A DNA stretch of 42,351 nt from the sequence record NC_025430.1; one strand, written 5' to 3'. The notes under the pieces are model-generated. The model did no database searches. It saw only the letters and a list, made by a program, of their open reading frames with translations, and was not told the origin of the DNA. This stretch comes from Escherichia phage vB_EcoM-ep3. A program made the translations under genes and the position numbers. Positions 1 through 42,351 of this stretch are shown here, one piece after another (positions within the stretch are counted from its first letter, which is position 1; every line of letters starts with the position of its first letter).

Positions 1-27
1 AAAAAAAAACCCCGCCATAACGGCGGG
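1..27 (-). terminator. intrinsic terminator downstream of ssb
   Basis: Hairpin CCCGCC-ATAAC-GGCGGG (11-27) preceded on + strand by A9 (1-9), i.e. followed by a U-run on the - strand transcript; lies just 3' of the SSB stop. A near-identical hairpin recurs at 42328-42344. Confidence 0.7.
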
Positions 28-51
28 TTGATTACTTAGAATGATTTGGAA

Positions 52-537
52 TTAAAACGGGATGTCATCGTCAAAATCCATCGGCGGTTCGTTCGCTGGT
101 GGTTTCTGTTGGCCGCTGTGGGTTGGCTGCTGCGGCTTACCCCATCCGCCTTGCTGGCCGCCCTGGCTTTGCCCACCGGCCTGGTTATCGTTGGCCGCTG
201 ACAGCATCAACAACCGGCCATTCATGCCCACCACGATTTCAGTTGTGTAGCGATCAACGCCAGCCTGGTCCTGCCACTTGCGCGTTTGCAGCGCGCCTTC
301 AATGAACACCTTGCTGCCTTTGCGCAGGTACTGGCTGGCGATTTCTGCCAGCTTTCCGAAGATGACCACGCGGTGCCATTCCGTTTTTTCTTTCTTCTCC
401 CCTGTCTGCTTATCCTTCCAGGTTTCAGACGTGGCAATTGATAACTGCGCCACGCCGTTGCCGTTCGGCAGCGTGCGGAATTCTGGATCGTTGCCTAAGT
501 TGCCAATGATTTCTACTTTGTTCAGTGAACCGGCCAT
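52..537 (-). CDS. ssb: single-stranded DNA-binding protein
   Basis: 161-aa ORF; SSB-like N-terminal region, Gly/Gln-rich linker ([15 protein letters not shown]) and acidic C-terminal tip DFDDDIPF typical of bacterial and phage SSB. Confidence 0.93.
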
Positions 538-545
538 AATTGCCC

Positions 546-755
546 CTATTTACGTTTTAAGTGTGCGGCGTGGTCGTTGGCACAATCCGCATCGCAATAA
601 ATTTTCTTGCTGCCTTCCGGGAAATCTTCACCACAGTTCAGGCAGTAACCACGCGCAACAGCTTTAACCGCTGGTGCCTTCTGGAGATGCGCGGCAATCA
701 TCGCCGCGCGTTCCTGTTCTTCACGCTCGCAAGCGCGGTCAATATCATCAGCCAT
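546..755 (-). CDS. TraR/DksA-family C4 zinc-finger protein
   Basis: 69 aa; C-terminal CLNCG...CDADC four-cysteine arrangement as in phage TraR-like proteins; tightly packed in the leftward operon. Confidence 0.6.
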
Positions 756-1143
756 GTTCTGCCACCGTGCATTTTGGATGGTGGAAGCCGTCCTGGTGCT
801 GGCACACAGGGCAGCAATCGCGCGGCTGTTCGTTGTCGTTACCAGCTACCGGATGGCGGCCACGTTCCAGCGCGATGACCGCGCCAGCCAGGTAGTTGAT
901 TGCGCCTAACAGTTCCGCCACATCGCGGCCCGCTGGAAGGCGCTGTGATTCCTGCGCTTTCTTCGCTGCCTGGCCGAGTGCGAACCCTGGCCCGTACAGG
1001 TCAATCAGTTTTTGCATGGGCTGCTGGTCAAACGGCTTGTTTACCGCGTGACGTTCGTGGCCTTTGCCACTGGCAGCCTGCGCAAATGCCCGGTCAAGTA
1101 CATCGCGCAGTGATTCATATCCGTTAGCGGGTGGTCGTGTCAT
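748..1143 (-). CDS. hypothetical protein
   Basis: 131-aa ORF in the leftward operon, 8-bp overlap with the downstream gene; Cys/His-rich C-terminus (CCPVCQHQDGFHHPKC); no family recognised by eye. Confidence 0.5.
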   Translation of the reverse strand: MTRPPANGYESLRDVLDRAFAQAASGKGHERHAVNKPFDQQPMQKLIDLYGPGFALGQAAKKAQESQRLPAGRDVAELLGAINYLAGAVIALERGRHPVAGNDNEQPRDCCPVCQHQDGFHHPKCTVAEHG

Positions 1144-1351
1144 TGTCGTTTGCTCCGATCATGTGTTTTGCTTCATACGCTTCCACGCTGGTGATGGAGT
1201 AGCGAACGCGTGAGCCAAATTTTGTATAGGCTGGCCCTTTACCTTTGTTGCGCCAGTTCGCCAGGGTTCCGGTGGTAACTGCGCCATTCCAGCGCAGCAC
1301 CAGTTCCTGTGGCGTCAGATACGTGCTTTGTTTCTGTGCCGGTTGTGCCAT
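1124..1351 (-). CDS. helix-turn-helix DNA-binding protein (AlpA/excisionase-like)
   Basis: 75 aa; segment LTPQELVLRWNGAVTTGTLANWRNKGKGPAY resembles AlpA/Xis-type HTH proteins; overlaps neighbours by 20 and 0 bp. Confidence 0.55.
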   Translation of the reverse strand: MAQPAQKQSTYLTPQELVLRWNGAVTTGTLANWRNKGKGPAYTKFGSRVRYSITSVEAYEAKHMIGANDNDTTTR

Positions 1352-1364
1352 TTTTTACCCTTTC

Positions 1365-2354
1365 TTACTGTGCGCCGGTGCCCATCACCTGGCTGTTTAA
1401 ATCATCAACGTCCTGCGCATCGCCGTTTGCGTTGGCGCGCTGTTCGTCATATGCGCGGGCGGCTTGCAACAATGATTGTTTGAATTCATCGCCCAGCTTT
1501 TTGCGAATTGCTGGTGGGGTTTTGTCCCAGCATTCCTGCGTGTACTGCTCACCCTGTTCGGTAACGCCGCGCAGCTTGTTGCGGTAGGCTTCCACCTTCG
1601 GATCTAACTTGTTGCCACCCTGAACCCACTGACGCAGCGCCAAACCGTCCTGTGCGCTGATGTAGCCAGTTTCACGTCCTAAGATGCCGCGCAATTCTTC
1701 CGGGCACTTCATGACCTGCTGCGCGCTGCCAGAATCCCACATCATCAGGCTGGCGGTCATTTCAAACATCACGTTCTTTTCCGTCACCGGCATGATGCCT
1801 TGCGGTTCATATTCCGTTTTACCGTTGACCTTCACCAGTTTCACTTTTTCACGTGCGCGGATGCAGCAGATGATGTGCATGTTGGATTGCAGCAACGCGT
1901 TCATGAATCGCTTGTGTTCAGCCTTCGCACGGTTCCACTGTGGCTTCATCGGGTTGGCCAGGGTGGCGATTTCTTCGCAGCCGCCTGTTCCTTCCCATTC
2001 GTGCGAAATGCTATCAATCACCAGCACTTCAACGCCTGCCTGTTCAAATTCGCGGATGGCGTCAATGTATCGCTGCGGGCTGAAAGGCGGTTCTAAATCG
2101 CCAATCCAAAACGCGTCCGGGCGTTCTTTCAGTCCAAGTGATTCCTGGATTTTTTCATAAGTGTCATCACTGGCATACAGTGAGCCACGGCGGTTTTCAG
2201 TATCGAGAAAGCCAACCTTTGTGCCGTCACCGTTAGCCAGGCCATATGCCAGCATAAGTGCTGACAGGGTTTTGCCGCTGCCGCTGATACCTGCCAGGCC
2301 GATTACCAGGCGCGCGCCTTCACGTTCTGCCTTACGAATATTAATTACTGCCAT
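1365..2354 (-). CDS. AAA-family ATPase (RecA-fold, Sak4/AAA_24-like)
   Basis: 329 aa; Walker A GLAGISGSGKT, Walker B-like hydrophobic stretch VLVIDSISHEW; sits between exonuclease and SSB as in phage recombination modules. Confidence 0.75.
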   Translation of the reverse strand: MAVINIRKAEREGARLVIGLAGISGSGKTLSALMLAYGLANGDGTKVGFLDTENRRGSLYASDDTYEKIQESLGLKERPDAFWIGDLEPPFSPQRYIDAIREFEQAGVEVLVIDSISHEWEGTGGCEEIATLANPMKPQWNRAKAEHKRFMNALLQSNMHIICCIRAREKVKLVKVNGKTEYEPQGIMPVTEKNVMFEMTASLMMWDSGSAQQVMKCPEELRGILGRETGYISAQDGLALRQWVQGGNKLDPKVEAYRNKLRGVTEQGEQYTQECWDKTPPAIRKKLGDEFKQSLLQAARAYDEQRANANGDAQDVDDLNSQVMGTGAQ

Positions 2355-2381
2355 TGTTTTTAGTCTCTTAGGTGATGAAAA

Positions 2382-3524
2382 TTAAGCCGCACCAACCAGG
2401 TGGGCGTTTTTGTTGGCGTGCCACGCTGGCAGGCTGATGGTCTGGATTTTATCGCCGTATCCAGGCCAAACACCTGTGCGCACGCATTCAGCGTAGACAC
2501 GCAAATCATGCTGGTATTGTGCGCGGCCAATTTCTACGCCTTCGCTATCCAGTACATAAACACCAACTGCGTAAGGCGGTTTTTTCTCAACGGCGATAAA
2601 CGCAAAGTGTTTAGGATAACCACGCCAGAAATCAGGGCGGCAGCGGCACAGAACACCGGTCACCGGATCAGTCCAGTAAACTGATAATTCTGCTTTGCCT
2701 TCGTGCGGAGGCGTGCACTTGCCCTGTTCCAGAGCCAGACGCGTGCCGTCCATGTAGTATGCGTGTTGCACGTCATAGCGCCAGTTGGCGATTGATTTTG
2801 CGAACCCTTCCGGGCTGGCATCTTCGGTGGTTTTCAAGTCACCAATGATGTCTTTGACGTGGTGCAGGATAGCGAACGCTGCCGGATGATTCATTACCGC
2901 GTCACGCATGGCAAAAATTTGTTCAAACGCTTCCGGTGATAGCACTTTGCGTTCGCTGTTATTGCGCTGCCATTCTTCCAGCACATCTGACCACAGTGTG
3001 ACTTCAACGCCGTTGGCGCGCAGCAGGTTGGCCAGCTCATGACGGCTGCCGCTGGTGGATAGTTTGCCAGGACGGTCAATATTCAACTGGTTGATGATTT
3101 CTTTCAGGTCTGGCGCTTTCATCGCGTTAAGCTGTTCAGTAGTCCAGGTTTCAACAGGCTGGTTTTCCAGGATGCGTTCAACCAGTTCGCCTTTGTTGCC
3201 ACCAGTCAGCAGCTTAGGCAGGCGGCCTTCGTTCAGCTTGTTGACCATTTCCACCAGCACTTCACGGTCATCAATAGCATCAGGCACATCAGGACGGCGC
3301 AGCGCCAGGCAATAGGTTTTTGCGAATTCTTCCGGTTCAAGAATTGCCATATGCACAGCCGTGCCGATTTCCTGCGCTGGTGTTGGCGTGCGGTCATTAG
3401 CAGCAGTCACAACAGCGTTGTAGTGCATCGGGCTGCGGTGCACCAAATCCAGGCCAGATTTACTGATGCCTGGTCCGCCGTGGTATTCAGCGTTGGGAAT
3501 ACCTTCGTAAACTCCTGGTTTCAT
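2382..3524 (-). CDS. PD-(D/E)XK-type nuclease (phage exonuclease-like)
   Basis: About 380 aa; N-terminal GIPNAEYHGG...SKSGL motif typical of phage RecB/Cas4-like exonucleases; start moved to ATG at 3524 (MKPGV) with GAGG 8 nt upstream, rather than the longer ORF-track start at 3539. Confidence 0.7.
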   Translation of the reverse strand: MKPGVYEGIPNAEYHGGPGISKSGLDLVHRSPMHYNAVVTAANDRTPTPAQEIGTAVHMAILEPEEFAKTYCLALRRPDVPDAIDDREVLVEMVNKLNEGRLPKLLTGGNKGELVERILENQPVETWTTEQLNAMKAPDLKEIINQLNIDRPGKLSTSGSRHELANLLRANGVEVTLWSDVLEEWQRNNSERKVLSPEAFEQIFAMRDAVMNHPAAFAILHHVKDIIGDLKTTEDASPEGFAKSIANWRYDVQHAYYMDGTRLALEQGKCTPPHEGKAELSVYWTDPVTGVLCRCRPDFWRGYPKHFAFIAVEKKPPYAVGVYVLDSEGVEIGRAQYQHDLRVYAECVRTGVWPGYGDKIQTISLPAWHANKNAHLVGAA

Positions 3525-3575
3525 TATGTTACCTCGCAATTATTATTTAACATGAATTCGGATTAACTGCGGTGA

Positions 3576-3605
3576 ATTATGGCTGACGTGTTGTTATACT
3601 GTCAA
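3576..3605 (-). promoter_or_regulatory. candidate sigma70 promoter of the leftward early operon
   Basis: On the - strand: TTGACA (rc of 3600-3605), 18-nt spacer, CATAAT (rc of 3576-3581); about 45 nt upstream of the exonuclease start. Confidence 0.45.
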
Positions 3606-3662
3606 CTTATTTGTAACTAACATTGTTTAGATCAGCGTCACGCTCGCTAATCAACAAACCTT

Positions 3663-3714
3663 AGCTGTACATCAGCTATGCGTTTTTTGCACATCGCGGC
3701 TTGATTGACGTCAA
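3663..3714. promoter_or_regulatory. palindromes in the divergent intergenic region (candidate operators)
   Basis: AGCTG-N5-CAGCT at 3663-3677 and perfect 10-bp palindrome TTGACGTCAA at 3705-3714, between the two divergent promoters. Confidence 0.35.
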
Positions 3715-3730
3715 TGAACATTACTACTGG

Positions 3731-3760
3731 TTGCAACGTCGCCATGTAGTAACATACAAT
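3731..3760 (+). promoter_or_regulatory. candidate sigma70 promoter of the rightward operon
   Basis: TTGCAA (3731-3736), 18-nt spacer, TACAAT (3755-3760); about 40 nt upstream of the helicase start. Confidence 0.4.
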
Positions 3761-3797
3761 TGCGAATACTTTAAATGATGGCGAATGAACGATAATT

Positions 3798-5216
3798 ATG
3801 GGCGTAATACTTAGGGACTATCAATCCGACATTATCAATAAGGCGCGCCTTTCTATGCGGCGCAACCGCCGCGTGTTATTGCAGGCACCAACAGGCGCGG
3901 GCAAAACTGCGCTGGCGTCATACATGGCTGGGGAAACATCGGCCAAAGGCCAGCAGGTGTGGTTTATTTGCCACCGCGCTGAACTGGTATTACAGACCAG
4001 TTTGACATTCAGGAAGTTCGGCATTGACCACGGCTTTATTGCCGCAGGCTATCCCATGAACCTGCGCGCCGGGGTGCAGGTGTGCAGCATCGACACCCTG
4101 AAAAACCGCCTGCACACCCTGCCAGCTCCTAAGCTGGCCATCATGGACGAAGCGCACCACTGTGGCGCGGCTGGATGGGCGCGCGTCAACGCCTGGCTGT
4201 TCGAGAATGGCGCGTATGTAATCGGCCTGTCAGCCACGCCAAAGCGCCTGGACGGCACCGGCCTGGATGACCACTTTGATGACATCGTGTTGGGGCCATC
4301 GGTGCGCTGGCTGATGGATAACGGCCACCTGTCTGATTATCGCATGTTCTGCCCGGACATCCCTGACATGAAGGGTGTACGCAAACAGATGGGCGATTTC
4401 TCAAAAGGAGAAACCGCCGAGAAGATGGATAAGCCGAAACTAACCGGCAACATCATCAGCCACTGGCTGAAATACGCCAGGGGCATGAAAACGGTTGGCT
4501 TTGCGGTCAACATCGCGCACAGCCGCCACTTAACGCAGGCATTCATTGATTCAGGCATCCGCGCCGCGCACCTGGATGGCGGCACCGATAAGGCGGAACG
4601 CAAGCGCATCATTCAGGACTATGCCAACGACAACCTGGATGTGATTTTCAACGTGTCGCTGTTCGGTGAAGGTTTCGACCTGTCAGCTATCGCACAGACT
4701 GACGTGACGATTGACTGCCTGATTGACGCGCAGCCCACACAATCATTGTCGCTGGTTTTGCAGAAAGATGGCCGCGTGTTGCGACCGTCCAAAGGCAAAA
4801 CCGCCATCATCCTGGACCACGCAGGCAATGCGCTGCGTCATGGCTTCCCTGACGATGAACGGGAATGGTCACTGGCTGGCGATGATAGCGGCAGCAAATC
4901 CAGCAGTGCTGGTGGTCCACCGCCGCCAGTCATCTGCAAAGGCTGTTTCAACGCCATCCGCCGACCACTGCCGCCGAAGTGCCCGCACTGCCAGAAGGAA
5001 CTACAGGCCGAAGCCAAAGAAATTGAAGTGGCAGAAGGAGAACTGCGCGAAATGGACGAACGCGCCAAAGAAAGCCTGCGCGCCAAGATGAGGCGCGAGG
5101 AGGACGCTTGCAAGGATATTGGCGCACTTACTGCCCTGGCGATGAAACGCGGGCTGCCGAACCCATCAGGGTGGGCCATAGCGAAGATGGGTGGAAGAAG
5201 ATTTAAGCGCAAATAG
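3798..5216 (+). CDS. superfamily-2 DNA helicase with C-terminal zinc ribbon
   Basis: 472 aa; motif I LLQAPTGAGKT, motif II AIMDEAHH (DEAH-like), GLSATP motif III, C-terminal CKGCF...CPHCQ zinc ribbon. Confidence 0.85.
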   Translation: MGVILRDYQSDIINKARLSMRRNRRVLLQAPTGAGKTALASYMAGETSAKGQQVWFICHRAELVLQTSLTFRKFGIDHGFIAAGYPMNLRAGVQVCSIDTLKNRLHTLPAPKLAIMDEAHHCGAAGWARVNAWLFENGAYVIGLSATPKRLDGTGLDDHFDDIVLGPSVRWLMDNGHLSDYRMFCPDIPDMKGVRKQMGDFSKGETAEKMDKPKLTGNIISHWLKYARGMKTVGFAVNIAHSRHLTQAFIDSGIRAAHLDGGTDKAERKRIIQDYANDNLDVIFNVSLFGEGFDLSAIAQTDVTIDCLIDAQPTQSLSLVLQKDGRVLRPSKGKTAIILDHAGNALRHGFPDDEREWSLAGDDSGSKSSSAGGPPPPVICKGCFNAIRRPLPPKCPHCQKELQAEAKEIEVAEGELREMDERAKESLRAKMRREEDACKDIGALTALAMKRGLPNPSGWAIAKMGGRRFKRK

Positions 5217-5320
5217 TAGAGTAATTAATAGGTATAACCGATTGGCGATATTTACCAAAGGAAATGTATAGTTATTTCACCGGCACACAGGTGCCCAACA
5301 ACAAAAGAGGAAACACCCAA

Positions 5321-5989
5321 ATGGCACGTTTAACCGCTGCAATCCGTGATGGCATCATTGCCAACGCAATCAAAACCAAAGACTTTGCAGGCCGTGACAT
5401 GGCTATTGTTCAGAAGCGCGCTGATTTTGCTGAACGTCTGCGCAAGTATGCGCTTGCACAATATGGCCTTACTGATGCGCGCCTTATTGAAATTAAAAAG
5501 CAGATTGAAGAACTGCAAAACGAAGTTAAGCACGAAGGAGCAAGGTTCGTTCGAATTACTTTTGACTCAACTAACCGTGCTTGGGATGTGAACCTGGCAG
5601 GACAGGCGCGCAGGCTTTATCTTGATGGTACTTGTTCAGGGGAAAGCGTAAAACCGCTTTATAGTGATTCACGCGTAGAATACAGCGACGATAAAATTAC
5701 TCCACATTTCCATGAATCTGATTTCACAGTGCGCGATCCTAAATGGCGCGAAGAACTGGACGCCATTGACCTGGAAGCGGCGCAACTGCGTGAAGAATAC
5801 AACACGCTTAAATCAACACTGGCAGCGACAATTTCAGGATTCACGACGGTGGAAAAACTTCTGGAAGCCTGGCCAGACGCGAAAGAACTGATTCCAGAAA
5901 CAACGCCGATTGCTAAACATCCAGGAACAGGCATTGCGCTGTCGGTAGCTGAACTTAACGCGCTGTGTGGAATTCCTACCGGAAAATAA
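5321..5989 (+). CDS. hypothetical protein
   Basis: ORF trimmed to ATG 5321 (MARLTAAIRD) with AAGAGG 10 nt upstream; coding-like composition, coiled-coil-like central region; no family recognised. Confidence 0.55.
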   Translation: MARLTAAIRDGIIANAIKTKDFAGRDMAIVQKRADFAERLRKYALAQYGLTDARLIEIKKQIEELQNEVKHEGARFVRITFDSTNRAWDVNLAGQARRLYLDGTCSGESVKPLYSDSRVEYSDDKITPHFHESDFTVRDPKWREELDAIDLEAAQLREEYNTLKSTLAATISGFTTVEKLLEAWPDAKELIPETTPIAKHPGTGIALSVAELNALCGIPTGK

Positions 5990-6032
5990 CAAACAATGCC
6001 CGGTGCGCCGGGCAGTTCTCACAGGTGACACC

Positions 6033-6425
6033 ATGAAAAAACTTATCATCGCCGCTTTCATCCTGGCGGCCACCAGCGTCACTGCACAGGCGCGCGAATG
6101 TCTGCCAGGCATGGACCCGGCAAAAGACAACTGCCAGGTGACGGAAGAACAGGAACCGGCACCACAGCCGGAATTACAGGACGTTGACCAGGTTTACTAC
6201 TGCCTGGAACTGCAAAAAATCGCCGTCAAAATCGCTGAACTGCGCGACAAAGGCGCAGGCGAACAGGGCGTGGTCACACTGCTGGCTAACAACAACCAGA
6301 ACCGCATCATTTGGGTGGCGCGCCAGGTGTTCTGGCCGCAATCGGCAAGCCTTCGTCCTGAACAAATCGGCCTGCGTGTGTGGATGCGCTGCAATTCTGG
6401 TGAATATCCGGGAGCCGTCAAATGA
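6033..6425 (+). CDS. putative secreted/periplasmic protein
   Basis: Start trimmed to MKKLIIAAFILAATSVTAQA, a typical Sec signal peptide with AQA cleavage motif; about 130 aa. Confidence 0.55.
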   Translation: MKKLIIAAFILAATSVTAQARECLPGMDPAKDNCQVTEEQEPAPQPELQDVDQVYYCLELQKIAVKIAELRDKGAGEQGVVTLLANNNQNRIIWVARQVFWPQSASLRPEQIGLRVWMRCNSGEYPGAVK

Positions 6426-6529
6426 AACTGTTCCTGCGTGGCGTCCTGGCGATGCTGCATGATGAATTATTCTGGCTGCTGGTGGTGCTGGCCGCCTGTG
6501 CTTACCTGGTGGGGGTTATCTATGGCTAA
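6422..6529 (+). CDS. small hydrophobic membrane peptide (35 aa)
   Basis: ATG at 6422 to TAA at 6527-6529, frame checked: MKLFLRGVLAMLHDELFWLLVVLAACAYLVGVIYG; below the ORF-track size cutoff; its stop overlaps the start of the next gene. Confidence 0.35.
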   Translation: MKLFLRGVLAMLHDELFWLLVVLAACAYLVGVIYG

Positions 6530-6932
6530 CAAAGAACACGCGTTGCAGAACGCAATCCGCAACGCACTGGCGGGTCGCTGCCTGCTGTTTCGCGCCAACG
6601 TGGGCAAGGCGTACACCAGCAATGACGTGGTGAAGGTGCCGCGCCAGATGCCGGTTGTGATGGGGCCGCGTGACGTGCTGCTGAAAAACGCCAGGCCGTT
6701 TGACACCGGGCTGCCGCCAGGGTTTTCCGACCTGTTCGGCCTGGTCAGTGTAGAAATCACACCTGACATGGTGGGGCAGAAAGTGGCCATCTTCACCGGC
6801 CTGGAAGTCAAAGACGGTGCCCGCGTGTCACCATTGCAGCGAAACTTCATCAACGCGGTGAACGACAACGGGGGCCGCGCCGGTGTTGTGCGGTCAGTGG
6901 ATGACGCTGAAAAACTGGTGTTCGGAAAATGA
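6522..6932 (+). CDS. VRR-NUC domain nuclease
   Basis: Start trimmed to MANKEHALQNAIRNALAG; conserved-looking GFSDLFG...EVKDGARVSPLQRNFINAV region resembles VRR-NUC (PD-(D/E)XK) proteins. Confidence 0.7.
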   Translation: MANKEHALQNAIRNALAGRCLLFRANVGKAYTSNDVVKVPRQMPVVMGPRDVLLKNARPFDTGLPPGFSDLFGLVSVEITPDMVGQKVAIFTGLEVKDGARVSPLQRNFINAVNDNGGRAGVVRSVDDAEKLVFGK

Positions 6933-7007
6933 GCATAAAACACATAGCAGCCGACGCACTGCGCTACAGCGTCGAAACCGGACAATCAATGATGGAGCGG
7001 CTAAACC

Positions 7008-7172
7008 ATGATGACAATAGAAAGCATTCGCAGACTGTTTGCAGAAGCACTGGTGACCAGGAACCACATCACGTTCCTGGCGGCCAAAACGGCAATGTGG
7101 AATCTGAACCGTTACGGCATGTTGACGGCGATTGACGTGGAAAACCTGAAAAAAACGTGGGGTGTTGAATGA
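7008..7172 (+). CDS. hypothetical small protein (54 aa)
   Basis: Frame-checked ORF MMTIESIRRLFAEALVTRNHITFLAAKTAMWNLNRYGMLTAIDVENLKKTWGVE; GGAGCGG upstream; stop overlaps the next start (ATGA). Preferred over the overlapping ORF-track entry 6929..7135. Confidence 0.45.
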   Translation: MMTIESIRRLFAEALVTRNHITFLAAKTAMWNLNRYGMLTAIDVENLKKTWGVE

Positions 7173-7405
7173 ATATTTTCAAAGTAGCAATGCAGCGGCT
7201 GGTTGACGCCTGGAAGTTATCAGCCAGGGAAATCAGCCTGGGTTTTCAAATGGCGCTGGTGCGCGCTGGCTGGCGTCCAAAGGTGCGGTCAATGCAAGTG
7301 GTGCTGGACTATCCGAAGCCAGGGCCACGCCGTTCACGCTTCACCGGCATTGCAGCCATGCGCCGTGAAGCACGCCGCAAACGTAACCGGAGGCACGCAG
7401 CATGA
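7169..7405 (+). CDS. hypothetical protein
   Basis: 78 aa, basic C-terminus; ATGA-coupled to both neighbours. Confidence 0.45.
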   Translation: MNIFKVAMQRLVDAWKLSAREISLGFQMALVRAGWRPKVRSMQVVLDYPKPGPRRSRFTGIAAMRREARRKRNRRHAA

Positions 7406-7626
7406 ACCCGGTAGACTTCATCAAAAAACAAGTCATGGCCGAACTGGTGAAGCAAGGCGCATCACCTGGCACAGCGCAGCACGCGGCTGACTACGCGGCG
7501 CAACAGTACCGCACCACGTCAGCCATCGGCAAAGACCCGTTCGCTGAACTGATACGCCTGGCAGGCGCAATGGCCATGAAGCACCAGGCCGGTTTCCGCT
7601 TCGTGATGCCGCGCGCATCAAAATGA
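7402..7626 (+). CDS. hypothetical protein
   Basis: 74 aa; ATGA overlap with the upstream gene; coding-like composition. Confidence 0.5.
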   Translation: MNPVDFIKKQVMAELVKQGASPGTAQHAADYAAQQYRTTSAIGKDPFAELIRLAGAMAMKHQAGFRFVMPRASK

Positions 7627-7648
7627 CGTAAGATTATTTCAAAAGGTA

Positions 7649-7686
7649 TTTACTTTCGGAAATGCGCCCTGTACTATGGGCGCATT
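7649..7686 (+). promoter_or_regulatory. candidate promoter with overlapping inverted-repeat operator
   Basis: TTTACT (7649-7654), 17-nt spacer, TACTAT (7672-7677); perfect 9-bp inverted repeat AATGCGCCC (7661-7669) / GGGCGCATT (7678-7686) straddles the -10; 20 nt upstream of the HTH gene. Confidence 0.45.
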
Positions 7687-7706
7687 GTTATTACGAGGCT
7701 ATTACT

Positions 7707-7895
7707 ATGGACGAAAGGACCGAACGACTTCACAACATTATGGCTGAACATGGCTTAACCTGCCGCGACGTTGGCCGTTTACTTGGGCGCACTGAACAAA
7801 CGGTGCTTATCTGGCGCTGTAAGGGCGGGAAAGTCATTCCGACCCACCAGCTTGAATTGCTTGAACTGAAACTGAACGCGCAGGCGGAAAAATGA
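7707..7895 (+). CDS. helix-turn-helix transcriptional regulator
   Basis: Trimmed to ATG 7707 (MDERTERL); HTH-like segment LTCRDVGRLLGRTEQTVLIWR; the longer ORF-track start at 7662 lies inside the palindrome. Confidence 0.55.
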   Translation: MDERTERLHNIMAEHGLTCRDVGRLLGRTEQTVLIWRCKGGKVIPTHQLELLELKLNAQAEK

Positions 7896-8122
7896 ACGCC
7901 TGTACCTGGCAGCCAACCACAGTGACGCTGCAAGATGGGCGCGAAGTGTTGAGCGATAGCCGGGAATGGTTGCTGGAATGCGAAGCCAAATACGTTCTGA
8001 ATCAGCCAACCATTGAAGCACGGCGCACCCTGCTGGCAGCGATAGAAAAACGGCGCGGCGCAACAGCCCGCGAAGAACTAGAACAACGCGCACTGGCCAT
8101 ATGGCGCGCTAACAGGCCATAA
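7892..8122 (+). CDS. hypothetical protein
   Basis: 76 aa; ATGA overlap with the HTH gene; immediately upstream of the primase. Confidence 0.5.
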   Translation: MNACTWQPTTVTLQDGREVLSDSREWLLECEAKYVLNQPTIEARRTLLAAIEKRRGATAREELEQRALAIWRANRP

Positions 8123-8134
8123 AATCGGGGTTCT

Positions 8135-10444
8135 ATGAGTGCACAACAAAACTATAAGGATTTGACCGAACAGGAAATTGCAGAAGCACTTTCCTACATC
8201 GACGCCGGTTGCGACCGTGAAACATGGGTGCGCATGGCGATGGCGGTTAAATCGGAACTAGGCGACGGCGGTTTCACCGTCTGGAATGACTGGTCACGCC
8301 AGTCTGACAAGTACAACAGCAAAGACGCGCGCGACACCTGGAAATCAGTGAAGCGTCACGGCGGCATTGGCATTGGCACCCTGATTGGTGAGGCGCAGCA
8401 GTTCGGCTTTTCCCTGAACGATGCAGAACGCACGCCGCTGACAGCGGAAGAAATCGACGCACGCAAGCGCAAGCGCGAAGCCGAAGAAAAGGCAGAGCAG
8501 CAGCGCCGCGCCGAACGTATGGCGCAGGCAGCCGAACAGGCGCGCAACATATGGGAATCAGCCACCGAACTGGAAGGCGATGAACACCCCTATTTGCAGC
8601 GCAAGCAGGTGCAGGCGTTCGGCCTGCGCGTTGGGCGGTTCTGGACCGAAAAGCGCAGCATTGATGGTGCGCTACTGGTTCCTGTGCGTAACATTGACGG
8701 GCAGATCACCAGCTTGCAGGCCATCTTCCCGAACGAAAACCCACAGCTAGGGCGTGACCGTGATTATTTGCCTGGCGGCCAGAAGCGCGGATGCTTCCAC
8801 GTCATAGGCGGCAAGCCGACTGGCGGAAGCCCGGTTATTGTCATCTGTGAGGGCTATTCAACCGGCGCGTCAATCCACCAGGCAACCGGCTACTGCGTTG
8901 TAGTGGCGTTTGATGCCGGTAACGTTCCGACCGTGGCCAAGTTGATGCGCCAGCAGTTCGGACGCGCAACAATTGTTGTGGCAGCCGATAACGACCAGTG
9001 GCACGAAGATGGCAAGCAAAATGATGGCGTTCACTACGCGCGCCAGGCCGCAACCACATGCGGTGGCCTGCTGGTGGTTCCGAAGTTCGCCGCATTAAGC
9101 GACAAGCCGACCGACTTTAACGACCTGCACAACCTGCAAGGGCTGGCAGAAGTTAAGCGGCAGATTAACGCCGCAATACCTGAACCGGCAAATGACAACT
9201 TTCTGCCGCTGGATGCAACGGTCAACCCGTTCATGTACCCGCACATGAGCCACCAGCAAAAGCCATTAAGCACCTGGGAAAACCTGGAATGGCTGCTGGA
9301 ACAGTACGGCATCACGGCGCGATATAACGAAATCAGCAAAGATGTGGTGGTGACCATTCCAGGGCGTGACTACGGCGTTGACGCTGCGGCCAACTGTTCC
9401 CTGGCGGAAGTTTCCAGCCTGTGTGCCCGCAACGGTATGCCAAAAGGTGATGTGGGCGACTACATCAAGCTGATTGGCGTGGCCAACCGTTACAACCCGG
9501 CTGCTGATTTCATCACGTCACGGCCATGGGATGGCGTCAGCCGCATTTATGACCTGGTTGACACCCTGACCACGCCGGAAGGCTTTGACCGCAGCCTGGT
9601 GCTGATGATGGTGCGCCGCTGGCTGATTTCTGCCGTGGCTGCCGTCATGAAGCCAACCGGGTTCTGGTCCAAAGGCGTCCTGGTGTTACAGGGTGACCAG
9701 TCATTGGGGAAAACGTCCTGGTTTAAAGCACTGCTGCCGCCGACCATGCGCGACCTGGTGAAAGATGGCGCGACCATCGACCCTAGCAACAAAGACAGCG
9801 TGACCACCGCGATTGGCCACTGGATGGTTGAGCTGGGCGAACTAGATGCAACGTTCCGCAAGGCTGACATTGCCAGGCTGAAATCCTTCATCAGTTCTGA
9901 CGTGGACATGCTGCGCCGCCCTTATGACCGGCTTGAATCGAAGTACCAGCGCCGAACGGTGTTTTTTGCGTCAGTGAACCCCAAACACTTCCTGGCCGAT
10001 GACACCGGGAACGTTCGCTGGTGGACCATTCCGGTGACCGGCGTGAACTACGCCCACGACATCGACACGCAACAGTTATGGGCAGAAGTGGCGCAACTGT
10101 ACCGTGACGGCGAACGCTGGTGGCTGGATCGTGATGAAGAAGCCATGCTGGAAGGCGTCAACAAGGAACACGAATCCATTGACCCGGTAGAGGAAATGAT
10201 ACTGGCGCGCTTTGAGTGGGGCAGCGAACGCATCAGCGCCTACCGCGAACATACCGCCAGCCAGGTGTTGCAGGAAATCGGATTTGATAAGCCGAACAAG
10301 TCACAGGCCACGCATTGCAGTAACGTGCTGCGCAAGCTGACCGGGCAGGAACCGCGCAAGACGAAAAACGGGCGGTTCTTCAACCTGCCGCCGAAGGTGT
10401 TGCAGCCGGATTACCGGCGACCAGATGACAATTCACCGTTTTGA
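8135..10444 (+). CDS. DNA primase-helicase (P4 alpha-like)
   Basis: 769 aa; N-terminal primase-like region, TOPRIM-like acidic motifs (VIVICEGYSTG, VVAADNDQ), C-terminal NTPase region with Walker A QGDQSLGKTS; size and domain order match P4 alpha-type primases. Confidence 0.88.
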   Translation: MSAQQNYKDLTEQEIAEALSYIDAGCDRETWVRMAMAVKSELGDGGFTVWNDWSRQSDKYNSKDARDTWKSVKRHGGIGIGTLIGEAQQFGFSLNDAERTPLTAEEIDARKRKREAEEKAEQQRRAERMAQAAEQARNIWESATELEGDEHPYLQRKQVQAFGLRVGRFWTEKRSIDGALLVPVRNIDGQITSLQAIFPNENPQLGRDRDYLPGGQKRGCFHVIGGKPTGGSPVIVICEGYSTGASIHQATGYCVVVAFDAGNVPTVAKLMRQQFGRATIVVAADNDQWHEDGKQNDGVHYARQAATTCGGLLVVPKFAALSDKPTDFNDLHNLQGLAEVKRQINAAIPEPANDNFLPLDATVNPFMYPHMSHQQKPLSTWENLEWLLEQYGITARYNEISKDVVVTIPGRDYGVDAAANCSLAEVSSLCARNGMPKGDVGDYIKLIGVANRYNPAADFITSRPWDGVSRIYDLVDTLTTPEGFDRSLVLMMVRRWLISAVAAVMKPTGFWSKGVLVLQGDQSLGKTSWFKALLPPTMRDLVKDGATIDPSNKDSVTTAIGHWMVELGELDATFRKADIARLKSFISSDVDMLRRPYDRLESKYQRRTVFFASVNPKHFLADDTGNVRWWTIPVTGVNYAHDIDTQQLWAEVAQLYRDGERWWLDRDEEAMLEGVNKEHESIDPVEEMILARFEWGSERISAYREHTASQVLQEIGFDKPNKSQATHCSNVLRKLTGQEPRKTKNGRFFNLPPKVLQPDYRRPDDNSPF

Positions 10445-10451
10445 ATAATAA

Positions 10452-10475
10452 CCCGCTTCGGCGGGTTTTGTTTTT
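10452..10475 (+). terminator. intrinsic terminator after the primase gene
   Basis: CCCGC-TTCG-GCGGG hairpin (10452-10465) followed by TTTTGTTTTT. Confidence 0.8.
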
Positions 10476-10540
10476 ATTGATAGGTATAAACGATTATATC
10501 ATTTACATAAGTAAATATAGAATTCATCTATCGAAAACGA

Positions 10541-10565
10541 GACAAACCAAACAAACCAAACAAAG
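10541..10565 (+). repeat. CA-rich tandem repeat leader (CAAACCAAA x2.5)
   Basis: GACAAACCAAACAAACCAAACAAAG directly upstream of the methyltransferase ATG, where no Shine-Dalgarno is visible; shares the 8-mer GACAAACC with the 17-bp motif. Confidence 0.5.
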
Positions 10566-10567
10566 TA

Positions 10568-11545
10568 ATGGGTAGCATTGTGAATAAATACGAATTGCAT
10601 TTAGGTGATTGCCTGGAAGTTATGAAGTCTATTCCAGCCGGTAGCGTTGATTTGGTTCTGTGTGATCCGCCGTATGGCACCGCTGGCGGAATGGGAAAGG
10701 GTGAAGAACGCTATTCACGAATTGCGAACGCTGAATGGGATAACGCTATTTCTCCGCAGGCCATTTTTGAAGAATGCAACCGCGTTTTGCGAACTAACGG
10801 CGCTCTTATTCTGTTCAGCCAGGAACCTTACACCAGCAAGTTAATCACAGCGGCGCATGGAAATCTGCCTTTCAGTTATCGACTAATGTGGCTGAAAGAC
10901 CATTTCTCTAACTCGCTGTTGGTAAATAAAGCGCCTGTTTCATACTTTGAAGATTTAGTGGTGTTCTTCAAGAAATATGACACGCTGGCACAGCATCCGC
11001 TAAGGGATTATGCCAAAAAAATCATGGAATACATTGGCAGAAATATAAAGCAGATAAACACTGATTTAGGTCACAGGCGCGCGGAACACTTTTTTTATGT
11101 TGAATCAACGCAGTTCGGGCTGTGTACTGAAAAGACATACAACCAGATTATTGCGCACTATGGGCTTAGTGTGTGTGACTGGCTTATGACTTATGCTGAA
11201 ATGTTAGAAATTGACCGCAGGTTTGCCCGCAGGTTTAACCTGGCGGATGGTGCAAAATACAAATCTAACGTTCTTCAGTACAAAAAGGATTATACCGGCC
11301 TTCACCCAACACAGAAGCCGGTAGCACTGCTGGCTGACATCATCAGGACATATTCAAACCCTGGCGAAACGGTTCTAGATTTCACTATGGGGAGCGGGTC
11401 AACAGGAGTCGCCTGCATCAATGAAGGCCGTAACTTCATAGGAATTGAACTTGATGAAACCTATTTCCAGACAGCGCAGGGGCGCATAATGGAAGCAGCA
11501 GCCGCAAACGATAACCAGGCAAGTAGCAATTCTGTTGTAGCATAA
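10568..11545 (+). CDS. DNA methyltransferase (N6-adenine/N4-cytosine, beta-class)
   Basis: 325 aa; motif IV LCDPPYGT precedes motif I LDFTMGSGSTG (beta-class order); AT-rich relative to neighbours; no cognate restriction enzyme gene nearby. Confidence 0.85.
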   Translation: MGSIVNKYELHLGDCLEVMKSIPAGSVDLVLCDPPYGTAGGMGKGEERYSRIANAEWDNAISPQAIFEECNRVLRTNGALILFSQEPYTSKLITAAHGNLPFSYRLMWLKDHFSNSLLVNKAPVSYFEDLVVFFKKYDTLAQHPLRDYAKKIMEYIGRNIKQINTDLGHRRAEHFFYVESTQFGLCTEKTYNQIIAHYGLSVCDWLMTYAEMLEIDRRFARRFNLADGAKYKSNVLQYKKDYTGLHPTQKPVALLADIIRTYSNPGETVLDFTMGSGSTGVACINEGRNFIGIELDETYFQTAQGRIMEAAAANDNQASSNSVVA

Positions 11546-11592
11546 CCACCATTCCCCACCAGTGTGGGCCAATAAAAACGAGGTAACACCCG

Positions 11593-12420
11593 ATGAAACA
11601 AGTAACGATTGACAACGTGCGCGAGCGCATAGCGGAACTGGAAATGGTCAACAGCCACGGTGAACTGTCACTGCGCGGCGAATTTGAACTGGCGTGTTTG
11701 CGGATGCTGGCCGATTCAATGGGCGGCGTTGATGATGACGTGCGCAACGTGGTGGCCCTGCTGGAAAACAACGAATGGGCCGAGCACTGCACTAAAACAG
11801 AGCTTGGCCAGCGCCTGGAAAGCGAAATAACCCGCCTGGTTGGGGACGTGCAGCCAGTGCCGGTGGTAAGCGATGCTGACCCATCACTAAACGCCATGAT
11901 GCGTGCGCTTGATGCGTTCTATGCTGATGACTATGTGCCGGAACGTGCCATGCTGGCAGCTTTCAGAATCCTGCTGGCGGATGTGCGTGAAAAGCCAGCG
12001 CCGGTGGTAACTGATGATAGGCTGCTGGAAAACCTTGAAACGCGCATCAAAAGCCTGGAAATCGGTGAACGCAAAGGCGCATTGAGCACGCATCAGGAAA
12101 TCAGCCTTAAGGCGTATCGCCTGACTGTCCAGTGTCTGCGTTCGTCTGCCATCAGTGATGAAACAGACAACACCGCGCAGCAGTTCGAATCGTTGGCTGG
12201 CATCAATGCGAACAAACATCATGACCAGTGGGTGAATTGCAGCGAAAGGCTTCCAGATCGCTTCCGTGACGTTCCTGTGATGCTTTCTGATGGTTCCCAG
12301 CGAGTTGGGCGCATCAATCATAAAGATACCTGGCTGATTGCCAGTTACCACCATACAAAGCACCAATATACAGGCGACGTTGTTATGTGGTTCGACACGC
12401 CTAATCCCACCAGCGAGTGA
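11593..12420 (+). CDS. DUF551-like domain protein
   Basis: 275 aa; GAGG RBS; C-terminal WVNCSERLPD...VMWFDTPNP resembles the DUF551 pattern found at the C-terminus of many lambdoid early proteins. Confidence 0.55.
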   Translation: MKQVTIDNVRERIAELEMVNSHGELSLRGEFELACLRMLADSMGGVDDDVRNVVALLENNEWAEHCTKTELGQRLESEITRLVGDVQPVPVVSDADPSLNAMMRALDAFYADDYVPERAMLAAFRILLADVREKPAPVVTDDRLLENLETRIKSLEIGERKGALSTHQEISLKAYRLTVQCLRSSAISDETDNTAQQFESLAGINANKHHDQWVNCSERLPDRFRDVPVMLSDGSQRVGRINHKDTWLIASYHHTKHQYTGDVVMWFDTPNPTSE

Positions 12421-12431
12421 AGCGGCAAGCC

Positions 12432-12749
12432 ATGAGCCTGGCAACCGATATTCTGTGGCGCGCTTTTGTTAAGCAGGCGAAACAGAAGCCAACGCCAAAA
12501 TCCGCACCAGTGGAGGCAAAACCAAAACCGGAAGTCACGGCAATCAGCAACCGCAACCTGCACCTGGCGCGCGTCCCTGGCTGTCAGCGTCTGGCTTGGG
12601 GTTGGCAGGTTACGTGCATTGATGGCAAGCAGAAACACAAACTGGGAACCTTCAAAACAATGCCACGCGCACGCATAGCATGGCGACTTTGGCACCTGTG
12701 GAAGCGCCGGGGTTTTGCCGACATCCCAACCGGACCAAACCACGCCTAA
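12432..12749 (+). CDS. hypothetical basic protein
   Basis: Trimmed to ATG 12432 (MSLATDILW); lysine/proline-rich N-terminal half; followed by a terminator. Confidence 0.45.
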   Translation: MSLATDILWRAFVKQAKQKPTPKSAPVEAKPKPEVTAISNRNLHLARVPGCQRLAWGWQVTCIDGKQKHKLGTFKTMPRARIAWRLWHLWKRRGFADIPTGPNHA

Positions 12750-12756
12750 ACACTAA

Positions 12757-12776
12757 CCGCCTTCGGGCGGTTTTTT
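12757..12776 (+). terminator. intrinsic terminator
   Basis: CCGCC-TTCG-GGCGG hairpin followed by TTTTTT (12771-12776). Confidence 0.8.
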
Positions 12777-12838
12777 ATTGCGCAAAAGATGACAAGTATG
12801 ACAAAATAACAACGTCACCAATAACAGAGGAATTCATC

Positions 12839-13120
12839 ATGATTGAACAAAAGCTAGACCGCATCATTGAACTGCTGGAAATCATCGCGGAAGCACAACC
12901 GAAACCGCGCGTTAGTCGTAGTCAAATCAGTGATGCAAAGAGCATTATCGTTTCGCACCGAGAACAACTGAGAGGAAAGCGCATCACGTTTGGTGAATTC
13001 TGTGAAATCATTGGCGTGGAGAATTCAAAGCAAAACCGATTAAAGTTTGGTGCTGCAATGACTGAGGCTGGAGTCAAACAATACAGAACAAAAAACGCAC
13101 GTTATTATTTATTTGCATGA
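12839..13120 (+). CDS. hypothetical protein (AT-rich cargo gene)
   Basis: Trimmed to ATG 12839 (MIEQKLDRIIELLEI) with AGAGGA 8 nt upstream; the longer ORF-track version would read through the upstream terminator; terminators on both sides. Confidence 0.5.
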   Translation: MIEQKLDRIIELLEIIAEAQPKPRVSRSQISDAKSIIVSHREQLRGKRITFGEFCEIIGVENSKQNRLKFGAAMTEAGVKQYRTKNARYYLFA

Positions 13121-13140
13121 TTACTTTTATCTATTGATAC

Positions 13141-13164
13141 AGCGCCTTAATGGCGCTTTTTTTG
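13141..13164 (+). terminator. intrinsic terminator
   Basis: AGCGCC-TTAAT-GGCGCT hairpin followed by TTTTTTTGTTT. Confidence 0.8.
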
Positions 13165-13185
13165 TTTATGAGCGACTCAATAAAA

Positions 13186-13449
13186 AAGTTGGTCACCGTA
13201 GTCACCTGGTAGTCACCGCTTAAACCAATGATATATATACGAAATGACCAAGTGACCAAGGGAGACAAGGAAATAAAAGATTTTAAAAGGTGACAAAAGC
13301 ATTGAGCGCATTAGTACCTAACAGCAACTTTATGAAAACATGGTCGAGTTGGTCACCAAGCCCATAAAAACGGCGCTTTTTCCTTAAAAATCAAGGTGAC
13401 CGAGAAAAACACCGCTTGTCTCCCTGTAGTCACCTATTTCTGGTCACCG
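13186..13449. repeat. iteron array: about 10 copies of GGTCACC/GTCACC core in both orientations (candidate replication origin)
   Basis: Copies at 13191-13197, 13201-13206, 13212-13217 (tandem GTAGTCACC), 13245-13260 (TGACCAAG x2), 13289-13294, 13351-13357 (within palindrome TTGGTCACCAA), 13395-13401, 13429-13434, 13442-13448, with an AT-rich stretch at 13221-13240; no ORF. Confidence 0.7.
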
Positions 13450-13507
13450 TTCATCTTTTCGGCTACAATCCCTATATTGACTTTTATTTATAATTATTGG
13501 GGGTTAC

Positions 13508-13942
13508 ATGGAATTACCGCGCACTGTGCAGGAAATAGCTGACGTTATTGGCCGTGAACGTGCGCTATATCTTATCGGACAACTACCAAAATTGTGGGTG
13601 CCATCGCAGCAGTACCACAAAGTAATTTTGTATGTGCCAAAGCGGATTCGGCCCAATGACCCCCTGGTGAAAATTCTTGGATGGAGTGACGCCAGCAAGA
13701 TGGTGCAGCACTTCGGTGGTGAAATGCTTCACCCGGCTAATTGCGAATACATTTACCGCCGTTTCATCCACAGCAGCATCAAGCGGATGCACAGCGAAGG
13801 AATGGACGCAAAAGCCATTGCGGAACTGCTGGACGTTTCAGAACGCACCGTGAAGCGGCACTGCACTGACAAACCCCACAAAGACACATCACCTGCAAAT
13901 GACAACACTCCCGAACGACTACTAACCGCTATGGGGCAATGA
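13508..13942 (+). CDS. Mor/C-family-like transcriptional activator
   Basis: 144 aa; GGGGG RBS; central FGGE...P segment and C-terminal HTH (MDAKAIAELLDVSERTVKRH) resemble the Mu Mor/C late-activator layout; sits immediately upstream of the lysis and structural genes. Confidence 0.55.
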   Translation: MELPRTVQEIADVIGRERALYLIGQLPKLWVPSQQYHKVILYVPKRIRPNDPLVKILGWSDASKMVQHFGGEMLHPANCEYIYRRFIHSSIKRMHSEGMDAKAIAELLDVSERTVKRHCTDKPHKDTSPANDNTPERLLTAMGQ

Positions 13943-13946
13943 CGAA

Positions 13947-14267
13947 ATGGAGTTTTTCCAGAAATTTCTAGATAACATTGGGTGGGGCATCGCTGGCATA
14001 ATGGGTGCGCTGGTTTCGCTCCCGTTCCACGATGACATCAAATCTGTAAAGGCGCGCATCTGGTTCGTGTGTACCGGTGCAATCTGCGCTTACTTCCTGA
14101 CAGACCTGGTTTCTTTGTATTTCAAAATTGATCGCGGGCTGGCTGGTAGTGTTGGCTTTCTTATGGGGGCATTTGGCGGTTCGCTGCTTGCTGCTGTCAT
14201 CCGGGCCATCAAAGCAGCAGACATTTGGCAACTCCTGAAAAACCGCTTCGGTGGGGGTAACGTATGA
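13947..14267 (+). CDS. holin
   Basis: 106 aa with three predicted hydrophobic helices and a charged C-terminus; first gene of the lysis cassette. Confidence 0.65.
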   Translation: MEFFQKFLDNIGWGIAGIMGALVSLPFHDDIKSVKARIWFVCTGAICAYFLTDLVSLYFKIDRGLAGSVGFLMGAFGGSLLAAVIRAIKAADIWQLLKNRFGGGNV

Positions 14268-14545
14268 TGCTGTTTACGGTCATCAACTTCATTTCAGTCG
14301 TCATTCTATTCCTTTGGGCCACCTGGTGCGTTTTGTATCAGGGCGTGCGTGATGGCATCGTGGGGAAAATATTGTTTTCCTGCGTTGCCATTTCTGCCCT
14401 GGCAATCATCCTGCATGACATCCAGGGCACCTACACAGCCAAACCGGCAGTCACACTTCACGCCTGCATGGCGGCGGTGGCTGTTCGTCATTTCATCGTC
14501 AACACGGTTTGGAAGCCATTTTTCTCAAAGCTGTTTCATAAGTGA
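14264..14545 (+). CDS. membrane protein (second holin/antiholin-like)
   Basis: 93 aa with 2-3 hydrophobic helices; ATGA-coupled to the holin, directly upstream of the endolysin. Confidence 0.5.
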   Translation: MMLFTVINFISVVILFLWATWCVLYQGVRDGIVGKILFSCVAISALAIILHDIQGTYTAKPAVTLHACMAAVAVRHFIVNTVWKPFFSKLFHK

Positions 14546-14553
14546 GGATTGAT

Positions 14554-15033
14554 ATGAAAATTTCATCCAATGGCCTGGCTGTTCTTAAATACTTCGAGAA
14601 TTGCCACCTTAAGGCATATCCAGATCCTGCCACCGGTGGTGCGCCGTGGACGATTGGATGGGGCCACACAGGGCCAGAAGTTAAACGCGGGCTAGTGTGG
14701 ACACAAAAGCAGGCTGATGATGCACTGGTGGCCGACCTGGCACGATTTGAACGCGCAGTTAGTGCCGCCGTTCGTGTTCCGCTGAACCAGGGCCAGTTTG
14801 ATGCGCTGGTTTCGTTCACTTACAACTTGGGTGAAGGCAATCTGAAATCCAGCACGCTGCTGAAAATGGTCAACGCTGGCAACTTTGCCGGTGCTGCTGA
14901 ACAGTTCAAACGCTGGAACAAGGCGAACGGCAAGACGATGCGCGGCCTGACCCGACGCCGTGCCGCTGAACAATGCTTGTTCCTGGGCATGGGTGGTGCG
15001 TCAGCTATTGAACGCGGTGTGGCGGCAGCATGA
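14554..15033 (+). CDS. endolysin (GH24 T4-lysozyme-like)
   Basis: Trimmed to ATG 14554 (MKISSNGL) with GAGGA RBS; FENCHLKAYPD...TIGWGHT motif typical of phage lysozymes. Confidence 0.88.
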   Translation: MKISSNGLAVLKYFENCHLKAYPDPATGGAPWTIGWGHTGPEVKRGLVWTQKQADDALVADLARFERAVSAAVRVPLNQGQFDALVSFTYNLGEGNLKSSTLLKMVNAGNFAGAAEQFKRWNKANGKTMRGLTRRRAAEQCLFLGMGGASAIERGVAAA

Positions 15034-15551
15034 TGGATAAATACGCTACTCCTGTGAAACTCATTGTGGCGATAATCATCGCCTTTGCGCTGGTATCCTT
15101 CGGGTATGTATCAGGGTTCAGCAAATCAGATCGTGAATGGCAGGCCAAATGGTCTGCCCGCGATGCTGCTGACGCACAGGCACGCCAGCAATTTACCGAA
15201 CAACAACGCCGCATTGAAATACAGCGGCAGGGGGCTATTGATGCTATTCAGGAACAAGCACAGCAGGACATTGCTACAGCACAGCGTAATGCTGCCATTG
15301 CTGCTGCTGAGTCTAAGCGCCTGCAAGACGGTATCGCAGACGCCATCACCAGACTACAGGCAGATAGCGGCAATCCCGGCGCTACCATCAGCAGCAAGAC
15401 AAGGGCCAGCACCAGCAGCCTGCTTGCCGAGTTGTTCAGAGAGATTGACGCAGCAGCGGGCATCTATGCAGCAGAGGCTGACAGGGCAAGAGCCGCAGGG
15501 CTGACCTGTGAACGGGCTTACGACGCAGTGAGAGCGACATCACAACAATGA
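15030..15551 (+). CDS. i-spanin (Rz-like)
   Basis: 173 aa; N-terminal transmembrane helix then Q/A/R-rich coiled-coil periplasmic domain; ATGA overlap with the endolysin. Confidence 0.75.
   Translation: MMDKYATPVKLIVAIIIAFALVSFGYVSGFSKSDREWQAKWSARDAADAQARQQFTEQQRRIEIQRQGAIDAIQEQAQQDIATAQRNAAIAAAESKRLQDGIADAITRLQADSGNPGATISSKTRASTSSLLAELFREIDAAAGIYAAEADRARAAGLTCERAYDAVRATSQQ
15289..15504 (+). CDS. o-spanin (Rz1-like lipoprotein) embedded in Rz in the +1 frame
   Basis: Internal ATG at 15289 gives MLPLLLLSLSAC (lipobox LSAC) followed by a proline-rich mature region; fully nested in the Rz gene. Confidence 0.65.
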   Translation: MLPLLLLSLSACKTVSQTPSPDYRQIAAIPALPSAARQGPAPAACLPSCSERLTQQRASMQQRLTGQEPQG

Positions 15552-15715
15552 AAATATTTTCACGCACGACGCAAATAATGCTTGACATCAGCCGAAGTCG
15601 AAAAAGTCAAGGTACTTCCGAGGGGGGTACAGCCTGCGGGGGCATTGGTCCCGCCTAATTCGCGTTGTGCGTGGATAATCAAAATCGATTTTAGCATTAG
15701 ATAAGGCGGCATTAA
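15552..15715. other. candidate cos/packaging-site region
   Basis: ORF-free 164 bp between the spanin stop and the Nu1-like small terminase start; contains G-rich element GAGGGGGGTACAGCCTGCGGGGGCATTGGTCCCGCC (15621-15656). Position matches lambda cos (inference only). Confidence 0.3.
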
Positions 15716-16240
15716 TTGGCTAAAACAATAAAAGGCCGAACAGTAAACCGCAGCGGCCTGGCGGAAGTTTTCGGGGTAGCACCGCCAACAGTTGACCAGT
15801 GGCGAAAAGACGGCGCGCCCTACGTAACACTTGGCGGGCGTGGTAAAGAATGGGAGTACGACACCGCGCAGGTGGCGGCCTGGTTGCGTGAACGCGATGT
15901 GAAGGCGGCCACCGGCGACGTGATGGCGGATGAAACGGAATTGAAGCGCCGCAAGCTGGCAGCCGAAACCGAAAAAGCAGAACTGGAACTGGCCAAAGCC
16001 AAAGGCGAAGTGGCACCACTGGACCAGGTTGAACGCGCCGTTGCCCGCGCCTTCGCGGAAGTGCGCGCCGGGATGCGCAACCTGCCACAGCGCACCGTTT
16101 CAATGCTTATCGGTGAAACCGATGAACGCCGGTTCAAATCGGTGATGATGGGCGAAATTGACGAAGTGCTGAAATCACTGGTGACCGCTTCCCTGCTGGA
16201 TGGCTATGACGAAGGGGGCGACGGTGACAGCGAAGAATAA
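15716..16240 (+). CDS. terminase small subunit (lambda Nu1-like)
   Basis: About 174 aa; N-terminal HTH (LAEVFGVAPPTVDQWRKDGAPY) and overall layout resemble lambda Nu1; TTG start at 15716 after AAGGCGG (start uncertain); 3' end overlaps the large-subunit gene. Confidence 0.78.
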   Translation: MAKTIKGRTVNRSGLAEVFGVAPPTVDQWRKDGAPYVTLGGRGKEWEYDTAQVAAWLRERDVKAATGDVMADETELKRRKLAAETEKAELELAKAKGEVAPLDQVERAVARAFAEVRAGMRNLPQRTVSMLIGETDERRFKSVMMGEIDEVLKSLVTASLLDGYDEGGDGDSEE

Positions 16241-18248
16241 CCCGTTTGCCAACATTGAAGGCATTGACCAGGCTATCCGGCGCGCACAACAACAATTGTT
16301 GCCGCCGCCAGACATGAAGCCGTCAGAGTGGGCGCAGGCTAATATCCGCATTCCGTCTGGCAACGCCGTGCCAGGACCGCTGCGCCTGGATAACGCGCCA
16401 TACCAGCGCGAACCAATGGACATGCTGGTTGACCCTGATTGCTACCGTGTAACGCTGATGTGGGGCGCGCAGGTGGGCAAAACCATGCTGGCACTGTGCG
16501 TGCAGGCGTACAGCGTAGCCGCTGAACCGCGCAGCCAGATGATGATGCAGCCAAGCCAGGATGACTTGCGCACCTGGCTGGAAACGAAATTCAACCCTCT
16601 GGCGGAAGAATGCGCGCCGGTAAACAACGCCATTGCCAAACCGCGTGGCCGCGACGGGGTGAACAACCAGAAAATGAAATCATACCCTGGCGGGTTCTTG
16701 ATGTTCGCCTGGTCCGGTTCGCCAAAGACCATGCGCGGGCGTTCAGCGCCGCTGATTGTATGTGACGAGGTAGACGGATATGAACGAACCAGCGAAGGGC
16801 ACCCGGTTGGCCTGCTGTGGCAGCGTTCTGCCACCTTCGGTGACCAGCGGTTTTTGCTGGAAATCAGCACCCCTACCCTTAAAGGTGAATCGTACATCGA
16901 AAAAGCGTATGAAATGGGCGACCAGCGGCACTTCTTTGTTTGCTGCCCGCACTGTGACGATCACGTTACGCTTGAATGGGAAAACGTCAAATGGGATGGC
17001 CAGCGGGAAACTGACGCGGAAACGCTGGCGGCCATCGAAGAACAGAAGCCGGAAACAGCGCACCTGTATTGCCCATCGTGCGGCGCGCAGTGGAATGACG
17101 GCGAACGGATAGCGGCTATCCGTCAGGCCGAAGAAAAGGGCGCAGGCTGGAAGGCGTCCAGGCCGTTTGAAGGGCACGCAAGCTACCACCTGAACGAACT
17201 ATACAGCACATTCCGCAAAGTACCGGCCATCGTGCGTGACTACCTGGACAAGCTGAAAACGGACGACCTGCAAACCTTCACCAACGTCAGCCTGGCGCGC
17301 ACCTGGGAAGAAGAAGGCGACAAGGTTGACCCGGATTCACTGATGGCACGCCGCGAGGAATACGCCGCGCAGGTGCCTGCTGGTGGGCTGTATATCACCG
17401 CAGGCATAGACATGCAGGTTGACCGCCTGGAATGTGAGGTGGTGGCCTGGGGCGTTGGTGAAGAATCCTGGTCATTGGGTTACCACGTCCTGTGGGGCGA
17501 CCCTCTGACGCCAGATCCGTGGGATGCGCTTGATGACCTGCTGGCGGAAACCTACCAGCACGAAACCGGCGCAGTGCTGCCGATCATGGCCGCCTGCCTG
17601 GATACCGGCGGCACCAGCGGTTACACGCAGGCCGCCTATGACTACGCCAGAGGGCGCACAGGCCGCCGCCTGTTTGCCATCAAAGGAGTGGGCGGTTGGG
17701 GTCGTCCTATCGTGGAGAAGCCGCAGCGCAAGCAATCCGGGAAGGATGCCCGCAAAGTGGATTTATTCCTGGTGGGCACCGATGAAGCCAAGCTGATAAC
17801 TGCACGCCGTTTAAACAAGACGGCACCGGGGCCAGGTTATTGCCACTTCCCTGCTGACCGCGATGAAGAATGGTTTAAGCAAATCACCGCTGAAAAGCTG
17901 ACCATGCGTTACGTGAAGGGCCAGCCAATCCGCGAGTGGAAGAAACCCGACCGGGCGCGCAACGAAGCACTGGACTGCCGCAACTATGCGCTGGCCGCGC
18001 TTAAAATCATGCAGCCGTCATTCCGCCGCCTGGCTGAAAAGTTTGGCGTAGCGAACGACAACGCGCCACCGGAACGCCGCAAGCGGCTTCCGAACGTCAA
18101 ACCCATCGTGAAACCGGTGGAAGTGCCGCAACCGGCCAATGACAAACCCCAAGAAGAAGAAAAACAGCAAGTCACAGAGACTAAGCCCATTAAACGTTCC
18201 GCCAGGGCATCCAAACGCCGTGGCGGTGGATGGGTTAGCCGCTGGTGA
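16200..18248 (+). CDS. terminase large subunit (lambda gpA-like)
   Basis: 682 aa; Walker A-like MWGAQVGKT, CPHCDDH zinc-binding-like segment; overlaps the small-subunit gene as in lambda Nu1/A. Confidence 0.9.
   Translation: MAMTKGATVTAKNNPFANIEGIDQAIRRAQQQLLPPPDMKPSEWAQANIRIPSGNAVPGPLRLDNAPYQREPMDMLVDPDCYRVTLMWGAQVGKTMLALCVQAYSVAAEPRSQMMMQPSQDDLRTWLETKFNPLAEECAPVNNAIAKPRGRDGVNNQKMKSYPGGFLMFAWSGSPKTMRGRSAPLIVCDEVDGYERTSEGHPVGLLWQRSATFGDQRFLLEISTPTLKGESYIEKAYEMGDQRHFFVCCPHCDDHVTLEWENVKWDGQRETDAETLAAIEEQKPETAHLYCPSCGAQWNDGERIAAIRQAEEKGAGWKASRPFEGHASYHLNELYSTFRKVPAIVRDYLDKLKTDDLQTFTNVSLARTWEEEGDKVDPDSLMARREEYAAQVPAGGLYITAGIDMQVDRLECEVVAWGVGEESWSLGYHVLWGDPLTPDPWDALDDLLAETYQHETGAVLPIMAACLDTGGTSGYTQAAYDYARGRTGRRLFAIKGVGGWGRPIVEKPQRKQSGKDARKVDLFLVGTDEAKLITARRLNKTAPGPGYCHFPADRDEEWFKQITAEKLTMRYVKGQPIREWKKPDRARNEALDCRNYALAALKIMQPSFRRLAEKFGVANDNAPPERRKRLPNVKPIVKPVEVPQPANDKPQEEEKQQVTETKPIKRSARASKRRGGGWVSRW
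18141..18157 (+). repeat. 17-bp motif GACAAACCCCAAGAAGA, copy 1
   Basis: Exact copy inside the terminase 3' end, in frame encoding DKPQEE; 114 bp upstream of the GTG start at 18255. Confidence 0.9.
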
Positions 18249-18254
18249 TAAATA

Positions 18255-18794
18255 GTGAAAAACTGCCAAGTACCGCAGAAAATTACTGCTGGATTGACAT
18301 TTGAGACGCGCCTGACGCTTCCCGGCTATCCTGCAACTGAATGGGCTGTTCAGCTACTGCTGCGCGGCCCGCAGTCAATTAACATCAACGCCGTCGCTGA
18401 TGGTAACGATCACGTCATCCGCGCAGCCGCTGGCGTCACTGCAACGTGGCCAGCAGGCGATTACTGGTATTCGCTGCGCGCGACCAAAGGCGATGACGTT
18501 ATGGAGGCCGGAAACGGCCAGATTACCATCCTGCCAGACCTGGCCAGCGCCAGTGATGGATTTAACGGGAAAACTCACGCGCAACGCACCCTGGAAGCCA
18601 TTGAAGCGGTCATAGAGAAGCGCGCGACAATGGACCAGGAACGCTACCGCATCAATAACCGCGAGTTATATCGCACCCCGATTGCGGATTTGCTGAAACT
18701 GCGCGACTTGTACCGCCTGGAAGTAGCACGCGAAAAACAGGCGCAGTGCGGCAAAAACCCGTTCGGGCGTAAAGTTCGGGTGAGCCTTCGCTGA
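18255..18794 (+). CDS. putative head-tail joining protein (gpW-like C-terminal region, N-terminal extension)
   Basis: 179 aa; GTG start with GGTGA RBS; sits between terminase and portal where lambda gpW lies; C-terminal segment loosely gpW-like. Confidence 0.4.
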   Translation: MKNCQVPQKITAGLTFETRLTLPGYPATEWAVQLLLRGPQSININAVADGNDHVIRAAAGVTATWPAGDYWYSLRATKGDDVMEAGNGQITILPDLASASDGFNGKTHAQRTLEAIEAVIEKRATMDQERYRINNRELYRTPIADLLKLRDLYRLEVAREKQAQCGKNPFGRKVRVSLR

Positions 18795-20350
18795 TGAAAC
18801 TGTGGCCATTTACCAGAAACAAGCCTGCCGAACAGGCACAACAGCCGCGCACGCGGCGTTTACCGCTTAACCGCCTGGCGTCCCGTATGTTTACCGGTGC
18901 CAGTGTTGACCGTTTTGGCACCGCGTGGGGTACACAGCCGCTGACGGCTGATGAAGTCATTACCAAAAATCAACGCATCCTGGTGGCCCGTTCCCGCGAA
19001 CAGGCCGCCAACAATGATTATGCCAAAAAGTTCCTGCGTCTGTGCCGCACAAACATTGTGGGGCCAAAAGGCGTTCTGTTGCAGGCAAAAAGCCAGGATA
19101 ACACCGGAAAACTGGACACCCTGGCGAATGAAGCCATTGAACTGGCGTTTGACGCATGGGGCAAAAAGACCAACTGTGACGTGACCGGTAAGTTGTCCTG
19201 GCGCGCCATCCAGGCCGCCTGCGTCAACAGCGTGGCCAAAGACGGTGAATTCTTCGTGCGCCTGGTGTTTGGGGCTGACGCAGGGCCGTGGGGCTTCTCG
19301 CTGCAACTGCTGGACCCGCAACGCTGTCCTGTGGACATGGTTGAAGATCGACTGCCAAACGGAAATTTCATCCGCCAGGGAATCGAGTTTAACCGATACG
19401 GGCGGCCTATCGCGTATTATTTCAGCACAGTTGATGAATCGGATGAAAACTACCGTTGGGCTGGGCGTGACTTCGTGCGCGTGCCTGCGGATGAAATCCT
19501 GCACGGTTTCTTTGATGACATGGTGGGCCAGAAACGCGGCCTGCCCTGGATGGCCACCAGCCTGTTTCGTATGCGCCACCTGGGCGGCATGGAAGAAGCC
19601 GCACTGGTCAACGCGCGAGCAGGTGCCAACAAAATGGGGTTCATCGAATGGGATGAAAACGGCGCTGGACCTGAATTCGACGATGAAGACGAACTGATCA
19701 TTGACAGTGAACCGGGTGAATTCCAGGTGCTGCCACAGGGCGCACGCATCAAAGACTGGTCACCGCAATACCCCAACGGCGAATTTGCCGTGTTCACCAA
19801 ACAGATGCTGCGCGGCATGGCTTCTGGCATGGGCGTGGCTTACAACAACCTGGCCAACGACCTGGAAGGCGTCAATTTCAGTTCCATCCGACAGGGCACG
19901 CTTGACGAGCGCGAAAGCTGGAAGGAATTGCAGGAATGGCTAATCGAAAACCTGCACCAGCCTGTTTTTGACGCCTGGCTGCCGCGCGCCCTGCTGTCTG
20001 GACGCATCACGGTGAAAGGCCGCAGCCTGAAACCGGAACGCATAGACCGTTACAGCAATATTGAATGGCAGCCACGCCGTTGGGCCTGGATTGACCCGTC
20101 ATCTGACGTGGAAGCGGCTGAAAAATCAAAAAACAACATGCTGCAATCGCCTGGCCGCATCATCCGTGAAGGTGGCAGCGACCCTGACACCGTTTGGAAG
20201 GAAACCGCTAGCGACGTGGCACGCATGATTGAGGCGTACACGCAGCACGGTATCAGCCGAGAAATGGCGGAAAAACTGGTCATGCAAAGCATGGGCATGG
20301 ACAAAACACTGTTAATGGGGCAGCAAAATGCAGAAAAACCTGCTGAATAG
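18794..20350 (+). CDS. portal protein (lambda gpB-type)
   Basis: 518 aa, directly after the terminase/gpW-like genes; size and position match lambda-type portals. Confidence 0.88.
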   Translation: MKLWPFTRNKPAEQAQQPRTRRLPLNRLASRMFTGASVDRFGTAWGTQPLTADEVITKNQRILVARSREQAANNDYAKKFLRLCRTNIVGPKGVLLQAKSQDNTGKLDTLANEAIELAFDAWGKKTNCDVTGKLSWRAIQAACVNSVAKDGEFFVRLVFGADAGPWGFSLQLLDPQRCPVDMVEDRLPNGNFIRQGIEFNRYGRPIAYYFSTVDESDENYRWAGRDFVRVPADEILHGFFDDMVGQKRGLPWMATSLFRMRHLGGMEEAALVNARAGANKMGFIEWDENGAGPEFDDEDELIIDSEPGEFQVLPQGARIKDWSPQYPNGEFAVFTKQMLRGMASGMGVAYNNLANDLEGVNFSSIRQGTLDERESWKELQEWLIENLHQPVFDAWLPRALLSGRITVKGRSLKPERIDRYSNIEWQPRRWAWIDPSSDVEAAEKSKNNMLQSPGRIIREGGSDPDTVWKETASDVARMIEAYTQHGISREMAEKLVMQSMGMDKTLLMGQQNAEKPAE

Positions 20351-22376
20351 CATCATTGGGGCCGAATTTACCCGCAAATCAGACAGCAAAACGCTGCCTG
20401 ATTTCAACAAAGGCGGGCTGGTGCGCACTATGGAAGTGCGCAAGTTTGACACCGAAAAACGCACCGTAGAACTGGCGTTTTCCTCCGAAATCGAGGTTGA
20501 ACGCTGGTACGGTATCGAAATTCTGGACCATTCGCCGGAAAGCGTGCGCCTGGACCGTCTGCGTGACGGTGGGGCGCTGCTGGTTGACCACGATTGGACT
20601 GACCAGGTGGGCGTTGTTGAATCCGTCAGCATTGACGCTGACCGCCGGGGGCGGGCTGTGGTGCGCTTTGGCCGAAGTGCACGCGCTGACGAGATTTTCC
20701 AGGACATCGTTGACGGCATTCGCAAGCATGTTTCCGTTGGCTACCGCGTGTTAGCGGCCAAGCTACAGGAAACGCGTGACGAGTGGCAGGATGTCTACCG
20801 CATCACTGAATGGGAACCGTTCGAAATTTCAATTGTGAGCGTTCCCGCTGACACCAGCGTTGGCATTGGGCGTGCGTTTGACAAACCCCAAGAAGAACAA
20901 CGCGGCATCAAATCCGATACTGCGGGCACCGTAGAGGTTCCAGCACCAAAAAAATCATTTGAGGATTCACGAATGTTAGAAAAAATTCTGCGCGACGCTG
21001 CCGGTAACCTGGTGCGCGCGATGGTAGACGAGAAAGGCAACATCACGCAGGTTCTGGAAATGCTGGAACGTGCTGGCGATGATGCGCGCAACGCTGAACA
21101 GCGTGGCCGTGAAGCGGAAAAGGCGCGCGTGCGTTCCATCACTGAAATGGGCGAGAAGTACAACGCACGTGACCTGGCTTTGAAAGCTATTGGCGAAGGC
21201 ACCACCGCCGAAGATTTCCAGCGTTCCTTGCTGGACCACCTGAACAAGCCGAAAGACCCGGCACAACCGGCTGATGACACCCGTTCCGGCAGCAAGCCGC
21301 TGTCAGAAATGCCGTCCAGCGTGATTGGTATGTCTGACAAAGACATCCGCCGCTATAGCATTTTCAACGTGGTTCGCGCGCTGGCTAACCCGAACGATGC
21401 AGCCGCACAGCGTGCCGCAGCGTTTGAAATCGAATGCAGCCACGCAGCGCAACAGCAGTATGGCCGCAGTGCAAAAGGCATCCTGATCCCTGACGATGTT
21501 CTGCGCGCATTCAACGCTGGTGGCGCACCGAACACCCCGACAGGTGCACAGACCGGTTCCAACCTGGTTGGCACTGACTTTATGGCCAGTTCGTTCATCG
21601 ACCTGCTGCGCCCGCGTACCACCATCATGCGCCTGGCGCGTACTATGGGCGGCCTGGTTGGCAACGTTGAAATTCCGAAACAGACTGGCGGCGCTACTGC
21701 CTACTGGATTGGTGAAGGTGATGACGCAACCGAAACCACGCCGACCATCGGCCAGCTTAGTTTGTCACCGAAAACCGTTGCGGCTTACACCGACATTACC
21801 CGCCGCCTGCTGATGCAATCCACCCCGGATGCGGAAGCTATCGTGCGCGGTGACCTGGTGGCAGCTATCGCGCAGGCGATTGATTACGCTGGCTACTACG
21901 GCACCGGCACCAGCAACCAGCCGCTGGGTCTGGCGAACTACACCGGCATTAATGCGGTAGACTTCGCAGCAGCCAACCCGACTTATGCGGAACTGGTGCA
22001 GATGGAAACCGAAATCGCGGCTGACAACGCTGACGTGAACAACATGGCATATGTGCTGAACGCGCGTGGCCGTGGTGCAGCGAAAACCACGCCGAAGTTT
22101 GCCAGTGGTTCTTCCGTGGCTGACGCTGGCGTGATTTGGGAACCGGGCAACACCCTGAACGGTTACCGCGCCGAAGTTACCAACCAGGTTCAGGATGGTG
22201 ACGTGTTCTTTGGCAACTTCGCTGACTTGGTTGTTGGTATGTGGGGCGGCCTGGACATGACGGTTGACCCGTATAGCCTGAGCAAATCCGGTGGCCTGCG
22301 CATCGTGGTATTCCAGGACGTGGATTTTGCGGTGCGCCGCGTTGAATCCTTCTGCCTGGGCCGCAACGCAGCATAA
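20328..22376 (+). CDS. prohead protease-scaffold-major capsid fusion protein (HK97-fold)
   Basis: 682 aa; N-terminal about 200 aa prohead-protease-like, central charged coiled-coil, C-terminal about 350 aa HK97-like major capsid region; internal in-frame ATG at 20973 with GAGGA RBS. Confidence 0.85.
   Translation: MQKNLLNSIIGAEFTRKSDSKTLPDFNKGGLVRTMEVRKFDTEKRTVELAFSSEIEVERWYGIEILDHSPESVRLDRLRDGGALLVDHDWTDQVGVVESVSIDADRRGRAVVRFGRSARADEIFQDIVDGIRKHVSVGYRVLAAKLQETRDEWQDVYRITEWEPFEISIVSVPADTSVGIGRAFDKPQEEQRGIKSDTAGTVEVPAPKKSFEDSRMLEKILRDAAGNLVRAMVDEKGNITQVLEMLERAGDDARNAEQRGREAEKARVRSITEMGEKYNARDLALKAIGEGTTAEDFQRSLLDHLNKPKDPAQPADDTRSGSKPLSEMPSSVIGMSDKDIRRYSIFNVVRALANPNDAAAQRAAAFEIECSHAAQQQYGRSAKGILIPDDVLRAFNAGGAPNTPTGAQTGSNLVGTDFMASSFIDLLRPRTTIMRLARTMGGLVGNVEIPKQTGGATAYWIGEGDDATETTPTIGQLSLSPKTVAAYTDITRRLLMQSTPDAEAIVRGDLVAAIAQAIDYAGYYGTGTSNQPLGLANYTGINAVDFAAANPTYAELVQMETEIAADNADVNNMAYVLNARGRGAAKTTPKFASGSSVADAGVIWEPGNTLNGYRAEVTNQVQDGDVFFGNFADLVVGMWGGLDMTVDPYSLSKSGGLRIVVFQDVDFAVRRVESFCLGRNAA
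20880..20896 (+). repeat. 17-bp motif GACAAACCCCAAGAAGA, copy 2
   Basis: Exact copy inside the capsid fusion ORF, same reading frame (DKPQEE); 93 bp upstream of the internal start at 20973. Confidence 0.9.
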
Positions 22377-22382
22377 TGAACA

Positions 22383-22402
22383 TGGCCGCTTCGGCGGCCA
22401 TA
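22383..22402 (+). terminator. stem-loop after the capsid gene (weak terminator/stabiliser)
   Basis: 8-bp stem ATGGCCGC-TTCG-GCGGCCAT just after the capsid stop; no clean T-run. Confidence 0.35.
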
Positions 22403-22427
22403 GTCTTATCTGACAGGAGAAGTTTTT

Positions 22428-22730
22428 ATGTCTGGTACTTATGTACTGAAATTGACTTCCGCTATTGCTATCAGCGGCGAAGTCATGAAAGCGGGTTCAC
22501 TGGTTGAGGTTTCAGAGCTTGAGGCTAAAAACCTGTTGTCGCGCGGCAAGGCAGAGATGCACGACGAACAACCAGCACGTGATGACGATGTTGAAATCAC
22601 GAAAATGAACAAAGATCAGCTTATCGCTATTGCAGAGCAGATGGAAATTGAAGGCGCTGACAAGATGACCAAAGCGCAGTTGATTGAAGCCATCGAAGCC
22701 GCAGGCGAAATCAAAGAGGGTGACGAATAA
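22428..22730 (+). CDS. hypothetical head-associated protein
   Basis: 100 aa; strong AGGAGA RBS; acidic with a C-terminal helical motif (KMNKDQLIAIAEQMEIEGADKMTKAQLIEAIEA). Confidence 0.5.
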   Translation: MSGTYVLKLTSAIAISGEVMKAGSLVEVSELEAKNLLSRGKAEMHDEQPARDDDVEITKMNKDQLIAIAEQMEIEGADKMTKAQLIEAIEAAGEIKEGDE

Positions 22731-23086
22731 TGCAACACGGCACATCTGTAACGGTTCTGGCCGCACCAGCAACAATCACAGCCAGCGGCAACGGTTCAGC
22801 CGTCAACGTTGGTGATTATCATGGCCTGTGCCTGCTTCACCTTAACGGCATCGGCACTGCTGGCACCACCACTGTAAGCCTGCAACACAGTGATGACGGT
22901 TCAACCAATTGGGCTGACGTACCCAACACCACTTTTGCGCAGATCAGCACCGCAGCTAAGGCTGACACGATCCTGTTTAATGCTGACCGATTCAAAAAAT
23001 TTGTCCGCGTGAAGGATGTTTCAGCCAGTTCCGGTTCGGCAATCCGCAGCGTTGTGCTGGTTGGCAATAAGCGGGAATCACAGTAA
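22730..23086 (+). CDS. hypothetical virion protein
   Basis: 118 aa; translationally coupled to the upstream gene; Thr/Ser/Gly-rich. Confidence 0.45.
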   Translation: MQHGTSVTVLAAPATITASGNGSAVNVGDYHGLCLLHLNGIGTAGTTTVSLQHSDDGSTNWADVPNTTFAQISTAAKADTILFNADRFKKFVRVKDVSASSGSAIRSVVLVGNKRESQ

Positions 23087-23418
23087 TGCCCGCGCCGTCC
23101 TGGGAAAACCTGGACGACTTTTTTGACCTTGACACCAACGGCGGGTTTGCATTTCCCGCCGTTATTCATTCGCAAAAAGGTTGGACCAGAACAATTAACG
23201 CCATCTTTGATGACCCCTACTTCAACGCGCAAATAGGCGAGTATGAAGCGGACACCAGCAGCCCGCGAATCACGGCAAAGGAATCTGACCTGGCTGGCAT
23301 CCTGCGTGGTGACACAATCATTGTGGCCGGTGAAACCTTCGATGTGCTGGCATCCCCTGAACAGGATGGCACAGGCACTGCCGTTGTGAGGATGACGCGC
23401 CAAGATGCTGCATTTTGA
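23086..23418 (+). CDS. putative head-tail connector protein
   Basis: 110 aa; ATGA coupling; between capsid and baseplate genes; function assigned by position only. Confidence 0.4.
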   Translation: MPAPSWENLDDFFDLDTNGGFAFPAVIHSQKGWTRTINAIFDDPYFNAQIGEYEADTSSPRITAKESDLAGILRGDTIIVAGETFDVLASPEQDGTGTAVVRMTRQDAAF

Positions 23419-23959
23419 CCTGGATTGGCAACAACTGCGCGGCGTGGCTACTGAACTGGAAGCCAGTGAAAAGCAGTTCAAAGCCGCATTAAGCCGCGCT
23501 TGCAACCGCACGGCGGCCACCCTGCGCAAAATGTCTGGCCGTGGCCTGAAAGATGAACTGCAACTGCGCACGATGGCGGCTATGCGCAAGCGCCTAAAAT
23601 CCATCAGGCTGCGCACGCGCCAACAGGGCGTTGTGTTGTGGTACGGCTTAAATGATTTGCCGGTGAGTAGCTTTAAGGGCCGCGCCAAGCAGACCAGCGA
23701 CGGTGCCACGTTCCGTGACCAGAAGTTTGACGGCGCATTTGTGGGCCGCAGCACGGTGAAAGGCAAACGTACAGTGTTTAAACGCGCTGGAAAAGCACGC
23801 CTGCCCATCACTGAACAGTTGATGCCCATTAAGGACAAAGCCGAAATTTTCATTGAAGATGAAATATTCACGCAGGTTGAAGAAATATTCTGGAAGCACT
23901 TCGAACGCGATATTAAAGCGCGCGTCAAATACTTTGAAACATCCGACAGGTGGGCATAA
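23405..23959 (+). CDS. putative neck/virion morphogenesis protein
   Basis: 184 aa; overlaps both neighbours; assigned by position. Confidence 0.4.
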   Translation: MLHFDLDWQQLRGVATELEASEKQFKAALSRACNRTAATLRKMSGRGLKDELQLRTMAAMRKRLKSIRLRTRQQGVVLWYGLNDLPVSSFKGRAKQTSDGATFRDQKFDGAFVGRSTVKGKRTVFKRAGKARLPITEQLMPIKDKAEIFIEDEIFTQVEEIFWKHFERDIKARVKYFETSDRWA

Positions 23960-24528
23960 TGAACGCCGATACTCACATTGATTTAGAAGTGCTGCACAGC
24001 GCCATTGTGGCCGACATCAAAGCAGCATTCCCGCAACTGGTCACCGTGGAGTTTTACCAGGATGACCCGGAAGCGCGCAAAACGCTGCCAATTCCCGCCT
24101 GCCTGCTGACCATCAGCGAACTGGAGGCAGACAACGAGATTGACCCCGGCACGGAACAGTTGGCCGTTGTGGCGACGTTTGAGGCGCATTTCATCATTAA
24201 CAGCATCAGGACACCCCGCGCCGCCCTGGCCATCAGGACGCTGGCCGCTGCCTTCATGGCCTGGCTGCGCAAGCGCCGCTGGACCAACCCGGCAGACCCC
24301 GCCAGGAAGCTGCCCACAGGGACAGCCAACGTGGTTGGCGGCTTCCCTGACGACTTCACCCCGGAACTGGACAAATTCGAGGTGTGGCGCGTGGAGTGGC
24401 AGCAAGTCATCCACCTGGGCGAAAGCGTGTGGAACGATGAAGGCATAACCCCATCAGAGGTTTATTTCAGTTGGTTGCCTGAAATTGGCACCGGCAACGA
24501 AGAAGATTACGAGAAGGTGAACCCATGA
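23950..24528 (+). CDS. putative tail-completion/virion protein
   Basis: 192 aa; overlaps both neighbours; assigned by position. Confidence 0.4.
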   Translation: MGIMNADTHIDLEVLHSAIVADIKAAFPQLVTVEFYQDDPEARKTLPIPACLLTISELEADNEIDPGTEQLAVVATFEAHFIINSIRTPRAALAIRTLAAAFMAWLRKRRWTNPADPARKLPTGTANVVGGFPDDFTPELDKFEVWRVEWQQVIHLGESVWNDEGITPSEVYFSWLPEIGTGNEEDYEKVNP

Positions 24529-25178
24529 TCGCAGAAGTTAGCGAACTGAACCGCCAGCTAAACAACGTTGTGCGCATCGGCACCATCAAACAACTGGACC
24601 TGGCCAACGCGCGTGCTAAAGTTTCCGTTGCTGGCTGCACCACTGACTGGCTGCCCTGGGGAACCAACCGTGCCGGGAAGCGCCGCGACTGGTCACCGCC
24701 TGTCATCGGCGAACAGGTAGTTTTGTTTGCGCCTTACGGCGACTTAGGCCAGGCAGTCATTGGGCCGTCAATCTTCCAGGATGACCACGCGGCACCAGCG
24801 GCAAGCGCGGACCAGGAAACAACCGTTTACCCTGACGGCACAACGGTGGACTACAACAGCGCAAGCAACACGCTGACCATCACCGTGGCTGGTGCAGGTA
24901 ATGTCATCATTAACTGCAAACAGGCCAACGTGAACACTGAAACGGCCACCGTGACGGCATCAACAAGCGTCACTCTGGACACGCCTGACACGTTTTGCAC
25001 CGGCAACCTGACCGTGGCCAAAAGTTTCCAGATGGGAAGCGAAGGCGGAACGGCTACGATGACTGGTAACGTGGCGATTGAAGGCGGAAGCCTGACACAC
25101 AACGGCAAAAACATTGGCAGCAACCATGCTCACAGCGGCGTGCAGTCTGGTGGCAGCAACACCGGCGCACCGGTGTGA
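24525..25178 (+). CDS. baseplate assembly protein V (spike, P2 gpV-like)
   Basis: 217 aa; N-terminal VRIGTIKQLDLANARAKV and central CTTDWLPW...VIGEQVVLF match my recollection of P2 gpV; C-terminal Gly-rich HSG..GG.TG tail. Confidence 0.88.
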   Translation: MIAEVSELNRQLNNVVRIGTIKQLDLANARAKVSVAGCTTDWLPWGTNRAGKRRDWSPPVIGEQVVLFAPYGDLGQAVIGPSIFQDDHAAPAASADQETTVYPDGTTVDYNSASNTLTITVAGAGNVIINCKQANVNTETATVTASTSVTLDTPDTFCTGNLTVAKSFQMGSEGGTATMTGNVAIEGGSLTHNGKNIGSNHAHSGVQSGGSNTGAPV

Positions 25179-25181
25179 CCT

Positions 25182-25198
25182 GACAAACCCCAAGAAGA
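25182..25198 (+). repeat. 17-bp motif GACAAACCCCAAGAAGA, copy 3
   Basis: Exact copy in the intergenic gap 3 nt after the gpV stop and in gpV's frame; followed by hairpin ATGCGGGC-ATCATT-GCCCGCAT (25211-25232) that holds the gpW start; 49 bp upstream of gpW. Confidence 0.9.
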
Positions 25199-25231
25199 TA
25201 AACCATCACCCATGCGGGCATCATTGCCCGC

Positions 25232-25570
25232 ATGAAAGGAACAAACGCGGCCACAGGCGCGCCGCTGGATGGTTTAGACCATCTGCGCCAATCCATAAGA
25301 GACATACTCACGACGCCAATTGGCACGCGAGTGATGCGCCGCGACTACGGCAGCCGGTTGCCCTACCTGGTTGATGCACCGATGAACCGCAGCACGCTGC
25401 TGGACCTGTACGCAGCGACTGCGGAAGCACTGGAAGCCTGGGAACCACGCATCAGCGTGCAGCAGGTGACAGCAACATCAGCAGAACCAGGACGCGTGGA
25501 ATTGTCCATTACCGGCGAATACCTGCCAGACGGCAAACAAATAACAATTGACGGCATAGTGGTGACATAA
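25232..25570 (+). CDS. baseplate assembly protein W (P2 gpW-like)
   Basis: 112 aa; LDHLRQSIRDILTTPIGTRVMRRDYGS closely follows the P2 gpW pattern as I recall it. Confidence 0.88.
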   Translation: MKGTNAATGAPLDGLDHLRQSIRDILTTPIGTRVMRRDYGSRLPYLVDAPMNRSTLLDLYAATAEALEAWEPRISVQQVTATSAEPGRVELSITGEYLPDGKQITIDGIVVT

Positions 25571-26473
25571 ATGGCGGGTGCCTTCACAGTTGTAAACTTA
25601 TCTCAATTACCAGCGCCAAACGTTGTTGTGCCGCTGGACTTTGAAACGATTCTGGCGGCCATGATCGCCGATTTGCAGGATCGTGACCCCACATTCACCG
25701 CATTGGTGGAATCTGACCCCGCTTATAAAATCCTGGAGGTCTGCGCTTACCGGGAGTTACTGCTGCGTCAGCGAGTTAATGAAGCGGCCAAAGCAGTTAT
25801 GCTGGCTTACGCGTCTGGTGCAGATCTTGACCAGTTAGGCGCGAACGTTGGTGTTAAGCGCCAGGTGATTACGCCTGCTGATGACACAACTGTGCCGCCA
25901 ACACCTGCAGAAATGGAATCAGATGAAGATTTCCGCGCGCGTATTCAGTTGTCACCGGAAGGCTACACAACAGCGGGTTCAGAAGGCAGTTATGTGTTCC
26001 ACGGATTGGGTGCTGACGCTGACGTGAAAGACATCCAGGCCATAAGCCCGGAGCCAGGAAAAGTCACCGTTTACGTGCTGTCACGCACCGGCGACGGCAC
26101 CGCACCTGCTGAAACCATTACTGCGGTTGCCAACACCCTAAACGGCGAAACCATCAGGCCAATGACCGATGAAGTCACAGTGCTGTCAGCAAACATCGTG
26201 AGTTACACCATTAATGCTGAACTAACGCTGTTCCCTGGCCCTGACTCCACTGTGGTTCTCCAGTCTGCCATTGATGCCGTAACAGCGTTTGCAGAATCTC
26301 AGCGCCGCATTGGCTATGATGTCACGCTGTCTGGTCTGTATCACGCATTGCATCAGCCTGGCGTGCAGAACGTCAACCTGACCAGCCCAACAGCATCACT
26401 GGTGCTTGGCGATGGTCAGGCCAGCTATTGCACAGCAATCAATGTAACCGTGGCGGGTGATACTGATGTCTGA
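25571..26473 (+). CDS. baseplate assembly protein J (P2 gpJ-like)
   Basis: 300 aa; position after W and before I; baseplate-J-like composition. Confidence 0.85.
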   Translation: MAGAFTVVNLSQLPAPNVVVPLDFETILAAMIADLQDRDPTFTALVESDPAYKILEVCAYRELLLRQRVNEAAKAVMLAYASGADLDQLGANVGVKRQVITPADDTTVPPTPAEMESDEDFRARIQLSPEGYTTAGSEGSYVFHGLGADADVKDIQAISPEPGKVTVYVLSRTGDGTAPAETITAVANTLNGETIRPMTDEVTVLSANIVSYTINAELTLFPGPDSTVVLQSAIDAVTAFAESQRRIGYDVTLSGLYHALHQPGVQNVNLTSPTASLVLGDGQASYCTAINVTVAGDTDV

Positions 26474-27059
26474 CTTATTGCCATATAATTCAACAGAACA
26501 GGAACGCGCACTGGCTGAAACAATAGCCAGGATTAGTGACGTTCCGGTTGTCGTGCGTGAAGTCTGGAACCCTGACACATGCCCATCAAGCGTTCTGCCC
26601 TGGCTGGCTTGGGCGTTCAGCGTTGACGATTGGGATACTACCTGGTCAGACGAGCAGAAACGCAAGGTAATTAAAGAGTCGGTTTATTCGCAGCGCATAA
26701 AAGGCACTATCGGGGCTGTTACGCGTCAGCTTGTTGCTTTGGGCTACCAGATTCAGATCCTTGAGTGGTTTAAACAAAGCCCGATTGGCCAGCCGTACAC
26801 ATTTGATGTTTACATTACTGCTAATCAATATCCGTTAACTCAAGAAGATTTTAAAAAAATACTACAAGTGATTGACACTAACAAAAACCTGCGTTCGCAC
26901 CTGGATGAAACGCAGTTGATTGTTAAGTCAGAAAGTAAAACGACTGCTGCCATTGTCTGTGGCACAGGAAATGAAATTAGTCTGACGAACTACACCAGAT
27001 TTGTTGGTGCTTTGAATGACTATGTTATGGTGCAACCAAATATATCTATAGGTGCTTAA
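26466..27059 (+). CDS. tail protein I (P2 gpI-like)
   Basis: Trimmed to ATG 26466 (MSDLLPYN); VREVWNPDTCPSSVLPWLAWAFSVDDWD nearly matches the P2 gpI motif as I recall it. Confidence 0.88.
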   Translation: MSDLLPYNSTEQERALAETIARISDVPVVVREVWNPDTCPSSVLPWLAWAFSVDDWDTTWSDEQKRKVIKESVYSQRIKGTIGAVTRQLVALGYQIQILEWFKQSPIGQPYTFDVYITANQYPLTQEDFKKILQVIDTNKNLRSHLDETQLIVKSESKTTAAIVCGTGNEISLTNYTRFVGALNDYVMVQPNISIGA

Positions 27060-29303
27060 GTGGAACTGAAAACATACTTCGCCCAAGACAGAAACGGAAA
27101 CCTTATTCCATCTGCTACAGTGTCAATTTTTTTGTCTGGCACATCAACCTTAGCCACAGGATTAAAGACCGTTAGCGGCGCTAATCTTACCAATCCTTTC
27201 ACCGCAGGTTCTGACGGTAAAATACAGTTTTACGCTCCAGACGGAATTTATGACATGCAGGTATCACTAGGCAGCGTTGACGGAGTTAAAGTTACGTTTC
27301 AATGTATCGATGTTCAACAGCAACTTAGCGAAGCAAGCAGCGCCGCAGATCGCGCAGAGGCTGCGGCTGAATCCATAGAATCGCAGTCCGCTAACATCGA
27401 ATCAAACAGCCGTGAACAATGGCGCAGATCGCTGGCAGATGCAGGAATAACGCTTGTTAACGGTAGCTTTGAGGCGGGGGCGACAGTCAGTAACGCTTCT
27501 GAAGCTGTCTGGCATATTGCTGGTGGTCAGTGCTACACCTGGGGCGGAGTGATGCCGAAAGTAGTAACAGAAGGTTCAACACCTTCCGAAACAGGTGGCG
27601 TTTCCCCTGGAGCCTGGACTAGCGTTGGTAATAAATCCTTTAGCCAAATCCTGGCATCAAACAAGGGAATGAATCTAATCGGTGACGTTGATTCTGTAGC
27701 TCAGTTAGCATCTGTTTCTGGCGCATCTGTTGGCGATAAGATACTTGTCAGATCATACATCGCCGGTTCTAATAAAGGTGGTGGCACATTTGTTGCAGTT
27801 GAAAACACTGAAACGCCTGATGGCGTGGTAGTATTTGACGGCGTAGGTGTTAAATGGCGGAGACTTTTCTTTGCTGGTGAGGTAAATGTATTTGACGCCG
27901 GATATACGGGAAGCGGCGACATTGCTGTTTACATCAATAAAGTGAATTCCGCAGGATACGATTGTTTTATTCCATGTTCCGGTGCGTTTTCTTCCGCAAT
28001 AGAAATTGATTTCAGCAAAGGAAGTGTAAGAGGCGCAAACAAATGCACACTTACAGAAATTGAAGGAATTCCAGGTGATTATGCGTTGAAGCTTTTCAAC
28101 TCAAACACCGATTATGCTGACCGAGATTCAATTAACGCAAACGCCATATTGGATGGGGTCGCATTTCAGTTTTCTGGAACAAAAAAAATTGCGCTTGGCG
28201 GAGCGGGAACGGGTGAACTATCTGAATTGCGGATAAGTAACTTTGGTTTCATATCTTCTGCTGGATTAGAGTTTCTTGACAACTCTTACCGGATTATTTT
28301 CGATAAAGGCGCTATTTCACGCAGCTTTAATGACACACTCATATTTAATTCACCTGCGAACTCAGGAGAAGTGATTAACTTCAATCATTGCTGGATGGTA
28401 GACAATGGCGGGCCATTAAAATTCAAAAATGGGCAGTTTATATTTAATGGTTGCTCAATGCCTGCCGGGAAGAAGGCAGGATATTTTGACCCAAACATAA
28501 TATTGGAGGACAACGCAACAGTTGTTTACGCAAATGGCAACATTGAATTTCAACCAGGTCAAAGTTTTGTTGCATTTGTGGTTGGCGGCAGTTCCAGATT
28601 GAGTATTAAAGATTCAACGCTGCTAACTCCATCTGGATATTCAGCTATACCAATCGTTGCAAATGATGATGCGGTCGTCTCGCTAACAAACTGTTCGCTT
28701 CCTCTATATGAGCAAACAGAGATTGCCGCTGGTGCTGCTGCGCGTCAAATTATTGGTGGGAACAGTAAGAAAGTAATGTCTTATGGTTGTTATCCCAGGG
28801 CTGGTTTTATAACAGCAAATTGGGATAAAGGTAACATTGTTAGTGCTTACATAAACTCATTGTCGAATGGCAGTGGACAATTTTTAAACTATTCAAACTG
28901 GAGTTTAATGCAAACCGGAAGCGGTGTTGTTACGGCAGGTACTGATACTGACGTACCAAATACAATCATGTTTTCAAGATCGCTATACGTAACTGTCCCT
29001 TCCGTTGGTGCGACAGCAGATTTCTACCAAGACTGCCTTGACTGTTCACCTGGCCGCTATTTTCAACTTGGGTTTTGGGCAAAGAACGCTGTGACATCAC
29101 TGGCATCAATTGAATTCTTTGATAAAGAGGGCAACAGCGTTCAAGGGAAAATACCTTTTAATATACCTTCTGTGAATGCTTGGGGATTCTATGCGCTCGT
29201 AGACATTGTTCCGCCTGGTGCAAGTAAAGCAAGGGTTAACTTTGCAGTTTCTGGTGAAGTAGGTACACTGCATATTCATAACGCTATTTATGGCTTGATT
29301 TAA
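27060..29303 (+). CDS. tailspike-like receptor-binding protein (possible depolymerase)
   Basis: 747 aa; GTG start; markedly AT-rich; Gly/Ser/Asn/Thr-rich repetitive composition suggestive of beta-helix tailspikes; inserted between gpI and the gpH-like fibre. Confidence 0.6.
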   Translation: MELKTYFAQDRNGNLIPSATVSIFLSGTSTLATGLKTVSGANLTNPFTAGSDGKIQFYAPDGIYDMQVSLGSVDGVKVTFQCIDVQQQLSEASSAADRAEAAAESIESQSANIESNSREQWRRSLADAGITLVNGSFEAGATVSNASEAVWHIAGGQCYTWGGVMPKVVTEGSTPSETGGVSPGAWTSVGNKSFSQILASNKGMNLIGDVDSVAQLASVSGASVGDKILVRSYIAGSNKGGGTFVAVENTETPDGVVVFDGVGVKWRRLFFAGEVNVFDAGYTGSGDIAVYINKVNSAGYDCFIPCSGAFSSAIEIDFSKGSVRGANKCTLTEIEGIPGDYALKLFNSNTDYADRDSINANAILDGVAFQFSGTKKIALGGAGTGELSELRISNFGFISSAGLEFLDNSYRIIFDKGAISRSFNDTLIFNSPANSGEVINFNHCWMVDNGGPLKFKNGQFIFNGCSMPAGKKAGYFDPNIILEDNATVVYANGNIEFQPGQSFVAFVVGGSSRLSIKDSTLLTPSGYSAIPIVANDDAVVSLTNCSLPLYEQTEIAAGAAARQIIGGNSKKVMSYGCYPRAGFITANWDKGNIVSAYINSLSNGSGQFLNYSNWSLMQTGSGVVTAGTDTDVPNTIMFSRSLYVTVPSVGATADFYQDCLDCSPGRYFQLGFWAKNAVTSLASIEFFDKEGNSVQGKIPFNIPSVNAWGFYALVDIVPPGASKARVNFAVSGEVGTLHIHNAIYGLI

Positions 29304-29310
29304 CAAACAA

Positions 29311-29326
29311 CCCCACTTCGGTGGGG
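29311..29326 (+). terminator. weak terminator-like hairpin
   Basis: CCCCAC-TTCG-GTGGGG, 8 nt after the tailspike stop; followed by AT-rich sequence rather than a clean T-run. Confidence 0.35.
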
Positions 29327-29356
29327 TAGCAAATTTTAAAATTGAGGCCAAACACA

Positions 29357-30694
29357 ATGCCATTTCTTACAATTCATACTAACTATGGTCTGCAAAAGCT
29401 TGCGCAGGCTGAATCAACAGGAACGCAAATCCGGTTGACGCATATGGCAGTTGGCGACGGCAACGGAAATGCTGCGCCGCCTAATCCAAATCAGACGCAG
29501 TTGGTGCGTGAACGTTTCCGCGCAACCATCAACCGCGTTTATCAGGATGCAAATAACCCGCTGCGCTTCACTGCTGAATTGGTTATCCCGGCCAGCGTTG
29601 GTGGTTTTACTATGCGTGAGGTTGGTGTTTTTGACGCTGATGGTTCTCTGTTTGCTGTTGGCGATCTTCCATCTACTTACAAGCCGGTTGATACAGAAGG
29701 TGCCTACTCTGACACGGTTGTGCGGCTTGACTTCATGGTAAGCAACGCCAGCACTATCACCCTACAAGTTGACCCAAATGTTGTGGTTGTCACACAGCAG
29801 TGGATTTCTAACAACGTGACAGCAGGAACCATCATCCCTGGTGGCACAACCGGGCAGGTTCTTGCAAAGCAGTCAAACGCTGACGGTGACGTCCATTGGG
29901 TTGACCCTACACAAGCAAACGTTGTGGTTGATACCATCACCGAAAAACAAACATTGGCAGCCAACCAGACTGTAGTGATGCTGACAACAACCATAACACG
30001 CGGACTGGCGGTGTATATCGAAGGCATCAGGCTGCCGCAAGGTTCTGGTGTTGATGAGTGGCAGCCTGATGCAACTGACTCGTCGAAATTTACACTTGGG
30101 AAGCCTTACCCAGATGGGTCGATTTTGCAGGCTGTGAACAATGAACCAGCAGGAAGCGCACCTGCTCCACTGGAAAGAAGTAAAAACCTTTCAGATGTTG
30201 CAAGTAAATCCGAGTCACGGAGCAACCTTGAAGTTTACAGCAAAACGGAAACTGACCAAAAGATGCCGACAGGTGGAATTGTTTATTTTCCACGCTCTAC
30301 GGCACCGACAGGATGGTTGAAAGCCAATGGGGCTGCGATCAGTAGAACGGCTTATGCAAATCTTTTTTCTGTAATAGGAACAATGTTTGGCAATGGTGAC
30401 GGTGTTAACACGTTCAATTTGCCAGATCTGCGCGGAGAATTCATCAGAGGATATGATGACGGTAGAGGTGTAGACGCTTCACGGTCACTAGGTAGCTATC
30501 AGGCCGATGAAATAAAAACCCACTATCACAGATTGGGGAGTGAATTTGTAGCAAACGGAGCCGAAAACCTTATTGCTGACGCCTGGGACCAGGGCACTAG
30601 CGGCAATTATCCAGAAGGAATTGGCACTGGATACACAGGCGGTACAGAAACCAGACCGCGAAACATCGCTCTACTGGCGTGCATCAAATTTTGA
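29357..30694 (+). CDS. tail fibre protein (P2 gpH-like N-terminus, tail-collar C-terminal domain)
   Basis: Trimmed to ATG 29357 (MPFLTIHTNYG); N-terminus HMAVGDGNGN...AELVIPASVGGFTMREVGVFD follows the P2 H N-terminal domain; C-terminus carries the tail-collar motif NTFNLPDLRGEFIRG. Confidence 0.85.
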   Translation: MPFLTIHTNYGLQKLAQAESTGTQIRLTHMAVGDGNGNAAPPNPNQTQLVRERFRATINRVYQDANNPLRFTAELVIPASVGGFTMREVGVFDADGSLFAVGDLPSTYKPVDTEGAYSDTVVRLDFMVSNASTITLQVDPNVVVVTQQWISNNVTAGTIIPGGTTGQVLAKQSNADGDVHWVDPTQANVVVDTITEKQTLAANQTVVMLTTTITRGLAVYIEGIRLPQGSGVDEWQPDATDSSKFTLGKPYPDGSILQAVNNEPAGSAPAPLERSKNLSDVASKSESRSNLEVYSKTETDQKMPTGGIVYFPRSTAPTGWLKANGAAISRTAYANLFSVIGTMFGNGDGVNTFNLPDLRGEFIRGYDDGRGVDASRSLGSYQADEIKTHYHRLGSEFVANGAENLIADAWDQGTSGNYPEGIGTGYTGGTETRPRNIALLACIKF

Positions 30695-30702
30695 GGCGAA
30701 TC

Positions 30703-31008
30703 ATGAAGACAAAACCCGTTTATCAATATGACGTCGCTGGCCTTTTTGTTGGCCAGACAGATGCTGATGAATCACCTCTTGAACCTGGTGTTTTTCTAAT
30801 TCCTGCACGCTGCGTAGAGGTGGCACCCCCTGAATTTTCAGGTGACCAATGGCCACGCTGGAACGGCGCAAAGTGGGAACTGATTAGCGTATCGCCAGCT
30901 AACGATAACCAACCGGCAAGCCCGGTTGATAAACTGCGAGAATTCCTGAACGCAAACCCTGACGTGGCCGCGCTGATTGGCGCAACGAATGAGGCAACCA
31001 ATGTATGA
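30703..31008 (+). CDS. putative tail fibre assembly chaperone
   Basis: 101 aa; GAGG RBS; VEVAPPEFSGDQWPRWNGAKWEL resembles the N-terminal domain pattern of Tfa-type chaperones; directly follows the fibre gene. Confidence 0.5.
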   Translation: MKTKPVYQYDVAGLFVGQTDADESPLEPGVFLIPARCVEVAPPEFSGDQWPRWNGAKWELISVSPANDNQPASPVDKLREFLNANPDVAALIGATNEATNV

Positions 31009-31367
31009 GCGAAGTCTTAAGGGGCATCACTAACAAAAACCTTGCAGCGCAAGGATACCAGGAATTACCTGGCGGCATGATTATTCAGTGGGGTAGTTTC
31101 ACCAGCACCGTTACATCTGGTGCAGGCACAACCGATACACGTATGTACCAGGGCACGCAGAGTGTCACGTTTCCAAAACCGTTCCCTACGGCTGTGGTAA
31201 GCATTCAGGCTACGCCAAGAGACAACGAAAACATTATTCTTGAATATGCCAATATCAGTGGTCGGACGCTAACCACATTTTCAAGCATTCTTGGCGGCGT
31301 CCAGAACGAAGGAACGGTGCCAGGAACCACAACACTAACCGTTGACTGGTTCGCTATCGGTTATTGA
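31005..31367 (+). CDS. hypothetical tail-fibre-associated protein
   Basis: 120 aa; ATGA coupling; Thr/Gly-rich; followed by a strong terminator. Confidence 0.45.
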   Translation: MSEVLRGITNKNLAAQGYQELPGGMIIQWGSFTSTVTSGAGTTDTRMYQGTQSVTFPKPFPTAVVSIQATPRDNENIILEYANISGRTLTTFSSILGGVQNEGTVPGTTTLTVDWFAIGY

Positions 31368-31379
31368 TTTGTCGCCTTT

Positions 31380-31401
31380 GCCCGCTTCGGCGGGCTTTTT
31401 T
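31380..31401 (+). terminator. intrinsic terminator
   Basis: GCCCGC-TTCG-GCGGGC hairpin followed by TTTTTT. Confidence 0.8.
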
Positions 31402-31404
31402 ACG

Positions 31405-31421
31405 GACAAACCCCAAGAAGA
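31405..31421 (+). repeat. 17-bp motif GACAAACCCCAAGAAGA, copy 4
   Basis: Exact copy 4 nt after the terminator T-run, intergenic; 89 bp upstream of the tail sheath start; followed by inverted repeat ACTGTG..CACAGT (31456-31469). Confidence 0.9.
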
Positions 31422-31493
31422 AGCCACGCACGGTTCCTGCGACCATCACACTGCGAATTTTCACTGTGTGCACAGTTAATAGGAAACCGAATA

Positions 31494-32921
31494 ATGGCAG
31501 GTACTGATTTTTTACATGGCGTGGAGGTGCTGGAAATTGATTCCGGTTCACGCGTCATTCAAACCGTTAAATCAAGCGTCATCGGTATTGTTGGCACCGC
31601 GCCAAATGCTGACCCTGACGCATTCCCGCTAAACACCCCAACCCTGATTGCAGGCAGCCAGCGCGAAGCGGCCAAACTGGACATGCTTGGCACCGGTGAA
31701 GGCACCCTTCCCAAAGCACTGGATGCCATCCTGGACCAGATCGGCGCTGTGGTCATCGTTGTGCGTGTTGAAGAAGGCGAAAACGAAGCCGCAACGCTGG
31801 CCAACATCATGGGTGGAGTTAACGCATCAACCGGCAAATATGAAGGCGTTCACGCACTGCTTGGCGCTGAATCCGTTGTGGGCTACTCGCCGCGCATTCT
31901 GTGCGTTCCCGGCTTCACGCATACCCGCGTTCAGGATGGCGTCACCGCTATCACCATCGGCAACGGCGGCAGCGGTTACACCGAAGCGCCTACGGTCACC
32001 CTGGCTGGTGGCGGCGGTGGTTCTGGCGCAACTGCGCAAGCAACCGTGGTTGGTGGCGTCATCACCAAAATCATCGTCACCAACGCTGGCATGGGTTACA
32101 CCAAAGCGCCAACCGTCACCATCACTGGCGGCAACGGCACCGGCGCAACTGCAACCGCATCCGTTGGTATCGCAGCCAATGCCGTGGTTTCTGAACTGCT
32201 TGGCATCGCCAACCGCCTGCGTGCTGTCATCATCGCTGACGGTCCAAACACCAACGACGCTGACGCCATCGCCTACCGCAAAGACTTTGGCAGCAAGCGC
32301 GTTTATGTGGTTGACCCAAAAGTGCTGGTGCTTGACGAGGATGGCACCACGATTACTGACTGGGCATCGCCGCGCGTGGCTGGACTGATTGCCCGCATCG
32401 ACAACGAGCGCGGTTTCTGGTGGTCACCATCAAACCAGGAAATCTATGGCATCCAGGGCACGGCCAGAACCATTGATTTCACCCTGGGTGACACGTCCAG
32501 CCGTGCAAACCTGCTGAACGAAAACGAAGTCACCACCATCATTCGCCAGGACGGTTTCCGCCTGTGGGGCAACCGCACCACTTCCAGCGATCCGAAATGG
32601 GCGTTTCTGTGCGTTGTTCGCACGGCTGACATCATCAATGACAGCCTGTTGCGTGCACACCTGTGGGCCGTAGACCGTGGCATCACCAAACAATACGTCA
32701 ATGACGTGATTGAAGGCGTGAACGCGTACCTGCGCAACCTGGTGAGCCTGGGCGCAATTCTTGGCGGCACGTGTTGGGCTGACCCTGACTTAAATACTGC
32801 TGACCAAATCGCTGACGGTAAGGTATACTTTGATTTTGATTTCACGCCTGTTTATCCGGCTGAACACATTATCTTCCGCAGCCAATTGACCAACGATTAT
32901 ATTAGTGAGGTATTCGAATAA
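31494..32921 (+). CDS. tail sheath protein (P2 FI-like)
   Basis: 475 aa; N-terminus [20 protein letters not shown] and C-terminal [14 protein letters not shown]...CWADPD follow the P2 FI pattern; carries an internal Gly-rich tandem-repeat insertion. Confidence 0.9.
31941..32170 (+). repeat. internal tandem repeat within the sheath gene
   Basis: Two about 105-bp units encoding [25 protein letters not shown] and [24 protein letters not shown]; similarity visible at the nucleotide level. Confidence 0.6.
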
Positions 32922-33427
32922 TGGCCGCACGTGACGTTTTGAAAAACATCAACTTATTTGTTGATGGCCGTGGTTACGCGGGCCAGGTGGAGAGCGTCAC
33001 GCCGCCCACCTTAACCCTGCAAACCGAAGAATTCCGCGCAGGCGGCATGGATGCGCCCATTGATGTGACGTTGGGCATGGAAAAGCTGGAAGCCAGCTTT
33101 GCGCTGCGTGCTTATGATTCTGACGTGCTGGCGCTGTTTGGCCTGTCAGAAGGTGCAAGCGTTCCGCTGACGTTTCGCGGTGCGCTAGAATCCTATGACG
33201 GCAGCGTGAAAGCCGTTGTCATGAACATGCGCGGCAAAATCACCAGCATGGAGCCAGGCACCTGGACGCCTGGGGAACTGAGTTCCCTTAACGTCACTGT
33301 CAGCCTGAACTATTTCAAGCAGCAGCATAACGGAAAGACCATCCACGAAATCGACGTGGAAAACATGGTGCGCATCATCAACGGTGTAGACACCCTGGCA
33401 GCCATCCGTTCTGCGCTGGCGCTGTAA
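32921..33427 (+). CDS. tail tube protein (P2 FII-like)
   Basis: 168 aa; directly follows the sheath with stop/start overlap; size and position match FII. Confidence 0.88.
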   Translation: MAARDVLKNINLFVDGRGYAGQVESVTPPTLTLQTEEFRAGGMDAPIDVTLGMEKLEASFALRAYDSDVLALFGLSEGASVPLTFRGALESYDGSVKAVVMNMRGKITSMEPGTWTPGELSSLNVTVSLNYFKQQHNGKTIHEIDVENMVRIINGVDTLAAIRSALAL

Positions 33428-33434
33428 TTTTTAC

Positions 33435-33459
33435 GGCCAGTCATTTGGCTGGCCATTTT
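33435..33459 (+). terminator. weak terminator/attenuator after the tube gene
   Basis: GGCCAG-N8-CTGGCC hairpin followed by ATTTTC. Confidence 0.35.
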
Positions 33460-33487
33460 CAACAATCATTGTTTGAGGCGATAAGAA

Positions 33488-33772
33488 ATGGCTAAATTAC
33501 CTGATTATCTGAAATTCAACCACGAAACCGGCCACTGTGACATCACCCTGTCACGACCGCTGAAAATCGCAGGCGTTGACGTTTCCGTGCTGCGTATGCG
33601 CGAACCAACCGTGGCTGACCAGGAAATTGCAAGCGACATGGGCGGCAGCGATGCTGCGCGCGAAATACAGACGTTTGCCAACCTGTGTGAACAGGCACCT
33701 GATGACATCCGCCGCCTGCCGCTGAAAGATTACAAGCGTTTGCAATCCGCTTACATCAGTTTTTTAGATTAA
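33488..33772 (+). CDS. tail assembly chaperone (P2 gpE-like), zero-frame product
   Basis: 94 aa; sits between tube and tape-measure as in P2 E; ends just after a TTTTTTA slippery heptamer. Confidence 0.75.
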   Translation: MAKLPDYLKFNHETGHCDITLSRPLKIAGVDVSVLRMREPTVADQEIASDMGGSDAAREIQTFANLCEQAPDDIRRLPLKDYKRLQSAYISFLD

Positions 33773-33903
33773 GCCCGGAATACATACGTGCGGGCGCTTT
33801 GGCGCTCGCAAGTCATACGGGCTGGCAGTTATCGGAAATTCAAAGGTTGCGGGTTTCCCGTTTTGTGTGGTGGTTGGAAGGATTGCCGAAGGCTAACAGC
33901 TAA
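33488..33903 (+). CDS. tail assembly chaperone frameshift-extended product (E+E'-like)
   Basis: After a -1 slip the reading frame stays open for 45 more codons (RLSPEYIRAGALALASHTGWQLSEIQRLRVSRFVWWLEGLPKANS) to TAA at 33901-33903. Confidence 0.5.
33760..33795 (+). other. programmed -1 frameshift site: slippery heptamer plus downstream stem-loop
   Basis: T_TTT_TTA at 33760-33766 in the chaperone zero frame, 6-nt spacer, then stem-loop GCCCG-N13-CGGGC (33773-33795). Confidence 0.55.
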
Positions 33904-33974
33904 AACAATTGAAGGTAAAGTAAATATGCGTGTATCATTATAAATAACTTTAAGTAATTTAGTGGTGGTGCACG

Positions 33975-34658
33975 ATGAAGAAAGTAACCAAGAGTGAGGC
34001 GATAGAGCAAGGGCTTAATTATTACTTTACTGGTAAGCCATGTAAGCATGGGCACGTCAGCGAAAGGTATATAAAAGGCGGAGCTTGCGTGGCTTGCCAG
34101 AGAATTAAAAGCAAAGAGTTCAGTAAAAACAATGTTGAATCAGAAAGGATTAGGAAGCATCTAGATTATCTTGCGCACAAGGAAGAAAGGAACGAGAGAA
34201 ATAAATCTTGGCAAAAAAGAAACAGGGCAAAAGTCTCAGAGTATGTTGCAAAATGGAGGAAAAAAAACAGGGAGAAGGTGAACGAAATGGCCGCTGAGTT
34301 AAGGCGCAAAAACCCAGAAAAGCAAAAAGAGGCTGACAGGAGATGGAGAGCAAAAAACAAACACAAGGTGGCCAAGAAAGACGGTCTTAAAAGGGCAGCA
34401 AAACTGGCAAGAATTCCAGTTTGGTTTGGTGAATTTGATGATTTTGTGATTCAGGAAGCGCACACGCTGGCAGCGTTAAGAGGTGATGAAACCGGAATAC
34501 CCTGGCACGTTGACCACATGTTGCCAATGAGGGGGAGAAAAATTTCCGGGTTACACTGCGCGCATAATATCCAGGTGATTCCGGCAGCCATGAATGTGAG
34601 AAAAATCAACAAAATGGTTTTGACCAACCCACTAGAGTGGTTACGCGATGGCGTCTAA
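33975..34658 (+). CDS. HNH endonuclease (free-standing, homing-type)
   Basis: 227 aa; N-terminal Cys/His cluster (CKHGH...CVACQ), C-terminal HNH-like motif WHVDHMLP...LHCAHNIQVIPAAMNVRK; lysine-rich middle; AT-rich; inserted between chaperone and tape-measure. Confidence 0.65.
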   Translation: MKKVTKSEAIEQGLNYYFTGKPCKHGHVSERYIKGGACVACQRIKSKEFSKNNVESERIRKHLDYLAHKEERNERNKSWQKRNRAKVSEYVAKWRKKNREKVNEMAAELRRKNPEKQKEADRRWRAKNKHKVAKKDGLKRAAKLARIPVWFGEFDDFVIQEAHTLAALRGDETGIPWHVDHMLPMRGRKISGLHCAHNIQVIPAAMNVRKINKMVLTNPLEWLRDGV

Positions 34659-37005
34659 CAAGAAATTATCTGCAACAATAGTAATTGGCGGTGCCGTATC
34701 CAGCAGCCTGAAAGGCGCATTCAGCACCGTCAAATCTTCCGTTGACCAGGTTGGCGCAGCAATGGCCAAACTGGAACGCGAGCAACGACAACTAACCAAC
34801 GCCATCCAGACGTTTGGCCGCCAGGGCAAAAACGTTGATTCACTGCGCGCCAAGTACGCCGCCAACGTTTCTGCGGTGGACAAACTGCGCGCAGCCACCG
34901 AACGCCTGAAACGCGTGGAGGATGCCCGCGAACGCAACCTGGCGAAGCGCGACCAATACAAAGATGGGATCATGGGCACCATTGCCCTGGGTGCCACTAT
35001 CGCCGCGCCAATCAAAGCCGCGATGGATTTTGAAAGCACCGTTGCCGACATCAAAAAGGTAGTGGATGCGCCGAAGGGTGCCGACGAAGATACTTTCTTC
35101 AAAGCCATCAGCAAACAGGTTTTGGATATGTCCAAAACCCTGCCGATGACGGCCAACGAAATTGGCCGCATCTTTGCGCTTGGCGGCCAGTCTGGCATCG
35201 CAGCCGAAGATTTGGGCAAGTTCACAGAATCAGCCGTAAAAATGGGCGTGGCGTTTGATGTCAGCGCGGAACAGGCTGGCCAGTCAATGGCGGAACTGCG
35301 TTCTGCTTTCGGCATGACGCAAGACCAGGTGAACACGCTGGCCGACCAGATGAACTACCTGGACAACAACGGCAGCGCCGCAGCAAAAGATATTCTGGAA
35401 ATCGTCCAGCGCGTTGGGCCGCTTGGCAAGGTTGCTGGCACTGCTGCCGGTCAGATCGCCGCGATGGCATCAACACTGCGCGGCATGGGTGTGCAGAATG
35501 AAGTTGCCGCAACCGGCATTCAAAACTTCATGCTGGCGCTCACTGCTGGTGATGCTGCCACGAAGTCACAGAGGGCGGCCCTTGCCGAATTAGGCTACGG
35601 TTCACGCGAAGTGGCGAAGTCAATGCAGTTGGATGCGCAAAAAACCATGACGGTGATTCTGAAACAAATCAGAAAACTACCGAAGTGGAAACAGGCGTCA
35701 GCACTAACTGATTTATTCGGCAAAGAGTCGATTAAGGCCATCGCACCACTGCTGGATCAGCTTGAACAGCTTGAAGATAACTTCGCAAAGGTAGCCGACA
35801 AATCGAAGTATGCCGGTTCCATGCAGAAAGAATTTGAAGCGCGCGCGGCCACCACAGCAAACCAGCTTATTTTGTTCCGTAACCAGATCACCGGCCTGGG
35901 CGTCACGATTGGTTCAGTCCTGCTTCCTGCGGTCAACAGCGTCCTGCAAACCGTTGGGCCGTGGATTGGCAAAATCACTGAACTGGCTGACGCGCACCCG
36001 GTTGTCACCAAAGCCATTGTGGCCACGGCTGGCGCACTAATTACCATGCGCATTGCCACGTTTGCGGCTGGCTTCGCTTTCACGTACCTGCGCGGCGGCG
36101 CGCTGCGTGTTGTGGGTGCCCTGGCTGGTGCCCGCGCACAGATGGCACTGACGGCGGTTTCCGCGCGTGCAGTGGGTGCCGCAGCTACCGTGGCCAACGG
36201 CGGCCTGGTGGGCATGGCATCACGTGGAATCCCTGCCGTTGTTACTGGCGTGCGCGCCATCGGTGCGGCGTTCATTTCCACCGGCATTGGTGCCCTGATT
36301 ACCGGCCTGGCGCTTGGCGGCCTGTGGATTTACCGCAATTGGGCTGGCGTCAAAGCGTTCATGACCGGCACTTTGCAGGGCATCCAGCAAGGGTTGCAGC
36401 CTGTTACGGAGAAATTCCAGGCGCTGTGGGATAAGTTAGGACCAGTCAAAACCGCTTTCCAGTGGGTTGCTGACGCTGCTGGCAAGGCGTGGGATTGGTT
36501 CACCAAACTGGCCGAACCGGTGAGCTACAGCGGCGAAGAACTGAAAAAGGCCGGTGACGCTGGCCAGCAGTTCGGCAAGGCGCTGGCGGCAGGTATTGAT
36601 TTTGTGTTGGGGCCGATTCAGTTCCTGATTGATAAGATCATTTGGGTTTCTGACAACATTGGCGCGCTGACGCAAAAAGCCGTTGAGTTCAAAAACAGCG
36701 TTTCTGACATGGCTGGTGGTGCCTGGCAGAAAACGAAAGACTTTTTCAGCAACCCGTTTGGCGATGACGCGCCGCAGGGCAACGCGCTGACGACGCCGCA
36801 GACACCGGCCAGCGCATTGCCAGCGCCTGCCCTGGCGAACCGTGGCGGCAGTACATACACCGACAGCAGCACAACCACCATTCAGGTGACGCAGCGCCCT
36901 GGTGAGAACAACGCAGACCTGGCCAAACGCATTGCCGACGAACAGGAGCGCCGACGCCAAGTGCGCCAGCGCAGCATGATGAATGACGGAGTGACGGCAC
37001 CATGA
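34648..37005 (+). CDS. tail tape measure protein
   Basis: 785 aa; Ala/Gly-rich, long helical composition; position between chaperone and gpU. Confidence 0.9.
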   Translation: MASNKKLSATIVIGGAVSSSLKGAFSTVKSSVDQVGAAMAKLEREQRQLTNAIQTFGRQGKNVDSLRAKYAANVSAVDKLRAATERLKRVEDARERNLAKRDQYKDGIMGTIALGATIAAPIKAAMDFESTVADIKKVVDAPKGADEDTFFKAISKQVLDMSKTLPMTANEIGRIFALGGQSGIAAEDLGKFTESAVKMGVAFDVSAEQAGQSMAELRSAFGMTQDQVNTLADQMNYLDNNGSAAAKDILEIVQRVGPLGKVAGTAAGQIAAMASTLRGMGVQNEVAATGIQNFMLALTAGDAATKSQRAALAELGYGSREVAKSMQLDAQKTMTVILKQIRKLPKWKQASALTDLFGKESIKAIAPLLDQLEQLEDNFAKVADKSKYAGSMQKEFEARAATTANQLILFRNQITGLGVTIGSVLLPAVNSVLQTVGPWIGKITELADAHPVVTKAIVATAGALITMRIATFAAGFAFTYLRGGALRVVGALAGARAQMALTAVSARAVGAAATVANGGLVGMASRGIPAVVTGVRAIGAAFISTGIGALITGLALGGLWIYRNWAGVKAFMTGTLQGIQQGLQPVTEKFQALWDKLGPVKTAFQWVADAAGKAWDWFTKLAEPVSYSGEELKKAGDAGQQFGKALAAGIDFVLGPIQFLIDKIIWVSDNIGALTQKAVEFKNSVSDMAGGAWQKTKDFFSNPFGDDAPQGNALTTPQTPASALPAPALANRGGSTYTDSSTTTIQVTQRPGENNADLAKRIADEQERRRQVRQRSMMNDGVTAP

Positions 37006-37412
37006 CCAGTTTCACGATTTTAACCGGGCAGACCAACATCATGATGATGTTGGGCGGCTTCCAGTTCTGCATCCTTACTGCGGCATATCAGGAACTGAAC
37101 CGCCACAGCGAATATAAGTGGCCATCGCAGCACCGCTTTGGCCTGCGCCCATCATCGCAATTCGTGGGCATCGGAGAGGAAACCATCACCCTGGCTGGCA
37201 TCATTTACCCTGAATACCGTGGCGGGTTTCAGCAGGTGGAGCAAATGCGCAGCATGGCTGGCCGTGGTCAGCCGCTGTTGCTGGTTGATGGCCTGGGCAA
37301 ACTGTGGGGCCGTTGGGTGATTGAAGCTATTGACGAAAAACAATCATTGTTTGCGGCGTTCGGTGCGCCGCGCAAACAGGAATTCAATTTGCAACTGCGG
37401 CGGTTCAACTGA
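37002..37412 (+). CDS. tail protein U (P2 gpU-like)
   Basis: 136 aa; MMMLGGFQFCILTAAYQEL and FVGIGEETITLAGIIYPEY follow the P2 gpU pattern as I recall it. Confidence 0.85.
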   Translation: MTSFTILTGQTNIMMMLGGFQFCILTAAYQELNRHSEYKWPSQHRFGLRPSSQFVGIGEETITLAGIIYPEYRGGFQQVEQMRSMAGRGQPLLLVDGLGKLWGRWVIEAIDEKQSLFAAFGAPRKQEFNLQLRRFN

Positions 37413-37621
37413 TGCAAACTTACATTACCAAAGACGGTGACACGGCGGATTACATCGCCTGGAAATACTACGGCAACCAGGATGCGGGCACCGTGGAAGC
37501 ACTGGTGGACGCCAACAAGGGGCTGGCCGACCGTGGGCCTGTGTTGCCTGCTGGCCTGGTCATCAACCTGCCGGAAATTACGACACCAGCGACCACGCAA
37601 GGTATCAAATTATGGGATTGA
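37412..37621 (+). CDS. tail protein X (P2 gpX-like, LysM-like)
   Basis: 69 aa; DTADYIAWKYYGNQDAGTVEALVDANKGLADRGPVLPAG matches the gpX/LysM-like pattern. Confidence 0.82.
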   Translation: MQTYITKDGDTADYIAWKYYGNQDAGTVEALVDANKGLADRGPVLPAGLVINLPEITTPATTQGIKLWD

Positions 37622-38718
37622 CTGGAATTGCGCCAGCGTTTCGCGTGCTGGCCAACGGCGATGACATCACCGCCAAAATCAATGAACGACTGATAAGCCT
37701 TAGTCTGTCTGACGGCGTGGGGCTGGAATCTGACACGCTGGAAATCAGCCTGGCGGATGATGAACCGGCCAACCCAATCCAGATGCCGGAAACAGGCGCA
37801 GAACTGGAACTGTTCCTGGGCTATGACAACTGGACCCAACGCATGGGCCTGTTTATCTGTGACGAAGTGGAACTGGCTGGCTGGCCAGGCACCATGACCA
37901 TCAGGGCGCGCGCTGCCACCTATGACAAGTCAAAGGGCGGCAAAACCGACCTGCAAACGCAGAAATCACGAAGCTGGACCAAAGGCACGAAGTTTGGCGA
38001 CATGGTGAAGAAGATAGCCAGCGAACACGGCATGGAATCCGCCGTGTCAGAAAGCATGGCCAAAATCACCCTGCCCCACACCGACCAGGCCGATGAATCT
38101 GACCTGAACCTGTTGCTGCGCCTCGCCAAGAAATATGACGGCGTAGTGAAGCCAGCAGGCGGCAAAATCACGGTCACGAAGAAAGGCGAAGGCAAGACGG
38201 CCAGCGGCGAAGAACTGCCAACCATCACGCTGACGGCGCAGGATTGCACCGCATTCAGGCTGACCAGCCAGAAGCGCGAAAACGCAGGCACGGTGGTGGC
38301 TTACTACCAGGTGACGAAGAAGGCCGCGCGCAACGAAGTGAAGGTGGGCGAAGGTGAGCCGGTCAAACGGATTGGCAAATACTACCCGACGCAGGCAATG
38401 GCCCTGGACGCTGCCAAAGCCGAACTGGCCAAGCGCCAGCGCAACCAGGTGACCGTTGCCGTTACGCTGCCGGGTGACCCATCCATTGCCGCAGAATGCA
38501 AACTGGTGCTGGTTGGGTTCCGTGATGGCATTGATGGCGAATGGCTGATTACCCGCGCAGATCACCGGCTGGATGACAACGGCTATTCTTGCGACGTGGA
38601 AGCAACGAAGCCGAACAGCGAAGAAGAACCGAAGGTGGAAGTTATCGAGCGCAAGAAGCCGCAAGAAAGCGACCCGCCTGACGATGATGGCCCTGGGCAC
38701 GTCATCGAAGAAAAATAA
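37612..38718 (+). CDS. tail protein D (P2 gpD-like)
   Basis: 368 aa; N-terminus PAFRVLANGDDITAKINERLISLSLSD matches the P2 gpD pattern; last gene of the tail operon. Confidence 0.88.
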   Translation: MGLTGIAPAFRVLANGDDITAKINERLISLSLSDGVGLESDTLEISLADDEPANPIQMPETGAELELFLGYDNWTQRMGLFICDEVELAGWPGTMTIRARAATYDKSKGGKTDLQTQKSRSWTKGTKFGDMVKKIASEHGMESAVSESMAKITLPHTDQADESDLNLLLRLAKKYDGVVKPAGGKITVTKKGEGKTASGEELPTITLTAQDCTAFRLTSQKRENAGTVVAYYQVTKKAARNEVKVGEGEPVKRIGKYYPTQAMALDAAKAELAKRQRNQVTVAVTLPGDPSIAAECKLVLVGFRDGIDGEWLITRADHRLDDNGYSCDVEATKPNSEEEPKVEVIERKKPQESDPPDDDGPGHVIEEK

Positions 38719-38810
38719 CAACAAACATTGTTGTAATCATTCTACATCATCGTATATCATTACCTTAACCGGGCGGATAACCTGCCCGGATAAATAACGA
38801 GGTAATGCCC

Positions 38811-39284
38811 ATGTGTTTATTACTTTCCCACTCTATCGCCGGAACCGGCGGACCGTACCCACAACCTAAAAATAACGGCTGGATTGATTGGCATGGTGGT
38901 GAATGTCCGGTGGATAGTGACGAAATTGTTGAGGTCAAATTCCGTGAACCTTGCCCGATTCATTTCAGTAATGACAGAGCAGGAGATTTTACATGGCTTC
39001 ATTATGGACATACCGCCGACATCATTGCTTACAGACTGGTGAACAAGCATGAATTAGAAACCGCTTGCATTGATGTGAAGCGCGATGCTGTCAAATCCAA
39101 TGATGCGCAGTTAGAAGCCGACCTGAATGACTGCATTGGCCAGCCGCAAAGCGATGACGATGCGCGTGATGAAATACTTTACGAACTGGCTAACTTTGCG
39201 GCCACTACAAAAACCAGTCTTGACATTGGTGTTGCCACAGAAATTGCAATTTGGCTTTCTGGCAAAGGTTATCGTAAACAATGA
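38811..39284 (+). CDS. hypothetical protein
   Basis: About 157 aa; first gene after the tail operon; several Cys/His residues; no family recognised. Confidence 0.45.
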   Translation: MCLLLSHSIAGTGGPYPQPKNNGWIDWHGGECPVDSDEIVEVKFREPCPIHFSNDRAGDFTWLHYGHTADIIAYRLVNKHELETACIDVKRDAVKSNDAQLEADLNDCIGQPQSDDDARDEILYELANFAATTKTSLDIGVATEIAIWLSGKGYRKQ

Positions 39285-39364
39285 TTGTTAAAAAACGCGA
39301 TCTGCCCATCATTATTGTATGGGCTTCATTTCTAATCACTTCATTTGTATTGGGATTTATGTAA

Positions 39365-40240
39365 ATGGCTACTATCGGGCAACTGTATAAATCAAAACAA
39401 ACCGCAGCAACGCCGCGCAAGGTGTTTTGGGTGCCGCTGGCTGAACTGTATGTGGAAGATGGCTACAACATCCGCGACGTGGACCAGGCGCACGTTGAAG
39501 AATTCCGCGATGCGTACCTGGCCGGTGAATATGTGCCGCCGCTGACCGTGGAAGTGACGCAGCAGGGCATCAAGGTGATTGATGGCCACCACCGCTTTGC
39601 CGGTGCAAAGATGGCCGCAGAAACCGGCCTGGAACTGCGCCTGGAAGTGAACGACATCACCGGCACCAGTGAGGCTGACAAAATCGCGCTGATGGTCACC
39701 AGCAGCCAGGGCAAGCCGCTGGAACCGCTGGAACGCGCCAAAGCCTATTCGCGCCTGAAAGCGCAGGGCTGGACCAATGACGAGATAGCCAAGAAGGTGA
39801 AGCGCAGCCCGTCAGACGTGGCCAACATGCTGGCCCTGGCTGAATGCCCGGAACCCATCAAAGACATGGTGCGCGGTGGCCAGATGTCCTACGTGACCGC
39901 CACCGAACTGACCCGCCAGCACGGCACCGAAGCCGAAGCCGTGGCCGCACAGGCGCTGGAAGAAGCCAAAGCCGCTGGCAAGGATAAAGTAACAAAGAAA
40001 TTCACCGAACCGAAGGCACCAAAAGCGCCGAAGGCCAAGCCGGAAGCAATCCAGCCACCGTTCGGCAAAGACAAGCTGACGCGCCTGGCTGACCTGGCCG
40101 TGCAAATCGAACTGGTCCACAGCGATGAACGCCTGGAAGATGCCGAGCCTGACGAATCCATGACCCTGCGCGCACCTGCTGGCGTGGTGCGTGAATTCAT
40201 GGCGCTGGTGGCTGACTACGTGGGCGGGGTGCCGGAATGA
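39365..40240 (+). CDS. ParB-like nuclease-domain protein
   Basis: 291 aa; N-terminal ParB/Srx-type motif (KVIDGHHRF) plus HTH-like segment (GWTNDEIAKKVKRSPSDVANMLAL); Lys/Ala/Pro-rich linker; no parA nearby. Confidence 0.7.
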   Translation: MATIGQLYKSKQTAATPRKVFWVPLAELYVEDGYNIRDVDQAHVEEFRDAYLAGEYVPPLTVEVTQQGIKVIDGHHRFAGAKMAAETGLELRLEVNDITGTSEADKIALMVTSSQGKPLEPLERAKAYSRLKAQGWTNDEIAKKVKRSPSDVANMLALAECPEPIKDMVRGGQMSYVTATELTRQHGTEAEAVAAQALEEAKAAGKDKVTKKFTEPKAPKAPKAKPEAIQPPFGKDKLTRLADLAVQIELVHSDERLEDAEPDESMTLRAPAGVVREFMALVADYVGGVPE

Positions 40241-40548
40241 AAGGCGAACTGAAAGCCGGTGGCCTGGCGCTGGTGATTGGTAACAACCCGCACGCTGGGA
40301 AGTGTGTAACGCTGGTTCGTTTTGTAACCCCTGGCCAGATGTTTAACATTCCTACAGGCGGAGAGACTTTCTTATCTCTGAAAGCCGATGCCTCATGGTT
40401 GGTGACCGGAAATGTTTATCCAAAAGGATGTGAACATGATCAAGGCTGGTCGCTTTTTGCGCCAAGATGCCTGCTGCCAATCGACGGCGACGACCACCAG
40501 GAACAGGAACAACTAACCAAAGACAAACCAGCCGAACTGACGGCGTAA
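40237..40548 (+). CDS. hypothetical protein
   Basis: 103 aa; ATGA-coupled to the ParB-like gene. Confidence 0.45.
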   Translation: MKGELKAGGLALVIGNNPHAGKCVTLVRFVTPGQMFNIPTGGETFLSLKADASWLVTGNVYPKGCEHDQGWSLFAPRCLLPIDGDDHQEQEQLTKDKPAELTA

Positions 40549-40557
40549 GGGGCATAT

Positions 40558-40779
40558 GTGAAACTGCGAAAAGTGGATGTGAAAGGAACCTATAACATCA
40601 GGTTCATCATTTCGATGACGGCAAGTGATGGCCGTGAGGCGTGCTGGTATCTTGAAACAGTAGAACGTTCTCTGAATAAAGCAGATAAGGGGAACTGGCG
40701 TAATGCAATAGCAGCCGATCTGCTACGAGGACGCCAGGCGCTGCGTGACATTATAAACAACCTAGCCGGTGAGGCGTAA
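40558..40779 (+). CDS. hypothetical protein (GTG start)
   Basis: 73 aa; GTG preceded by GCGTAAGGGG, the same context seen before the next gene. Confidence 0.4.
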   Translation: MKLRKVDVKGTYNIRFIISMTASDGREACWYLETVERSLNKADKGNWRNAIAADLLRGRQALRDIINNLAGEA

Positions 40780-40788
40780 GGGGATAGT

Positions 40789-40968
40789 GTGGAAGAAATA
40801 GAATACGTTGTAACACTGAAAATGGAAGATGGCGCGATGTATGAGGCTTTACGCGCCACCGCAACCAAAGATGGTGATCTATCTGTGCAGGCACCAGACC
40901 AGGAAGCCCTACTGGCAGTCCTGGATAAGATGCAGGAAATGATAGATTATATCCGTGAAAACATGTAA
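40789..40968 (+). CDS. hypothetical small protein (GTG start)
   Basis: 59 aa, frame checked; GTG preceded by GCGTAAGGGG; followed by a strong terminator. Confidence 0.35.
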   Translation: MEEIEYVVTLKMEDGAMYEALRATATKDGDLSVQAPDQEALLAVLDKMQEMIDYIRENM

Positions 40969-40973
40969 CACAC

Positions 40974-40998
40974 AGCCCGCCTCTTCGGCGGGCTTTTT
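40974..40998 (+). terminator. intrinsic terminator
   Basis: AGCCCGCC-TCTTC-GGCGGGCT hairpin followed by TTTTT. Confidence 0.8.
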
Positions 40999-41003
40999 GT
41001 TGG

Positions 41004-41030
41004 TGGCGACCCAGGAAGGAATCGAACCTG
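41004..41030 (-). other. tRNA 3'-end-like fragment (T-loop, acceptor 3' strand, CCA); candidate att core
   Basis: - strand reads CAGGTTCGATTCC TTC CTGGGTC G CCA: canonical T-loop, 7-nt acceptor strand, discriminator and CCA, but no matching 5' acceptor strand (GACCCAG) or D/anticodon arms upstream. Confidence 0.5.
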
Positions 41031-41571
41031 TAACATACAGCTTATACTACCTGCCGCAGACGCGCGAGGCGATGAATAAATGGGAAATATTGTTGCGAAA
41101 TGCACTTGCGTGATATAGGATTAAATTGTCAGTTGTAGAGATTCACGCTGTCGAGAGATACACGATGACCGCCGTGAAAGGACGGCACACAACAGGTAAG
41201 AGCATTGAACCCGTAGACCTCGCGGATTTGGTGAAAGGTGCCGCGCATTGCTCTTTCCGTTGTGGTGAATGCGCAGGCTGATGCGCGACCAATGTATAAA
41301 CAGCGCTCATGGCAAGCAGTAACCAATCTGCGCCTCAAGACAGCGTCACTGGTAGTGCGGGCGCTCTAACCAGTAAGCCGGAGTTCAGCACCGGCCACCA
41401 CAACACGCGCCGTGATGCGCTTTTGCGAACACTTCCAACCACCAGGGTGTTACCTCGCAACGTGAAAGCGCATCGCAGTGCGACATTCGCACAGACTGGA
41501 ACTTACCAGACTAGTGATTCCAATAAGGCAGGTGATCTGTATCTCGCATCACAGCGTCACGTGACACAAAA

Positions 41572-41592
41572 CCCCGCTTAGGCGGGGTTTTT
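41572..41592. terminator. bidirectional intrinsic terminator
   Basis: CCCCGC-TTAG-GCGGGG hairpin flanked by ACAAAA upstream and TTTTTCTTT downstream; lies just 3' of the - strand SprT-like gene and at the end of the + strand ORF-poor region. Confidence 0.75.
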
Positions 41593-41598
41593 CTTTGG

Positions 41599-42270
41599 TC
41601 ATTCGTCATCGCCTTCCGGAGTCATCGCGCCATGTTCCGGGCAGTGAGGCGGCCCGACCTCCAACCATTTTTGCGTTACCCGAACCGTGTAGCCGCATTC
41701 CTGGCATTCGCATTTTTTCAGCCTGGTGGTTTGCTTAGGCTTCGCCGTGGACGCACCGCCGACCGGTGCCACTTCGATTTCCTCCCCTTCATCATCGTCA
41801 CCGCCTTCATCCAGGCCGATGCGCAGGCGTGGCACTTTTATGGATATGCCACGGTCAAACGTCAGCTTGGCGTGCGGCATGGGGCCAAGTTCGTCCAGGA
41901 ACGGTTTGACGTACTCTTTGAATTTCTCGCCAGGCGTGGTGGCGGTCATCGGTCCATTCAGGCCAACAGCCTTGCACACAGTGGCAAACGCGCCCTTGTG
42001 GCCACAGTCAAAACCAACGGTGGCGTGCGTCAGTTCGTGCCACAGGTGGTTTGCGACCAGGTACGGTTCCACCTGGTCTGGCATGATGAATATTTCAAAG
42101 GTGTTGTCTGCACTGCACTTGCTGTGCCAGCACTGTGCCGCCGTACTGGACCGCGCGCCGCTGCTGCAAAAGCCAACTGACACCCGGAATTTTGGCATTT
42201 CATAGCCGAATTCTTTAAAACGCGGCGCAAACTTCGCCGCCAAAGCATTTAACCAACCTTCACGGTCCAT
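41599..42270 (-). CDS. SprT-like zinc metalloprotease with C-terminal zinc ribbon
   Basis: 223 aa; HExxH motif (WHELTHA) after a basic N-terminal region, acidic linker, C-terminal CECQECG...HCPEHG zinc ribbon; GAGG RBS and a perfect TATAAT (rc of 42306-42311) upstream on the - strand. Confidence 0.55.
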   Translation of the reverse strand: MDREGWLNALAAKFAPRFKEFGYEMPKFRVSVGFCSSGARSSTAAQCWHSKCSADNTFEIFIMPDQVEPYLVANHLWHELTHATVGFDCGHKGAFATVCKAVGLNGPMTATTPGEKFKEYVKPFLDELGPMPHAKLTFDRGISIKVPRLRIGLDEGGDDDEGEEIEVAPVGGASTAKPKQTTRLKKCECQECGYTVRVTQKWLEVGPPHCPEHGAMTPEGDDE

Positions 42271-42322
42271 ATATATTTCCTCTCAATGCGTTTAAACGTG
42301 TTTAGATTATACAAAGGCAAAG

Positions 42323-42344
42323 AAAAACCCGCCATAACGGCGGG
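42323..42344 (-). terminator. intrinsic terminator for a - strand transcript entering from beyond the window
   Basis: CCCGCC-ATAAC-GGCGGG hairpin (42328-42344) preceded on + by AAAAA; 22-nt near-identical to the terminator at 1-27. Confidence 0.6.
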
Positions 42345-42351
42345 GTGGTTA

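Follow-up and report, generated by a model that had tools for sequence, protein, structure and literature searches.

The open reading frame (ORF) at 13508-13942 of the window (the whole stretch of DNA analysed here, 42,351 nucleotides of Escherichia phage vB_EcoM-ep3, sequence record NC_025430.1) probably encodes the single late-gene activator of this phage. Judged from sequence comparisons, the protein would be a divergent relative of the Mor and C proteins of phage Mu that activates the lysis and virion genes by binding a short box at five promoters. Phage late activators of the Mor/C type are textbook, and nothing here is surprising in kind. The identification as a late activator is itself already known, as relatives are so labelled in public records. 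What is undescribed, as far as the searched literature shows, is the predicted regulon, the fixed geometry between the box and the -10 hexamer, the predicted promoter embedded in the activator gene and the asymmetric site.

In the scheme that we propose, early transcription would stop at terminators at 12755 and 13141. The activator would be made from its own sigma-70-type promoter, possibly gated by an iteron-binding protein, and would bind the box (about -49 to -31) at five promoters. There it would recruit or stabilise the host sigma-70 RNA polymerase and replace the -35 contact, as Mor and C do. In this way the genes for lysis, terminase, portal, head, baseplate and tail would all be transcribed, together with the capsid, which would be read from an internal start. 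The iterons would be bound by another protein (a replication or early factor), which may time the synthesis of the activator.

The putative activator gene and its surroundings

The window comes from an Iiscvirinae/Jilinvirus-like myophage. Close to it are Salmonella phage PT1 and the Escherichia phages HeidiAbel_Bas97 (hereafter Bas97), Alux-21, ECOO78 and ECO1230-10, with 87-97% DNA identity in patches, and the activator is 98.6% identical to the PT1 copy and 95.8% identical to the Bas97 copy. Arya, classed in the Iiscvirinae (genus Jilinvirus), is a more distant relative. Phages of the Iiscvirinae type are called poorly characterised in the literature, and a literature search found no experimental study of transcription in this group. 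A common gene order is found in all relatives examined: replication genes (a helicase and a primase), a few small ORFs, a non-coding region of roughly 390 bp (387 bp in the window) and the activator gene. On its 3' side follow the lysis genes (two holins, an endolysin and a spanin), the terminase, and the genes for head, baseplate and tail. All lie on the same strand. An earlier, sequence-only reading had placed the ORF between an iteron array and the lysis and structural genes, and this position is correct: the iterons (13192-13448) lie upstream, and the genes for holins, endolysin, spanin, terminase and virion lie downstream. The features of the region are:

12755-12772, second terminator-like hairpin
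13141-13157, + strand, terminator-like hairpin with a T-run, parting the upstream genes from the activator gene (sequence)
13192-13448, unstranded, iteron array of eight GTCACC/GGTGAC words (word count)
13441-13469, + strand, putative activator promoter, sigma-70-like, TGGTCA-17-TACAAT (sequence and conservation)
13508-13942, + strand, activator coding sequence, PHROG 836 (ORF, PHROG 836, homologues and hhalign)
13694-13873, + strand, codons 63-122, the Mor/C-homologous part with helix, FGG beta-linker and HTH (hhalign, Pfam HTH and AlphaFold2)
13947-15551, + strand, lysis cassette with two holin-like ORFs, endolysin and spanin (ORFs, and the Bas97 annotation with 93-96% identical genes)

The activator gene is an ATG-initiated ORF on the + strand that encodes 144 amino acids, and its ATG is preceded by a Shine-Dalgarno-like GGGGG run. 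The stop-to-stop frame opens at 13481, so that the ORF has no possible longer in-frame start. The lysis cassette begins 5 nt past the stop codon. Searching 5.8 billion proteins gave 183 homologues at E<=1e-3 (best E 2e-84), and tblastn located orthologues in 33 phage records, covering 84-100% of the protein. Given these homologues, and the same genomic position in all sequenced relatives, the ORF is a real gene. Orthologues that belong to PHROG 836 occur in Bas97 (gp56), ECO1230-10, ECOO78, PT1, Arya (gp38), Persinger (gp60), Mano, Mica, PPpW-3 and FoX. Public labels on the relatives read 'late transcriptional activator' or, in the case of Mano, 'Mor-like transcription factor', and come from automatic or homology-based annotation. 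No second member of its family is encoded in the window. We also considered a protein of the Ogr/Delta type, such as is annotated in MQ-4, as the late regulator and rejected it: no Ogr/Delta homologue is present in the window.

The description of the product as a 144-aa protein with a C-terminal HTH is borne out by the ORF, by Pfam and by the predicted structure. Pfam HTH_7 matches residues 90-117 (24.0 bits against a cut-off of 23.8), while GerE, Sigma70_r4_2 and HTH_23 fall just under their cut-offs on residues 90-121. Generic HTH matches were all that the Pfam and NCBIfam scans returned, with no match to Mor. The HTH lies at about residues 97-120, and its recognition helix at about 112-120. 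AlphaFold2, run on a 45-sequence alignment, predicts helices at residues 5-14, 16-25, 52-57, 59-69, 80-96, 101-108 and 112-120, short strands at 28-31, 36-39 and 72-73, and a disordered tail at 121-144. The mean pLDDT is 83.5, and the C-terminal helices (80-96, 101-108 and 112-120) reach about 87-90. Residues 63-122 have a pI of 8.7, which makes the C-terminal HTH domain basic.

Two other views of the protein were tried and rejected. A sigma factor of the Sigma-70/ECF type would be expected to do better than the sub-threshold region-4 matches that we obtained (Sigma70_r4_2, 23.2 against 25.7 bits; Sigma70_ECF, E 0.25); moreover, the protein has nothing like region 2 and, at 144 aa, is too short. 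An internal duplication of the helix-strand unit (residues 1-50 against 51-144) reached a probability of 6% and is unsupported.

Kinship with Mor and C of phage Mu

Profile comparisons indicate homology of the activator to Mor and C in the linker and HTH; the rest of the protein is either divergent or unrelated. The relationship that they reveal is remote and limited to residues 63-122. On this evidence, the activator family is a sister family to Mor/C rather than a member of the Pfam Mor family.

The link runs through PHROG 836 ('late transcriptional activator'). The activator matches this profile at E 1.1e-30 (107 bits), with residues 2-130 falling on profile positions 11-127 of 133. Mu Mor and C (taken from NC_000929) belong to PHROG 532, yet they also match PHROG 836 at 1.2e-10 and 2.1e-11, respectively, via their C-terminal 70 residues. 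PHROG 836 therefore bridges the activator and Mor/C families. A search with Mu Mor alone gave only nine close relatives. The Mor/C alignment was built from an exhaustive search: a Mor+C profile run against 1.84 billion representatives returned 2,838 matches at E<=1e-3, and 115 of them were aligned. When the 45-sequence activator family was compared with these 115 Mor/C relatives by hhalign, residues 63-122 aligned with Mor 58-116 at 95.4% probability (E 2e-8), and the C-terminal part alone reached 96.2% (E 2.6e-9). The aligned stretch comprises the second dimerisation helix, the GG-containing beta-linker and the HTH. Among 45 diverse relatives of the activator, 16 match Pfam Mor at E<=0.1; one of them, P0119, is alone in passing the gathering score (26.2 against 24.9 bits, on profile positions 19-93 of 107).

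Other comparisons gave no such link. The activator has no match to Pfam Mor (PF08765) even at E<=1, an HMMER profile of the 115 Mor/C relatives hit none of the window's ORFs at E<=10, and hhalign against the single Mor or C sequence was too weak (E 0.011 and 0.081). Against the PDB, the activator's sequence profile found LuxR/NarL-type HTH proteins and a designed repeat protein, with neither Mor nor C among them. The Mor-family search that the sequence-only reading had named as a check is thus positive by profile-profile hhalign and by PHROG 836, and negative by Pfam Mor and the HMMER profile.

The N-terminal part is a different matter. Residues 1-50 have no significant similarity to the Mor/C profile (5% probability), and the N-terminal 62 residues have a pI of 9.6 in the activator compared to 4.05 in Mor and 5.46 in C. 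In Mor/C, the N-terminal domain consists of two helices that form a four-helix bundle in the dimer. A global alignment, of low confidence, is collinear from Mor residue 26, pairs LPRTVQEIADVI with WPRSVVDLIDVL of C and leaves an insertion of 26-30 residues. The layout resembling Mor/C that had been proposed for the protein stands for the linker and HTH and for the position of the gene before the lysis genes, and does not extend to the N-terminal third, which is basic and not detectably Mor-like.

The linker itself is only partly in agreement. Its invariant residues in Mor/C are G, G, Y, P and G, at C residues 70, 71, 75, 77 and 79 (PMC2582627), and the window's protein reads F69-G70-G71-E-M-L-H75-P76-A-N-C79. 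The GG pair is in register with Mor/C (G71 is invariant in the family and G70 is present in 90% or more). Elsewhere in the linker, Y has given way to H, at a position that varies in the family, P is shifted by one position, and the last G has become a C that is invariant. The inserted hairpin contains a second Y-V-P motif, ILYVPK (residues 40-45), in which Y42 and P44 do not vary.

The box and the predicted late promoters

The candidate target of the activator is a 17-bp motif, GACAAACCCCAAGAAGA, which has exact copies at 18141, 20880, 25182 and 31405 and a copy with two mismatches at 13868 (0.38 matches are expected in the window). Every copy is on the + (late) strand and precedes a gene start or an internal start by 50-115 bp. 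Each is followed by a -10-like hexamer, with no -35 hexamer, and the five predicted promoters are:

13868-13909, + strand, predicted late promoter 1 (lysis genes): box GACAAACCCCACAAAGA with 2 mismatches, 19-nt spacer, -10 AACACT at 13904-13909
18141-18182, + strand, predicted late promoter 2: exact box, -10 GAGACT at 18177
20880-20921, + strand, predicted late promoter 3: exact box, -10 GATACT at 20916
25182-25224, + strand, predicted late promoter 4: exact box, 20-nt spacer, -10 CATCAT at 25219
31405-31446, + strand, predicted late promoter 5: exact box, -10 GACCAT at 31441

The first box falls within the activator's own 3' end, and the holin ATG comes 80 bp later. The large terminase gene has the second box in its 3' end, ahead of the genes for head-tail joining and the portal. 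The third is inside a 682-aa capsid fusion ORF, where an in-frame internal ATG at 20973, about 95 bp further on, has a GAGGA ribosome-binding site. The fourth is in the intergenic gap before a baseplate W-like gene, whose ATG is 7 nt past the -10 hexamer. The fifth follows directly on a terminator hairpin (31381-31401) and precedes the tail sheath gene.

The arrangement is shared with the relatives. A box is found at the five equivalent positions in Bas97 (with identical sequence), in MQ-4 (GACAAACCCAAAGAAGA) and in Persinger (GGAAATCCCACAAGAGGAA). In Arya, four of the same five positions have GACACCCCGCACGAAGA exactly and the other has a degenerate form. The pre-lysis box is the degenerate one, with 2 mismatches in the window and 5 in Arya. 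No copy of the box was found on the opposite strand in the window, Bas97, Arya, MQ-4 or Persinger. Scanning IMG/VR with the family alignment added 80 loci. Among the loci with enough downstream DNA, about twenty have a 16-19-mer repeated two or three times, typically in the activator 3' end, 4-6 kb downstream and about 2.8 kb further; the density in about 20 such viral contigs is three copies per 10 kb.

Aligning 84 instances from 27 genomes gives the box consensus GGAAA(A/T)CCCnCAAGAGGAA; C8 and G16 of the 19-mer are invariant. In 80 of these 84, an nAnnnT hexamer begins exactly 18 nt past the 19-mer; at the other 39 offsets tested, such a hexamer occurs in 0-7 instances, save for one offset with 23. 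The consensus of the hexamer, (G/C)AnA(A/C)T, keeps both key positions of the sigma-70 -10 element. With the hexamer placed at -12 to -7, the box would extend from about -49 to -31 and take the place of the -35 element. In Mu, the late promoters likewise have a -10 hexamer and no -35, the region required at Plys is 19 bp long (-52 to -34), and the C site is centred at -43.5 (PMC2582627). In layout, as read from the DNA, the predicted box promoters share this architecture.

The box is 17-19 bp long and asymmetric. For the window box, the best self-complementarity is 2 of 6 pairs, a value reached by 99.8% of shuffles; the Arya box gives 3 of 9 (reached by 97%) and the family consensus 4 of 7 (reached by 20%). 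With an asymmetric box and an N-terminal domain unlike that of Mor, the oligomeric state and DNA geometry are probably unlike the Mor/C dimer or tetramer. It is possible, and we put this forward as a tentative idea more likely wrong than right, that these activators are a re-engineered branch of Mor/C. In such a branch, the GG linker and HTH would have been kept, and a basic N-terminal module with a second Y-V-P beta-strand would replace the acidic dimerisation domain. A single chain would do the work of two Mor chains and would recognise, in a single orientation, a fully asymmetric 19-bp box at each of the five late promoters, with one of these promoters in the activator's own codons and the tail serving as a DNA signal.

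The predicted promoter within the activator gene bears on how the protein itself is read. The disordered tail contains the most conserved motif outside the fold, E-x-P-Q-E-E...A-N-D-N in the family alignment, with N131, D132 and N133 nearly invariant. In the window, the DNA of predicted late promoter 1 encodes the conserved tail D-K-P-H-K-D...N-D-N-T. At the DNA level, PQEE corresponds to the box and (N)DN(x) to the -10 hexamer of the pre-lysis promoter. As the same DNA words recur in intergenic DNA, the simplest reading is that the tail is conserved since it is a promoter, and that its codons would double as the box and -10 hexamer for the lysis operon.

What reads the box

The sequence-only reading had taken the protein as the most likely late activator, which the computational evidence supports, and had named the 17-bp motif or the iterons as its candidate targets. 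The first of these survives, as the upstream box of five promoter-like sites, and the second loses ground, as the iteron word varies among relatives without relation to the activator. From this pattern, the 17-mer is the favoured predicted target and the iterons are disfavoured.

Across relatives, the boxes tend to differ more where the activators have diverged further (rho is 0.54 with residues 1-119 and 0.21 with only the HTH, over 171 pairs that are not independent). In a partial Mantel test, the HTH and the N-terminal region both correlate with the box, the N-terminal region almost as well. The co-variation is therefore not decisive, as all parts of the activator correlate with the box in the way that shared ancestry alone would give. 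Phages that share a box share a recognition helix (L026/L042, L037/L039 and L028/L035). The helix TEQxVRF goes with GAAGAACCC..., SRETVNA with (G/A)CAGAACCC..., DRHVRN with GGAAA...GAGGAA and SERTVKRH with TGACA...GAAGA. The window type (TGACAAACCCC...) and the Arya type (TGACACCCCGC...) have an identical recognition helix and differ at five central box positions, so other residues of the activator would have to read the centre. The linker (residues 70-79) is a candidate reader of these central bases. In the Mu C complex, the linker inserts into the groove (bioRxiv 10.1101/2025.05.02.651988).

The iterons form two clusters around a stretch of 33-41% GC. In the whole 42-kb window, GTCACC/GGTGAC occurs 56 times against 18.7 expected. 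The -35 hexamer of the activator promoter overlaps the last iteron, which suggests a link in timing to the synthesis of the activator. Different genera keep the TACAAT element and the general layout, but the iteron word varies freely (GGTCACC, GGTAAC, GGGACAA, AGTGAC, GTTACA and others). As read from the DNA, the array is probably an origin-like or early-regulatory region bound by a protein other than the activator. A CI repressor was rejected as that protein, since the window keeps its iterons and has no CI homologue. Autoregulation through a box-like sequence just after the -10 of the activator promoter was also rejected; such a sequence is seen in a few relatives and is not significant overall.

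Other explanations of the same sites have to be weighed against a Mor/C-like activator that reads the box. The strongest of them, though we think it improbable, accepts the box promoters as real and has them read by another phage DNA-binding protein or a host factor, with the ORF regulating, for example, early shut-off or lysis timing. Further HTH proteins are indeed encoded in the window, and a 77-aa early HTH protein (7662-7892) and a ParB-like protein (39365-40240) are the candidates. A separate reader would also account for the window and Arya having one recognition helix and different central box bases, and the near-equal correlation of the N-terminal region leaves room for phylogeny as the cause of the co-variation. 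Against this, the only characterised members of the homologous family are promoter-proximal activators of exactly such promoters, phages with a common box have a common helix, and nearly all relatives keep the gene adjacent to the lysis genes and a box embedded within it. We give somewhat less credit still to the view that the protein binds the iterons, as an origin-binding or autoregulatory factor at 13192-13448, and is not a late activator. This view can point to a gene that sits immediately 3' of the array with the last iteron over its -35, and to the fact that iteron word and recognition helix are each the same in the window as in Arya, whereas MQ-4 differs in both. A wider comparison does not bear it out: in the 19 genomes that have a clear iteron, no correlation is seen between iteron distance and activator sequence (rho -0.01 for the whole protein and -0.06 for the HTH). 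One iteron word, GTCCCA, occurs with four different recognition helices (L026, L045, L073 and L039), and one helix, DRHVRN, occurs with different iterons. Moreover, iterons around an AT-rich stretch by primase/helicase genes resemble an origin served by a replication protein.

The 17-19-mer could also be something other than a promoter element, either an RNA-level signal (processing, stability or antitermination) or a recombination or packaging signal, which we regard as very unlikely. Such a signal would be in keeping with copies that are all on the transcribed strand, three of them within coding sequence in one reading frame, and with a purine-rich box that contains GAGG in most relatives. 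Yet the hexamers, which keep one distance from the box in 80 of 84 instances whether the DNA is coding or not, are the signature of a sigma-70 -10 element; one copy stands directly between a terminator and the sheath gene; and the ATG of the W-like gene is exactly 7 nt past the hexamer in four genera. Hence, the reading that we prefer remains a Mor/C-related activator acting at box-plus-(-10) promoters.

Taken in this way, the analysis provides a wiring diagram for late expression in the Iiscvirinae, a subfamily with a member (HeidiAbel/Bas97) in the BASEL collection: one activator, one sigma-70 promoter feeding it and five predicted box-plus-(-10) promoters, each with a predicted start site. 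The embedded promoter would explain a conserved 'disordered tail' and calls for caution in reading protein conservation in compact genomes. The Mor/C class would be extended beyond transposable Mu-like phages, to a variant with another N-terminal domain and an asymmetric predicted target, and this variant is relevant to the symmetric tetramers in which Mor and C were recently found to bind.

Close known systems include the PHROG 836 orthologues of Iiscvirinae and related phages. These are 40-99% identical, have the gene order and box positions of the window and do not differ from it in kind. Others are T4 MotA/AsiA and P2 Ogr/P4 Delta, which also replace the sigma-70 -35 contact at promoters that keep a -10 and which have no sequence relationship to the activator. 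The MotA box is centred at about -30 and MotA needs AsiA, and Ogr/Delta are zinc-finger proteins that act at a TGT-N12-ACA dyad near -55.

A further comparison is with Mor and C of Mu (PF08765, PHROG 532; structures 1RR7 and 9L0X), which are 129-140 aa long against 144 aa here. In Mu, these proteins activate through contacts with the alpha-CTD, sigma region 4 and the beta flap of the sigma-70 RNA polymerase (bioRxiv 10.1101/2025.05.02.651988). At the sequence level, the activator has in common with them the linker/HTH homology, the basic C-terminal HTH and the promoter architecture. The order of helix, GG beta-linker and C-terminal HTH is the same, with profile similarity over about 60 residues. 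As with C, which precedes lys in Mu, the gene is directly 5' of the lysis genes. The predicted targets also have a -10 without a -35 and an upstream element of roughly 19 bp that overlaps the -35 region, and the number of late promoters per genome is four in Mu and five, as predicted, here. On the other hand, a match to the Pfam Mor model, the acidic N-terminal domain and a dyad-symmetric site are all absent. Unlike Mor/C, the activator lacks the acidic N-terminal 25 residues and has an extra beta-hairpin segment of roughly 26-30 residues, and its box is asymmetric where Mor/C sites are imperfect dyads. Finally, a single activator would stand here in place of the Mor-to-C cascade, with one of its predicted target promoters embedded, unlike in Mu, in its own coding sequence.

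Predicted promoter sequences within coding DNA

The tail motif of the activator family, E-x-P-Q-E-E...A-N-D-N, is conserved though disordered. In the activator of the window (144 aa, Mor/C-related, a putative late-gene regulator), this tail, at codons 121-136 of the gene (13868-13915), coincides base for base with the box, that is, the 17-19-bp motif predicted to be the activator's target, and the -10 hexamer of the predicted lysis-gene promoter. This stretch of coding DNA appears to be in dual use, as protein tail and as predicted promoter. The boxes at 13868, 18141 and 20880 all lie within coding DNA and share one reading frame, in which they translate as D-K-P-(Q/H)-(E/K)-(E/D), although the proteins concerned (activator, large terminase, capsid fusion) are unrelated to each other.

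The capsid fusion is the 682-aa 'major head protein' ORF (20328-22376), which holds an internal predicted promoter (20880-20975 stretch). An in-frame ATG with a GAGGA ribosome-binding site follows at 20973, about 50 nt past the predicted start site of that promoter, and the related phage Arya also keeps this arrangement. The layout suggests that a C-terminal 467-aa product would be made separately, beside the full-length fusion.

Start of the baseplate W-like gene

In four genera, the baseplate W-like gene starts with an ATG exactly 7 nt past the predicted -10 hexamer, and a Shine-Dalgarno sequence is absent before this ATG. The transcript from the predicted promoter may therefore be leaderless.

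Predicted -10 hexamer and ATG of the W-like gene
25219-25234, window
near 9570-9587, Arya (L004)
near 9633-9648, MQ-4 (L005)
near 6555-6571, Persinger (L006), reverse-complement coordinates

Iteron array and activator promoter

Upstream of the activator, a short way past the primase and helicase module, GTCACC/GGTGAC words form two clusters, one on each side of an AT-rich core (13121-13507). In its layout this iteron array resembles a replication origin or an early control region. Among related phages the word varies (GGTCACC, GGTAAC, GGGACAA, AGTGAC, GTTACA), and its changes do not follow those of the activator. The activator's own promoter has a -35 that overlaps with one of the iterons.

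Right after the TACAAT of this promoter, some relatives (L028, L039, L045, L058) carry 10-13 nt resembling the core of their own box, with a 10/13 match in L028. This hints at autoregulation of the activator, but the resemblance is weak in the window (8/13; 13464-13490) and has no significance over the whole set of relatives.

Neighbouring ORFs and comparison with HeidiAbel_Bas97

A 93-aa ORF (MIEQKLDRIIELLEII...; 12839-13120), for which no family match was found, stands alone between terminator-like hairpins (12755-12772 and 13141-13157); the related phage Bas97 has no counterpart at the same position. The two phages also differ in the stretch containing a 325-aa ORF (10568-11545), in which LVLCDPPYGT forms a DPPY motif of the kind characteristic of N6-adenine/N4-cytosine DNA methyltransferases.

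Compared with Bas97, the window lacks the CI-like repressor and the integrase, whose sole trace is a 21-aa remnant at 41048-41110 (window regions 40548-41600 and 3539-3798), whereas a homologue of the 77-aa early 'transcriptional repressor' is retained (7662-7892, 97% identity). The phage has the appearance of a virulent one derived from temperate ancestors, a derivation already discussed for its genus.

Follow-up and report, generated by a model that had tools for sequence, protein, structure and literature searches.

The gap between the lysis and terminase genes of Escherichia phage vB_EcoM-ep3 raises the question of where the terminase of this phage cuts DNA, and whether it does so in the gap itself. 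The window analyzed here, that is, the whole 42,351-nt stretch of record NC_025430.1, represents the entire genome of a Jilinvirus myophage (subfamily Iiscvirinae), and the genomes of Escherichia phage Alux-21, Salmonella phage PT1 and ECO1230-10 are colinear with it, at ~90-95% identity. The gap (15552-15715) is bounded on the left by the final gene of the lysis cassette, which encodes an Rz-like i-spanin (DUF2514; 15030-15551, plus strand, as delimited in the ORF list; PF10721, E=8.5e-27), and on the right by terS, a gene with a TTG start that encodes a Nu1-like small terminase (15716-16240, plus strand; PF07471, 43.9 bits against a cutoff of 30). Next come terL, which encodes a large terminase of the gpA family that has ATPase and endonuclease domains (16200-18248, plus strand; PF05876, E=3.5e-75; PF20454, E=1.9e-98), and, with a single ORF (18255-18794) in between, a portal gene of the lambda family. 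The start of terS is identical in the annotations of relatives; for terL, these annotations give later starts, equivalent to window position 16206 in ECOO78 and to 16224 in KA2-1 and ECO1230-10. The N-terminus of TerS is a Nu1-type winged helix-turn-helix that matches the DNA-binding domain of lambda gpNu1 (1J9I, E=1.9e-9) as well as the TerS structure 6HN7 (E=2.4e-10). Together, the three terminase Pfam families and 1J9I identify the Nu1/gpA terminase that characterizes a lambda-type cos system.

From position alone, the first-pass annotation had proposed a cos region in this gap, which it described as ORF-free, with a G-rich element at 15621-15656 and flanking inverted repeats. All three elements of this description hold. 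There is no supported gene in the gap, only short unsupported ORFs of 40 aa (plus strand), 50 aa (minus strand) and 36 codons (15548-15658), none with a PHROG match. The 36-codon ORF is open in six of the eight Jilinvirus genomes, has 12 codons in ECOO78 and is frameshifted in Alux-21, and the residues kept in it simply follow the conserved DNA boxes discussed below; given its disruption in these two phages and the lack of a PHROG family, the short ORFs were rejected as genes. The G-rich element contains 16 G in 36 nt and includes, at 15622-15627 and 15638-15642, two of the only 12 runs of at least five G in the whole window. Equal G-richness is found in 599 of the 42,316 36-nt segments of the window (1.4%, ~69 places) and was therefore rejected as evidence of cos. 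The inverted repeat is real: its arms, 15561-15586 (CACGCACGACGC...TTGAC) and 15648-15673, are complementary at 20 of 26 positions, a level that none of 200 dinucleotide shuffles reached (mean 15.0, maximum 19). The left arm is present in ECO1230-10, PT1, Alux-21 and HeidiAbel and partially in KA2-1, and is missing from ECOO78, Arya and the ~9-kb satellite-like elements described below, which places this arm outside the conserved core of the locus.

Conservation in the gap might reflect transcription or translation of the late operon, unrelated to DNA cutting, with the conserved elements being a promoter, a terminator of the lysis operon or a 36-aa gene; we consider this very unlikely. The promoter would be the octamer GCTTGACA (15580-15587, plus strand), which shows 100% pairwise identity in the eight Jilinvirus genomes, is also found in PPpW-3 and resembles a -35 hexamer, but lacks a usable -10 element. 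The candidate gene would be the 36-codon ORF, in which the variable base preceding the stop falls at a third codon position; its disruption in ECOO78 and Alux-21 speaks against it. No sigma-70 promoter or terminator was called within 15552-15715, and an Rfam search of the same interval with permissive thresholds yielded no family. The satellite-like elements lack the octamer, yet retain the core assigned below to cosQ and cosN. Furthermore, a regulatory role of 15552-15609, the last part of which (15588-15609, upstream of the cosQ-like box) is hypervariable even among close relatives, would be compatible with a cos function of 15610-15715.

The position of the cut within the gap emerged from comparison of DNA ends in the database records of relatives, some of which may have been rotated to fit earlier records. 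Linear records of phages from several genera terminate inside the homolog of the G-rich element. For ECOO78 (KY705409, linear), the window equivalents of record positions 41289 and 1 are 15639 and 15651, and the 13-mer GGGGCATTGGTCC (15639-15651 of the window, plus strand) is found at both ends of the record. In PPpW-3, a member of another genus, the last 13 nt of the record are identical to the first 13 (GGGGCATAGACTC), in the same register. The records of KA2-1 and MQ-4 open with 13-mers of their own (GGGGCAGTGCCAC and GGGGCATTGACTC, respectively), each of which recurs near the opposite end, directly followed by a foreign tail. The tail of KA2-1 is a copy of internal positions 33110-33166 and would represent a chimera formed at a physical DNA end. 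Thus, four records from three lineages (ECOO78, PPpW-3, KA2-1 and MQ-4) have the same 13-mer boundaries despite differing sequences, and the FoX3 record begins with the base directly following the homologous 13-mer. The majority of the related records, belonging to seven phages in addition to ECOO78, KA2-1 and Arya, start 73-93 nt upstream of terS, which is where the homologous site is located in ECOO78, PPpW-3, KA2-1, MQ-4, FoX1-5 and Mano. These relatives share the left boundary GCG^GGG, the upstream box GGTMCTTCC and the downstream box TnTGnGnG. None of the relatives' records examined carries a cosQ, cosN or cosB annotation, the sole feature of this kind being a 7-nt cohesive end in Mano, and we found no description of a cos site in the literature on Jilinvirus, ECOO78, Arya, ECO1230-10 or MQ-4. 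The proposal of a cos region is thus supported, with the cut now placed inside the G-rich element.

Shared record ends could also be a matter of convention, if these phages packaged their DNA by the headful (pac) mechanism, with circular permutation, and the gap were a mere leader or regulatory region. The records of ECO1230-10, PT1 and HeidiAbel are indeed deposited as circular, and the Arya announcement describes the DNA as terminally redundant and circularly permuted (PMC5754474); however, PCR products spanning the junction, of the Arya type, would be expected from annealed or ligated cos ends as well. Convention leaves the same-register 13-nt repeats of ECOO78 and PPpW-3 and the chimeric tails of KA2-1 and MQ-4 unexplained. 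Mano was typed as fixed-ended by PhageTerm (PMC7849712), and the genome ends of the FoX phages were determined with PhageTerm and confirmed by Sanger primer walking (PMC9151335). Headful packaging entails permuted, redundant DNA and a pac-type terminase, whereas the gpA/Nu1 terminase found here, accompanied by a lambda-family portal, is a cos enzyme, and the ends of relatives are fixed and homologous. Nor would a headful phage give the satellite-like elements any reason to keep just the 73 bp of this locus that they share with it. Altogether, headful packaging appears extremely unlikely.

The 13-mer is centered on a partial dyad, GCGGGnnCAnTGnnCCCGC (15636-15654, center 15645), which we assign to cosN. 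Seven of its nine pairs are symmetric (eight of nine in KA2-1); at least seven pairs are found in only 0.2% of the 19-mers of the window, and by itself the dyad was judged unremarkable. Its left edge, GCGGG (15636-15640), is invariant in nine family members. The predicted nicks fall at 15638^15639 in the top strand and at 15651^15652 in the bottom strand, with CG directly outside both (context TGCG^GGGG...GTCC^CGCC). Across the family, the left half of the putative sticky end (GGGGCA) is kept and the right half is variable. A CG outside the nicks, a sticky end conserved in its left half and partial symmetry of cosN are features of lambda-like phages (Feiss et al., PMC4669245), and both the partial two-fold symmetry and the CG outside each nick that mark a lambda-type cos are present here. 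The 13-mer occurs at each end of assembled linear records, as expected if 5' overhangs had been filled in by end-repair, from which we infer that the cohesive ends, GGGGCATTGGTCC, protrude at the 5' side, as in lambda.

Several records do not fit this geometry exactly, and it is possible, but unlikely, that the cos site is cut differently, leaving overhangs of 7 nt (Mano) or ~15 nt (FoX1), nicks shifted by 4 nt (Arya) or 3'-protruding ends. The Mano record carries a misc_feature at 1-7, CAAGGCC, labeled 'cohesive end predicted by PhageTerm', and its opposite end, preceding this feature, reads ...CCTGCGGGGG. The start of the FoX1 record is offset by 2 nt rightwards from the homologous boundary, the Arya record begins with TGCG, 4 nt upstream of the 13-mer, and in the Alux-21 record the 4 nt GCGG are missing precisely where the left nick is predicted. 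The 5' polarity, moreover, is read solely from the end duplication in assembled records. Base-level positions obtained by PhageTerm from tagmented libraries are imprecise, and 5' overhangs are the product of gpA-type terminases, as established for lambda. The geometry that we favor is one in which both boundaries of the 13-mer agree among ECOO78, PPpW-3, KA2-1 and MQ-4, from three lineages, and in which the 13-mer is centered on the dyad, with CG outside both nicks as in lambda (PMC4669245).

Upstream of the predicted left nick, at a distance of 22 nt, lies the heptamer AGGTACT (15610-15616, plus strand), a cosQ-like box at a conserved position: in the relatives, the distance is 21-22 nt. The heptamer is part of an extended conserved box, GGTACTTCC (15611-15619), and the pattern GGTMCTTCC is common to the nine family sequences compared. 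In Arya, KA2-1, PPpW-3, Mano, FoX3 and one of the satellite loci (L031), the heptamer reads GGGTCCT, followed by TCC in the phages; this is the cosQ sequence of lambda (48473-48479), which is located 23 nt from the lambda nick. The heptamer of the window itself matches lambda cosQ at five of seven positions. Over the region from cosQ to cosN, the similarity of lambda to PPpW-3 reaches z=3.3 (6 of 2000 shuffles equal or better), compared with z=1.7 for lambda and the window. The lack of a match to lambda cos stated in the first-pass annotation accordingly holds for the weak overall similarity in the window (z=1.7), but not for the cosQ heptamer, which is exact in relatives, the CG pairs or the left half of the sticky end. 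Given that cosQ is required for nicking of the downstream cos at the end of packaging (PMC4669245), the box at 15610-15616 may, by analogy, be the termination signal.

On the other side of cosN, the segment CGCCTAATTCGCGTTGTGCGTGG (15652-15674), which includes TGTGCGTGG at 15666-15674, is the most conserved part of the locus, with a mean identity of 94% among phages and 92% when the satellite-like elements are added. Within it, TnTGnGnG is invariant in nine family members. This cosB-proximal block doubles as the right arm of the inverted repeat, the left arm of which, 15561-15586, may be a second, inverted copy of it. The block is the best candidate for the binding site of TerS, with its Nu1-like winged helix-turn-helix. 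The remaining distal part of the putative cosB, together with the terS leader (15675-15715), contains an A/T palindrome, AAAATCGATTTT (15681-15692), the motif ATTAGAT and a ribosome-binding site, AAGG (15703-15706). A CAAAA...TTTA..ATTA pattern is retained here in phages and satellite-like elements, with divergent intervening bases.

Comparison with lambda reveals a common plan realized with different detail. Both phages have the order lysis genes, cosQ (here a cosQ-like box), cosN, cosB, terS, terL, a Nu1/gpA terminase, a cosQ or candidate cosQ heptamer (21-23 nt before the nick when the relatives are included), partial symmetry of cosN, CG outside both nicks, and a sticky end with a G-rich, conserved left half and a variable right half. 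Lambda is, however, a lambdoid siphovirus, whereas the phage analyzed here is an Iiscvirinae myovirus. The overhang is 12 nt in lambda and a predicted 13 nt here, with a different sequence: compared with the 12-nt end closely similar to GGGCGGCGACCT by which lambda-type cohesive ends are defined (PMC4669245), GGGGCATTGGTCC resembles lambda only at its G-rich left edge. The cosB of lambda spans ~120 bp, compared with ~64 bp for the putative cosB here, and the R3/R2/R1 triplet and IHF consensus of lambda were not found in this phage. No lambda-like R3/I1/R2/R1 layout was detected in 15552-15715, where the repeats consist of one 9-nt two-copy direct repeat and the inverted repeats, without a triplet; matches to the IHF consensus WATCAANNNNTTR with at most one mismatch number 26 in the window, compared with 30 expected by chance, and none of them is in 15552-15715. 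A parallel for this part of the locus may be the 'simple' cosB of the N15 type, which is short and may need no more than one proximal TerS site (Feiss et al. 2015, PMC4669245). Here, too, the putative cosB is short and contains one strongly conserved candidate block beside cosN (15652-15674), which, however, has no sequence similarity to the R3/rR2 sites of N15.

Taken together, gene content, sequence conservation, dyad symmetry and the record ends of relatives indicate that the phage very probably has its cos site, organized as in lambda, at 15598-15715. This is an ordinary feature for such a phage, and it can be located to the base with reasonable confidence. A model of its operation can be outlined by analogy with lambda, from which the exact nicks, the 5' polarity, the assignment of proteins to blocks and the role of the cosQ-like box are borrowed. 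TerS would bind 15652-15674, and probably onward toward terS, and its binding would set the gpA-type TerL on the partly symmetric cosN at 15636-15654. TerL would cut at both predicted nicks, 15638^15639 (top strand) and 15651^15652 (bottom strand), and strand separation would release genome-length pieces of replicated DNA with 13-nt 5' cohesive ends. Packaging would then proceed rightwards, with the terS end entering the head first, until the cosQ-like box (15610-15616) of the following cos in the concatemer enables the terminating cut.

The limits of the functional site can be gauged from bacterial genomes. When 15500-15800 was compared by megablast with 5426 complete Escherichia coli genomes, no prophage was detected, but 48 chromosomes contained only 15601-15673, at 94-99% identity. 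This 73-bp core, which takes in the cosQ-like box and cosN plus the adjoining 22 bp on the right and is common to the phage and a set of ~9-kb elements, is also found in the IMG/VR loci L028 and L031. In all four integrated loci inspected, it is located in an intergenic gap of a ~9.3-kb element inserted between yhdJ and fis and flanked by a 17-bp direct repeat (att) that contains the 3' end of fis. The integrated element encodes an integrase, AlpA, a VapE/PriCT_2 primase, small unknown proteins and a tape-measure protein; compared with the proteins of the window itself, identity is 66% for the primase and 65% for the tape-measure protein, and a single 524-bp stretch shows 93% nucleotide identity to the phage. 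Sequence searches of Pfam, PHROG, NCBIfam and the PDB gave no match for any element protein other than the integrase, AlpA, the primase and the tape-measure protein. For the product of the first gene after cos, however, comparison of an AlphaFold model (pLDDT 76.9, pTM 0.74) with known structures recovered HK97-fold capsid proteins, with 220 PDB chains at E<=0.001 and with P4- and SaPIbov5-system capsids among them. A profile of this protein compared with the window ORFs gave as its best match a head-protein ORF (20316-22373), at a non-significant E=0.055.

The capsid gene also has homologs on stand-alone contigs, dozens of them, that measure 8.9-9.5 kb and come from E. coli, Salmonella, Enterobacter, Cronobacter and metagenomes. 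Like the integrated form, the circular elements have a primase and a tape-measure gene. All eight such contigs inspected carry the cos core and lack an integrase; the contigs are mutually permuted and have k-mer-sized terminal overlaps, from which we conclude that they represent circles. No terS or terL is encoded by the elements. With a size of 8.98-9.35 kb, no terminase, a cos of the helper type, a replication module, either int and att or a circular form, and an HK97-fold protein, these elements combine the hallmarks of satellites; they are probably satellites, apparently parasitic on the phage. Retention of the 73-bp core on small elements that lack a terminase supports a packaging function of this sequence and roughly marks its limits. 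A degenerate cosN-cosB pattern run against 100,044 species-representative genomes gave one match, in a MAG of the Chloroflexota (Ca. Viridilinea), which was rejected as a chance hit, with no homolog of the phage terminase, Rz-like spanin, endolysin or portal nearby.

Cos-carrying satellites are known from other systems: P4 has the cos of P2, E. coli PICIs have cos sites of the lambda or phi80 type (PMC6092414, PMC6739421), and SaPIbov5 combines the cos of its helper with a capsid-protein homolog, Ccm (PDB 7RWZ). The elements described here, which keep cosQ, cosN and the proximal part of cosB without a terminase, resemble these cos-hijacking satellites. Like them, they are small and terminase-less and have the cosQ/cosN core of a helper; the integrated form has the same int-alpA-primase layout, and the HK97-fold capsid gene beside cos recalls Ccm of SaPIbov5. 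They differ from the known cos satellites in that the presumed helper is a Jilinvirus-type myophage, in encoding a tape-measure protein related to that of the phage, and in that many copies are circles without an integrase; homologs of Sid, Psu, Delta and Rpp were not detected in them. We consider it reasonably likely, with less confidence than for the cos site itself, that the core at 15601-15673 is the packaging signal shared by a helper-satellite pair, the elements being packaged by the Jilinvirus terminase, probably into remodeled particles. By analogy with the known systems, Jilinvirus phages would then mobilize these elements. No description of this helper-satellite pair was found in the searchable literature.

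With the cos site located, the true genome ends, and hence the correct linear map, would be known for the Jilinvirus phages, several of which have been proposed for therapy and are deposited with arbitrary starts or as 'circular'. Reading the locus as cos would also correct the claim of permutation for this group, and tools for cosmid-like packaging or for transduction could be built on the cos cassette of ~120 bp. Both the cosQ box of lambda and the rule of CG-flanked nicks reach a distant myovirus lineage with a predicted 13-nt overhang, which suggests that the underlying contacts are a trait of the gpA terminase family and not only of lambdoid phages. The probable satellite family with the same cos is a more interesting outcome than the cos site itself. 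If the helper-satellite relationship is borne out, the limits of the satellite sequence would define the minimal functional cos, and the exploitation of these phages by satellites would be a safety issue for phage therapy, as the elements could be mobilized.

The terminase genes of vB_EcoM-ep3 overlap by 41 nt as listed (terS-terL, window 16200-16240). The terL start at 16200 is uncertain because the annotated starts in related phages differ, corresponding to window position 16206 in ECOO78 and to 16224 in KA2-1 and ECO1230-10. Upstream of these genes, a 36-codon ORF (15548-15658) has a start codon that overlaps the stop codon of the Rz-like gene (ATGA) and ends at a TAA inside cos. This ORF is open and of the same length in six of the eight Jilinvirus genomes; given its truncation in ECOO78 and a frameshift in Alux-21, it is unlikely to represent a gene.

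Two sequence elements were recognized upstream of the cosQ-like box. The motif CACGCAC (15561-15567) and its complement GTGCGTG (15667-15673), the latter within the cosB-proximal block, form the ends of an inverted repeat. In lambda (L019, ~48429-48436), CCACGCAC is located 43 nt upstream of cosQ, compared with 49 nt for CACGCAC in the phage, a likeness that may reflect either coincidence or a common element. Conservation of the CACGCAC/GTGCGTG pair does not extend to ECOO78, Arya, or the putative satellites described below. The second element, GCTTGACA (15580-15587), is invariant in the eight Jilinvirus genomes and PPpW-3, is not present in the putative satellites, and is directly followed by 22 nt of hypervariable sequence with short, lineage-specific inverted repeats. 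It includes a perfect -35 hexamer; no -10 element was found 16-18 nt from that hexamer.

Several deposited genomes of related phages show irregularities at or near the probable cohesive end. In the Alux-21 record (PQ589898, L026), 4 nt (GCGG or CGGG) are missing precisely where the left nick is inferred, at the equivalent of window 15636-15640. This gap accounts for the 50-aa 'hypothetical protein' annotated over cos in that record; it represents either genuine variation or an error in assembling the physical end. The linear records of KA2-1 (L007, 43598-43668) and MQ-4 (L009, last ~70 nt) each contain a ~58-nt foreign tail after the terminal 13-nt cohesive-end sequence, and the KA2-1 tail is a direct copy of positions 33110-33166 of the same genome. 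The tails are likely chimeric-read artefacts at the physical DNA end, and both records are probably over-long by the length of the tail. Arya DNA has been reported to be circularly permuted (PMC5754474). The Arya terminase is of the gpA/Nu1 type, the Arya record (KX231828) begins 4 nt upstream of the cohesive-end 13-mer of the family, and the published account of Arya packaging is probably incorrect. A tRNA gene, which in Arya adjoins an integrase pseudogene, has also been reported in relatives such as Arya and HeidiAbel; ARAGORN detected none across window 1-42351.

The cos core (15601-15673) is the sole part of the phage cos found on a group of ~9-kb elements (L020-L023, L028, L031, L033-L040), for which no description was found in the searchable literature. 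It is present in 48 of the 5,426 complete E. coli genomes, and the inspected chromosomal loci (L020-L023) carry the integrated form, which has a 17-bp att repeat and is inserted at the fis 3' end. The second form is represented by circular contigs of 8.98-9.17 kb, without an integrase, from E. coli, Salmonella, Enterobacter, and metagenomes. The elements encode a primase related to that of the phage, a capsid protein with the HK97 fold (according to its predicted structure), a tape-measure protein that shares 65% identity with its phage counterpart, and several small proteins without an assigned family. Besides cos, only the primase and tape-measure genes (9236-10402 and 34654-37002) are shared with the phage. 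A 524-bp stretch (36223-36746) with 93% identity between phage and element suggests recent recombination between the two. The elements probably constitute a family of Jilinvirus phage satellites.

Follow-up and report, generated by a model that had tools for sequence, protein, structure and literature searches.

Five putative late promoters with a shared activator box in Escherichia phage vB_EcoM-ep3

The late genes of Escherichia phage vB_EcoM-ep3 are probably read from five promoters that share one activator box. The window analysed here is the whole 42,351-nucleotide sequence NC_025430.1, and it contains a recurring 17-mer, GACAAACCCCAAGAAGA, for which a first-pass annotation had offered a late-promoter or activator site, an RNA element and a module-boundary recombination sequence as candidate roles. 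The first of these is well supported by the fixed distance between the repeat and a -10-like hexamer, a layout found throughout the family, concerted change of the box between phages and a Mor/C-like helix-turn-helix (HTH) protein. We put at about 0.8 the probability that the 17-mer is the activator-box half of five late promoters switched on by such a protein. This kind of regulation is familiar among phages, but it does not seem to have been described before for Jilinvirus-type phages.

The repeated unit and its five sites

The window holds four exact copies of the 17-mer, all on the + strand, at 18141, 20880, 25182 and 31405. When up to three mismatches are allowed, five matches are found versus 0.10 expected, and none of 100 shuffles reaches five, which bears out the earlier claim that chance recurrence is negligible. 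The fifth copy, GACAAACCCCACAAAGA at 13868, carries two mismatches and lies in the 3' end of an open reading frame (ORF) at 13508-13942, about 80 nt 5' of the holin start (13947); the first-pass annotation had overlooked both this copy and the -10 element. The relatives that it proposed at 10541 and at about 40522-40523 share only the 8-mer GACAAACC and score far below the five sites.

The conserved box is 19 nt long (TGACAAACCCCAAGAAGAA), which extends the 17-mer by one base at each end, and the full unit consists of this box, an 18-nt spacer (19 nt at one site, PL4) and a -10-like hexamer, nAnA(A/C)T. The spacer is T-poor, GC-rich and unconserved. None of the five units has a -35 hexamer, positions 15-20 being AAGAAG or AGGAAC and not TTGACA, and the late region shows no excess of sigma-70-type promoters (nine matches versus 13.8 expected). 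A position-weight scan gives the five sites 24-34 bits and no other site more than 14.

The five putative promoters, all on the + strand, are named PL1 to PL5, and three of them sit within coding sequence. PL1 (13867-13909; 28.0 bits) combines the box TGACAAACCCCACAAAGAC at 13867-13885 with an 18-nt spacer and the hexamer AACACT at 13904-13909, and it falls within the last 25 codons of the putative activator gene 13508-13942. The C-terminal tail of the activator is thus encoded by its own putative first target promoter. PL2 (18140-18182; 34.5 bits) has the box TGACAAACCCCAAGAAGAA at 18140-18158, an 18-nt spacer and GAGACT at 18177-18182; its copy of the repeat is at codon 647 of the terminase (682 aa), past the last Pfam domain, which ends at residue 606. 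PL3 (20879-20921; 33.2 bits), with a box at 20879-20897, an 18-nt spacer and GATACT at 20916-20921, is held by the capsid gene 20328-22376, which encodes a 682-aa fusion of Peptidase_S78 and Phage_capsid. The copy there stands at codon 184, and the protease domain covers residues 84-176. As the first-pass annotation had stated, the copies at 18141 and 20880 lie in the terminase C-terminal tail and at the protease/scaffold junction, and both encode DKPQEE.

It was equally right to call the other two exact copies intergenic. PL4 (25181-25224; 24.3 bits) lies between gpV and gpW and is composed of the box TGACAAACCCCAAGAAGAT at 25181-25199, a 19-nt spacer, which is likewise 19 nt in the enterobacterial relatives, and CATCAT at 25219-25224. 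Its copy at 25182 begins 4 nt past the gpV stop codon (25176-25178). The gpV frame had been noted to continue past its UGA, and the open frame is real (18 codons) but not conserved: the gpV stop in relatives is TGA, TAA or TAG, and the frame relation to the box is kept in only four of nine genomes. PL5 (31404-31446; 32.4 bits), with the box GGACAAACCCCAAGAAGAA at 31404-31422, an 18-nt spacer and GACCAT at 31441-31446, follows an intrinsic terminator at 31380-31401, in which GCCCGCTTCGGCGGGC, with its hairpin at 31380-31395, is succeeded by a T-run. The reported position of the exact copies before gene starts also holds, with distances of 114 nt (to GTG 18255), 93 nt (to the in-frame ATG 20973), 50 nt (to ATG 25232) and 89 nt (to ATG 31494).

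Conservation and concerted change among relatives

Phage vB_EcoM_ECOO78 matches the window at 98% identity. In eight further phages, which are less closely related and infect hosts that range from Enterobacter to Xanthomonas, the late-gene strand of each genome likewise has five units, and their places are those seen in the window: one in the 3' end of the activator gene, ahead of the holin; one in the C-terminal tail of the terminase; one where protease and scaffold meet in the capsid gene; one in the gpV-gpW gap; and one past a terminator, ahead of the sheath. A box equivalent to the 17-mer stands at each place, with a sequence that differs by phage. The terminator-then-box order at PL5 is kept in nine of nine genomes, and this five-site layout persists though the activator proteins are only 38-63% identical between phages. 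The site orthologous to PL1 is also present in all nine; it is the most divergent copy in each genome and is degenerate in Arya and KA2-1.

Taken over 43 sites in nine genomes, only box positions 1-19 and positions 39, 41, 42 and 43 carry information. Position 39 is A and position 43 is T in 40 of 43 sites each, and these match the two best-conserved positions of the sigma-70 -10 hexamer. In Arya and KA2-1 the fifth site is degenerate and was left out when the matrix was built; it is nevertheless the best remaining match, at the expected place. Furthermore, 80 viral metagenomic contigs with an activator homologue gave 147 matrix matches on the activator/late-gene strand and none on the opposite one, most of them at the expected spacings and a few upstream of the activator gene.

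Boxes are alike within a genome and unlike between genomes (94% identity among copies of one genome versus 67% at the same site between genomes), which points to one shared, phage-encoded reader; the corresponding values for the spacer are 32% and 40%. The peptides encoded by the coding copies shift together with the box (DKPQEE, DTPHEE, EIPQEE, EIPREE, EIPDME), and the earlier view that selection acts on the nucleotide sequence and not on the peptide was correct.

Near-identity of copies within a genome, together with one copy that adjoins the variable tail-fibre module, might suggest recombination or module-boundary sequences, or protein sites of a non-transcriptional kind (ParB-like, packaging), that gene conversion keeps alike. 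Gene conversion would homogenise the flanks as well, yet the spacers are barely similar within a genome, and neither the strict orientation nor the linked -10 is expected of such sites. The tail fibres (about 26685-31369) are the only mosaic module, just one of its two edges is near a box, and homology there resumes at the fibre-gene stop and terminator and not at the box, so we regard this explanation, including the proposed module-boundary role, as highly improbable. A separate palindromic repeat would suit a dimeric binder such as ParB better.

A function at the RNA level (Hfq binding through an ARN motif, enhancement of translation, or processing before late cistrons) would fit the AAG-AAG-AA within the E. 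coli variant of the box and the fact that every copy is on the coding strand, 5' of starts. Such a role is very hard to reconcile with a distance from box to start codon that varies between 50 and 114 nt while that from box to hexamer is fixed, with flanks that share no common sequence or structure, and with the loss of the A-R-N tract in the Mica (CGGGAGGAA) and FoX5 (GGACATGGAA) variants. In addition, the box would be absent from the transcripts, since they would start downstream, at these promoters.

The candidate activator and the predicted late units

The most likely reader of the boxes, judging from homology and gene position, is the protein of ORF 13508-13942 (+ strand), a distant relative of Mu Mor and C. 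This putative late transcriptional activator gene lies directly upstream of the lysis genes and encodes 144 aa with a C-terminal HTH at residues 90-119. Its product matches phrog_836, "late transcriptional activator", at 1.1e-30, a profile that also detects Mu Mor (1e-10) and Mu C (2e-11). The Pfam family Mor (PF08765) matches five of nine orthologues, with a best value of 6.4e-8; the window protein is not reached at E<=1, and its own Pfam matches are weak and cover the HTH only. Comparison of profiles likewise links it to Mor and C only weakly (probability 1.8%, E 0.028), and the Mano record carries an HHpred note to 1RR7 for the activator homologue.

Among the activator homologues the recognition helix tracks the 5' half of the box (SERTVKRH with TGACAA, SDRHVRN with GGAAAT, SRETVNA with GCAGAA, TEQHVRF with GAAGAA), which also argues against a role in RNA. 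Phylogeny confounds this co-variation, and an analysis of mutual information did not settle the matter. Specificity must depend on more than the helix, since the window and Arya have identical recognition helices (SERTVKRHC) but boxes with different centres.

The same sites could be promoters at which the 144-aa protein serves as a sigma-like or sigma-region-4-replacing specificity factor instead of a Mor/C-type activator, in which case GA(G/A)GAA, the almost invariant sequence that closes the box at its 3' side, 17-18 nt from the -10, would be its "-35" element. We consider this unlikely: all sigma matches of the protein are below Pfam thresholds and cover only a generic HTH, it has no region 2 to read a -10 that in any case resembles a sigma-70 element, and its orthologues match Pfam Mor (6e-8), while Mu Mor and C match the PHROG profile of the family.

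With a Mor/C-type activator, the HTH protein would bind the box and recruit host sigma-70 RNA polymerase. If +1 is taken to be about 7 nt past the -10, the box would cover about -49 to -31 and be centred near -40. The late region would then be split into five units. PL1 would drive holin, endolysin, spanin and terminase; PL2 the head-tail joining gene (GTG 18255), portal and protease; PL3 a nested scaffold-capsid protein and the head and tail completion genes; PL4 the baseplate and fibres, a unit that the terminator at 31380-31401 would end; and PL5 the sheath (ATG 31494), tube, tape measure and remaining tail genes.

The internal start after PL3, which the first-pass annotation had proposed, is borne out by a Shine-Dalgarno sequence, GAGGA (20961-20965), and the in-frame ATG at 20973 (20961-20975 in all, + strand). 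An in-frame ATG with a Shine-Dalgarno-like sequence is found 37-58 nt 3' of the PL3 -10 in all nine genomes, and the nested N-terminus is conserved as M(x)EKILRDAxGN. Initiation at 20973 would yield a 467-aa scaffold-capsid protein without the protease domain, and the internal promoter would explain how excess capsid protein can arise without protease.

The arrangement at PL4 is different. The gpW ATG (25232) lies 7 nt past the PL4 -10 in the window and 6-8 nt past it in nine of nine genomes, no Shine-Dalgarno sequence precedes it, and the Mano record has no ribosome-binding site annotated for the gene; the gpW mRNA is therefore likely to be leaderless. A hairpin, CATGCGGGCA-TCAT-TGCCCGCATG (25211-25234, + strand; predicted -20.3 kcal/mol), holds most of the PL4 -10 in its loop and ends its 3' arm in the gpW ATG. 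Comparable hairpins with changed base pairs are found in MQ-4, Mano, PPpW-3 and Mica, and weak ones in Arya and KA2-1. From this arrangement, gpW may be translated only from the leaderless transcript, its start codon being locked in the hairpin on read-through RNA.

Box and hexamer might instead load a Q-like antiterminator onto polymerase that started upstream. The engagement sites of lambda Q combine a DNA-binding element with a sigma-dependent pause signal at a -10-like sequence, an anatomy similar to that of the units, and the sites within genes could belong to a single long operon. Engagement of the lambda type is promoter-proximal and not 4-17 kb into an operon, PL5 directly follows a strong terminator, so that a source of transcripts would still be needed, the gpW ATG sits at the would-be +1, and no Q-like protein is seen in the annotations. 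We therefore find it very unlikely that these are loading sites.

Iiscvirinae and Jilinvirus-type phages are poorly characterised according to the BASEL paper, and the five predicted late units would provide their first transcription map. The sites also indicate that promoters can hide in linker or tail regions of essential genes, where they would impose a shared (D/E)xPQEE on unrelated proteins, which calls for caution in annotation and in evolutionary analysis. Moreover, the family holds at least 20 box variants paired with different recognition helices, which might serve as a source of orthogonal activator/promoter pairs and as natural data on HTH specificity.

Comparison with known phage systems

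In T7-like phages, too, each genome has a sequence of 17-23 bp in many strand-specific, near-identical copies; related phages have different versions of it, which evolve together with the phage-encoded protein that reads them. Unlike in those phages, the units described here have a separate sigma-70-type -10 at a fixed distance, and the box excludes the start site. No gene for a single-subunit RNA polymerase was found in the window or in annotated relatives, and 8135-10444, the largest early ORF, carries a DNA primase annotation. P2 and 186 (Ogr, Delta, B) likewise use a small phage activator with host polymerase on several late operons and have P2-type tail genes, but their activators are zinc-finger proteins and not HTH proteins. 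P2-type sites are TGT-N12-ACA dyads centred near -55; no such dyad occurs in the box or its upstream flank, which is unconserved.

The closest resemblance is to Mu, in which C acts at Plys, PI, PP and Pmom, and the window protein is proposed to work likewise. Late promoters of Mu possess -10 hexamers, lack a typical -35 and need a C-bound 19-bp region from -52 to -34 (PMC2582627). In both systems, one conserved sequence of about 19 bp precedes each of several late operons, with a recognisable -10 and no -35, and the activator site overlaps the -35 region, here provided that +1 lies 7 nt past the -10. In each case the activator, a putative one here, is a small protein (about 140 aa) whose HTH is C-terminal and follows a GG-x3-(Y/L)-x-P linker, and its gene is immediately upstream of the lysis genes, followed by the first late promoter.

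Several features set the two apart. Activator sites of the Mu type span about 16-19 bp and are centred at -43.5 in Mu, and with +1 assumed 7 nt past the -10 the box described here is about 3-6 bp nearer the -10 than Mu sites (PMC2582627); it ends 18 nt from the -10, versus about 24 nt at Mu Plys. C sites vary from promoter to promoter (PMC4461284), whereas the boxes are near-identical within a genome, and three of the five promoters here are embedded in genes. Imperfect dyad symmetry has been described for C and Mor sites, and the box lacks it: nine variants have 1-4 self-complementary pairs, no better than shuffles (P>=0.2), in a test of low power, as it gives only four of nine pairs for Mu Plys. 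The window protein belongs to PHROG 836 and not 532, and it has a different N-terminal half. Tentatively, these phages could represent a separate lineage of Mor-like regulation in which the promoter is asymmetric and has two parts, a possibility that we hold to be rather doubtful. The fast-evolving recognition helix would read the variable 5' half-box, and either a conserved activator surface or remodelled polymerase would read the near-invariant GA(G/A)GAA at the -35 position. If so, the family would contain dozens of natural, mutually orthogonal activator/promoter pairs.

Distribution and architecture of the repeated unit

The 17-mer GACAAACCCCAAGAAGA occurs in exact copies at 18141, 20880, 25182 and 31405, on the + strand only, and a search allowing up to three mismatches returns five matches as compared to 0.10 expected, a number that was reached in 0 of 100 shuffles. 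The fifth match is GACAAACCCCACAAAGA at 13868, which was absent from the first-pass annotation, and repeat analysis defines the repeated unit as a 19-nt box, TGACAAACCCCAAGAAGAA. No sequence common to the flanks was detected outside the box when the five copies were aligned with 80 nt on either side. The copy at 13868 (+) lies within the last 25 codons of ORF 13508-13942, about 80 nt before the holin gene, and the counterparts of this ORF in relatives carry the annotation 'late transcriptional activator'. The copy at 18141 (+) falls on codon 647 of the terminase gene, past the end of the encoded nuclease domain at residue 606, and that at 20880 (+) on codon 184 of a 682-aa fusion of Peptidase_S78 (residues 84-176) and Phage_capsid (410-678). 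The copy at 25182 (+) starts 4 nt past the gpV stop codon, and the one at 31405 (+) is found directly 3' of the terminator at 31380-31395 and its T-run. The contexts originally given for the four exact copies, with respect to the terminase, the capsid fusion, gpV and the terminator, all match these positions, while the proposed read-through of the gpV UGA was rejected, as neither the stop type nor the frame is conserved.

A -10-like hexamer begins exactly 18 nt past the box at four sites (AACACT at 13904, GAGACT at 18177, GATACT at 20916 and GACCAT at 31441, all +) and 19 nt past it at the remaining one (CATCAT at 25219, +). We infer from their sequence that these units act as late promoters, and refer to them as the putative promoters PL1 to PL5. 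Across 43 sites, the only positions to carry information are 1-19, which make up the box, and, counted from the box start, 39 (A in 40), 41 (A in 34), 42 (A or C in all 43) and 43 (T in 40); the intervening spacer is unconserved and nearly T-free. A position-weight matrix comprising the box and the hexamer finds only five sites in the window, scoring 24-34 bits as compared to 14 for the best site elsewhere, by which the 8-mer "relatives" suggested at 10541 and 40522 were discarded. No TTGACA-like sequence is present 17 nt upstream of the five hexamers, and matches to sigma-70-type promoters are not enriched in 13000-32900 (9 found versus 13.8 expected). The 5' TGACA of the box itself cannot be a -35 element, because 32 nt would separate it from the -10. 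T7-type promoters are not supported, as no RNA polymerase gene is present, nor are P2 Ogr-type promoters, as there is no TGT-N12-ACA dyad.

The window and its relatives are Jilinvirus/Iiscvirinae myoviruses and their relatives, a group called poorly characterised by the BASEL authors. The late region is 98% identical to that of Escherichia phage vB_EcoM_ECOO78, 92-93% identical to those of ECO1230-10, Alux-21, HeidiAbel (Bas97) and Salmonella PT1, and about 80% identical to those of Enterobacter phage Arya and Klebsiella KA2-1, and the more distant relatives infect Serratia, Pseudomonas, Achromobacter, Burkholderia and Xanthomonas. In the annotated records the gene order runs from the late activator through the holins, endolysin, spanin and the small and large terminase to the head-tail joining protein, the portal, the protease-capsid fusion and the head and tail completion genes, followed by baseplate V, W, J, I and the fibres, and finally by the sheath, tube, tape measure and remaining tail genes. 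Close E. coli relatives share the box of the window at all five places, and de novo k-mer searches uncovered a genome-specific box at these five places in every relative examined. The box reads TGACAAACCCCAAGAAGAA in the E. coli group, TGACAAACCCAAAGAAGAA in MQ-4, TGACACCCCGCACGAAGAA in Arya, where it takes the place of the E. coli-group version, TGACAAGCCGCACGAAGAA in KA2-1, GGCAAACCCACAAGAGGAA in PPpW-3, GGAAATCCCACAAGAGGAA in Persinger, GGAAAAnCCGCAAGAGGAA in Mano, GGAAATCCCACGGGAGGAA in Mica and GGAAATTCCGGACATGGAA in FoX5. In Mano, the hexamers AACAAT, CAGAAT, GAAAAT, GAAAAT and GACAAT are located 18 nt downstream of the boxes. The matrix identifies exactly five sites in each relative, in all cases on the late-gene strand. 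The fifth site is degenerate in Arya (40135) and KA2-1 (41847), and neither of these two sites belonged to the training set of the matrix.

Concerted change of the box and its candidate reader

Box identity is 94% between non-homologous sites within a genome and 67% between genomes at the same site, whereas the corresponding values for the 18-nt spacer are 32% and 40%. Each genome thus holds its copies to one sequence, as would be expected if they shared a phage-specific reader. The three coding copies use one and the same reading frame throughout, and the peptides that they encode vary together with the box (DKPQEE, DTPHEE, DKPKEE, EIPQEE, ENPQEE, EIPREE and EIPDME). Because the peptides follow the box and the other two copies are non-coding, selection acts on the DNA, which bears out the original proposal of selection at the nucleotide level. 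A (D/E)xPQEE peptide imposed by the box is common to the activator, the terminase and the capsid fusion, and an A-N-D-N peptide near the activator C-terminus (13886-13930 and orthologues) is encoded by the PL1 -10 region, for example as GAT AAC AAT; the conservation of both peptides is caused by the DNA signal.

The other roles considered for the box do not fit its behaviour as well. An RNA element, suggested by its A-R-N tract, is not supported, since it is the distance to the -10 that is fixed and the distance to the start codon that varies, the box would sit upstream of +1, and the tract is not kept in Mica or FoX5. A recombination or module-boundary sequence was rejected. The sole mosaic module relative to Bas97, at about 26685-31369, has its left edge away from any box, and on the right it extends to the fibre-gene stop and terminator. 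In comparisons with Bas97, ECO1230-10 and Arya, it is this module, with the tail fibres and depolymerase, that makes the late region mosaic, and homology restarts after it at the fibre-gene stop, just 5' of the terminator and PL5. Recognition by a sigma-like factor, or a role as Q-like loading sites, is less likely than activator-dependent promoters.

The candidate reader is the 144-aa product of ORF 13508-13942, whose C-terminal HTH spans residues 90-119. Its match to the 'late transcriptional activator' profile phrog_836 is at 1.1e-30, and phrog_836 in turn matches Mu Mor (1.2e-10) and Mu C (2.1e-11) over the linker and HTH. The Pfam Mor family (PF08765), which matches Mor and C themselves at about 1e-33, recognizes five of nine orthologues (best 6.4e-8) and not the window protein, and the depositors of phage Mano entered an HHpred match to Mor (1RR7). 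Other comparisons carry less weight or do not discriminate. Alignment of the nine-sequence family with Mor and C by hhalign gave a probability of 1.8%, both alignments being too shallow. The AF2 model has a pLDDT of 80; a Foldseek search returned no match below E 0.1, and a PDB sequence search with the family profile returned generic HTH proteins only, Mor not among them. We therefore regard the protein as distantly related to Mor and C, from which it differs in its N-terminal half.

When viral contigs were searched with the activator alignment, 80 loci were obtained, in which 147 matrix matches of at least 16 bits lie on the activator and late-gene strand and 0 on the opposite one. Most follow the usual layout, at the activator 3' end, about 4-6 kb downstream and about 2.8 kb beyond. 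Among at least 20 box variants, the 3' part, GA(G/A)GAA, is nearly constant, and the 5' part varies together with the activator recognition helix: SERTVKRH is paired with TGACAA, SDRHVRN with GGAAA(T/A), SRETVNA with GCAGAA, TEQHVRF with GAAGAA and SLRRVYRV with TGACA(C/G)CCCGCACATGG. Helix residues 112, 113 and 117 rank high in mutual information between activator columns and box positions (56 proteins), but the analysis is confounded by phylogeny and column entropy, its output being governed largely by high-entropy columns and by residues 120-128, a stretch that the PL1 box itself encodes. The helix SERTVKRHC is common to the window and Arya, yet their box centres differ; the two also differ in the FGGE-x-L-x-P-x-x-C linker N-terminal to the HTH, and the corresponding linker of Mor and C is a second DNA-binding region (PMC2582627).

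In one lineage (L066-L085, homologue at about 10001-10240), the activator keeps the N-terminal half and the FGGE..P..C linker without the HTH, and ends in an AT-hook-like KGGRPKKN; these contigs retain matrix sites in the customary positions, GGAAAACCCACACGTGGAA and AGAAAACCCCGCCGTGGAA being examples of their boxes. Several metagenomic contigs have an extra match on the same strand 7-9 kb upstream of the activator (L020:3436, L042:943, L050:2008, L055:690, L059:744, L087:2224 and 2518), which may represent a sixth activator-dependent promoter.

Predicted effects on expression and other repeats

At PL3, an SD-like sequence and an in-frame ATG are found 37-58 nt past the -10 in nine of nine genomes (GAGGA at 20961 and ATG at 20973 in the window), and the N-terminus that follows is conserved as M(x)EKILRDAxGN. 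Transcription from PL3 would yield a nested scaffold-capsid protein of 467 aa, beginning at M216 and without the protease, suited to the far larger demand for capsid subunits. At PL4, the gpW ATG lies 6-8 nt past the -10 without a Shine-Dalgarno sequence, again in nine of nine genomes, so that the first transcribed base would be the A of the AUG or its neighbour and the product a leaderless gpW mRNA. In a hairpin at 25211-25234, the loop takes in most of the PL4 -10 and the 3' arm contains the gpW ATG, with predicted energies of -20.3 kcal/mol in the window, -23.8 in MQ-4, -25.8 in Mano, -30.2 in PPpW-3 and -19.5 in Mica; it is weak in Arya and KA2-1. Its base pairs vary between phages. In RNA read through from upstream, the hairpin would sequester the gpW start codon, and the arrangement suggests a leaderless gpW mRNA combined with start-codon occlusion on read-through RNA. 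PL5 is preceded by a terminator in all genomes.

Other repeats were also noted in the window. The palindrome AACAAT(C/G)ATTGTT occurs at about ten places (1468, 4738, 14969, 16288, 19010, 23313, 33461, 37339, 38720 and 39277), early and late, coding and non-coding, and has 18 strand-matches at up to two mismatches versus 1.6 expected. Its core, ACAATCATTGT, is present in 4-6 copies in relatives too, and it may be the site of a dimeric binder, for example the ParB-like protein (39365-40240). The non-coding stretch 13160-13470, between the terminator at 13141-13157 and the activator gene, contains at least eight GTCACC/GGTGAC (GGTSACC) hexamers, so that 0.7% of the window has 8 of its 56 hexamers of this kind, the last of which overlap a sigma-70-like promoter, TGGTCA-17-TACAAT (13441-13469); the matching place in KA2-1 has four copies of ACTTGGTCACC. 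The probable role of this region is that of an operator or iteron array governing the late-expression switch, or of an origin. Finally, the window ends (2-34 and 42319-42351) share a 33-nt sequence, 88% identical, AAA(A/G)AAAA(C/A)CCCGCCATAACGGCGGG(T/G)TG(A/G)TTA, which reads as a terminator-like hairpin on the - strand and may reflect how a circular or integrated genome was opened to give the window.

Comparison with the late promoters of Mu

The papers on ECO1230-10, ECOO78, Arya, Mica, FoX, Murka, BASEL and Jilinvirus that were covered leave these promoters undescribed, and a literature search for PPpW-3 gave no account of them, with the papers that first reported the genomes of ECO1230-10, ep3 and PPpW-3 outside the search. 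The four late promoters of Mu have -10 hexamers and lack a typical -35, and the C site is a 16-bp imperfect dyad centred at -43.5, with a region of 19 bp, from -52 to -34, being required (PMC2582627). According to a cryo-EM preprint, Mor and C bind as tetramers and contact the alpha-CTD, sigma region 4 and the beta flap (10.1101/2025.05.02.651988). In Mu, the C gene is directly upstream of a lysis gene, with a terminator, a TTAT...ATAA element and the hexamer TAGACT in between. While the window phage follows the same logic, its box, unlike that of Mu, lacks dyad symmetry in any variant and ends 18 nt from the -10 instead of about 24 nt as at Mu Plys, its copies are nearly identical within each genome, and three of the five putative promoters are situated inside coding sequence. 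Judged from the sequence comparisons, this would be a known kind of regulation, its variant features being the asymmetry of the box, the intragenic promoters and a putative leaderless gene.

Follow-up and report, generated by a model that had tools for sequence, protein, structure and literature searches.

A fused protease–scaffold–capsid gene of Escherichia phage vB_EcoM-ep3 with a conserved candidate internal start and a predicted activator-dependent late promoter in its linker

Results

Architecture and conservation of the fusion gene

The window analyzed here is a 42,351-nucleotide stretch of DNA from Escherichia phage vB_EcoM-ep3 (NC_025430.1), a Jilinvirus-type coliphage. On its + strand, the ORF at 20328–22376 comprises 682 codons plus the stop and encodes a protein of 682 aa (74.2 kDa; the long form), in which protease, linker, scaffold and capsid parts follow one another and which matched phrog_617 over its full length (E = 1.4e-212). 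The first 23 nt of this ORF are shared with the end of the portal gene (18794–20350). The first-pass annotation had read this region as a single ORF with protease and capsid in one frame. The ORF was indeed present and uninterrupted, and the Pfam matches, the PHROG matches and the predicted fold agreed on its two enzymatic and structural ends. A sequencing error splitting the ORF was ruled out by the intact ORF in the records of relatives; the same stretch is one annotated gene in seven phage records with 95–97% nucleotide identity, and the translations are uninterrupted. Furthermore, a full-length uninterrupted ORF was found in 73 of the 80 IMG/VR loci retrieved (586 relatives were detected). 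The triple fusion is the rule across a large family, of which viral metagenomes contain hundreds of members. The fusion architecture itself is not new, because it has already been described for the relatives Murka and MD8. A stand-alone scaffold-capsid gene was sought by a word-indexed protein search with aa 216–411, which gave one fragment only, and tblastn of the scaffold region against phage records gave matches inside fused genes only; thus, these searches revealed no natural split of the gene at the junction.

The prohead protease domain is located at 20415–20843 (+ strand; aa 30–172). The segment aa 84–176 matched Pfam Peptidase_S78 (PF04586; MEROPS S78/U35) with 38.6 bits against a cutoff of 21, and PHROG matches to head maturation protease (phrog_80 and phrog_3244) were also obtained. 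The modest Pfam score and its restriction to aa 84–176 would fit a decaying or regulatory remnant, such that the scaffold-capsid product alone matters and another protease performs maturation. We consider this reading scarcely credible. The domain was predicted at pLDDT above 90, and no other protease family was matched among the head-region ORFs scanned (16200–23086). In addition, H88 and S136 were invariant in a comparison set of 75 non-redundant homologues (39–91% identity), and many core positions were at least 90% conserved, down to 39% identity. By analogy with HK97 gp4, H88 and S136 are the putative catalytic pair.

Scaffold and capsid parts

The HK97-fold major capsid body (21591–22373, + strand) matched Pfam Phage_capsid (PF05065) at aa 410–678 with 162 bits, and the capsid part matched PDB entry 8gta with E = 2.5e-53. 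Foldseek of the predicted fold returned the capsids of R4C, GTA, D3 and HK97 (prob 1.00). The gene of the relative R4C encodes 629 aa, and its virion chain in 8gta consists of residues 362–629, the first 361 residues being removed. Residue 2 of that virion chain aligns to aa 411 of the vB_EcoM-ep3 protein.

Between protease and capsid lies a scaffold-like region (20979–21509, + strand), for which the predicted structure gave a three-strand module at aa 218–247 and helices at aa 251–306 and 337–394. We retained the scaffold reading of the first-pass annotation for this middle region because it is mostly helical and its counterpart is missing from the solved R4C virion capsid. The region showed no resemblance in sequence to the HK97 delta domain, nor was one expected. 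The following disordered segment (21513–21590, + strand; aa 396–421) is the expected site of maturation cleavage and of the start of the N-arm, and the exact cleavage positions in vB_EcoM-ep3 are predicted ones.

A conserved start codon and Shine-Dalgarno sequence in the linker

The protease domain is followed by a disordered linker (20856–20975, + strand; aa 177–216; pLDDT below 50), which ends exactly at Met216 and holds the putative regulatory signals. We confirmed that the in-frame ATG at 20973–20975 (codon 216) is preceded by the Shine-Dalgarno (SD) string GAGGA at 20961–20965 (+ strand) with a 7-nt spacer. The calculated anti-SD duplex is −6.0 kcal/mol at this ATG versus −4.7 kcal/mol at the annotated start, 20328. 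Initiation at 20973 would yield a short form (20973–22376, + strand; 467 aa, 49.9 kDa) with a scaffold-capsid layout as in HK97 gp5. The ORF contains no stop codon between the scaffold and capsid parts, and therefore the short product would include the capsid protein.

The linker amino acids do not align between distant homologues. An in-frame start codon was nevertheless present in the linker of all 75 homologues (GTG in two, otherwise ATG). A linker ATG occurred in 74 of the 75, against 73% expected from Met frequency, and none of 200,000 simulations reached this number, although the homologues are kin, so that such statistics overstate independence, even with linkers themselves too diverged to align. 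The homologue without a linker ATG has GTG with AGGAGG instead, and one homologue has GTG with an SD where its relatives have ATG. Similarly, the protease/scaffold junction contains an in-frame ATG in all 14 annotated phage homologues, and in most of them a GAGG-type SD accompanies it, while the linker residues differ.

The anti-SD energy at the junction had a median of −6.0 kcal/mol, compared with −2.4 kcal/mol for 952 other in-frame ATGs (p = 8e-22), and this strength equaled that at the top candidate for the genuine gene start in the homologue set. Within its own linker, the junction SD ranked top (KS p = 2e-18); acidic, Gly-rich linkers favor GAGG-like strings, which this rank test addresses only in part. 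A 41-nt segment at the junction start was unstructured (mean z +1.6, p = 5e-25) and AT-rich (GC 46% vs 59.5%). The strength of the junction SD was also correlated with that of the next gene's SD in the same locus (rho 0.41, p = 4e-4), and a weak junction SD was observed in 10 of 71 loci. Met lies at the N-terminal edge of the folded module in 28 of the 29 homologues having the module, and there may be a protein-level reason for the junction Met in this module-bearing subgroup only. Two further in-frame ATGs, at codons 232 and 245, were rejected as starts, as their SDs are weak and close relatives have Leu or Val at these positions. The SD region also resembles positions 5831–5847 over 17 nt, which was judged a chance partial match.

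These observations bear on another reading of the gene, in which all capsid subunits are the 682-aa fusion, and the ATG and the SD-like string either arise from linker composition or provide a translational pause for folding of the protease domain. One product is annotated for the gene in all records, published accounts of relatives give a single propeptide, and purine-rich linkers can mimic SDs. Composition fails, however, to explain a start codon in every one of the 75 diverged linkers, or the replacement of ATG by GTG with the SD retained. Moreover, the SD equals those of real gene starts and follows the SD usage of the locus, RNA structure and GC content reach a local minimum at the start, and a pause site would need no start codon. 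A single polyprotein is thus very unlikely in our estimation. The internal start with its own ribosome-binding site, as proposed in the first-pass annotation, is strongly supported by the comparison, in which a start codon, an SD and an unstructured initiation region are conserved family-wide within an unconserved linker. The annotated start has, across the family, an SD of quality similar to that of the junction; therefore, the ratio of long to short form is not readable from sequence.

A repeated box and a −10-like hexamer upstream of the internal start

A 17-bp motif, GACAAACCCCAAGAAGA, starts at 20880, and this copy, the second, lies 93 nt upstream of 20973, as noted in the first-pass annotation; other copies start at 13868, 18141, 25182 and 31405, all on the + strand. 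The motif had been mentioned there as a side remark, and the present analysis places it within a promoter-like element positioned to serve the internal start. The element is bipartite and has no −35 motif; it consists of a box of 18–19 nt, a spacer of 19–20 nt and a −10-like hexamer. In the linker, the phage-specific 18-nt box TGACAAACCCCAAGAAGA (20879–20896, + strand), a proposed late-activator site, is read in frame as D-K-P-Q-E-E, and the −10-like hexamer GATACT (20916–20921, + strand) follows 19 nt after the box, with a predicted transcription start at ~20928.

Sister elements were found at three other + strand positions. The box with GAGACT at 18140–18182 lies in the sequence for the C-terminus of the terminase large subunit and precedes the genes for head-tail joining, the portal and the long form. 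The box with CATCAT at 25181–25224 lies between the genes for baseplate V and W, and the element at 31404–31446 immediately follows a terminator hairpin and precedes the tail sheath gene (31494). A degenerate fifth element with two mismatches and AACACT (13867–13909, + strand) is located in the 3′-terminal part of the candidate activator gene described below, upstream of the lysis and terminase genes.

Four perfect box copies per genome were present at the same four positions, and the box sequence differs among the window together with Bas97, Arya, PPpW-3 and Mica, so that the copies show concerted evolution. In these four genomes, nAnA(A/C)T was found 19–20 nt after the box in 18 of 18 copies. 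The pattern nAnnnT at offset +19 occurred at 16 of the 18 sites and in 15 of 19 further-tested homologues, compared with 0–3 at other offsets. One box copy lies directly 3′ of a terminator in four of four genomes. The ATG of gpW (25232) is 7 nt past the hexamer in vB_EcoM-ep3 (6–7 nt across genomes) and has no SD, and the gpW mRNA is therefore predicted to be leaderless. As two of the boxes are within coding sequence, the regulatory motif would dictate the same peptide in the terminase tail and in the protease linker, which belong to unrelated proteins; the peptides encoded there are DKPQEE, DTPHEE, ANPQEE or EIPREE, depending on the lineage.

The candidate specificity factor is encoded at 13508–13942 (+ strand), at the head of the late region. 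This ORF of 144 aa matched phrog_836 ('late transcriptional activator') with E = 1.1e-30 and has a C-terminal HTH; matches to HTH and sigma-70 region 4 were near threshold, and neither a Pfam Mor match nor a PDB relative was found. The box would be a promoter element bound by this product. The box, its spacing, the terminator, the gpW start and the activator gene are what a class II activator-dependent promoter predicts.

Other identities of the box were considered and rejected. A generic sigma-70 scan called no promoter near the box, and TGACA as the −35 motif of a classical sigma-70 promoter was ruled out by its spacing of ~32 nt to the hexamer. Because of its length and its lack of dyad symmetry, a phage RNA polymerase promoter was also considered for the box, and yet no RNA-polymerase-like gene was found, the largest early ORF being a primase/VapE-type protein. 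As for an SD or other RNA signal, the boxes of Mica and PPpW-3 carry an SD-like GAGGA on their 3′ side, but no suitably spaced start codon follows it, and the boxes of the window and Arya would make only weak SDs.

The box may alternatively be no promoter at all. The short form would then be translated from ATG 20973 on a shared polycistronic late mRNA, and the box would be an RNA-processing, protein-binding, recombination or other DNA signal. This alternative fits the weakness of the −10-like hexamers, which the scan did not call. Likewise, distant relatives, VP882 among them, keep the SD and ATG without a repeated box in the linker, indicating that the internal start needs no internal promoter. 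The linker of VP882 contained no multi-copy box; therefore, an internal promoter is clade-specific at best. On the other side, the spacing of box to hexamer is constant at every site with a unique offset peak, a copy follows a terminator hairpin in all four genomes, and the gpW start codon stands just past the hexamer with no SD. A late-activator-family gene is present as well, and the other signal types do not explain the whole pattern. We therefore regard an internal translation start alone as unlikely and proceed with the activator-dependent promoter.

Discussion

We propose that the gene is a nested pair, with a long form and an internally started short form, the latter most likely having its own activator-dependent late transcript, and we consider this reading quite probable. 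Initiation at ATG 20328 would give a 74-kDa protease-scaffold-capsid polyprotein, and initiation at ATG 20973, with the SD GAGGA, a 50-kDa scaffold-capsid protein with the layout of HK97 gp5. Because the scaffold and shell domains are shared, the two forms should co-assemble in the procapsid with their N-terminal parts inside, and a minority of long subunits would carry the protease into the procapsid covalently. Once assembly is complete, the protease would excise itself together with every scaffold region, and a shell protein of ~29 kDa beginning near residue 400–410 would remain. The transcript of the short form would most likely start at ~20928, contain the SD at 20961, the ATG at 20973 and the stop codon, and end at a GC-rich tetraloop hairpin (22382–22401, + strand). 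This hairpin, just after the stop, may act as a terminator or mRNA stabilizer that closes the short-form unit, and equivalent hairpins were found in Arya, PPpW-3, Mica and VP882. That both products are made, and in what ratio, is what we infer from these sequence features. A further proposal, which we hold with somewhat more caution but still favor, is that the 120-nt linker-coding stretch is a complete control region with activator box, −10 hexamer, 5′ UTR, SD and start codon, such that the nested gene would be its own late unit, and box and activator would co-evolve to form an orthogonal pair within every lineage.

A fused gene with a single product would place a protease and ~45 kDa of cargo on each of the several hundred shell subunits. 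A conserved internal start, possibly with a promoter, would be a simple answer, and the relative frequency of initiation at the two starts of the ORF would set the protease dose. For annotation, the single CDS line would conceal two products. If the proposal is true, nature would offer a set of orthogonal late promoters in the box/activator pairs of the different lineages, and the linker would be a clear example of regulatory DNA that constrains protein sequence in disordered regions. Literature searches on protease-capsid fusions, the phage names and the box sequences found the fused architecture described and nothing on internal initiation or the box; transcript or initiation data, and a proteomic or blot report of two co-terminal products, were likewise not found for this phage or its relatives.

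The closest published architectures are those of Foxunavirus Murka/FoX and of MD8-like Pseudomonas phages, in which, as here, protease, scaffold and HK97-fold capsid are encoded in one gene of ~684–693 aa. The capsid gene of Murka/FoX is a homologue with ~48% identity, and that of FoX2 aligns over the full length. MD8 combines a ClpP/lambda-C-type protease with a Mu-like capsid protein, unlike the S78 fusion here, and since both types differ, the MD8 fusion is independent. The Murka and MD8 papers describe one product, with no mention of an internal start or promoter (the word 'internal' occurs 0 times in the MD8 paper).

HK97 gp4/gp5 belong to the same Pfam S78 protease family and capsid fold, and the proposed short form has the gp5 layout with a cleavable N-terminal scaffold. 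However, HK97 uses two separate genes and recruits the protease non-covalently, whereas the two are fused here; the scaffold region here is ~190 aa and opens with a small beta module, compared with 102 aa in HK97.

The predicted late regulon is similar to the Mu Mor/C-type and P2 Ogr-type regulons. In those, a small activator with a C-terminal HTH serves about four late promoters without a −35 motif, through a site overlapping the −35 region. The present system differs in that the box is non-dyad, two sites are inside coding sequence and the activator has no Pfam Mor match.

Nested protease/scaffold genes are established in lambda (C/Nu3) and Mu (I/Z), where a long ORF begins with the protease and a second start inside it, in frame and equipped with an RBS, gives rise to the C-terminal scaffold alone, and the common C-terminus directs both products to the procapsid. 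The fusion gene would work like these families but is a variant of them. The two products of lambda and Mu have only the scaffold in common, and the capsid gene is separate; here, with no separating stop, the shared part is scaffold plus capsid protein, and thus the protease would arrive attached to a shell subunit. The proteases also belong to different families, S49-type in lambda and S78 here. In herpesviruses, the UL26/UL26.5 pair consists of a protease-scaffold ORF and a nested in-frame gene with its own promoter inside it; the short product is the more abundant, and the UL26 protease has an assemblin-related fold. That system relies on eukaryotic transcription and a separate capsid protein, in contrast to the present gene, whose promoter is predicted from sequence. 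The fusion gene therewith resembles lambda C/Nu3 and herpesvirus UL26/UL26.5, apparently extended to the capsid protein, and would provide a bacterial parallel to UL26/UL26.5.

Architecture and maturation of the fusion protein

Re-reading of the sequence placed the 682-codon ORF at 20328-22376, and Pfam matched both Peptidase_S78 (aa 84-176) and Phage_capsid (aa 410-678) to it, in agreement with the first-pass annotation, which had put protease and capsid in one frame at this location. PHROG 617 matched the ORF end to end (E=1e-212), and a further match was phrog_4523, named 'major head and protease protein'. The first 23 nt of the ORF overlap the lambda-type portal gene (18794-20350) at its 3' end. 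The phage is a Jilinvirus-type (Iiscvirinae) coliphage, and the ORF DNA is 95-97% identical to that of HeidiAbel_Bas97, PT1, ECO1230-10, ECOO78, and Alux-21. Matches to the fusion protein with at least 80% coverage were obtained by tblastn in 55 phage records, whose hosts include Pseudomonas, Burkholderia, Xanthomonas, Vibrio, Rhodobacter, and Synechococcus. An IMG/VR scan gave 586 relatives, and a full-length single ORF was present in 73 of the 80 retrieved. The fused gene of PPpW-3 is annotated as 'major capsid protein and peptidase U35', and the fused gene has already been described for the relative Murka and put forward for MD8. Thus, the protease-scaffold-capsid fusion is the norm of the family and was previously described, so that the architecture by itself is not new; the intact fused ORFs in relatives also rule against a sequencing error, which had been named as a possible refutation. 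At one homologous IMG/VR locus (L055, 1501-4411), 655 residues of the fusion protein are matched by tblastn over 2.9 kb, compared to the 1.9-kb ORF used; the extra sequence lies downstream and is a duplication or insertion.

An AlphaFold model of the fusion protein, built on 75 homologues (mean pLDDT 80), predicted a beta-rich protease domain (aa 30-172), a disordered linker (aa 177-216), a three-strand module (aa 218-247), helices (aa 251-306 and 337-394), a second disordered stretch (aa 396-421), and a capsid fold (aa 422-682), the last of which matched the R4C, GTA, D3, and HK97 capsids in Foldseek. Two residues, H88 and S136, do not vary within the family. The full-length protein has a calculated mass of 74.2 kDa, residues 216-682 one of 49.9 kDa, and residues 410-682 one of ~28.8 kDa. 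The capsid gene of roseophage R4C encodes 629 aa, and its codon 189 is an internal ATG preceded by GGAGGA. In the solved R4C virion (8gta), the capsid chain comprises exactly residues 362-629, which align with aa 411-678 of the fusion protein in the window. Therefore, in at least one family member, the mature shell is without protease and scaffold.

Conserved initiation signals at the protease/scaffold junction

The internal ATG at 20973 is codon 216 and in frame, and GAGGA at 20961-20965 leaves a 7-nt spacer to it, as originally noted. Met216 is the final residue of the predicted disordered linker, placing the start at a domain boundary. All 14 aligned annotated homologues have an in-frame ATG at this junction, although the neighbouring amino acids differ, and the sequences found 6-10 nt before it include GAGGA, GAGGG, GAAGGG, AGAGGT, and AGAGGA. 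In a larger set of 75 homologues, mutually <90% identical and 39-91% identical to the window, a linker ATG was found in 74, compared to 73% predicted from their own Met frequency, and none of 200,000 simulations reached the observed count. Most of these linkers contain exactly one Met. The homologue without a linker ATG (L025) carries AGGAGG-N5-GTG, and another (L029) has GAGGGG-N8-GTG where its relatives have ATG, its sole linker ATG being 40 codons downstream.

Anti-SD duplex energy at the junction start had a median of -6.0 kcal/mol (<=-4.4 in 83%), compared to -2.4 for 952 other in-frame ATGs and -2.5 for 999 out-of-frame ATGs (p ~1e-21). This strength is equalled by the best candidate true start of these genes; within the window, the score was -6.0 at the internal site versus -4.7 at the annotated start. 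A composition control placed the SD near the top within its own linker (KS p=2e-18), with a median of 13% of positions as good, a value close to the floor imposed by the scoring window. For 84% of homologues, the -20..+20 region of the junction start ranked in the fifth of the ORF with the least structure (mean z +1.6, p=5e-25), and its GC content was 46% versus 59.5%. Moreover, a weak junction SD goes with a weak SD of the next gene (rho 0.41, p=4e-4), that is, host-specific usage. Judged by sequence, the junction has the features typical of a bacterial initiation region, and these are retained where the sequence is otherwise unalignable.

A repeated box and its hexamer

The 17-mer copy reported 93 nt upstream of the internal ATG does begin at 20880, and it belongs to a longer repeat, the box TGACAAACCCCAAGAAGA, found at five sites in the window, all on the + strand: 18140, in the terminase large-subunit tail; 20879, in the linker of the fusion gene; 25181, between baseplate V and W; 31404, directly after a terminator and ahead of the sheath gene; and, with two mismatches, 13867, in the 3' end of ORF 13508-13942. 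Bas97 carries an identical box at the 3 equivalent sites lying in the part of its genome compared (bases 1-11661). The box differs from that of the window in Arya (TGACACCCCGCACGAAGA; L094 2509, 5261, 9534, 16418), PPpW-3 (CGGCAAACCCACAAGAGGA; L095 2560, 5377, 9702, 14070, 41712), and Mica (CGGAAATCCCACGGGAGGA; L096 2442, 5260, 9173, 16272), each of which carries its own box, without mismatch, at the four sites occupied by perfect copies in the window; PPpW-3 has an additional degenerate fifth copy in its homologue of ORF 13508. Since the box, 18-19 nt long, is identical within a genome and divergent between genomes, this pattern points to recognition by a phage-encoded factor.

A -10-like hexamer, nAnA(A/C)T, follows 18 of 18 box copies in the four genomes. 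The spacing is 19 nt except at the V-W copy in the window and in Arya, where it is 20 nt. In 15 of 19 further linkers, A2/T6 was found at offset +19, and every other offset scored 0-3. The resulting box position, ~-49 to -32, is that of a class II activator. This bipartite element evolves in concert across its positions. Because the box copies in the terminase and fusion genes are read in the same frame (window 18140-18161 and 20879-20900), the terminase C-terminal tail and the protease linker share a hexapeptide, which co-varies by phage (DKPQEE, DTPHEE, ANPQEE, EIPREE). Regulatory DNA appears to dictate protein sequence in disordered regions.

Predicted late promoters and a candidate activator

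The box sites are probably a set of activator-dependent late promoters. The predicted linker unit consists of the box (20879-20896), GATACT (20916-20921), a transcription start near 20928, the SD at 20961, the ATG at 20973, the stop at 22374-22376, and a hairpin at 22382-22401. The window, Arya, PPpW-3, Mica, and VP882 all have a GC tetraloop hairpin 3' of the capsid gene. The pre-sheath copy lies 3-6 nt after the terminator in all four genomes. The ATG of baseplate W (gpW) lies 6-7 nt after the hexamer in 4/4 genomes (window 25219-25234) and is without an SD (-2.5), which suggests a leaderless gpW mRNA. The annotated gpW start of PPpW-3 (9744) overlaps the hexamer (L095 9740-9755), and an in-frame ATG at 9753 fits better.

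No phage RNA polymerase gene was found in the window. ORF 13508-13942 directly precedes the lysis and terminase genes, and its placement ahead of the lysis cassette resembles that of lambda Q. The 144-aa product of this ORF was assigned to PHROG 836, 'late transcriptional activator' (E=1e-30), and its C-terminal HTH gave near-threshold scores for sigma-70 region 4 and LuxR-type models. The VP882 linker contained no repeated box; the putative internal promoter would therefore be confined to the clade with the three-strand beta module, whereas the internal SD and ATG are family-wide.

Other features of the genome

Two small genes 3' of the capsid gene are inconsistently annotated: 22428-22730 is 'endonuclease VII' by PHROG versus Rho_N plus DUF7210 by Pfam, and 22730-23086 has a weak F5/8 type C match. 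Since a jellyroll cement protein is mentioned for the capsid gene block of Murka in the paper on that phage, the product of one of these two genes could be a head decoration protein. In the early region, ORF 5264-5989 has an Nmad5 (nucleotide modification associated domain 5) domain and neighbours a helicase, a VRR-NUC nuclease, and a DNA methylase (10568-11545); this region could represent a DNA-modification module. Both window ends contain a 33-nt terminator-like sequence, AAAAAAAACCCCGCCATAACGGCGGGTTGATTA (2-34 and 42319-42351; 88% identity), and the window could be either an entire genome whose ends overlap or a repeat-bounded element.

Proposed model and comparison with known systems

We propose that the ORF 13508 product would bind the box and drive transcription, and that a long form from 20328 and a short form from 20973 would both be made and co-assemble, the long form being the minority product; the precursor would then be cleaved at positions that we infer. 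In our own rough crowding estimate, for which the shell was taken to be T=7 with ~415 subunits, ~45 kDa of N-terminal cargo on all subunits would amount to ~19 MDa in an HK97-size procapsid, compared to ~9 MDa with mostly short forms. A protease-free subunit is therefore plausible, although this estimate is not proof.

No description of the internal start or the box was found in the searchable literature, whose coverage is incomplete. The fusion gene arrangement works like those of lambda C/Nu3, Mu I/Z, and herpesvirus UL26/UL26.5. In contrast to these, however, the shared C-terminal part here also contains the capsid protein, and the short product therefore resembles HK97 gp5.

What the first reader, a model, noticed from the sequence alone, without database searches (positions are those of the whole stretch)
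27060..29303. AT-rich 747-aa tailspike-like gene inserted between tail protein I and the H-like fibre
In P2 the fibre gene H directly follows I. Here a large GTG-initiated gene of much lower GC content intervenes, while the true H-like fibre and a fibre chaperone follow. This suggests a horizontally acquired second receptor-binding protein, possibly a polysaccharide depolymerase. The low-GC tract begins in the 3' half of gene I (about 26700), consistent with recombination within I.
Basis: partly seen in the sequence, partly recalled or inferred. Interest (0 to 1): 0.52.

Follow-up and report, generated by a model that had tools for sequence, protein, structure and literature searches.

The report
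Known O78 tailspike depolymerase (Dpo42)

Summary
A GTG-initiated 747-aa ORF (27060..29303, +) lies between a P2 gpI homologue and an H-like fibre gene. It has GC 0.439 against 0.5335 for the genome, and the lowest GC3 (0.356) of 44 ORFs.

The window is almost certainly the whole genome of Escherichia phage vB_EcoM-ep3. It is 99.6% identical over the region compared (24500-31500) to vB_EcoM_ECOO78 (Jilinvirus). The gene differs by 3 nt and 1 aa from ECOO78 ORF42, "Dpo42", a depolymerase that was expressed and assayed in 2017.

Residues 131-747 are 59% identical to the crystallised CBA120 tailspike TSP4 (5W6H), which confers infection of E. coli O78. Most phages carrying this receptor-binding domain infect O78 hosts. 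I therefore infer the substrate is the O78 O-antigen, not a K capsule as published.

The gene is not a one-off insertion:
- Five relatives carry a spike in the same slot, with the same N-terminal anchor.
- Only residues ~190-747 are the exchanged cassette; the junction is near 27630.
- The low-GC 3' half of gene I is shared by spike-bearing relatives and differs in two spike-less ones.

Verdict: already known, low interest. The minor additions are the O78 link, the genus-level cassette architecture, and a ~350-nt tract recently exchanged with a P22-like prophage.

The parts
26457..27059 (+). P2 gpI-type baseplate protein. The start is either GTG 26457 or the ATG at 26466 that the ECOO78 annotation uses. 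From ~26650 to the end, the 3' half is low-GC and is the 'spike-associated' form of the protein's C-terminal half.
   Evidence: Pfam Tail_P2_I E 6e-50 and TIGR01634. Residues 101-197 are 52-84% identical in five spike-bearing relatives but 24-25% in two spike-less ones. GC of the 3' half is 0.38-0.44 in spike-bearers against 0.49-0.50 in spike-less phages.
27060..29303 (+). Tailspike / polysaccharide depolymerase gene; orthologue of Dpo42 (vB_EcoM_ECOO78 ORF42, ARM70447.1).
   Evidence: 3 nt and 1 aa (L609S) different from ECOO78 ORF42. phrog_4217 E 4e-276. PDB 5W6H E 7e-243. Dpo42 experiments are in PMC5539073.
27060..27311 (+). Codons 1-84: N-terminal anchor, a small beta-sandwich. It is conserved across Jilinvirus spikes and present at the N-terminus of spikes in many other phages.
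27312..27440 (+). Codons 85-127: single long alpha-helix, presumably a trimeric coiled-coil stalk.
   Evidence: Helix 85-127 appears in both AF2 models. Trimerisation is inferred, not shown.
27450..27629 (+). Codons 131-190: Tail_spike_N (TD) domain. This is the last part shared at DNA level with Arya and ECO1230-10.
   Evidence: Pfam PF18668 E 2.7e-15. blastn similarity ends at 27548 (ECO1230-10) and 27625 (Arya). The domain aligns to the second head repeat of TSP4 (query residue 117 matches residue 418 of the PhaxI TSP4 homologue).
27630..29300 (+). Codons 191-747: the exchanged receptor-binding / catalytic cassette. It comprises a neck, a small D3' module, a parallel beta-helix, and a C-terminal CBM-like beta-sandwich.
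   Evidence: No similarity to genus relatives. 52-75% identical to spikes carrying Kuttervirus, Gamaleyavirus, Kagunavirus, T7-like and P22-like N-termini. Foldseek 5w6h_A E 3.7e-66; the C-terminus hits CBM4 modules. GC 0.419.
28545..28890 (+). Tract 98-100% identical in DNA to a P22-like prophage tailspike gene of E. coli, flanked by 60-75% identity. This is a recent intragenic exchange.
   Evidence: Protein sliding identity. DNA sliding identity against L006, GCA_017970385.1.
29310..29327 (+). GC-rich hairpin ACCCCAC-TTCG-GTGGGGT just after the spike stop codon. It marks the 3' edge of the variable cassette.
   Evidence: Present with a compensatory change in Arya and ECO1230-10, -13 to -17 kcal/mol. 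Similarity to relatives resumes at 29309-29365.
29342..30694 (+). H-like tail fibre (tail-collar type); the real start is probably the ATG at 29357.
   Evidence: Pfam PF12571 E 1e-50 and PF07484 E 2e-23. The ECOO78 annotation starts at the ATG, and a GAGG lies 9 nt upstream.
30679..31008 (+). Small ORF downstream of the fibre gene; a possible fibre assembly factor.
   Evidence: phrog_1766 E 3e-17. Hits to 'tail fiber assembly' PHROGs are only weak (E 3e-4 to 8e-4). No Pfam or NCBIfam hit.

Best explanation
The gene encodes the tailspike of a small P2-like myovirus (genus Jilinvirus; the window is most likely phage vB_EcoM-ep3). It is the orthologue of the published depolymerase Dpo42.

Proposed mechanism, with each step marked:

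1. The gene is translated from a GTG coupled to the stop codon of baseplate gene I, within the late V-W-J-I-spike-H operon. The position and start are shown; the coupling is inferred.
2. The protein trimerises through a long helix (residues 85-127) and the beta-helix. This is inferred from trimeric TSP4.
3. A small N-terminal beta-sandwich (residues 1-84) docks the trimer on the baseplate, probably next to the C-terminal half of gpI. That half exists in a spike-associated and a spike-less form. This step is inferred.
4. Residues ~190-747 bind and cleave the host surface polysaccharide. They consist of a neck, a D3' module, a parallel beta-helix and a CBM-like end domain. Degrading activity is shown experimentally for Dpo42. 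The fold is shown by 59% identity to 5W6H and by the model.
5. The substrate is most likely the O78 O-antigen, in LPS and possibly in an O-antigen capsule. Cleavage would let the virion reach the outer membrane, where the separate H-like fibre acts. This step is inferred.

The specificity cassette was acquired by recombination at the end of the conserved Tail_spike_N domain. It is still exchanging segments with prophage spikes.
For: Identity:
- 99.6% DNA identity to vB_EcoM_ECOO78 over 24500-31500.
- The gene is annotated 'tail protein-depolymerase' and differs from it by 1 aa.
- Window length 42,351 and GC 53.35% equal the values printed for vB_EcoM-ep3.

Activity:
- Purified Dpo42 gives dose-dependent, expanding semi-clear spots on E. 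coli O78-3, and the phage makes halos.

Fold:
- phmmer to 5W6H gives E 7e-243 over residues 131-747.
- In the AF2 model, pLDDT is mostly 70-93 over residues 130-190 and 210-747, with several short segments below 50; mean pLDDT is 71.8.
- Foldseek top hit is 5w6h_A at E 3.7e-66, followed by Klebsiella K2 and CBA120 TSP2 depolymerases.

O78 link:
- CBA120 TSP4 confers infection of E. coli O78, also when moved into phage S117.
- Phages with this RBD were isolated on O78 hosts: ECOO78, phiHAO78-1, EC1-UPM, AVIO78A, ASO78B, phiWAO78-1, XT18/32/73.

Modularity:
- Spike slot and conserved N-terminus in relatives.
- Breakpoints at 27371-27625 and 29309-29365.
- RBD on six or more different anchors, and the anchor on many different enzymes.
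- Anchor fold resembles P22, Sf6 and Pam1 spike docking domains.
- gpI C-terminal half correlates with spike presence.
Against: - The only experimental paper assigns the substrate to capsular polysaccharide. That rests on negative staining alone and speculates about PGA.
- Dpo42 acted on 15 of 34 clinical isolates whose serotypes are not given. This is more than one would expect if all had to be O78.
- 59% identity does not guarantee identical specificity.
- No catalytic residues are known for TSP4 or for this protein.
- The docking role of residues 1-84 rests on a common fold that also matches unrelated proteins at equal Z. The gpI correlation contrasts only one spike-less lineage, since HeidiAbel and PT1 are 97-99% identical to each other.
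- Trimer formation was not modelled.
Confidence: 0.85

Rival explanations
1. The enzyme is a capsule (K-antigen, colanic acid or PGA) depolymerase, as published for Dpo42. The O-antigen plays no part.
For: After Dpo42 treatment the white halo around E. coli E9 disappeared in Maneval negative staining. The enzyme prevented biofilm formation and acted on 15 of 34 isolates, more than the 5 the phage lyses. Structural neighbours after 5W6H are Klebsiella K2 capsule depolymerases.
Against: The chemistry of the substrate was never determined, and a 2020 review lists it as 'unknown'. The closest characterised homologue (59% identity over 615 aa) is specific for O78. The RBD tracks O78 hosts across unrelated phage genera. 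From my own knowledge: an O-antigen capsule (group 4) made of the same repeat unit would reconcile the staining result with an O-antigen substrate.
Confidence: 0.2
2. The whole gene is a recent insertion into the I-H junction of this particular phage, with one recombination endpoint inside gene I. This is the literal first reading.
For: The GC drop starts inside gene I at ~26650. Similarity to the spike-less relative HeidiAbel ends at 26685.
Against: Five relatives with different spike specificities have a spike at the same place. They share the low-GC 3' half of gene I, the same GTG start and a 60-88% identical N-terminal ~100 aa. Similarity among them ends only at 27371-27625, inside the spike gene.
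Confidence: 0.05
3. The protein is a non-enzymatic adhesin that only binds polysaccharide.
For: No catalytic residues have been identified. The C-terminal domain looks like a carbohydrate-binding module.
Against: Purified Dpo42 produces spreading semi-clear zones down to nanogram amounts, and the phage makes growing halos. The PDB entry for the TSP4 homologue (5W6H) is titled its 'enzymatically active domain'. [quoted passage not shown]
Confidence: 0.03

Closest known systems
Dpo42 (ORF42, ARM70447.1) of Escherichia phage vB_EcoM_ECOO78; Guo et al. 2017, PMC5539073
   Same: Same gene in a sister phage: 747 aa, 1 aa different (L609S), same position, same GTG start. Expressed, purified and shown to degrade a surface polysaccharide.
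   Different: Essentially nothing. The paper found only <=31% identity to known depolymerases, failed to model the protein, and called the substrate capsule. The TSP4 structure and its O78 assignment came later and do not seem to have been connected to Dpo42.
CBA120 tailspike protein 4 (TSP4, orf213; PDB 5W6H), Kuttervirus
   Same: 59% identity over residues 131-747. That span covers one head repeat, the neck, D3', the beta-helix D3 and the CBM-like D4. TSP4 is specific for E. coli O78.
   Different: TSP4 has a 335-residue N-terminus (anchor AD plus gp10-like XD1-3) that builds a four-spike branched complex. Here that part is replaced by a 130-residue beta-sandwich plus helix with no XD domains. 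There is only one Tail_spike_N repeat instead of two.
O78 RBP subtype spread by horizontal transfer across phage genera (Virol J 2023, PMC10408124)
   Same: Genus-conserved N-terminal anchor plus a serogroup-specific C-terminal RBD. The same RBD occurs in Kutter-, Gamaleya-, Kaguna- and Lederbergvirus-type spikes.
   Different: That study lists eight genera and does not include Jilinvirus, ECOO78 or Dpo42. Here the carrier is a P2-like contractile-tail phage that also has a separate fibre.
P22 / Sf6 tailspike N-terminal particle-binding domain
   Different: No sequence similarity (no PF09008 hit). The fold is common and scores equally against unrelated proteins. The partner here would be a myovirus baseplate, not a podovirus tail hub.

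Membership tests
Beta-helix tailspike depolymerase, CBA120 TSP4 / O78 RBP subtype | Sequence homology over the whole enzymatically active domain of TSP4 | tested here: met
   phmmer E 6.6e-243, query residues 131-747 against chain residues 84-697 of 5W6H. 59.5% identity by tblastn to CBA120 orf213.
Beta-helix tailspike depolymerase, CBA120 TSP4 / O78 RBP subtype | Right-handed parallel beta-helix body with a C-terminal beta-sandwich | tested here: met
   In the AF2 model, pLDDT is mostly 70-93 over residues 210-747, with several short segments below 50. Foldseek 5w6h_A E 3.7e-66, then other tailspike depolymerases; the C-terminal ~150 aa match CBM4 modules.
Beta-helix tailspike depolymerase, CBA120 TSP4 / O78 RBP subtype | Homotrimer | not testable with these tools
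   Only monomer prediction is available. Trimerisation is inferred from trimeric TSP4 and the long helix at residues 85-127.
Beta-helix tailspike depolymerase, CBA120 TSP4 / O78 RBP subtype | Polysaccharide-degrading activity | not testable with these tools
   Reported experimentally for Dpo42, which differs by 1 aa: expanding semi-clear spots and loss of the stained capsule.
Beta-helix tailspike depolymerase, CBA120 TSP4 / O78 RBP subtype | Specificity for the E. coli O78 O-antigen | not testable with these tools
   Inferred from the O78 host of ECOO78, the O78 hosts of most phages with this RBD and the O78 specificity of TSP4. The published assignment is 'capsule'.
Beta-helix tailspike depolymerase, CBA120 TSP4 / O78 RBP subtype | Identified catalytic carboxylate pair | tested here: inconclusive
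   17 acidic residues are invariant in 14 homologues. The most conserved block is residues 401-550 (E404, D407, D415, E437, D448 and others). No catalytic residues were found in the literature searched for TSP4.
Ackermannviridae branched tailspike complex (T4 gp10-like XD domains) | N-terminal anchor AD and XD1-XD3 domains that bind partner spikes | tested here: not met
   Homology to TSP4 starts only after its N-terminal 335 residues. Residues 1-130 have no Pfam or PDB sequence match and fold as one beta-sandwich plus a helix. The genome has a single spike gene.
P2-type tail/baseplate module (V-W-J-I-H-G) | Homologues of V, W, J, I and the H N-terminus in this order | tested here: met
   Pfam hits: Phage_base_V / Phage_spike, GPW_gp25, Baseplate_J, Tail_P2_I, Phage_tail_fib + Collar.
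P2-type tail/baseplate module (V-W-J-I-H-G) | Fibre gene H directly follows I (P2 gene order, from established knowledge) | tested here: not met
   The spike gene lies between them here and in five relatives. The I-then-fibre order is kept in HeidiAbel and PT1.
P22-type tailspike head-binding domain (PF09008) | Sequence match to PF09008 at the N-terminus | tested here: not met

The most novel reading that the evidence does not exclude
Two linked readings remain open.

1. Dpo42 and this spike are O78 O-antigen endoglycosidases rather than capsule depolymerases. That would make Jilinvirus a ninth phage genus carrying the O78 receptor-binding cassette.

2. In Jilinvirus-like phages the I-H junction is a universal 'plug-in' slot. 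A P22-like N-terminal docking sandwich pairs with a dedicated form of the gpI C-terminal half. It carries dozens of unrelated surface-glycan enzymes: glycosidases, sialidases, SGNH esterases, phosphodiesterases.
Probability: 0.6. Interest if true: 0.3.

Novelty: already known. Interest (0 to 1): 0.15.

Why it matters
The gene itself is already published, annotated and biochemically handled, so it adds nothing new as a discovery.

The modest value is corrective and practical:

- Linking Dpo42 to the O78-specific TSP4 family gives a testable substrate. That matters for anyone using Dpo42 or these phages against avian-pathogenic or ETEC O78 strains.
- The breakpoints mapped here are the end of the Tail_spike_N domain at ~27630 and the hairpin after the stop codon at 29310-29327. 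They show where a receptor-binding cassette could be swapped in this small, easily engineered myovirus.

Tried and rejected
- **Catalytic residues.** I looked for them in the TSP4 literature. The primary paper (Plattner 2019) is not held. Conservation alone gives 17 invariant acidic residues and cannot single out a pair.
- **Prophage copy in complete E. coli genomes.** I searched for the prophage copy of the near-identical tract. Only one match was found, at 80% identity. The donor-like gene had to be fetched through the protein look-up instead, and its host's O type could not be checked.
- **First structure prediction.** With 26 sequences it left residues 1-100 below pLDDT 50. A deeper N-terminal alignment fixed this.
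- **Sequence searches of residues 1-130.** Searches against Pfam and PDB gave only chance-level hits. NCBIfam gave nothing useful for the spike.
- **Viral-contig scan with the anchor alignment.** It returned only 9 loci, too few for architecture statistics. It did show that the anchor also occurs without a gpI gene upstream, so the gpI pairing cannot be general.
- **Rejected readings.** I considered and rejected membership in the Ackermannviridae branched complex (no XD domains). I also rejected a whole-gene insertion specific to this phage.
Full report
**Observation.**
The ORF is real: 27060..29303, + strand, GTG start, 747 aa. Pfam places it in a P2-like baseplate/tail block:
- V: 24525..25178
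- W: 25232..25570
- J: 25571..26473
- I: 26457..27059
- the ORF
- an H-like fibre with Phage_tail_fib and Collar domains: 29342..30694
- two small fibre-associated ORFs
- sheath and tube genes

The start is sound. The TAA of gene I abuts the GTG, and AGGTG lies 7 nt upstream. Three close relatives also use GTG. More distant ones use ATG or TTG at the same conserved MELKTYFAQD.

The composition claim also holds:
- Gene GC is 0.439 against 0.5335 for the window.
- GC3 is 0.356, the lowest of 44 ORFs.
- Only 1.4% of equally long windows are as GC-poor.
- The drop begins inside gene I at about 26650-26700.
- The gene is not uniformly AT-rich: codons 106-190 have GC 0.533.

**What it is.**
The region 24500-31500 is 99.6% identical to Escherichia phage vB_EcoM_ECOO78 (Jilinvirus, host E. 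coli O78). There the gene is ORF42, annotated 'tail protein-depolymerase'. The two genes differ by 3 nt and one residue, L609S.

The window's length (42,351) and GC content (53.35%) equal the values that the ECOO78 paper prints for the sister phage vB_EcoM-ep3. The window is therefore most likely that complete genome.

ORF42 is Dpo42 (Guo et al. 2017, PMC5539073). What the paper reports:
- The phage makes growing halos.
- The purified 78.6-kDa protein gives dose-dependent, expanding semi-clear spots on E. coli O78-3.
- It acts on 15 of 34 isolates, whereas the phage lyses 5.
- It prevents but does not remove biofilm.
- It abolishes the negative-stain 'capsule'.

**Fold.**
Residues 131-747 match the crystal structure of the 'enzymatically active domain' of CBA120 tailspike 4 (5W6H) at E 7e-243 and about 59% identity.

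An AlphaFold model built on 26 query-anchored sequences has mean pLDDT 71.8. It is confident over residues 130-190 and most of 210-747. Its best Foldseek match is 5w6h_A (E 3.7e-66). Next come Klebsiella K2 depolymerases and CBA120 TSP2. The last ~150 residues also match CBM4-type carbohydrate-binding sandwiches. This agrees with published descriptions of the TSP2 and TSP4 D4 domain.

**Substrate.**
The 2017 paper called the substrate capsular polysaccharide from staining alone and speculated about PGA. [quoted passage not shown] The same table lists TSP4 against E. coli O78 LPS.

TSP4 confers infection of O78, also after transfer into phage S117. Many of the phages that carry this receptor-binding domain were isolated on O78 strains: ECOO78, phiHAO78-1, EC1-UPM, AVIO78A, ASO78B, phiWAO78-1, XT18/32/73.

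I found no paper that connects Dpo42 with TSP4. The study defining the O78 RBP subtype lists eight genera and does not include Jilinvirus.

I therefore infer, at about 70%, that the substrate is the O78 O-antigen. From my own knowledge, an O-antigen (group 4) capsule made of the same repeat unit would reconcile this with the staining result. The main counter-evidence is the 15/34 activity range on isolates that were not serotyped.

**Architecture and origin.**
The gene is not a private insertion. Arya (813 aa), ECO1230-10 (825 aa), Alux-21 (741 aa) and KA2-1 (623 aa) all have a spike gene directly after gene I. HeidiAbel and PT1 go from I straight to a fibre.

DNA similarity to the spike-bearing relatives runs through gene I into the spike gene. 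It ends at 27371 (Alux-21), 27548 (ECO1230-10) and 27625 (Arya). It resumes at 29309-29365.

At protein level, residues 1-100 are highly conserved across the four spikes. Residues 100-190 are conserved in Arya and ECO1230-10. Everything after ~190 is unrelated.

Two opposite sets of homologues confirm the modularity:
- The C-terminal ~550 residues occur behind Kuttervirus, Gamaleyavirus, Kagunavirus, T7-like and P22-type N-termini.
- The N-terminal ~190 residues occur on ~40-kb contigs in front of many other enzymes. These include pectate-lyase-like beta-helices, BNR sialidases, SGNH esterases, glycerophosphodiesterases, NAGPA-like and SASA domains.

A conserved hairpin lies directly after the stop codon (29310-29327). 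It is present with a compensatory change in Arya and ECO1230-10 and marks the 3' edge of the cassette.

**The junction in gene I.**
The low-GC 3' half of gene I is shared by the spike-bearing relatives, at GC 0.38-0.44. It is not seen in HeidiAbel and PT1, at 0.49-0.50.

gpI residues 101-197 are 52-84% identical among spike bearers but only 24-25% identical to the spike-less pair. That pair is nevertheless 76% identical in gpJ and ~60% identical in gpI residues 1-100.

But it separates spike-bearing from spike-less baseplates. It predates the acquisition of this particular O78 cassette, whose junction is near 27630. The correlation rests on a single spike-less lineage and is only suggestive.

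**The anchor.**
Residues 1-109 recur in 1264 representative protein clusters, almost always at residue 1 of proteins 600-1000 aa long.

With a 35-sequence alignment the first 132 residues model at pLDDT 94.8. They form a beta-sandwich (residues 2-82) followed by one long helix (85-127).

- Pan3 tail spike: Foldseek E 3.5e-4

The fold is common, so this only makes a docking role plausible. The anchor also occurs in loci without a gpI gene upstream, so it is not tied exclusively to gpI.

There are no gp10-like XD domains and only one Tail_spike_N repeat. The branched Ackermannviridae complex is therefore not the model here.

**Ongoing exchange.**
Window 28545-28890 is 98-100% identical in DNA to the tailspike gene of a P22-like prophage in E. 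coli GCA_017970385.1. The flanking parts of the same gene are 60-75% identical. This is a recent gene-conversion tract inside the beta-helix and D4 region.

**Verdict.**

The feature is already known, from GenBank annotation and a dedicated experimental paper on a protein that differs by one residue. It also has a solved homologue.

Interest is low. The residual value lies in:
- the unmade link between Dpo42 and the O78-specific TSP4 family
- the mapped cassette boundaries
- the evidence that the I-H junction is a genus-wide plug-in site for surface-glycan enzymes

Noticed in passing
window 28545-28890: A ~350-nt tract inside the spike gene is 98-100% identical to a P22-like prophage tailspike gene of E. 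coli (GCA_017970385.1), while the rest of that gene is 60-75% identical. This points to recent intragenic recombination between a lytic myovirus and a prophage.
   Followed up: yes
window 33975-34658: A 227-aa ORF with the lowest GC of the genome (0.437) sits between the tail-assembly gene and the tape-measure gene. ECOO78 and other relatives match only its flanks, so it is a ~750-nt insertion specific to this genome. It has no Pfam hit, but the C-terminus (HVDHMLP...HNIQVIP...N) reads like an HNH nuclease motif, suggesting a homing endonuclease.
   Followed up: partly
whole window (1-42351): Length 42,351 and GC 53.35% equal the published figures for Escherichia phage vB_EcoM-ep3 (KM360178). 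That record did not appear among the hits in the phage collection searched.
   Followed up: partly
window 29342-29357: The mechanical ORF for the H-like fibre starts at TTG 29342. The ECOO78 annotation and a GAGG 9 nt upstream favour the ATG at 29357.
   Followed up: partly
window 30441-30644 (3' end of the fibre gene): Similarity of the fibre gene to Arya and Alux-21 breaks off over the last ~80 codons and resumes in the next ORF. The fibre tip is therefore a second variable specificity region.
   Followed up: no
window 31494-32921 (sheath), residues ~145-230: The sheath protein carries an extra segment that matches Ig-like decoration domains of many unrelated virion proteins in PHROGs, outside the two Pfam sheath domains.
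   Followed up: no
proteins P0032-P0251 (relatives of residues 1-190): The N-terminal anchor occurs in 1264 representative clusters. It is fused to very different enzymes: pectate-lyase-like, BNR sialidase, SGNH/GDSL esterase, GDPD, NAGPA-like, SASA, pectinesterase, EEP nuclease/phosphatase-like, and S74 chaperone.
   Followed up: partly
window 5264-5989 and 10568-11545: Two further low-GC ORFs encode an Nmad5 (nucleotide-modification-associated) domain protein and an N6/N4 DNA methylase.
   Followed up: no

Follow-up and report, generated by a model that had tools for sequence, protein, structure and literature searches.

The window analysed here is a 42,351-nt stretch of DNA from Escherichia phage vB_EcoM-ep3 (sequence record NC_025430.1), and its genome is that of a Jilinvirus-like (Iiscvirinae) myophage. 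The tail genes run in the order sheath-tube-chaperone-TMP-gpU-gpX-gpD, with the chaperone gene flanked by the genes for the tail tube and the tape measure protein (TMP). The region contains the following features:

31494-32921, tail sheath (PF04984 / PF17482)
32921-33427, plus strand, tail tube, the upstream neighbour of the chaperone gene (PF04985 Phage_tube, E = 1.8e-57)
33488-33772, plus strand, chaperone ORF, gpE-like, zero frame, 94 aa (from the ORF list; PF10109 match)
33760-33766, plus strand, slippery heptamer T_TTT_TTA, in X_XXY_YYZ phase in the zero frame
33766-33903, plus strand, -1 frame extension, E'-like, 45 codons and a TAA (from translation)
33772-33823, plus strand, stem-loop, a candidate stimulator, starting 6 nt past the heptamer
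33904-34647, insertion of ~745 nt, filling the interval from the E' stop to the ATG of the tape measure gene
33975-34658, plus strand, ORF of 227 aa carried by the insertion (phrog_1035 'endonuclease VII', E = 1e-18)
34648-37005, plus strand, tape measure (TMP), the presumed client of the chaperone (PF10145 PhageMin_Tail, E = 1.3e-38)
37002-37412, gpU (PF06995)
37412-37621, gpX / LysM (PF05489)
37612-38718, gpD (PF05954)

The chaperone ORF matches the Pfam family PF10109 Phage_TAC_7 ('E, or 41 or 14') with 64 bits against a cutoff of 25 (E = 1.3e-17), and it also matches phrog_166, 'tail protein'. The right-hand 22 kb of the window is 95.9% identical to phage ECOO78 across 86% of its length, and the chaperone region is nearest to phage ECO1230-10 (96%). 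The genome is in this respect a mosaic, its right half being nearest to a phage with the slip site A_AAT_TTT and its chaperone segment to one with the same T_TTT_TTA as the window, so that the type of slip site moves with the recombined segment.

The genes next to the chaperone gave rise to several further observations. A terminator-like hairpin (33435-33459; GGCCAGTC-ATTT-GGCTGGCC, then ATTTT) stands in the 60 nt that separate the tube gene from the chaperone gene; a simple terminator scan does not call it because its T tail has only four T. A rho-independent terminator is annotated at the equivalent intergenic position in the FoX3 record, and the window hairpin may be a partial terminator that cuts expression of the chaperone and TMP relative to that of the sheath and tube. 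The tube gene (PF04985) is labelled 'head closure' in many RefSeq/GenBank records of the group; this is a systematic PHROG-derived mislabel and not biology. The sheath protein (31494-32921) contains at about residues 165-235, N-terminal to its Pfam sheath domains, an internal Gly-rich duplicated segment that looks like an inserted repeat domain.

The 3' end of ORF 33488-33772 reads ...ATC AGT TTT TTA GAT TAA, and the first base of the zero-frame stop (TAA, 33770-33772) lies 4 nt past the last base of the heptamer. T_TTT_TTA is the sole in-frame X_XXY_YYZ motif of the 67-nt zone that is open in both frames, and within it a family-conserved T_TTT tetramer (33760-33763) sits on a conserved Phe codon (33761-33763). 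Translation of the -1 frame from 33766 gives RLSPEYIRAGALALASHTGWQLSEIQRLRVSRFVWWLEGLPKANS*, with its end at 33903. This frame is without ATG, GTG or TTG from 33706 to 33798, and the segment 33766-33903 appears to be readable only after a shift, which would give a predicted 138-aa fusion (...AYISFL/F-RLSPEYIRAGALALASHTGW...LPKANS). A Shine-Dalgarno-like upstream stimulator was not found within 25 nt of the heptamer. The first-pass annotation of this DNA had described the heptamer, the stop, the stem-loop and the 45-codon -1 frame, and all of these lie where it had placed them.

A heptamer followed by an open -1 frame is a weak criterion when taken alone. In-frame X_XXY_YYZ motifs (Y = A/T) occur at a rate of 0.0015 per codon across the window ORFs, the chance of a motif is estimated at ~3% for the 22-codon zone open in both frames, and 4 of the 134 window ORFs (those of at least 80 aa) have a heptamer with a -1 frame that stays open for 30 codons or more beyond the stop. 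GGGTTTT at 12710-12716 (G_GGT_TTT in ORF 12417-12749) was considered as a second frameshift candidate and rejected as an overlap with the next gene: the 123-codon open -1 frame at 12710 is that of the gene 12680-13120, whose own ATG (12680) lies upstream of the heptamer, and this heptamer is most likely fortuitous. Since the bare pattern is not rare by chance, the case for the chaperone gene stands on its context and on comparison with relatives.

In 33 phage records, a tblastn search with the conceptual fusion as query recovered both pieces, in two different frames and with a query coverage of at least 80%. An extension in the -1 frame follows the chaperone ORF in 16/16 GenBank relatives (Escherichia, Salmonella, Enterobacter, Klebsiella, Serratia, Pseudomonas, Burkholderia, Achromobacter, Xanthomonas, Acinetobacter, and Pasteurella phages), and the motif YIRxGxLALASHTGWxxxEIxxxRxSRFxWWLEGLPK is present in every one of them except the Pasteurella phage, which is more distant. 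A scan of IMG/VR placed the extension in the -1 frame at 80/80 further loci. Between the window and phage Bas97 there are 17 nucleotide differences in 96 nt of the extension; every one of the 16 differing codons is synonymous in the -1 frame, and in the other two frames none of the 16 is. The column entropy of 14 relatives is 3-periodic, at 0.64, 0.42, and 1.22 bits for -1 frame codon positions 1, 2, and 3. This pattern of substitution shows that purifying selection acts on the -1 frame. With no start in that frame from 33706 to 33798, independent initiation cannot reach the 11 conserved codons RLSPEYIRAGA, and the comparison indicates that translation of the frame continues that of the chaperone. 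Judged by these alignments, the chaperone feature lies far beyond chance. The records of close relatives hold no frameshift product, only a ~130-nt unannotated gap between the chaperone and TMP genes, and the 138-aa product is absent from the Jilinvirus records that we found (ECO1230-10, ECOO78, PT1, Bas97, Arya, and Alux-21).

The slip motif varies within the family. T_TTT_TTA is shared by the window, ECO1230-10, and Alux-21; A_AAT_TTT is found in Bas97, ECOO78, PT1, Arya, MQ-4, KA2-1, Mica, and Alexa; G_GGT_TTT in Mano; G_GGT_TTC in PPpW-3 and Persinger; an imperfect C_CGT_TTT in Murka and FoX3; and G_GGA_AAG in AFS-2018a. A perfect heptamer is present at 56/80 IMG/VR loci, most often as GGGTTTT (25), AAATTTT (12), GGGTTTC (5), or TTTTTTC (5), more rarely as TTTTTTG (4), TTTTTTA (2), AAATTTG (2), or AAATTTC (1), and it lies 3-6 nt ahead of the stop in 54 of these 56. 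The other 24/80 loci have the same Phe codon with T_TTY only (23 loci) or C_TTC (one locus). What is constant across the IMG/VR loci is a Phe codon UUY two codons ahead of the stop, preceded by a U at all except one locus. The corresponding residue, F92, is invariant in a 12-sequence alignment (A3) and nearly invariant in a 51-sequence alignment (A4). The codon (33761-33763) is the P-site codon of the window heptamer and the A-site codon of the relatives with A_AAT_TTT. In the window the T6 run 33760-33765 permits two registers, ...SFL-RLSPEY... or ...SFF-RLSPEY..., each of which gives 138 aa. It has been reported for E. coli that A-site UUN codons are on average among the more frameshift-prone, that H_HH.U_UU.Y is among the most efficient heptamers listed and U_UU.Y among the most shift-prone tetramers, and that shifting is poorer at heterogeneous A-site codons, UUA among them, so U_UUU_UUA is expected to be weaker than U_UUU_UUY (PMC4066793). 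A shift-prone UUN codon combined with the less favourable, heterogeneous UUA means that the window motif U_UUU_UUA is probably of moderate efficiency.

The stem-loop downstream of the window heptamer consists of an outer stem (33772-33777 / 33818-33823) around a hairpin (33789-33797 / 33802-33810). The minimum free energy of the 64-nt segment 33767-33830 is -28.3 kcal/mol (z = -3.86; 0/200 dinucleotide shuffles are as stable). Recoding without any change to the -1 frame protein mostly gives less stable folds (z = -2.15 for the native fold, whose stability 1.3% of recodings match). The structure also falls within the lowest 3.5% of neighbouring 50-nt windows, and it fits the 3' spacing of the -1 frameshift stimulators of the IS3/IS911/dnaX type (~5-9 nt after the heptamer). 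A search for conserved RNA structure gave an RNAalifold consensus of only -3.5 kcal/mol on 14 relatives; the window's pairs are formed in 65% of cells in relatives versus 64% in shuffles, with no covariation, and on these two results a stimulator conserved across the family was rejected. The region of the stop codon pairs with different partners in different relatives, and Alux-21, which has the same heptamer, has no notable downstream structure (z = +0.38 and +1.73). Over 69 distinct family members, a phylogenetically related and hence non-independent sample, the 50 nt past the slip site show a diffuse excess of structure over the local background (median percentile 0.22, with 29% of members in the lowest decile). 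The stem-loop is real, and because its pairs are not conserved its stimulatory role stays a candidate one, plausible for the window phage. Many relatives have a second hairpin, GCCAGCC/GGCUGGC, over the LASHTGW codons, which is absent in the window; over 40 nt separate it from the slip site, and the encoded amino acids account for most of it.

The 45-aa extension has no match in Pfam or NCBIfam at E <= 10, the GpE model PF06528 included, and among the PHROGs it has a weak match to phrog_10636, of unknown function (E = 0.0012). The family profile and the fusion of Pasteurella phage AFS-2018a align unbroken through the slip site (probability 98%, E = 1e-13, 116 columns), and the extension of that phage, behind G_GGA_AAG, is itself PF06528 Phage_P2_GpE (E = 9.4e-14). 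A direct hhalign comparison of the extension with P2 E' gives a weak match (E = 0.046), colinear at residues 107-133 of both. On these profile comparisons the link of the extension to PF06528 appears to be transitive only, by way of AFS-2018a.

The 138-aa fusion was modelled with AlphaFold2 from the 51-sequence alignment, with a mean pLDDT of 88 and a pTM of 0.68. The modelled N-terminal domain is a beta-hairpin with helices, and the extension forms three helices (97-111, 115-119, and 123-132); mean pLDDT in blocks of ten residues is 81-93 up to residue 130 and 75 in the last block. The PDB yielded nothing significant, either to a profile search of its sequences or to a Foldseek search with the model, and no solved structure of this type of chaperone was found there. 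The best structural match of the modelled fusion in BFVD is the 137-aa frameshift product of phage Mica (E = 9e-16, 134 columns), followed by weaker matches to 'tail assembly chaperone' models from other phages.

The closest characterized counterpart is phage P2, where a -1 frameshift in the FETUD tail operon has been described (Christie et al. 2002; Xu, Hendrix & Duda 2004, as these are cited in PMC3091744). The P2 record gives E as 91 aa and E+E' as 142 aa with a 'site of -1 translational frameshift', the sequence there being GGT TTT TTG (T_TTT_TTG), and both products are annotated as essential (P2 record; PMC3091744). P2 E scores 47.8 bits with PF10109, and E+E' matches both PF10109 and PF06528. 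The PF10109 N-terminal part is common to P2 E and the window ORF, the chaperone gene lies between the tube (FII) and tape measure (T) genes in both phages, the U-run heptamers are near-identical (T_TTT_TTG in P2, T_TTT_TTA in the window), and the sizes are similar (91/142 aa versus 94/138 aa). P2 E+E' overlaps T, and in relatives of the window phage the E' stop adjoins the T start. The differences are that the E' part of the window is too divergent for PF06528 (no match at E <= 10), that the heptamer-to-stop spacing is 3 nt in the window versus 18 nt in P2, that the window has a stable downstream stem-loop whereas P2 has none (z = +0.25; PMC3091744), and that the window phage belongs to Jilinvirus (Iiscvirinae) and not to Peduovirus.

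Two phages have the product annotated as a joined CDS, 'tape measure chaperone frameshift product': Burkholderia phage Mica (QPB08636.1) and Achromobacter phage Mano (QOE32754.1). These are homologues of the whole fusion at ~50% identity and share with the window both the gene order and the -1 extension motif LASHTGW...WWLEGLP; they differ from it in their slip motifs (A_AAT_TTT in Mica, G_GGT_TTT in Mano), which lie one codon upstream of the register of the window heptamer, and in both the frameshift is a curator's prediction. Phage lambda G/GT resembles the window site in that one start yields two chaperone forms, a short one and a less abundant one with a C-terminal extension, encoded in the interval between the major tail and TMP genes. 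It differs in its slip motif, G_GGA_AAG, and in that lambda is a siphovirus with a non-contractile tail. The lambda G:GT ratio of ~30:1 is needed for tail assembly, and sites of the P2 type shift 2- to 3-fold more often than lambda's (PMC5009743). A Pfam scan of the window ORF and of the fusion found no lambda-type chaperone family, PF10109 being the sole match. The first-pass annotation had read the site as a tail chaperone -1 frameshift, and this reading is supported by PF10109, the gene order, the conserved -1 extension, and the synonymous changes. Of the two precedents that it had named, P2 E/E+E' holds as a member of the same PF10109 family; lambda G/GT does not hold as a sequence relative and is a functional analogue only, so that the window site works like lambda G/GT and is not a member of its family.

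We therefore regard programmed -1 ribosomal frameshifting in a tail assembly chaperone gene of the P2 E/E+E' type as very probably the explanation of this locus. Most ribosomes would read 33488-33772 and make the 94-aa chaperone, and a minority would slip back one base on the U-run AGU_UUU_UUA, either with tRNA-Phe and tRNA-Leu on UUU-UUA re-pairing to UUU-UUU or with tRNA-Phe alone slipping on U_UUU. The slipped ribosomes would then read 33766-33903 and make the 138-aa fusion; we conjecture that the downstream stem-loop and the nearby stop codon may raise the efficiency of the slip. By analogy with lambda G/GT and P2 E/E+E' (PMC5009743), the shared N-terminal domain would coat the tape measure protein, and the helical E' extension would recruit the tube protein. 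If lambda and P2 are a guide, a fixed ratio of short to long form, set by the efficiency of the slip, would be needed for tail assembly, and neither form of the chaperone would be present in the virion. For the window itself, the sequence shows the slip signal, an architecture of two frames, and a -1 frame under purifying selection.

Other routes to the same product, or to none, have to be weighed against this explanation. RNA polymerase might drop one U on the T6 run 33760-33765, giving an mRNA that already encodes the fusion and is read with no ribosomal shift. Efficient transcriptional slippage in bacteria requires runs of ~8-9 or more; the window holds six consecutive T. Homopolymeric UUUUUUU may be avoided in genes owing to transcriptional slippage (PMC4066793). 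Most relatives attach the same -1 extension from only 3-4 T (A_AAT_TTT, G_GGT_TTC, C_CGT_TTT) or from G_GGA_AAG, where slippage by the polymerase is implausible, and the X_XXY_YYZ phasing in the zero frame is a constraint relevant to ribosomes only. We consider this route improbable. It is still less probable that E' is a separate small gene of 34 aa with its own TTG start at 33799. Such an ORF (33799-33903) does exist, and a stand-alone CDS of 35 aa has been annotated at the equivalent place in Murka (as 'tail assembly protein E'') and in FoX3 (as a hypothetical protein). Protein conservation, however, begins at the slip site, 11 codons (RLSPEYIRAGA) upstream of this TTG, in a stretch (33706-33798) where the -1 frame has no ATG, GTG, or TTG; no Shine-Dalgarno-like sequence was seen ahead of TTG 33799; and the profile alignment with AFS-2018a and the AlphaFold2 model both run unbroken over the junction.

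That there is no recoding at all, the two frames being a coincidence or the product of a homopolymer sequencing error or a frameshift mutation in one ORF, is the least credible of these possibilities and in our judgement very nearly negligible. The bare pattern does recur among the window ORFs (4/134), in one case clearly by accident. Against this, the same two-frame architecture is found at 80/80 IMG/VR loci and in 16/16 GenBank relatives, from phages of about ten host genera and in some cases without any homopolymer run, and purifying selection on the -1 frame argues against coincidence. The frameshift in the chaperone gene is, in sum, of an ordinary, textbook kind, and it is missing from the annotation in this phage group.

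The junction between E' and the tape measure gene is altered in the window phage. The E' stop and the TMP ATG abut (TAAATG) in ECO1230-10, Bas97, ECOO78, PT1, and Arya; in the window they are separated by the ~745-nt insertion, whose ORF has an HNH-like C-terminus (WHVDHMLP...NIQVIPAAMNVRK). A homologue of this ORF, 40% identical, occupies the same junction in Alux-21, and in 370 phage records homologues are found at loci unrelated to this one. The inserted gene looks like a free-standing homing endonuclease. A megablast search for the source of the insertion among complete E. coli genomes returned no match. The insertion alters the last residues of E' (PKANS versus PKA or PKKQN) and may break the translational coupling between E' and T. 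The gap between E' and TMP in Serratia phage MQ-4 was considered as another insertion and rejected; it holds no convincing ORF and probably reflects a late-called tape measure start.

Returning to ribosomal frameshifting as the explanation, the turnover of the slip motif permits a more specific proposal, which we offer tentatively. The conserved core of the signal in this family could be a single U_UUY on one Phe codon two codons before the stop, and not a heptamer. On that proposal, which we rate as doubtful throughout, the P-site context might be free to turn over (G_GG, A_AA, U_UU, or none in 24/80 loci), and the nearby stop together with unconserved local structure may possibly help the slip. 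The T6 run of the window might then, somewhat speculatively, be used with U_UUU in the A site or with U_UUU_UUA one codon later, producing SFF-R and SFL-R isoforms respectively. If the tetramer proposal is true, these phages would provide a natural series for the study of how frameshift efficiency is tuned and maintained under motif drift.

The finding adds one lineage to a conserved recoding event and illustrates how a slip motif turns over while its Phe codon stays fixed; it raises no new question. Its main value is for annotation. In several Jilinvirus records the chaperone goes by no more than 'tail protein' or 'hypothetical protein', and the Jilinvirus proteomes lack what is probably an essential protein of tail assembly; this bears on the therapeutic or engineered use of small myophages.
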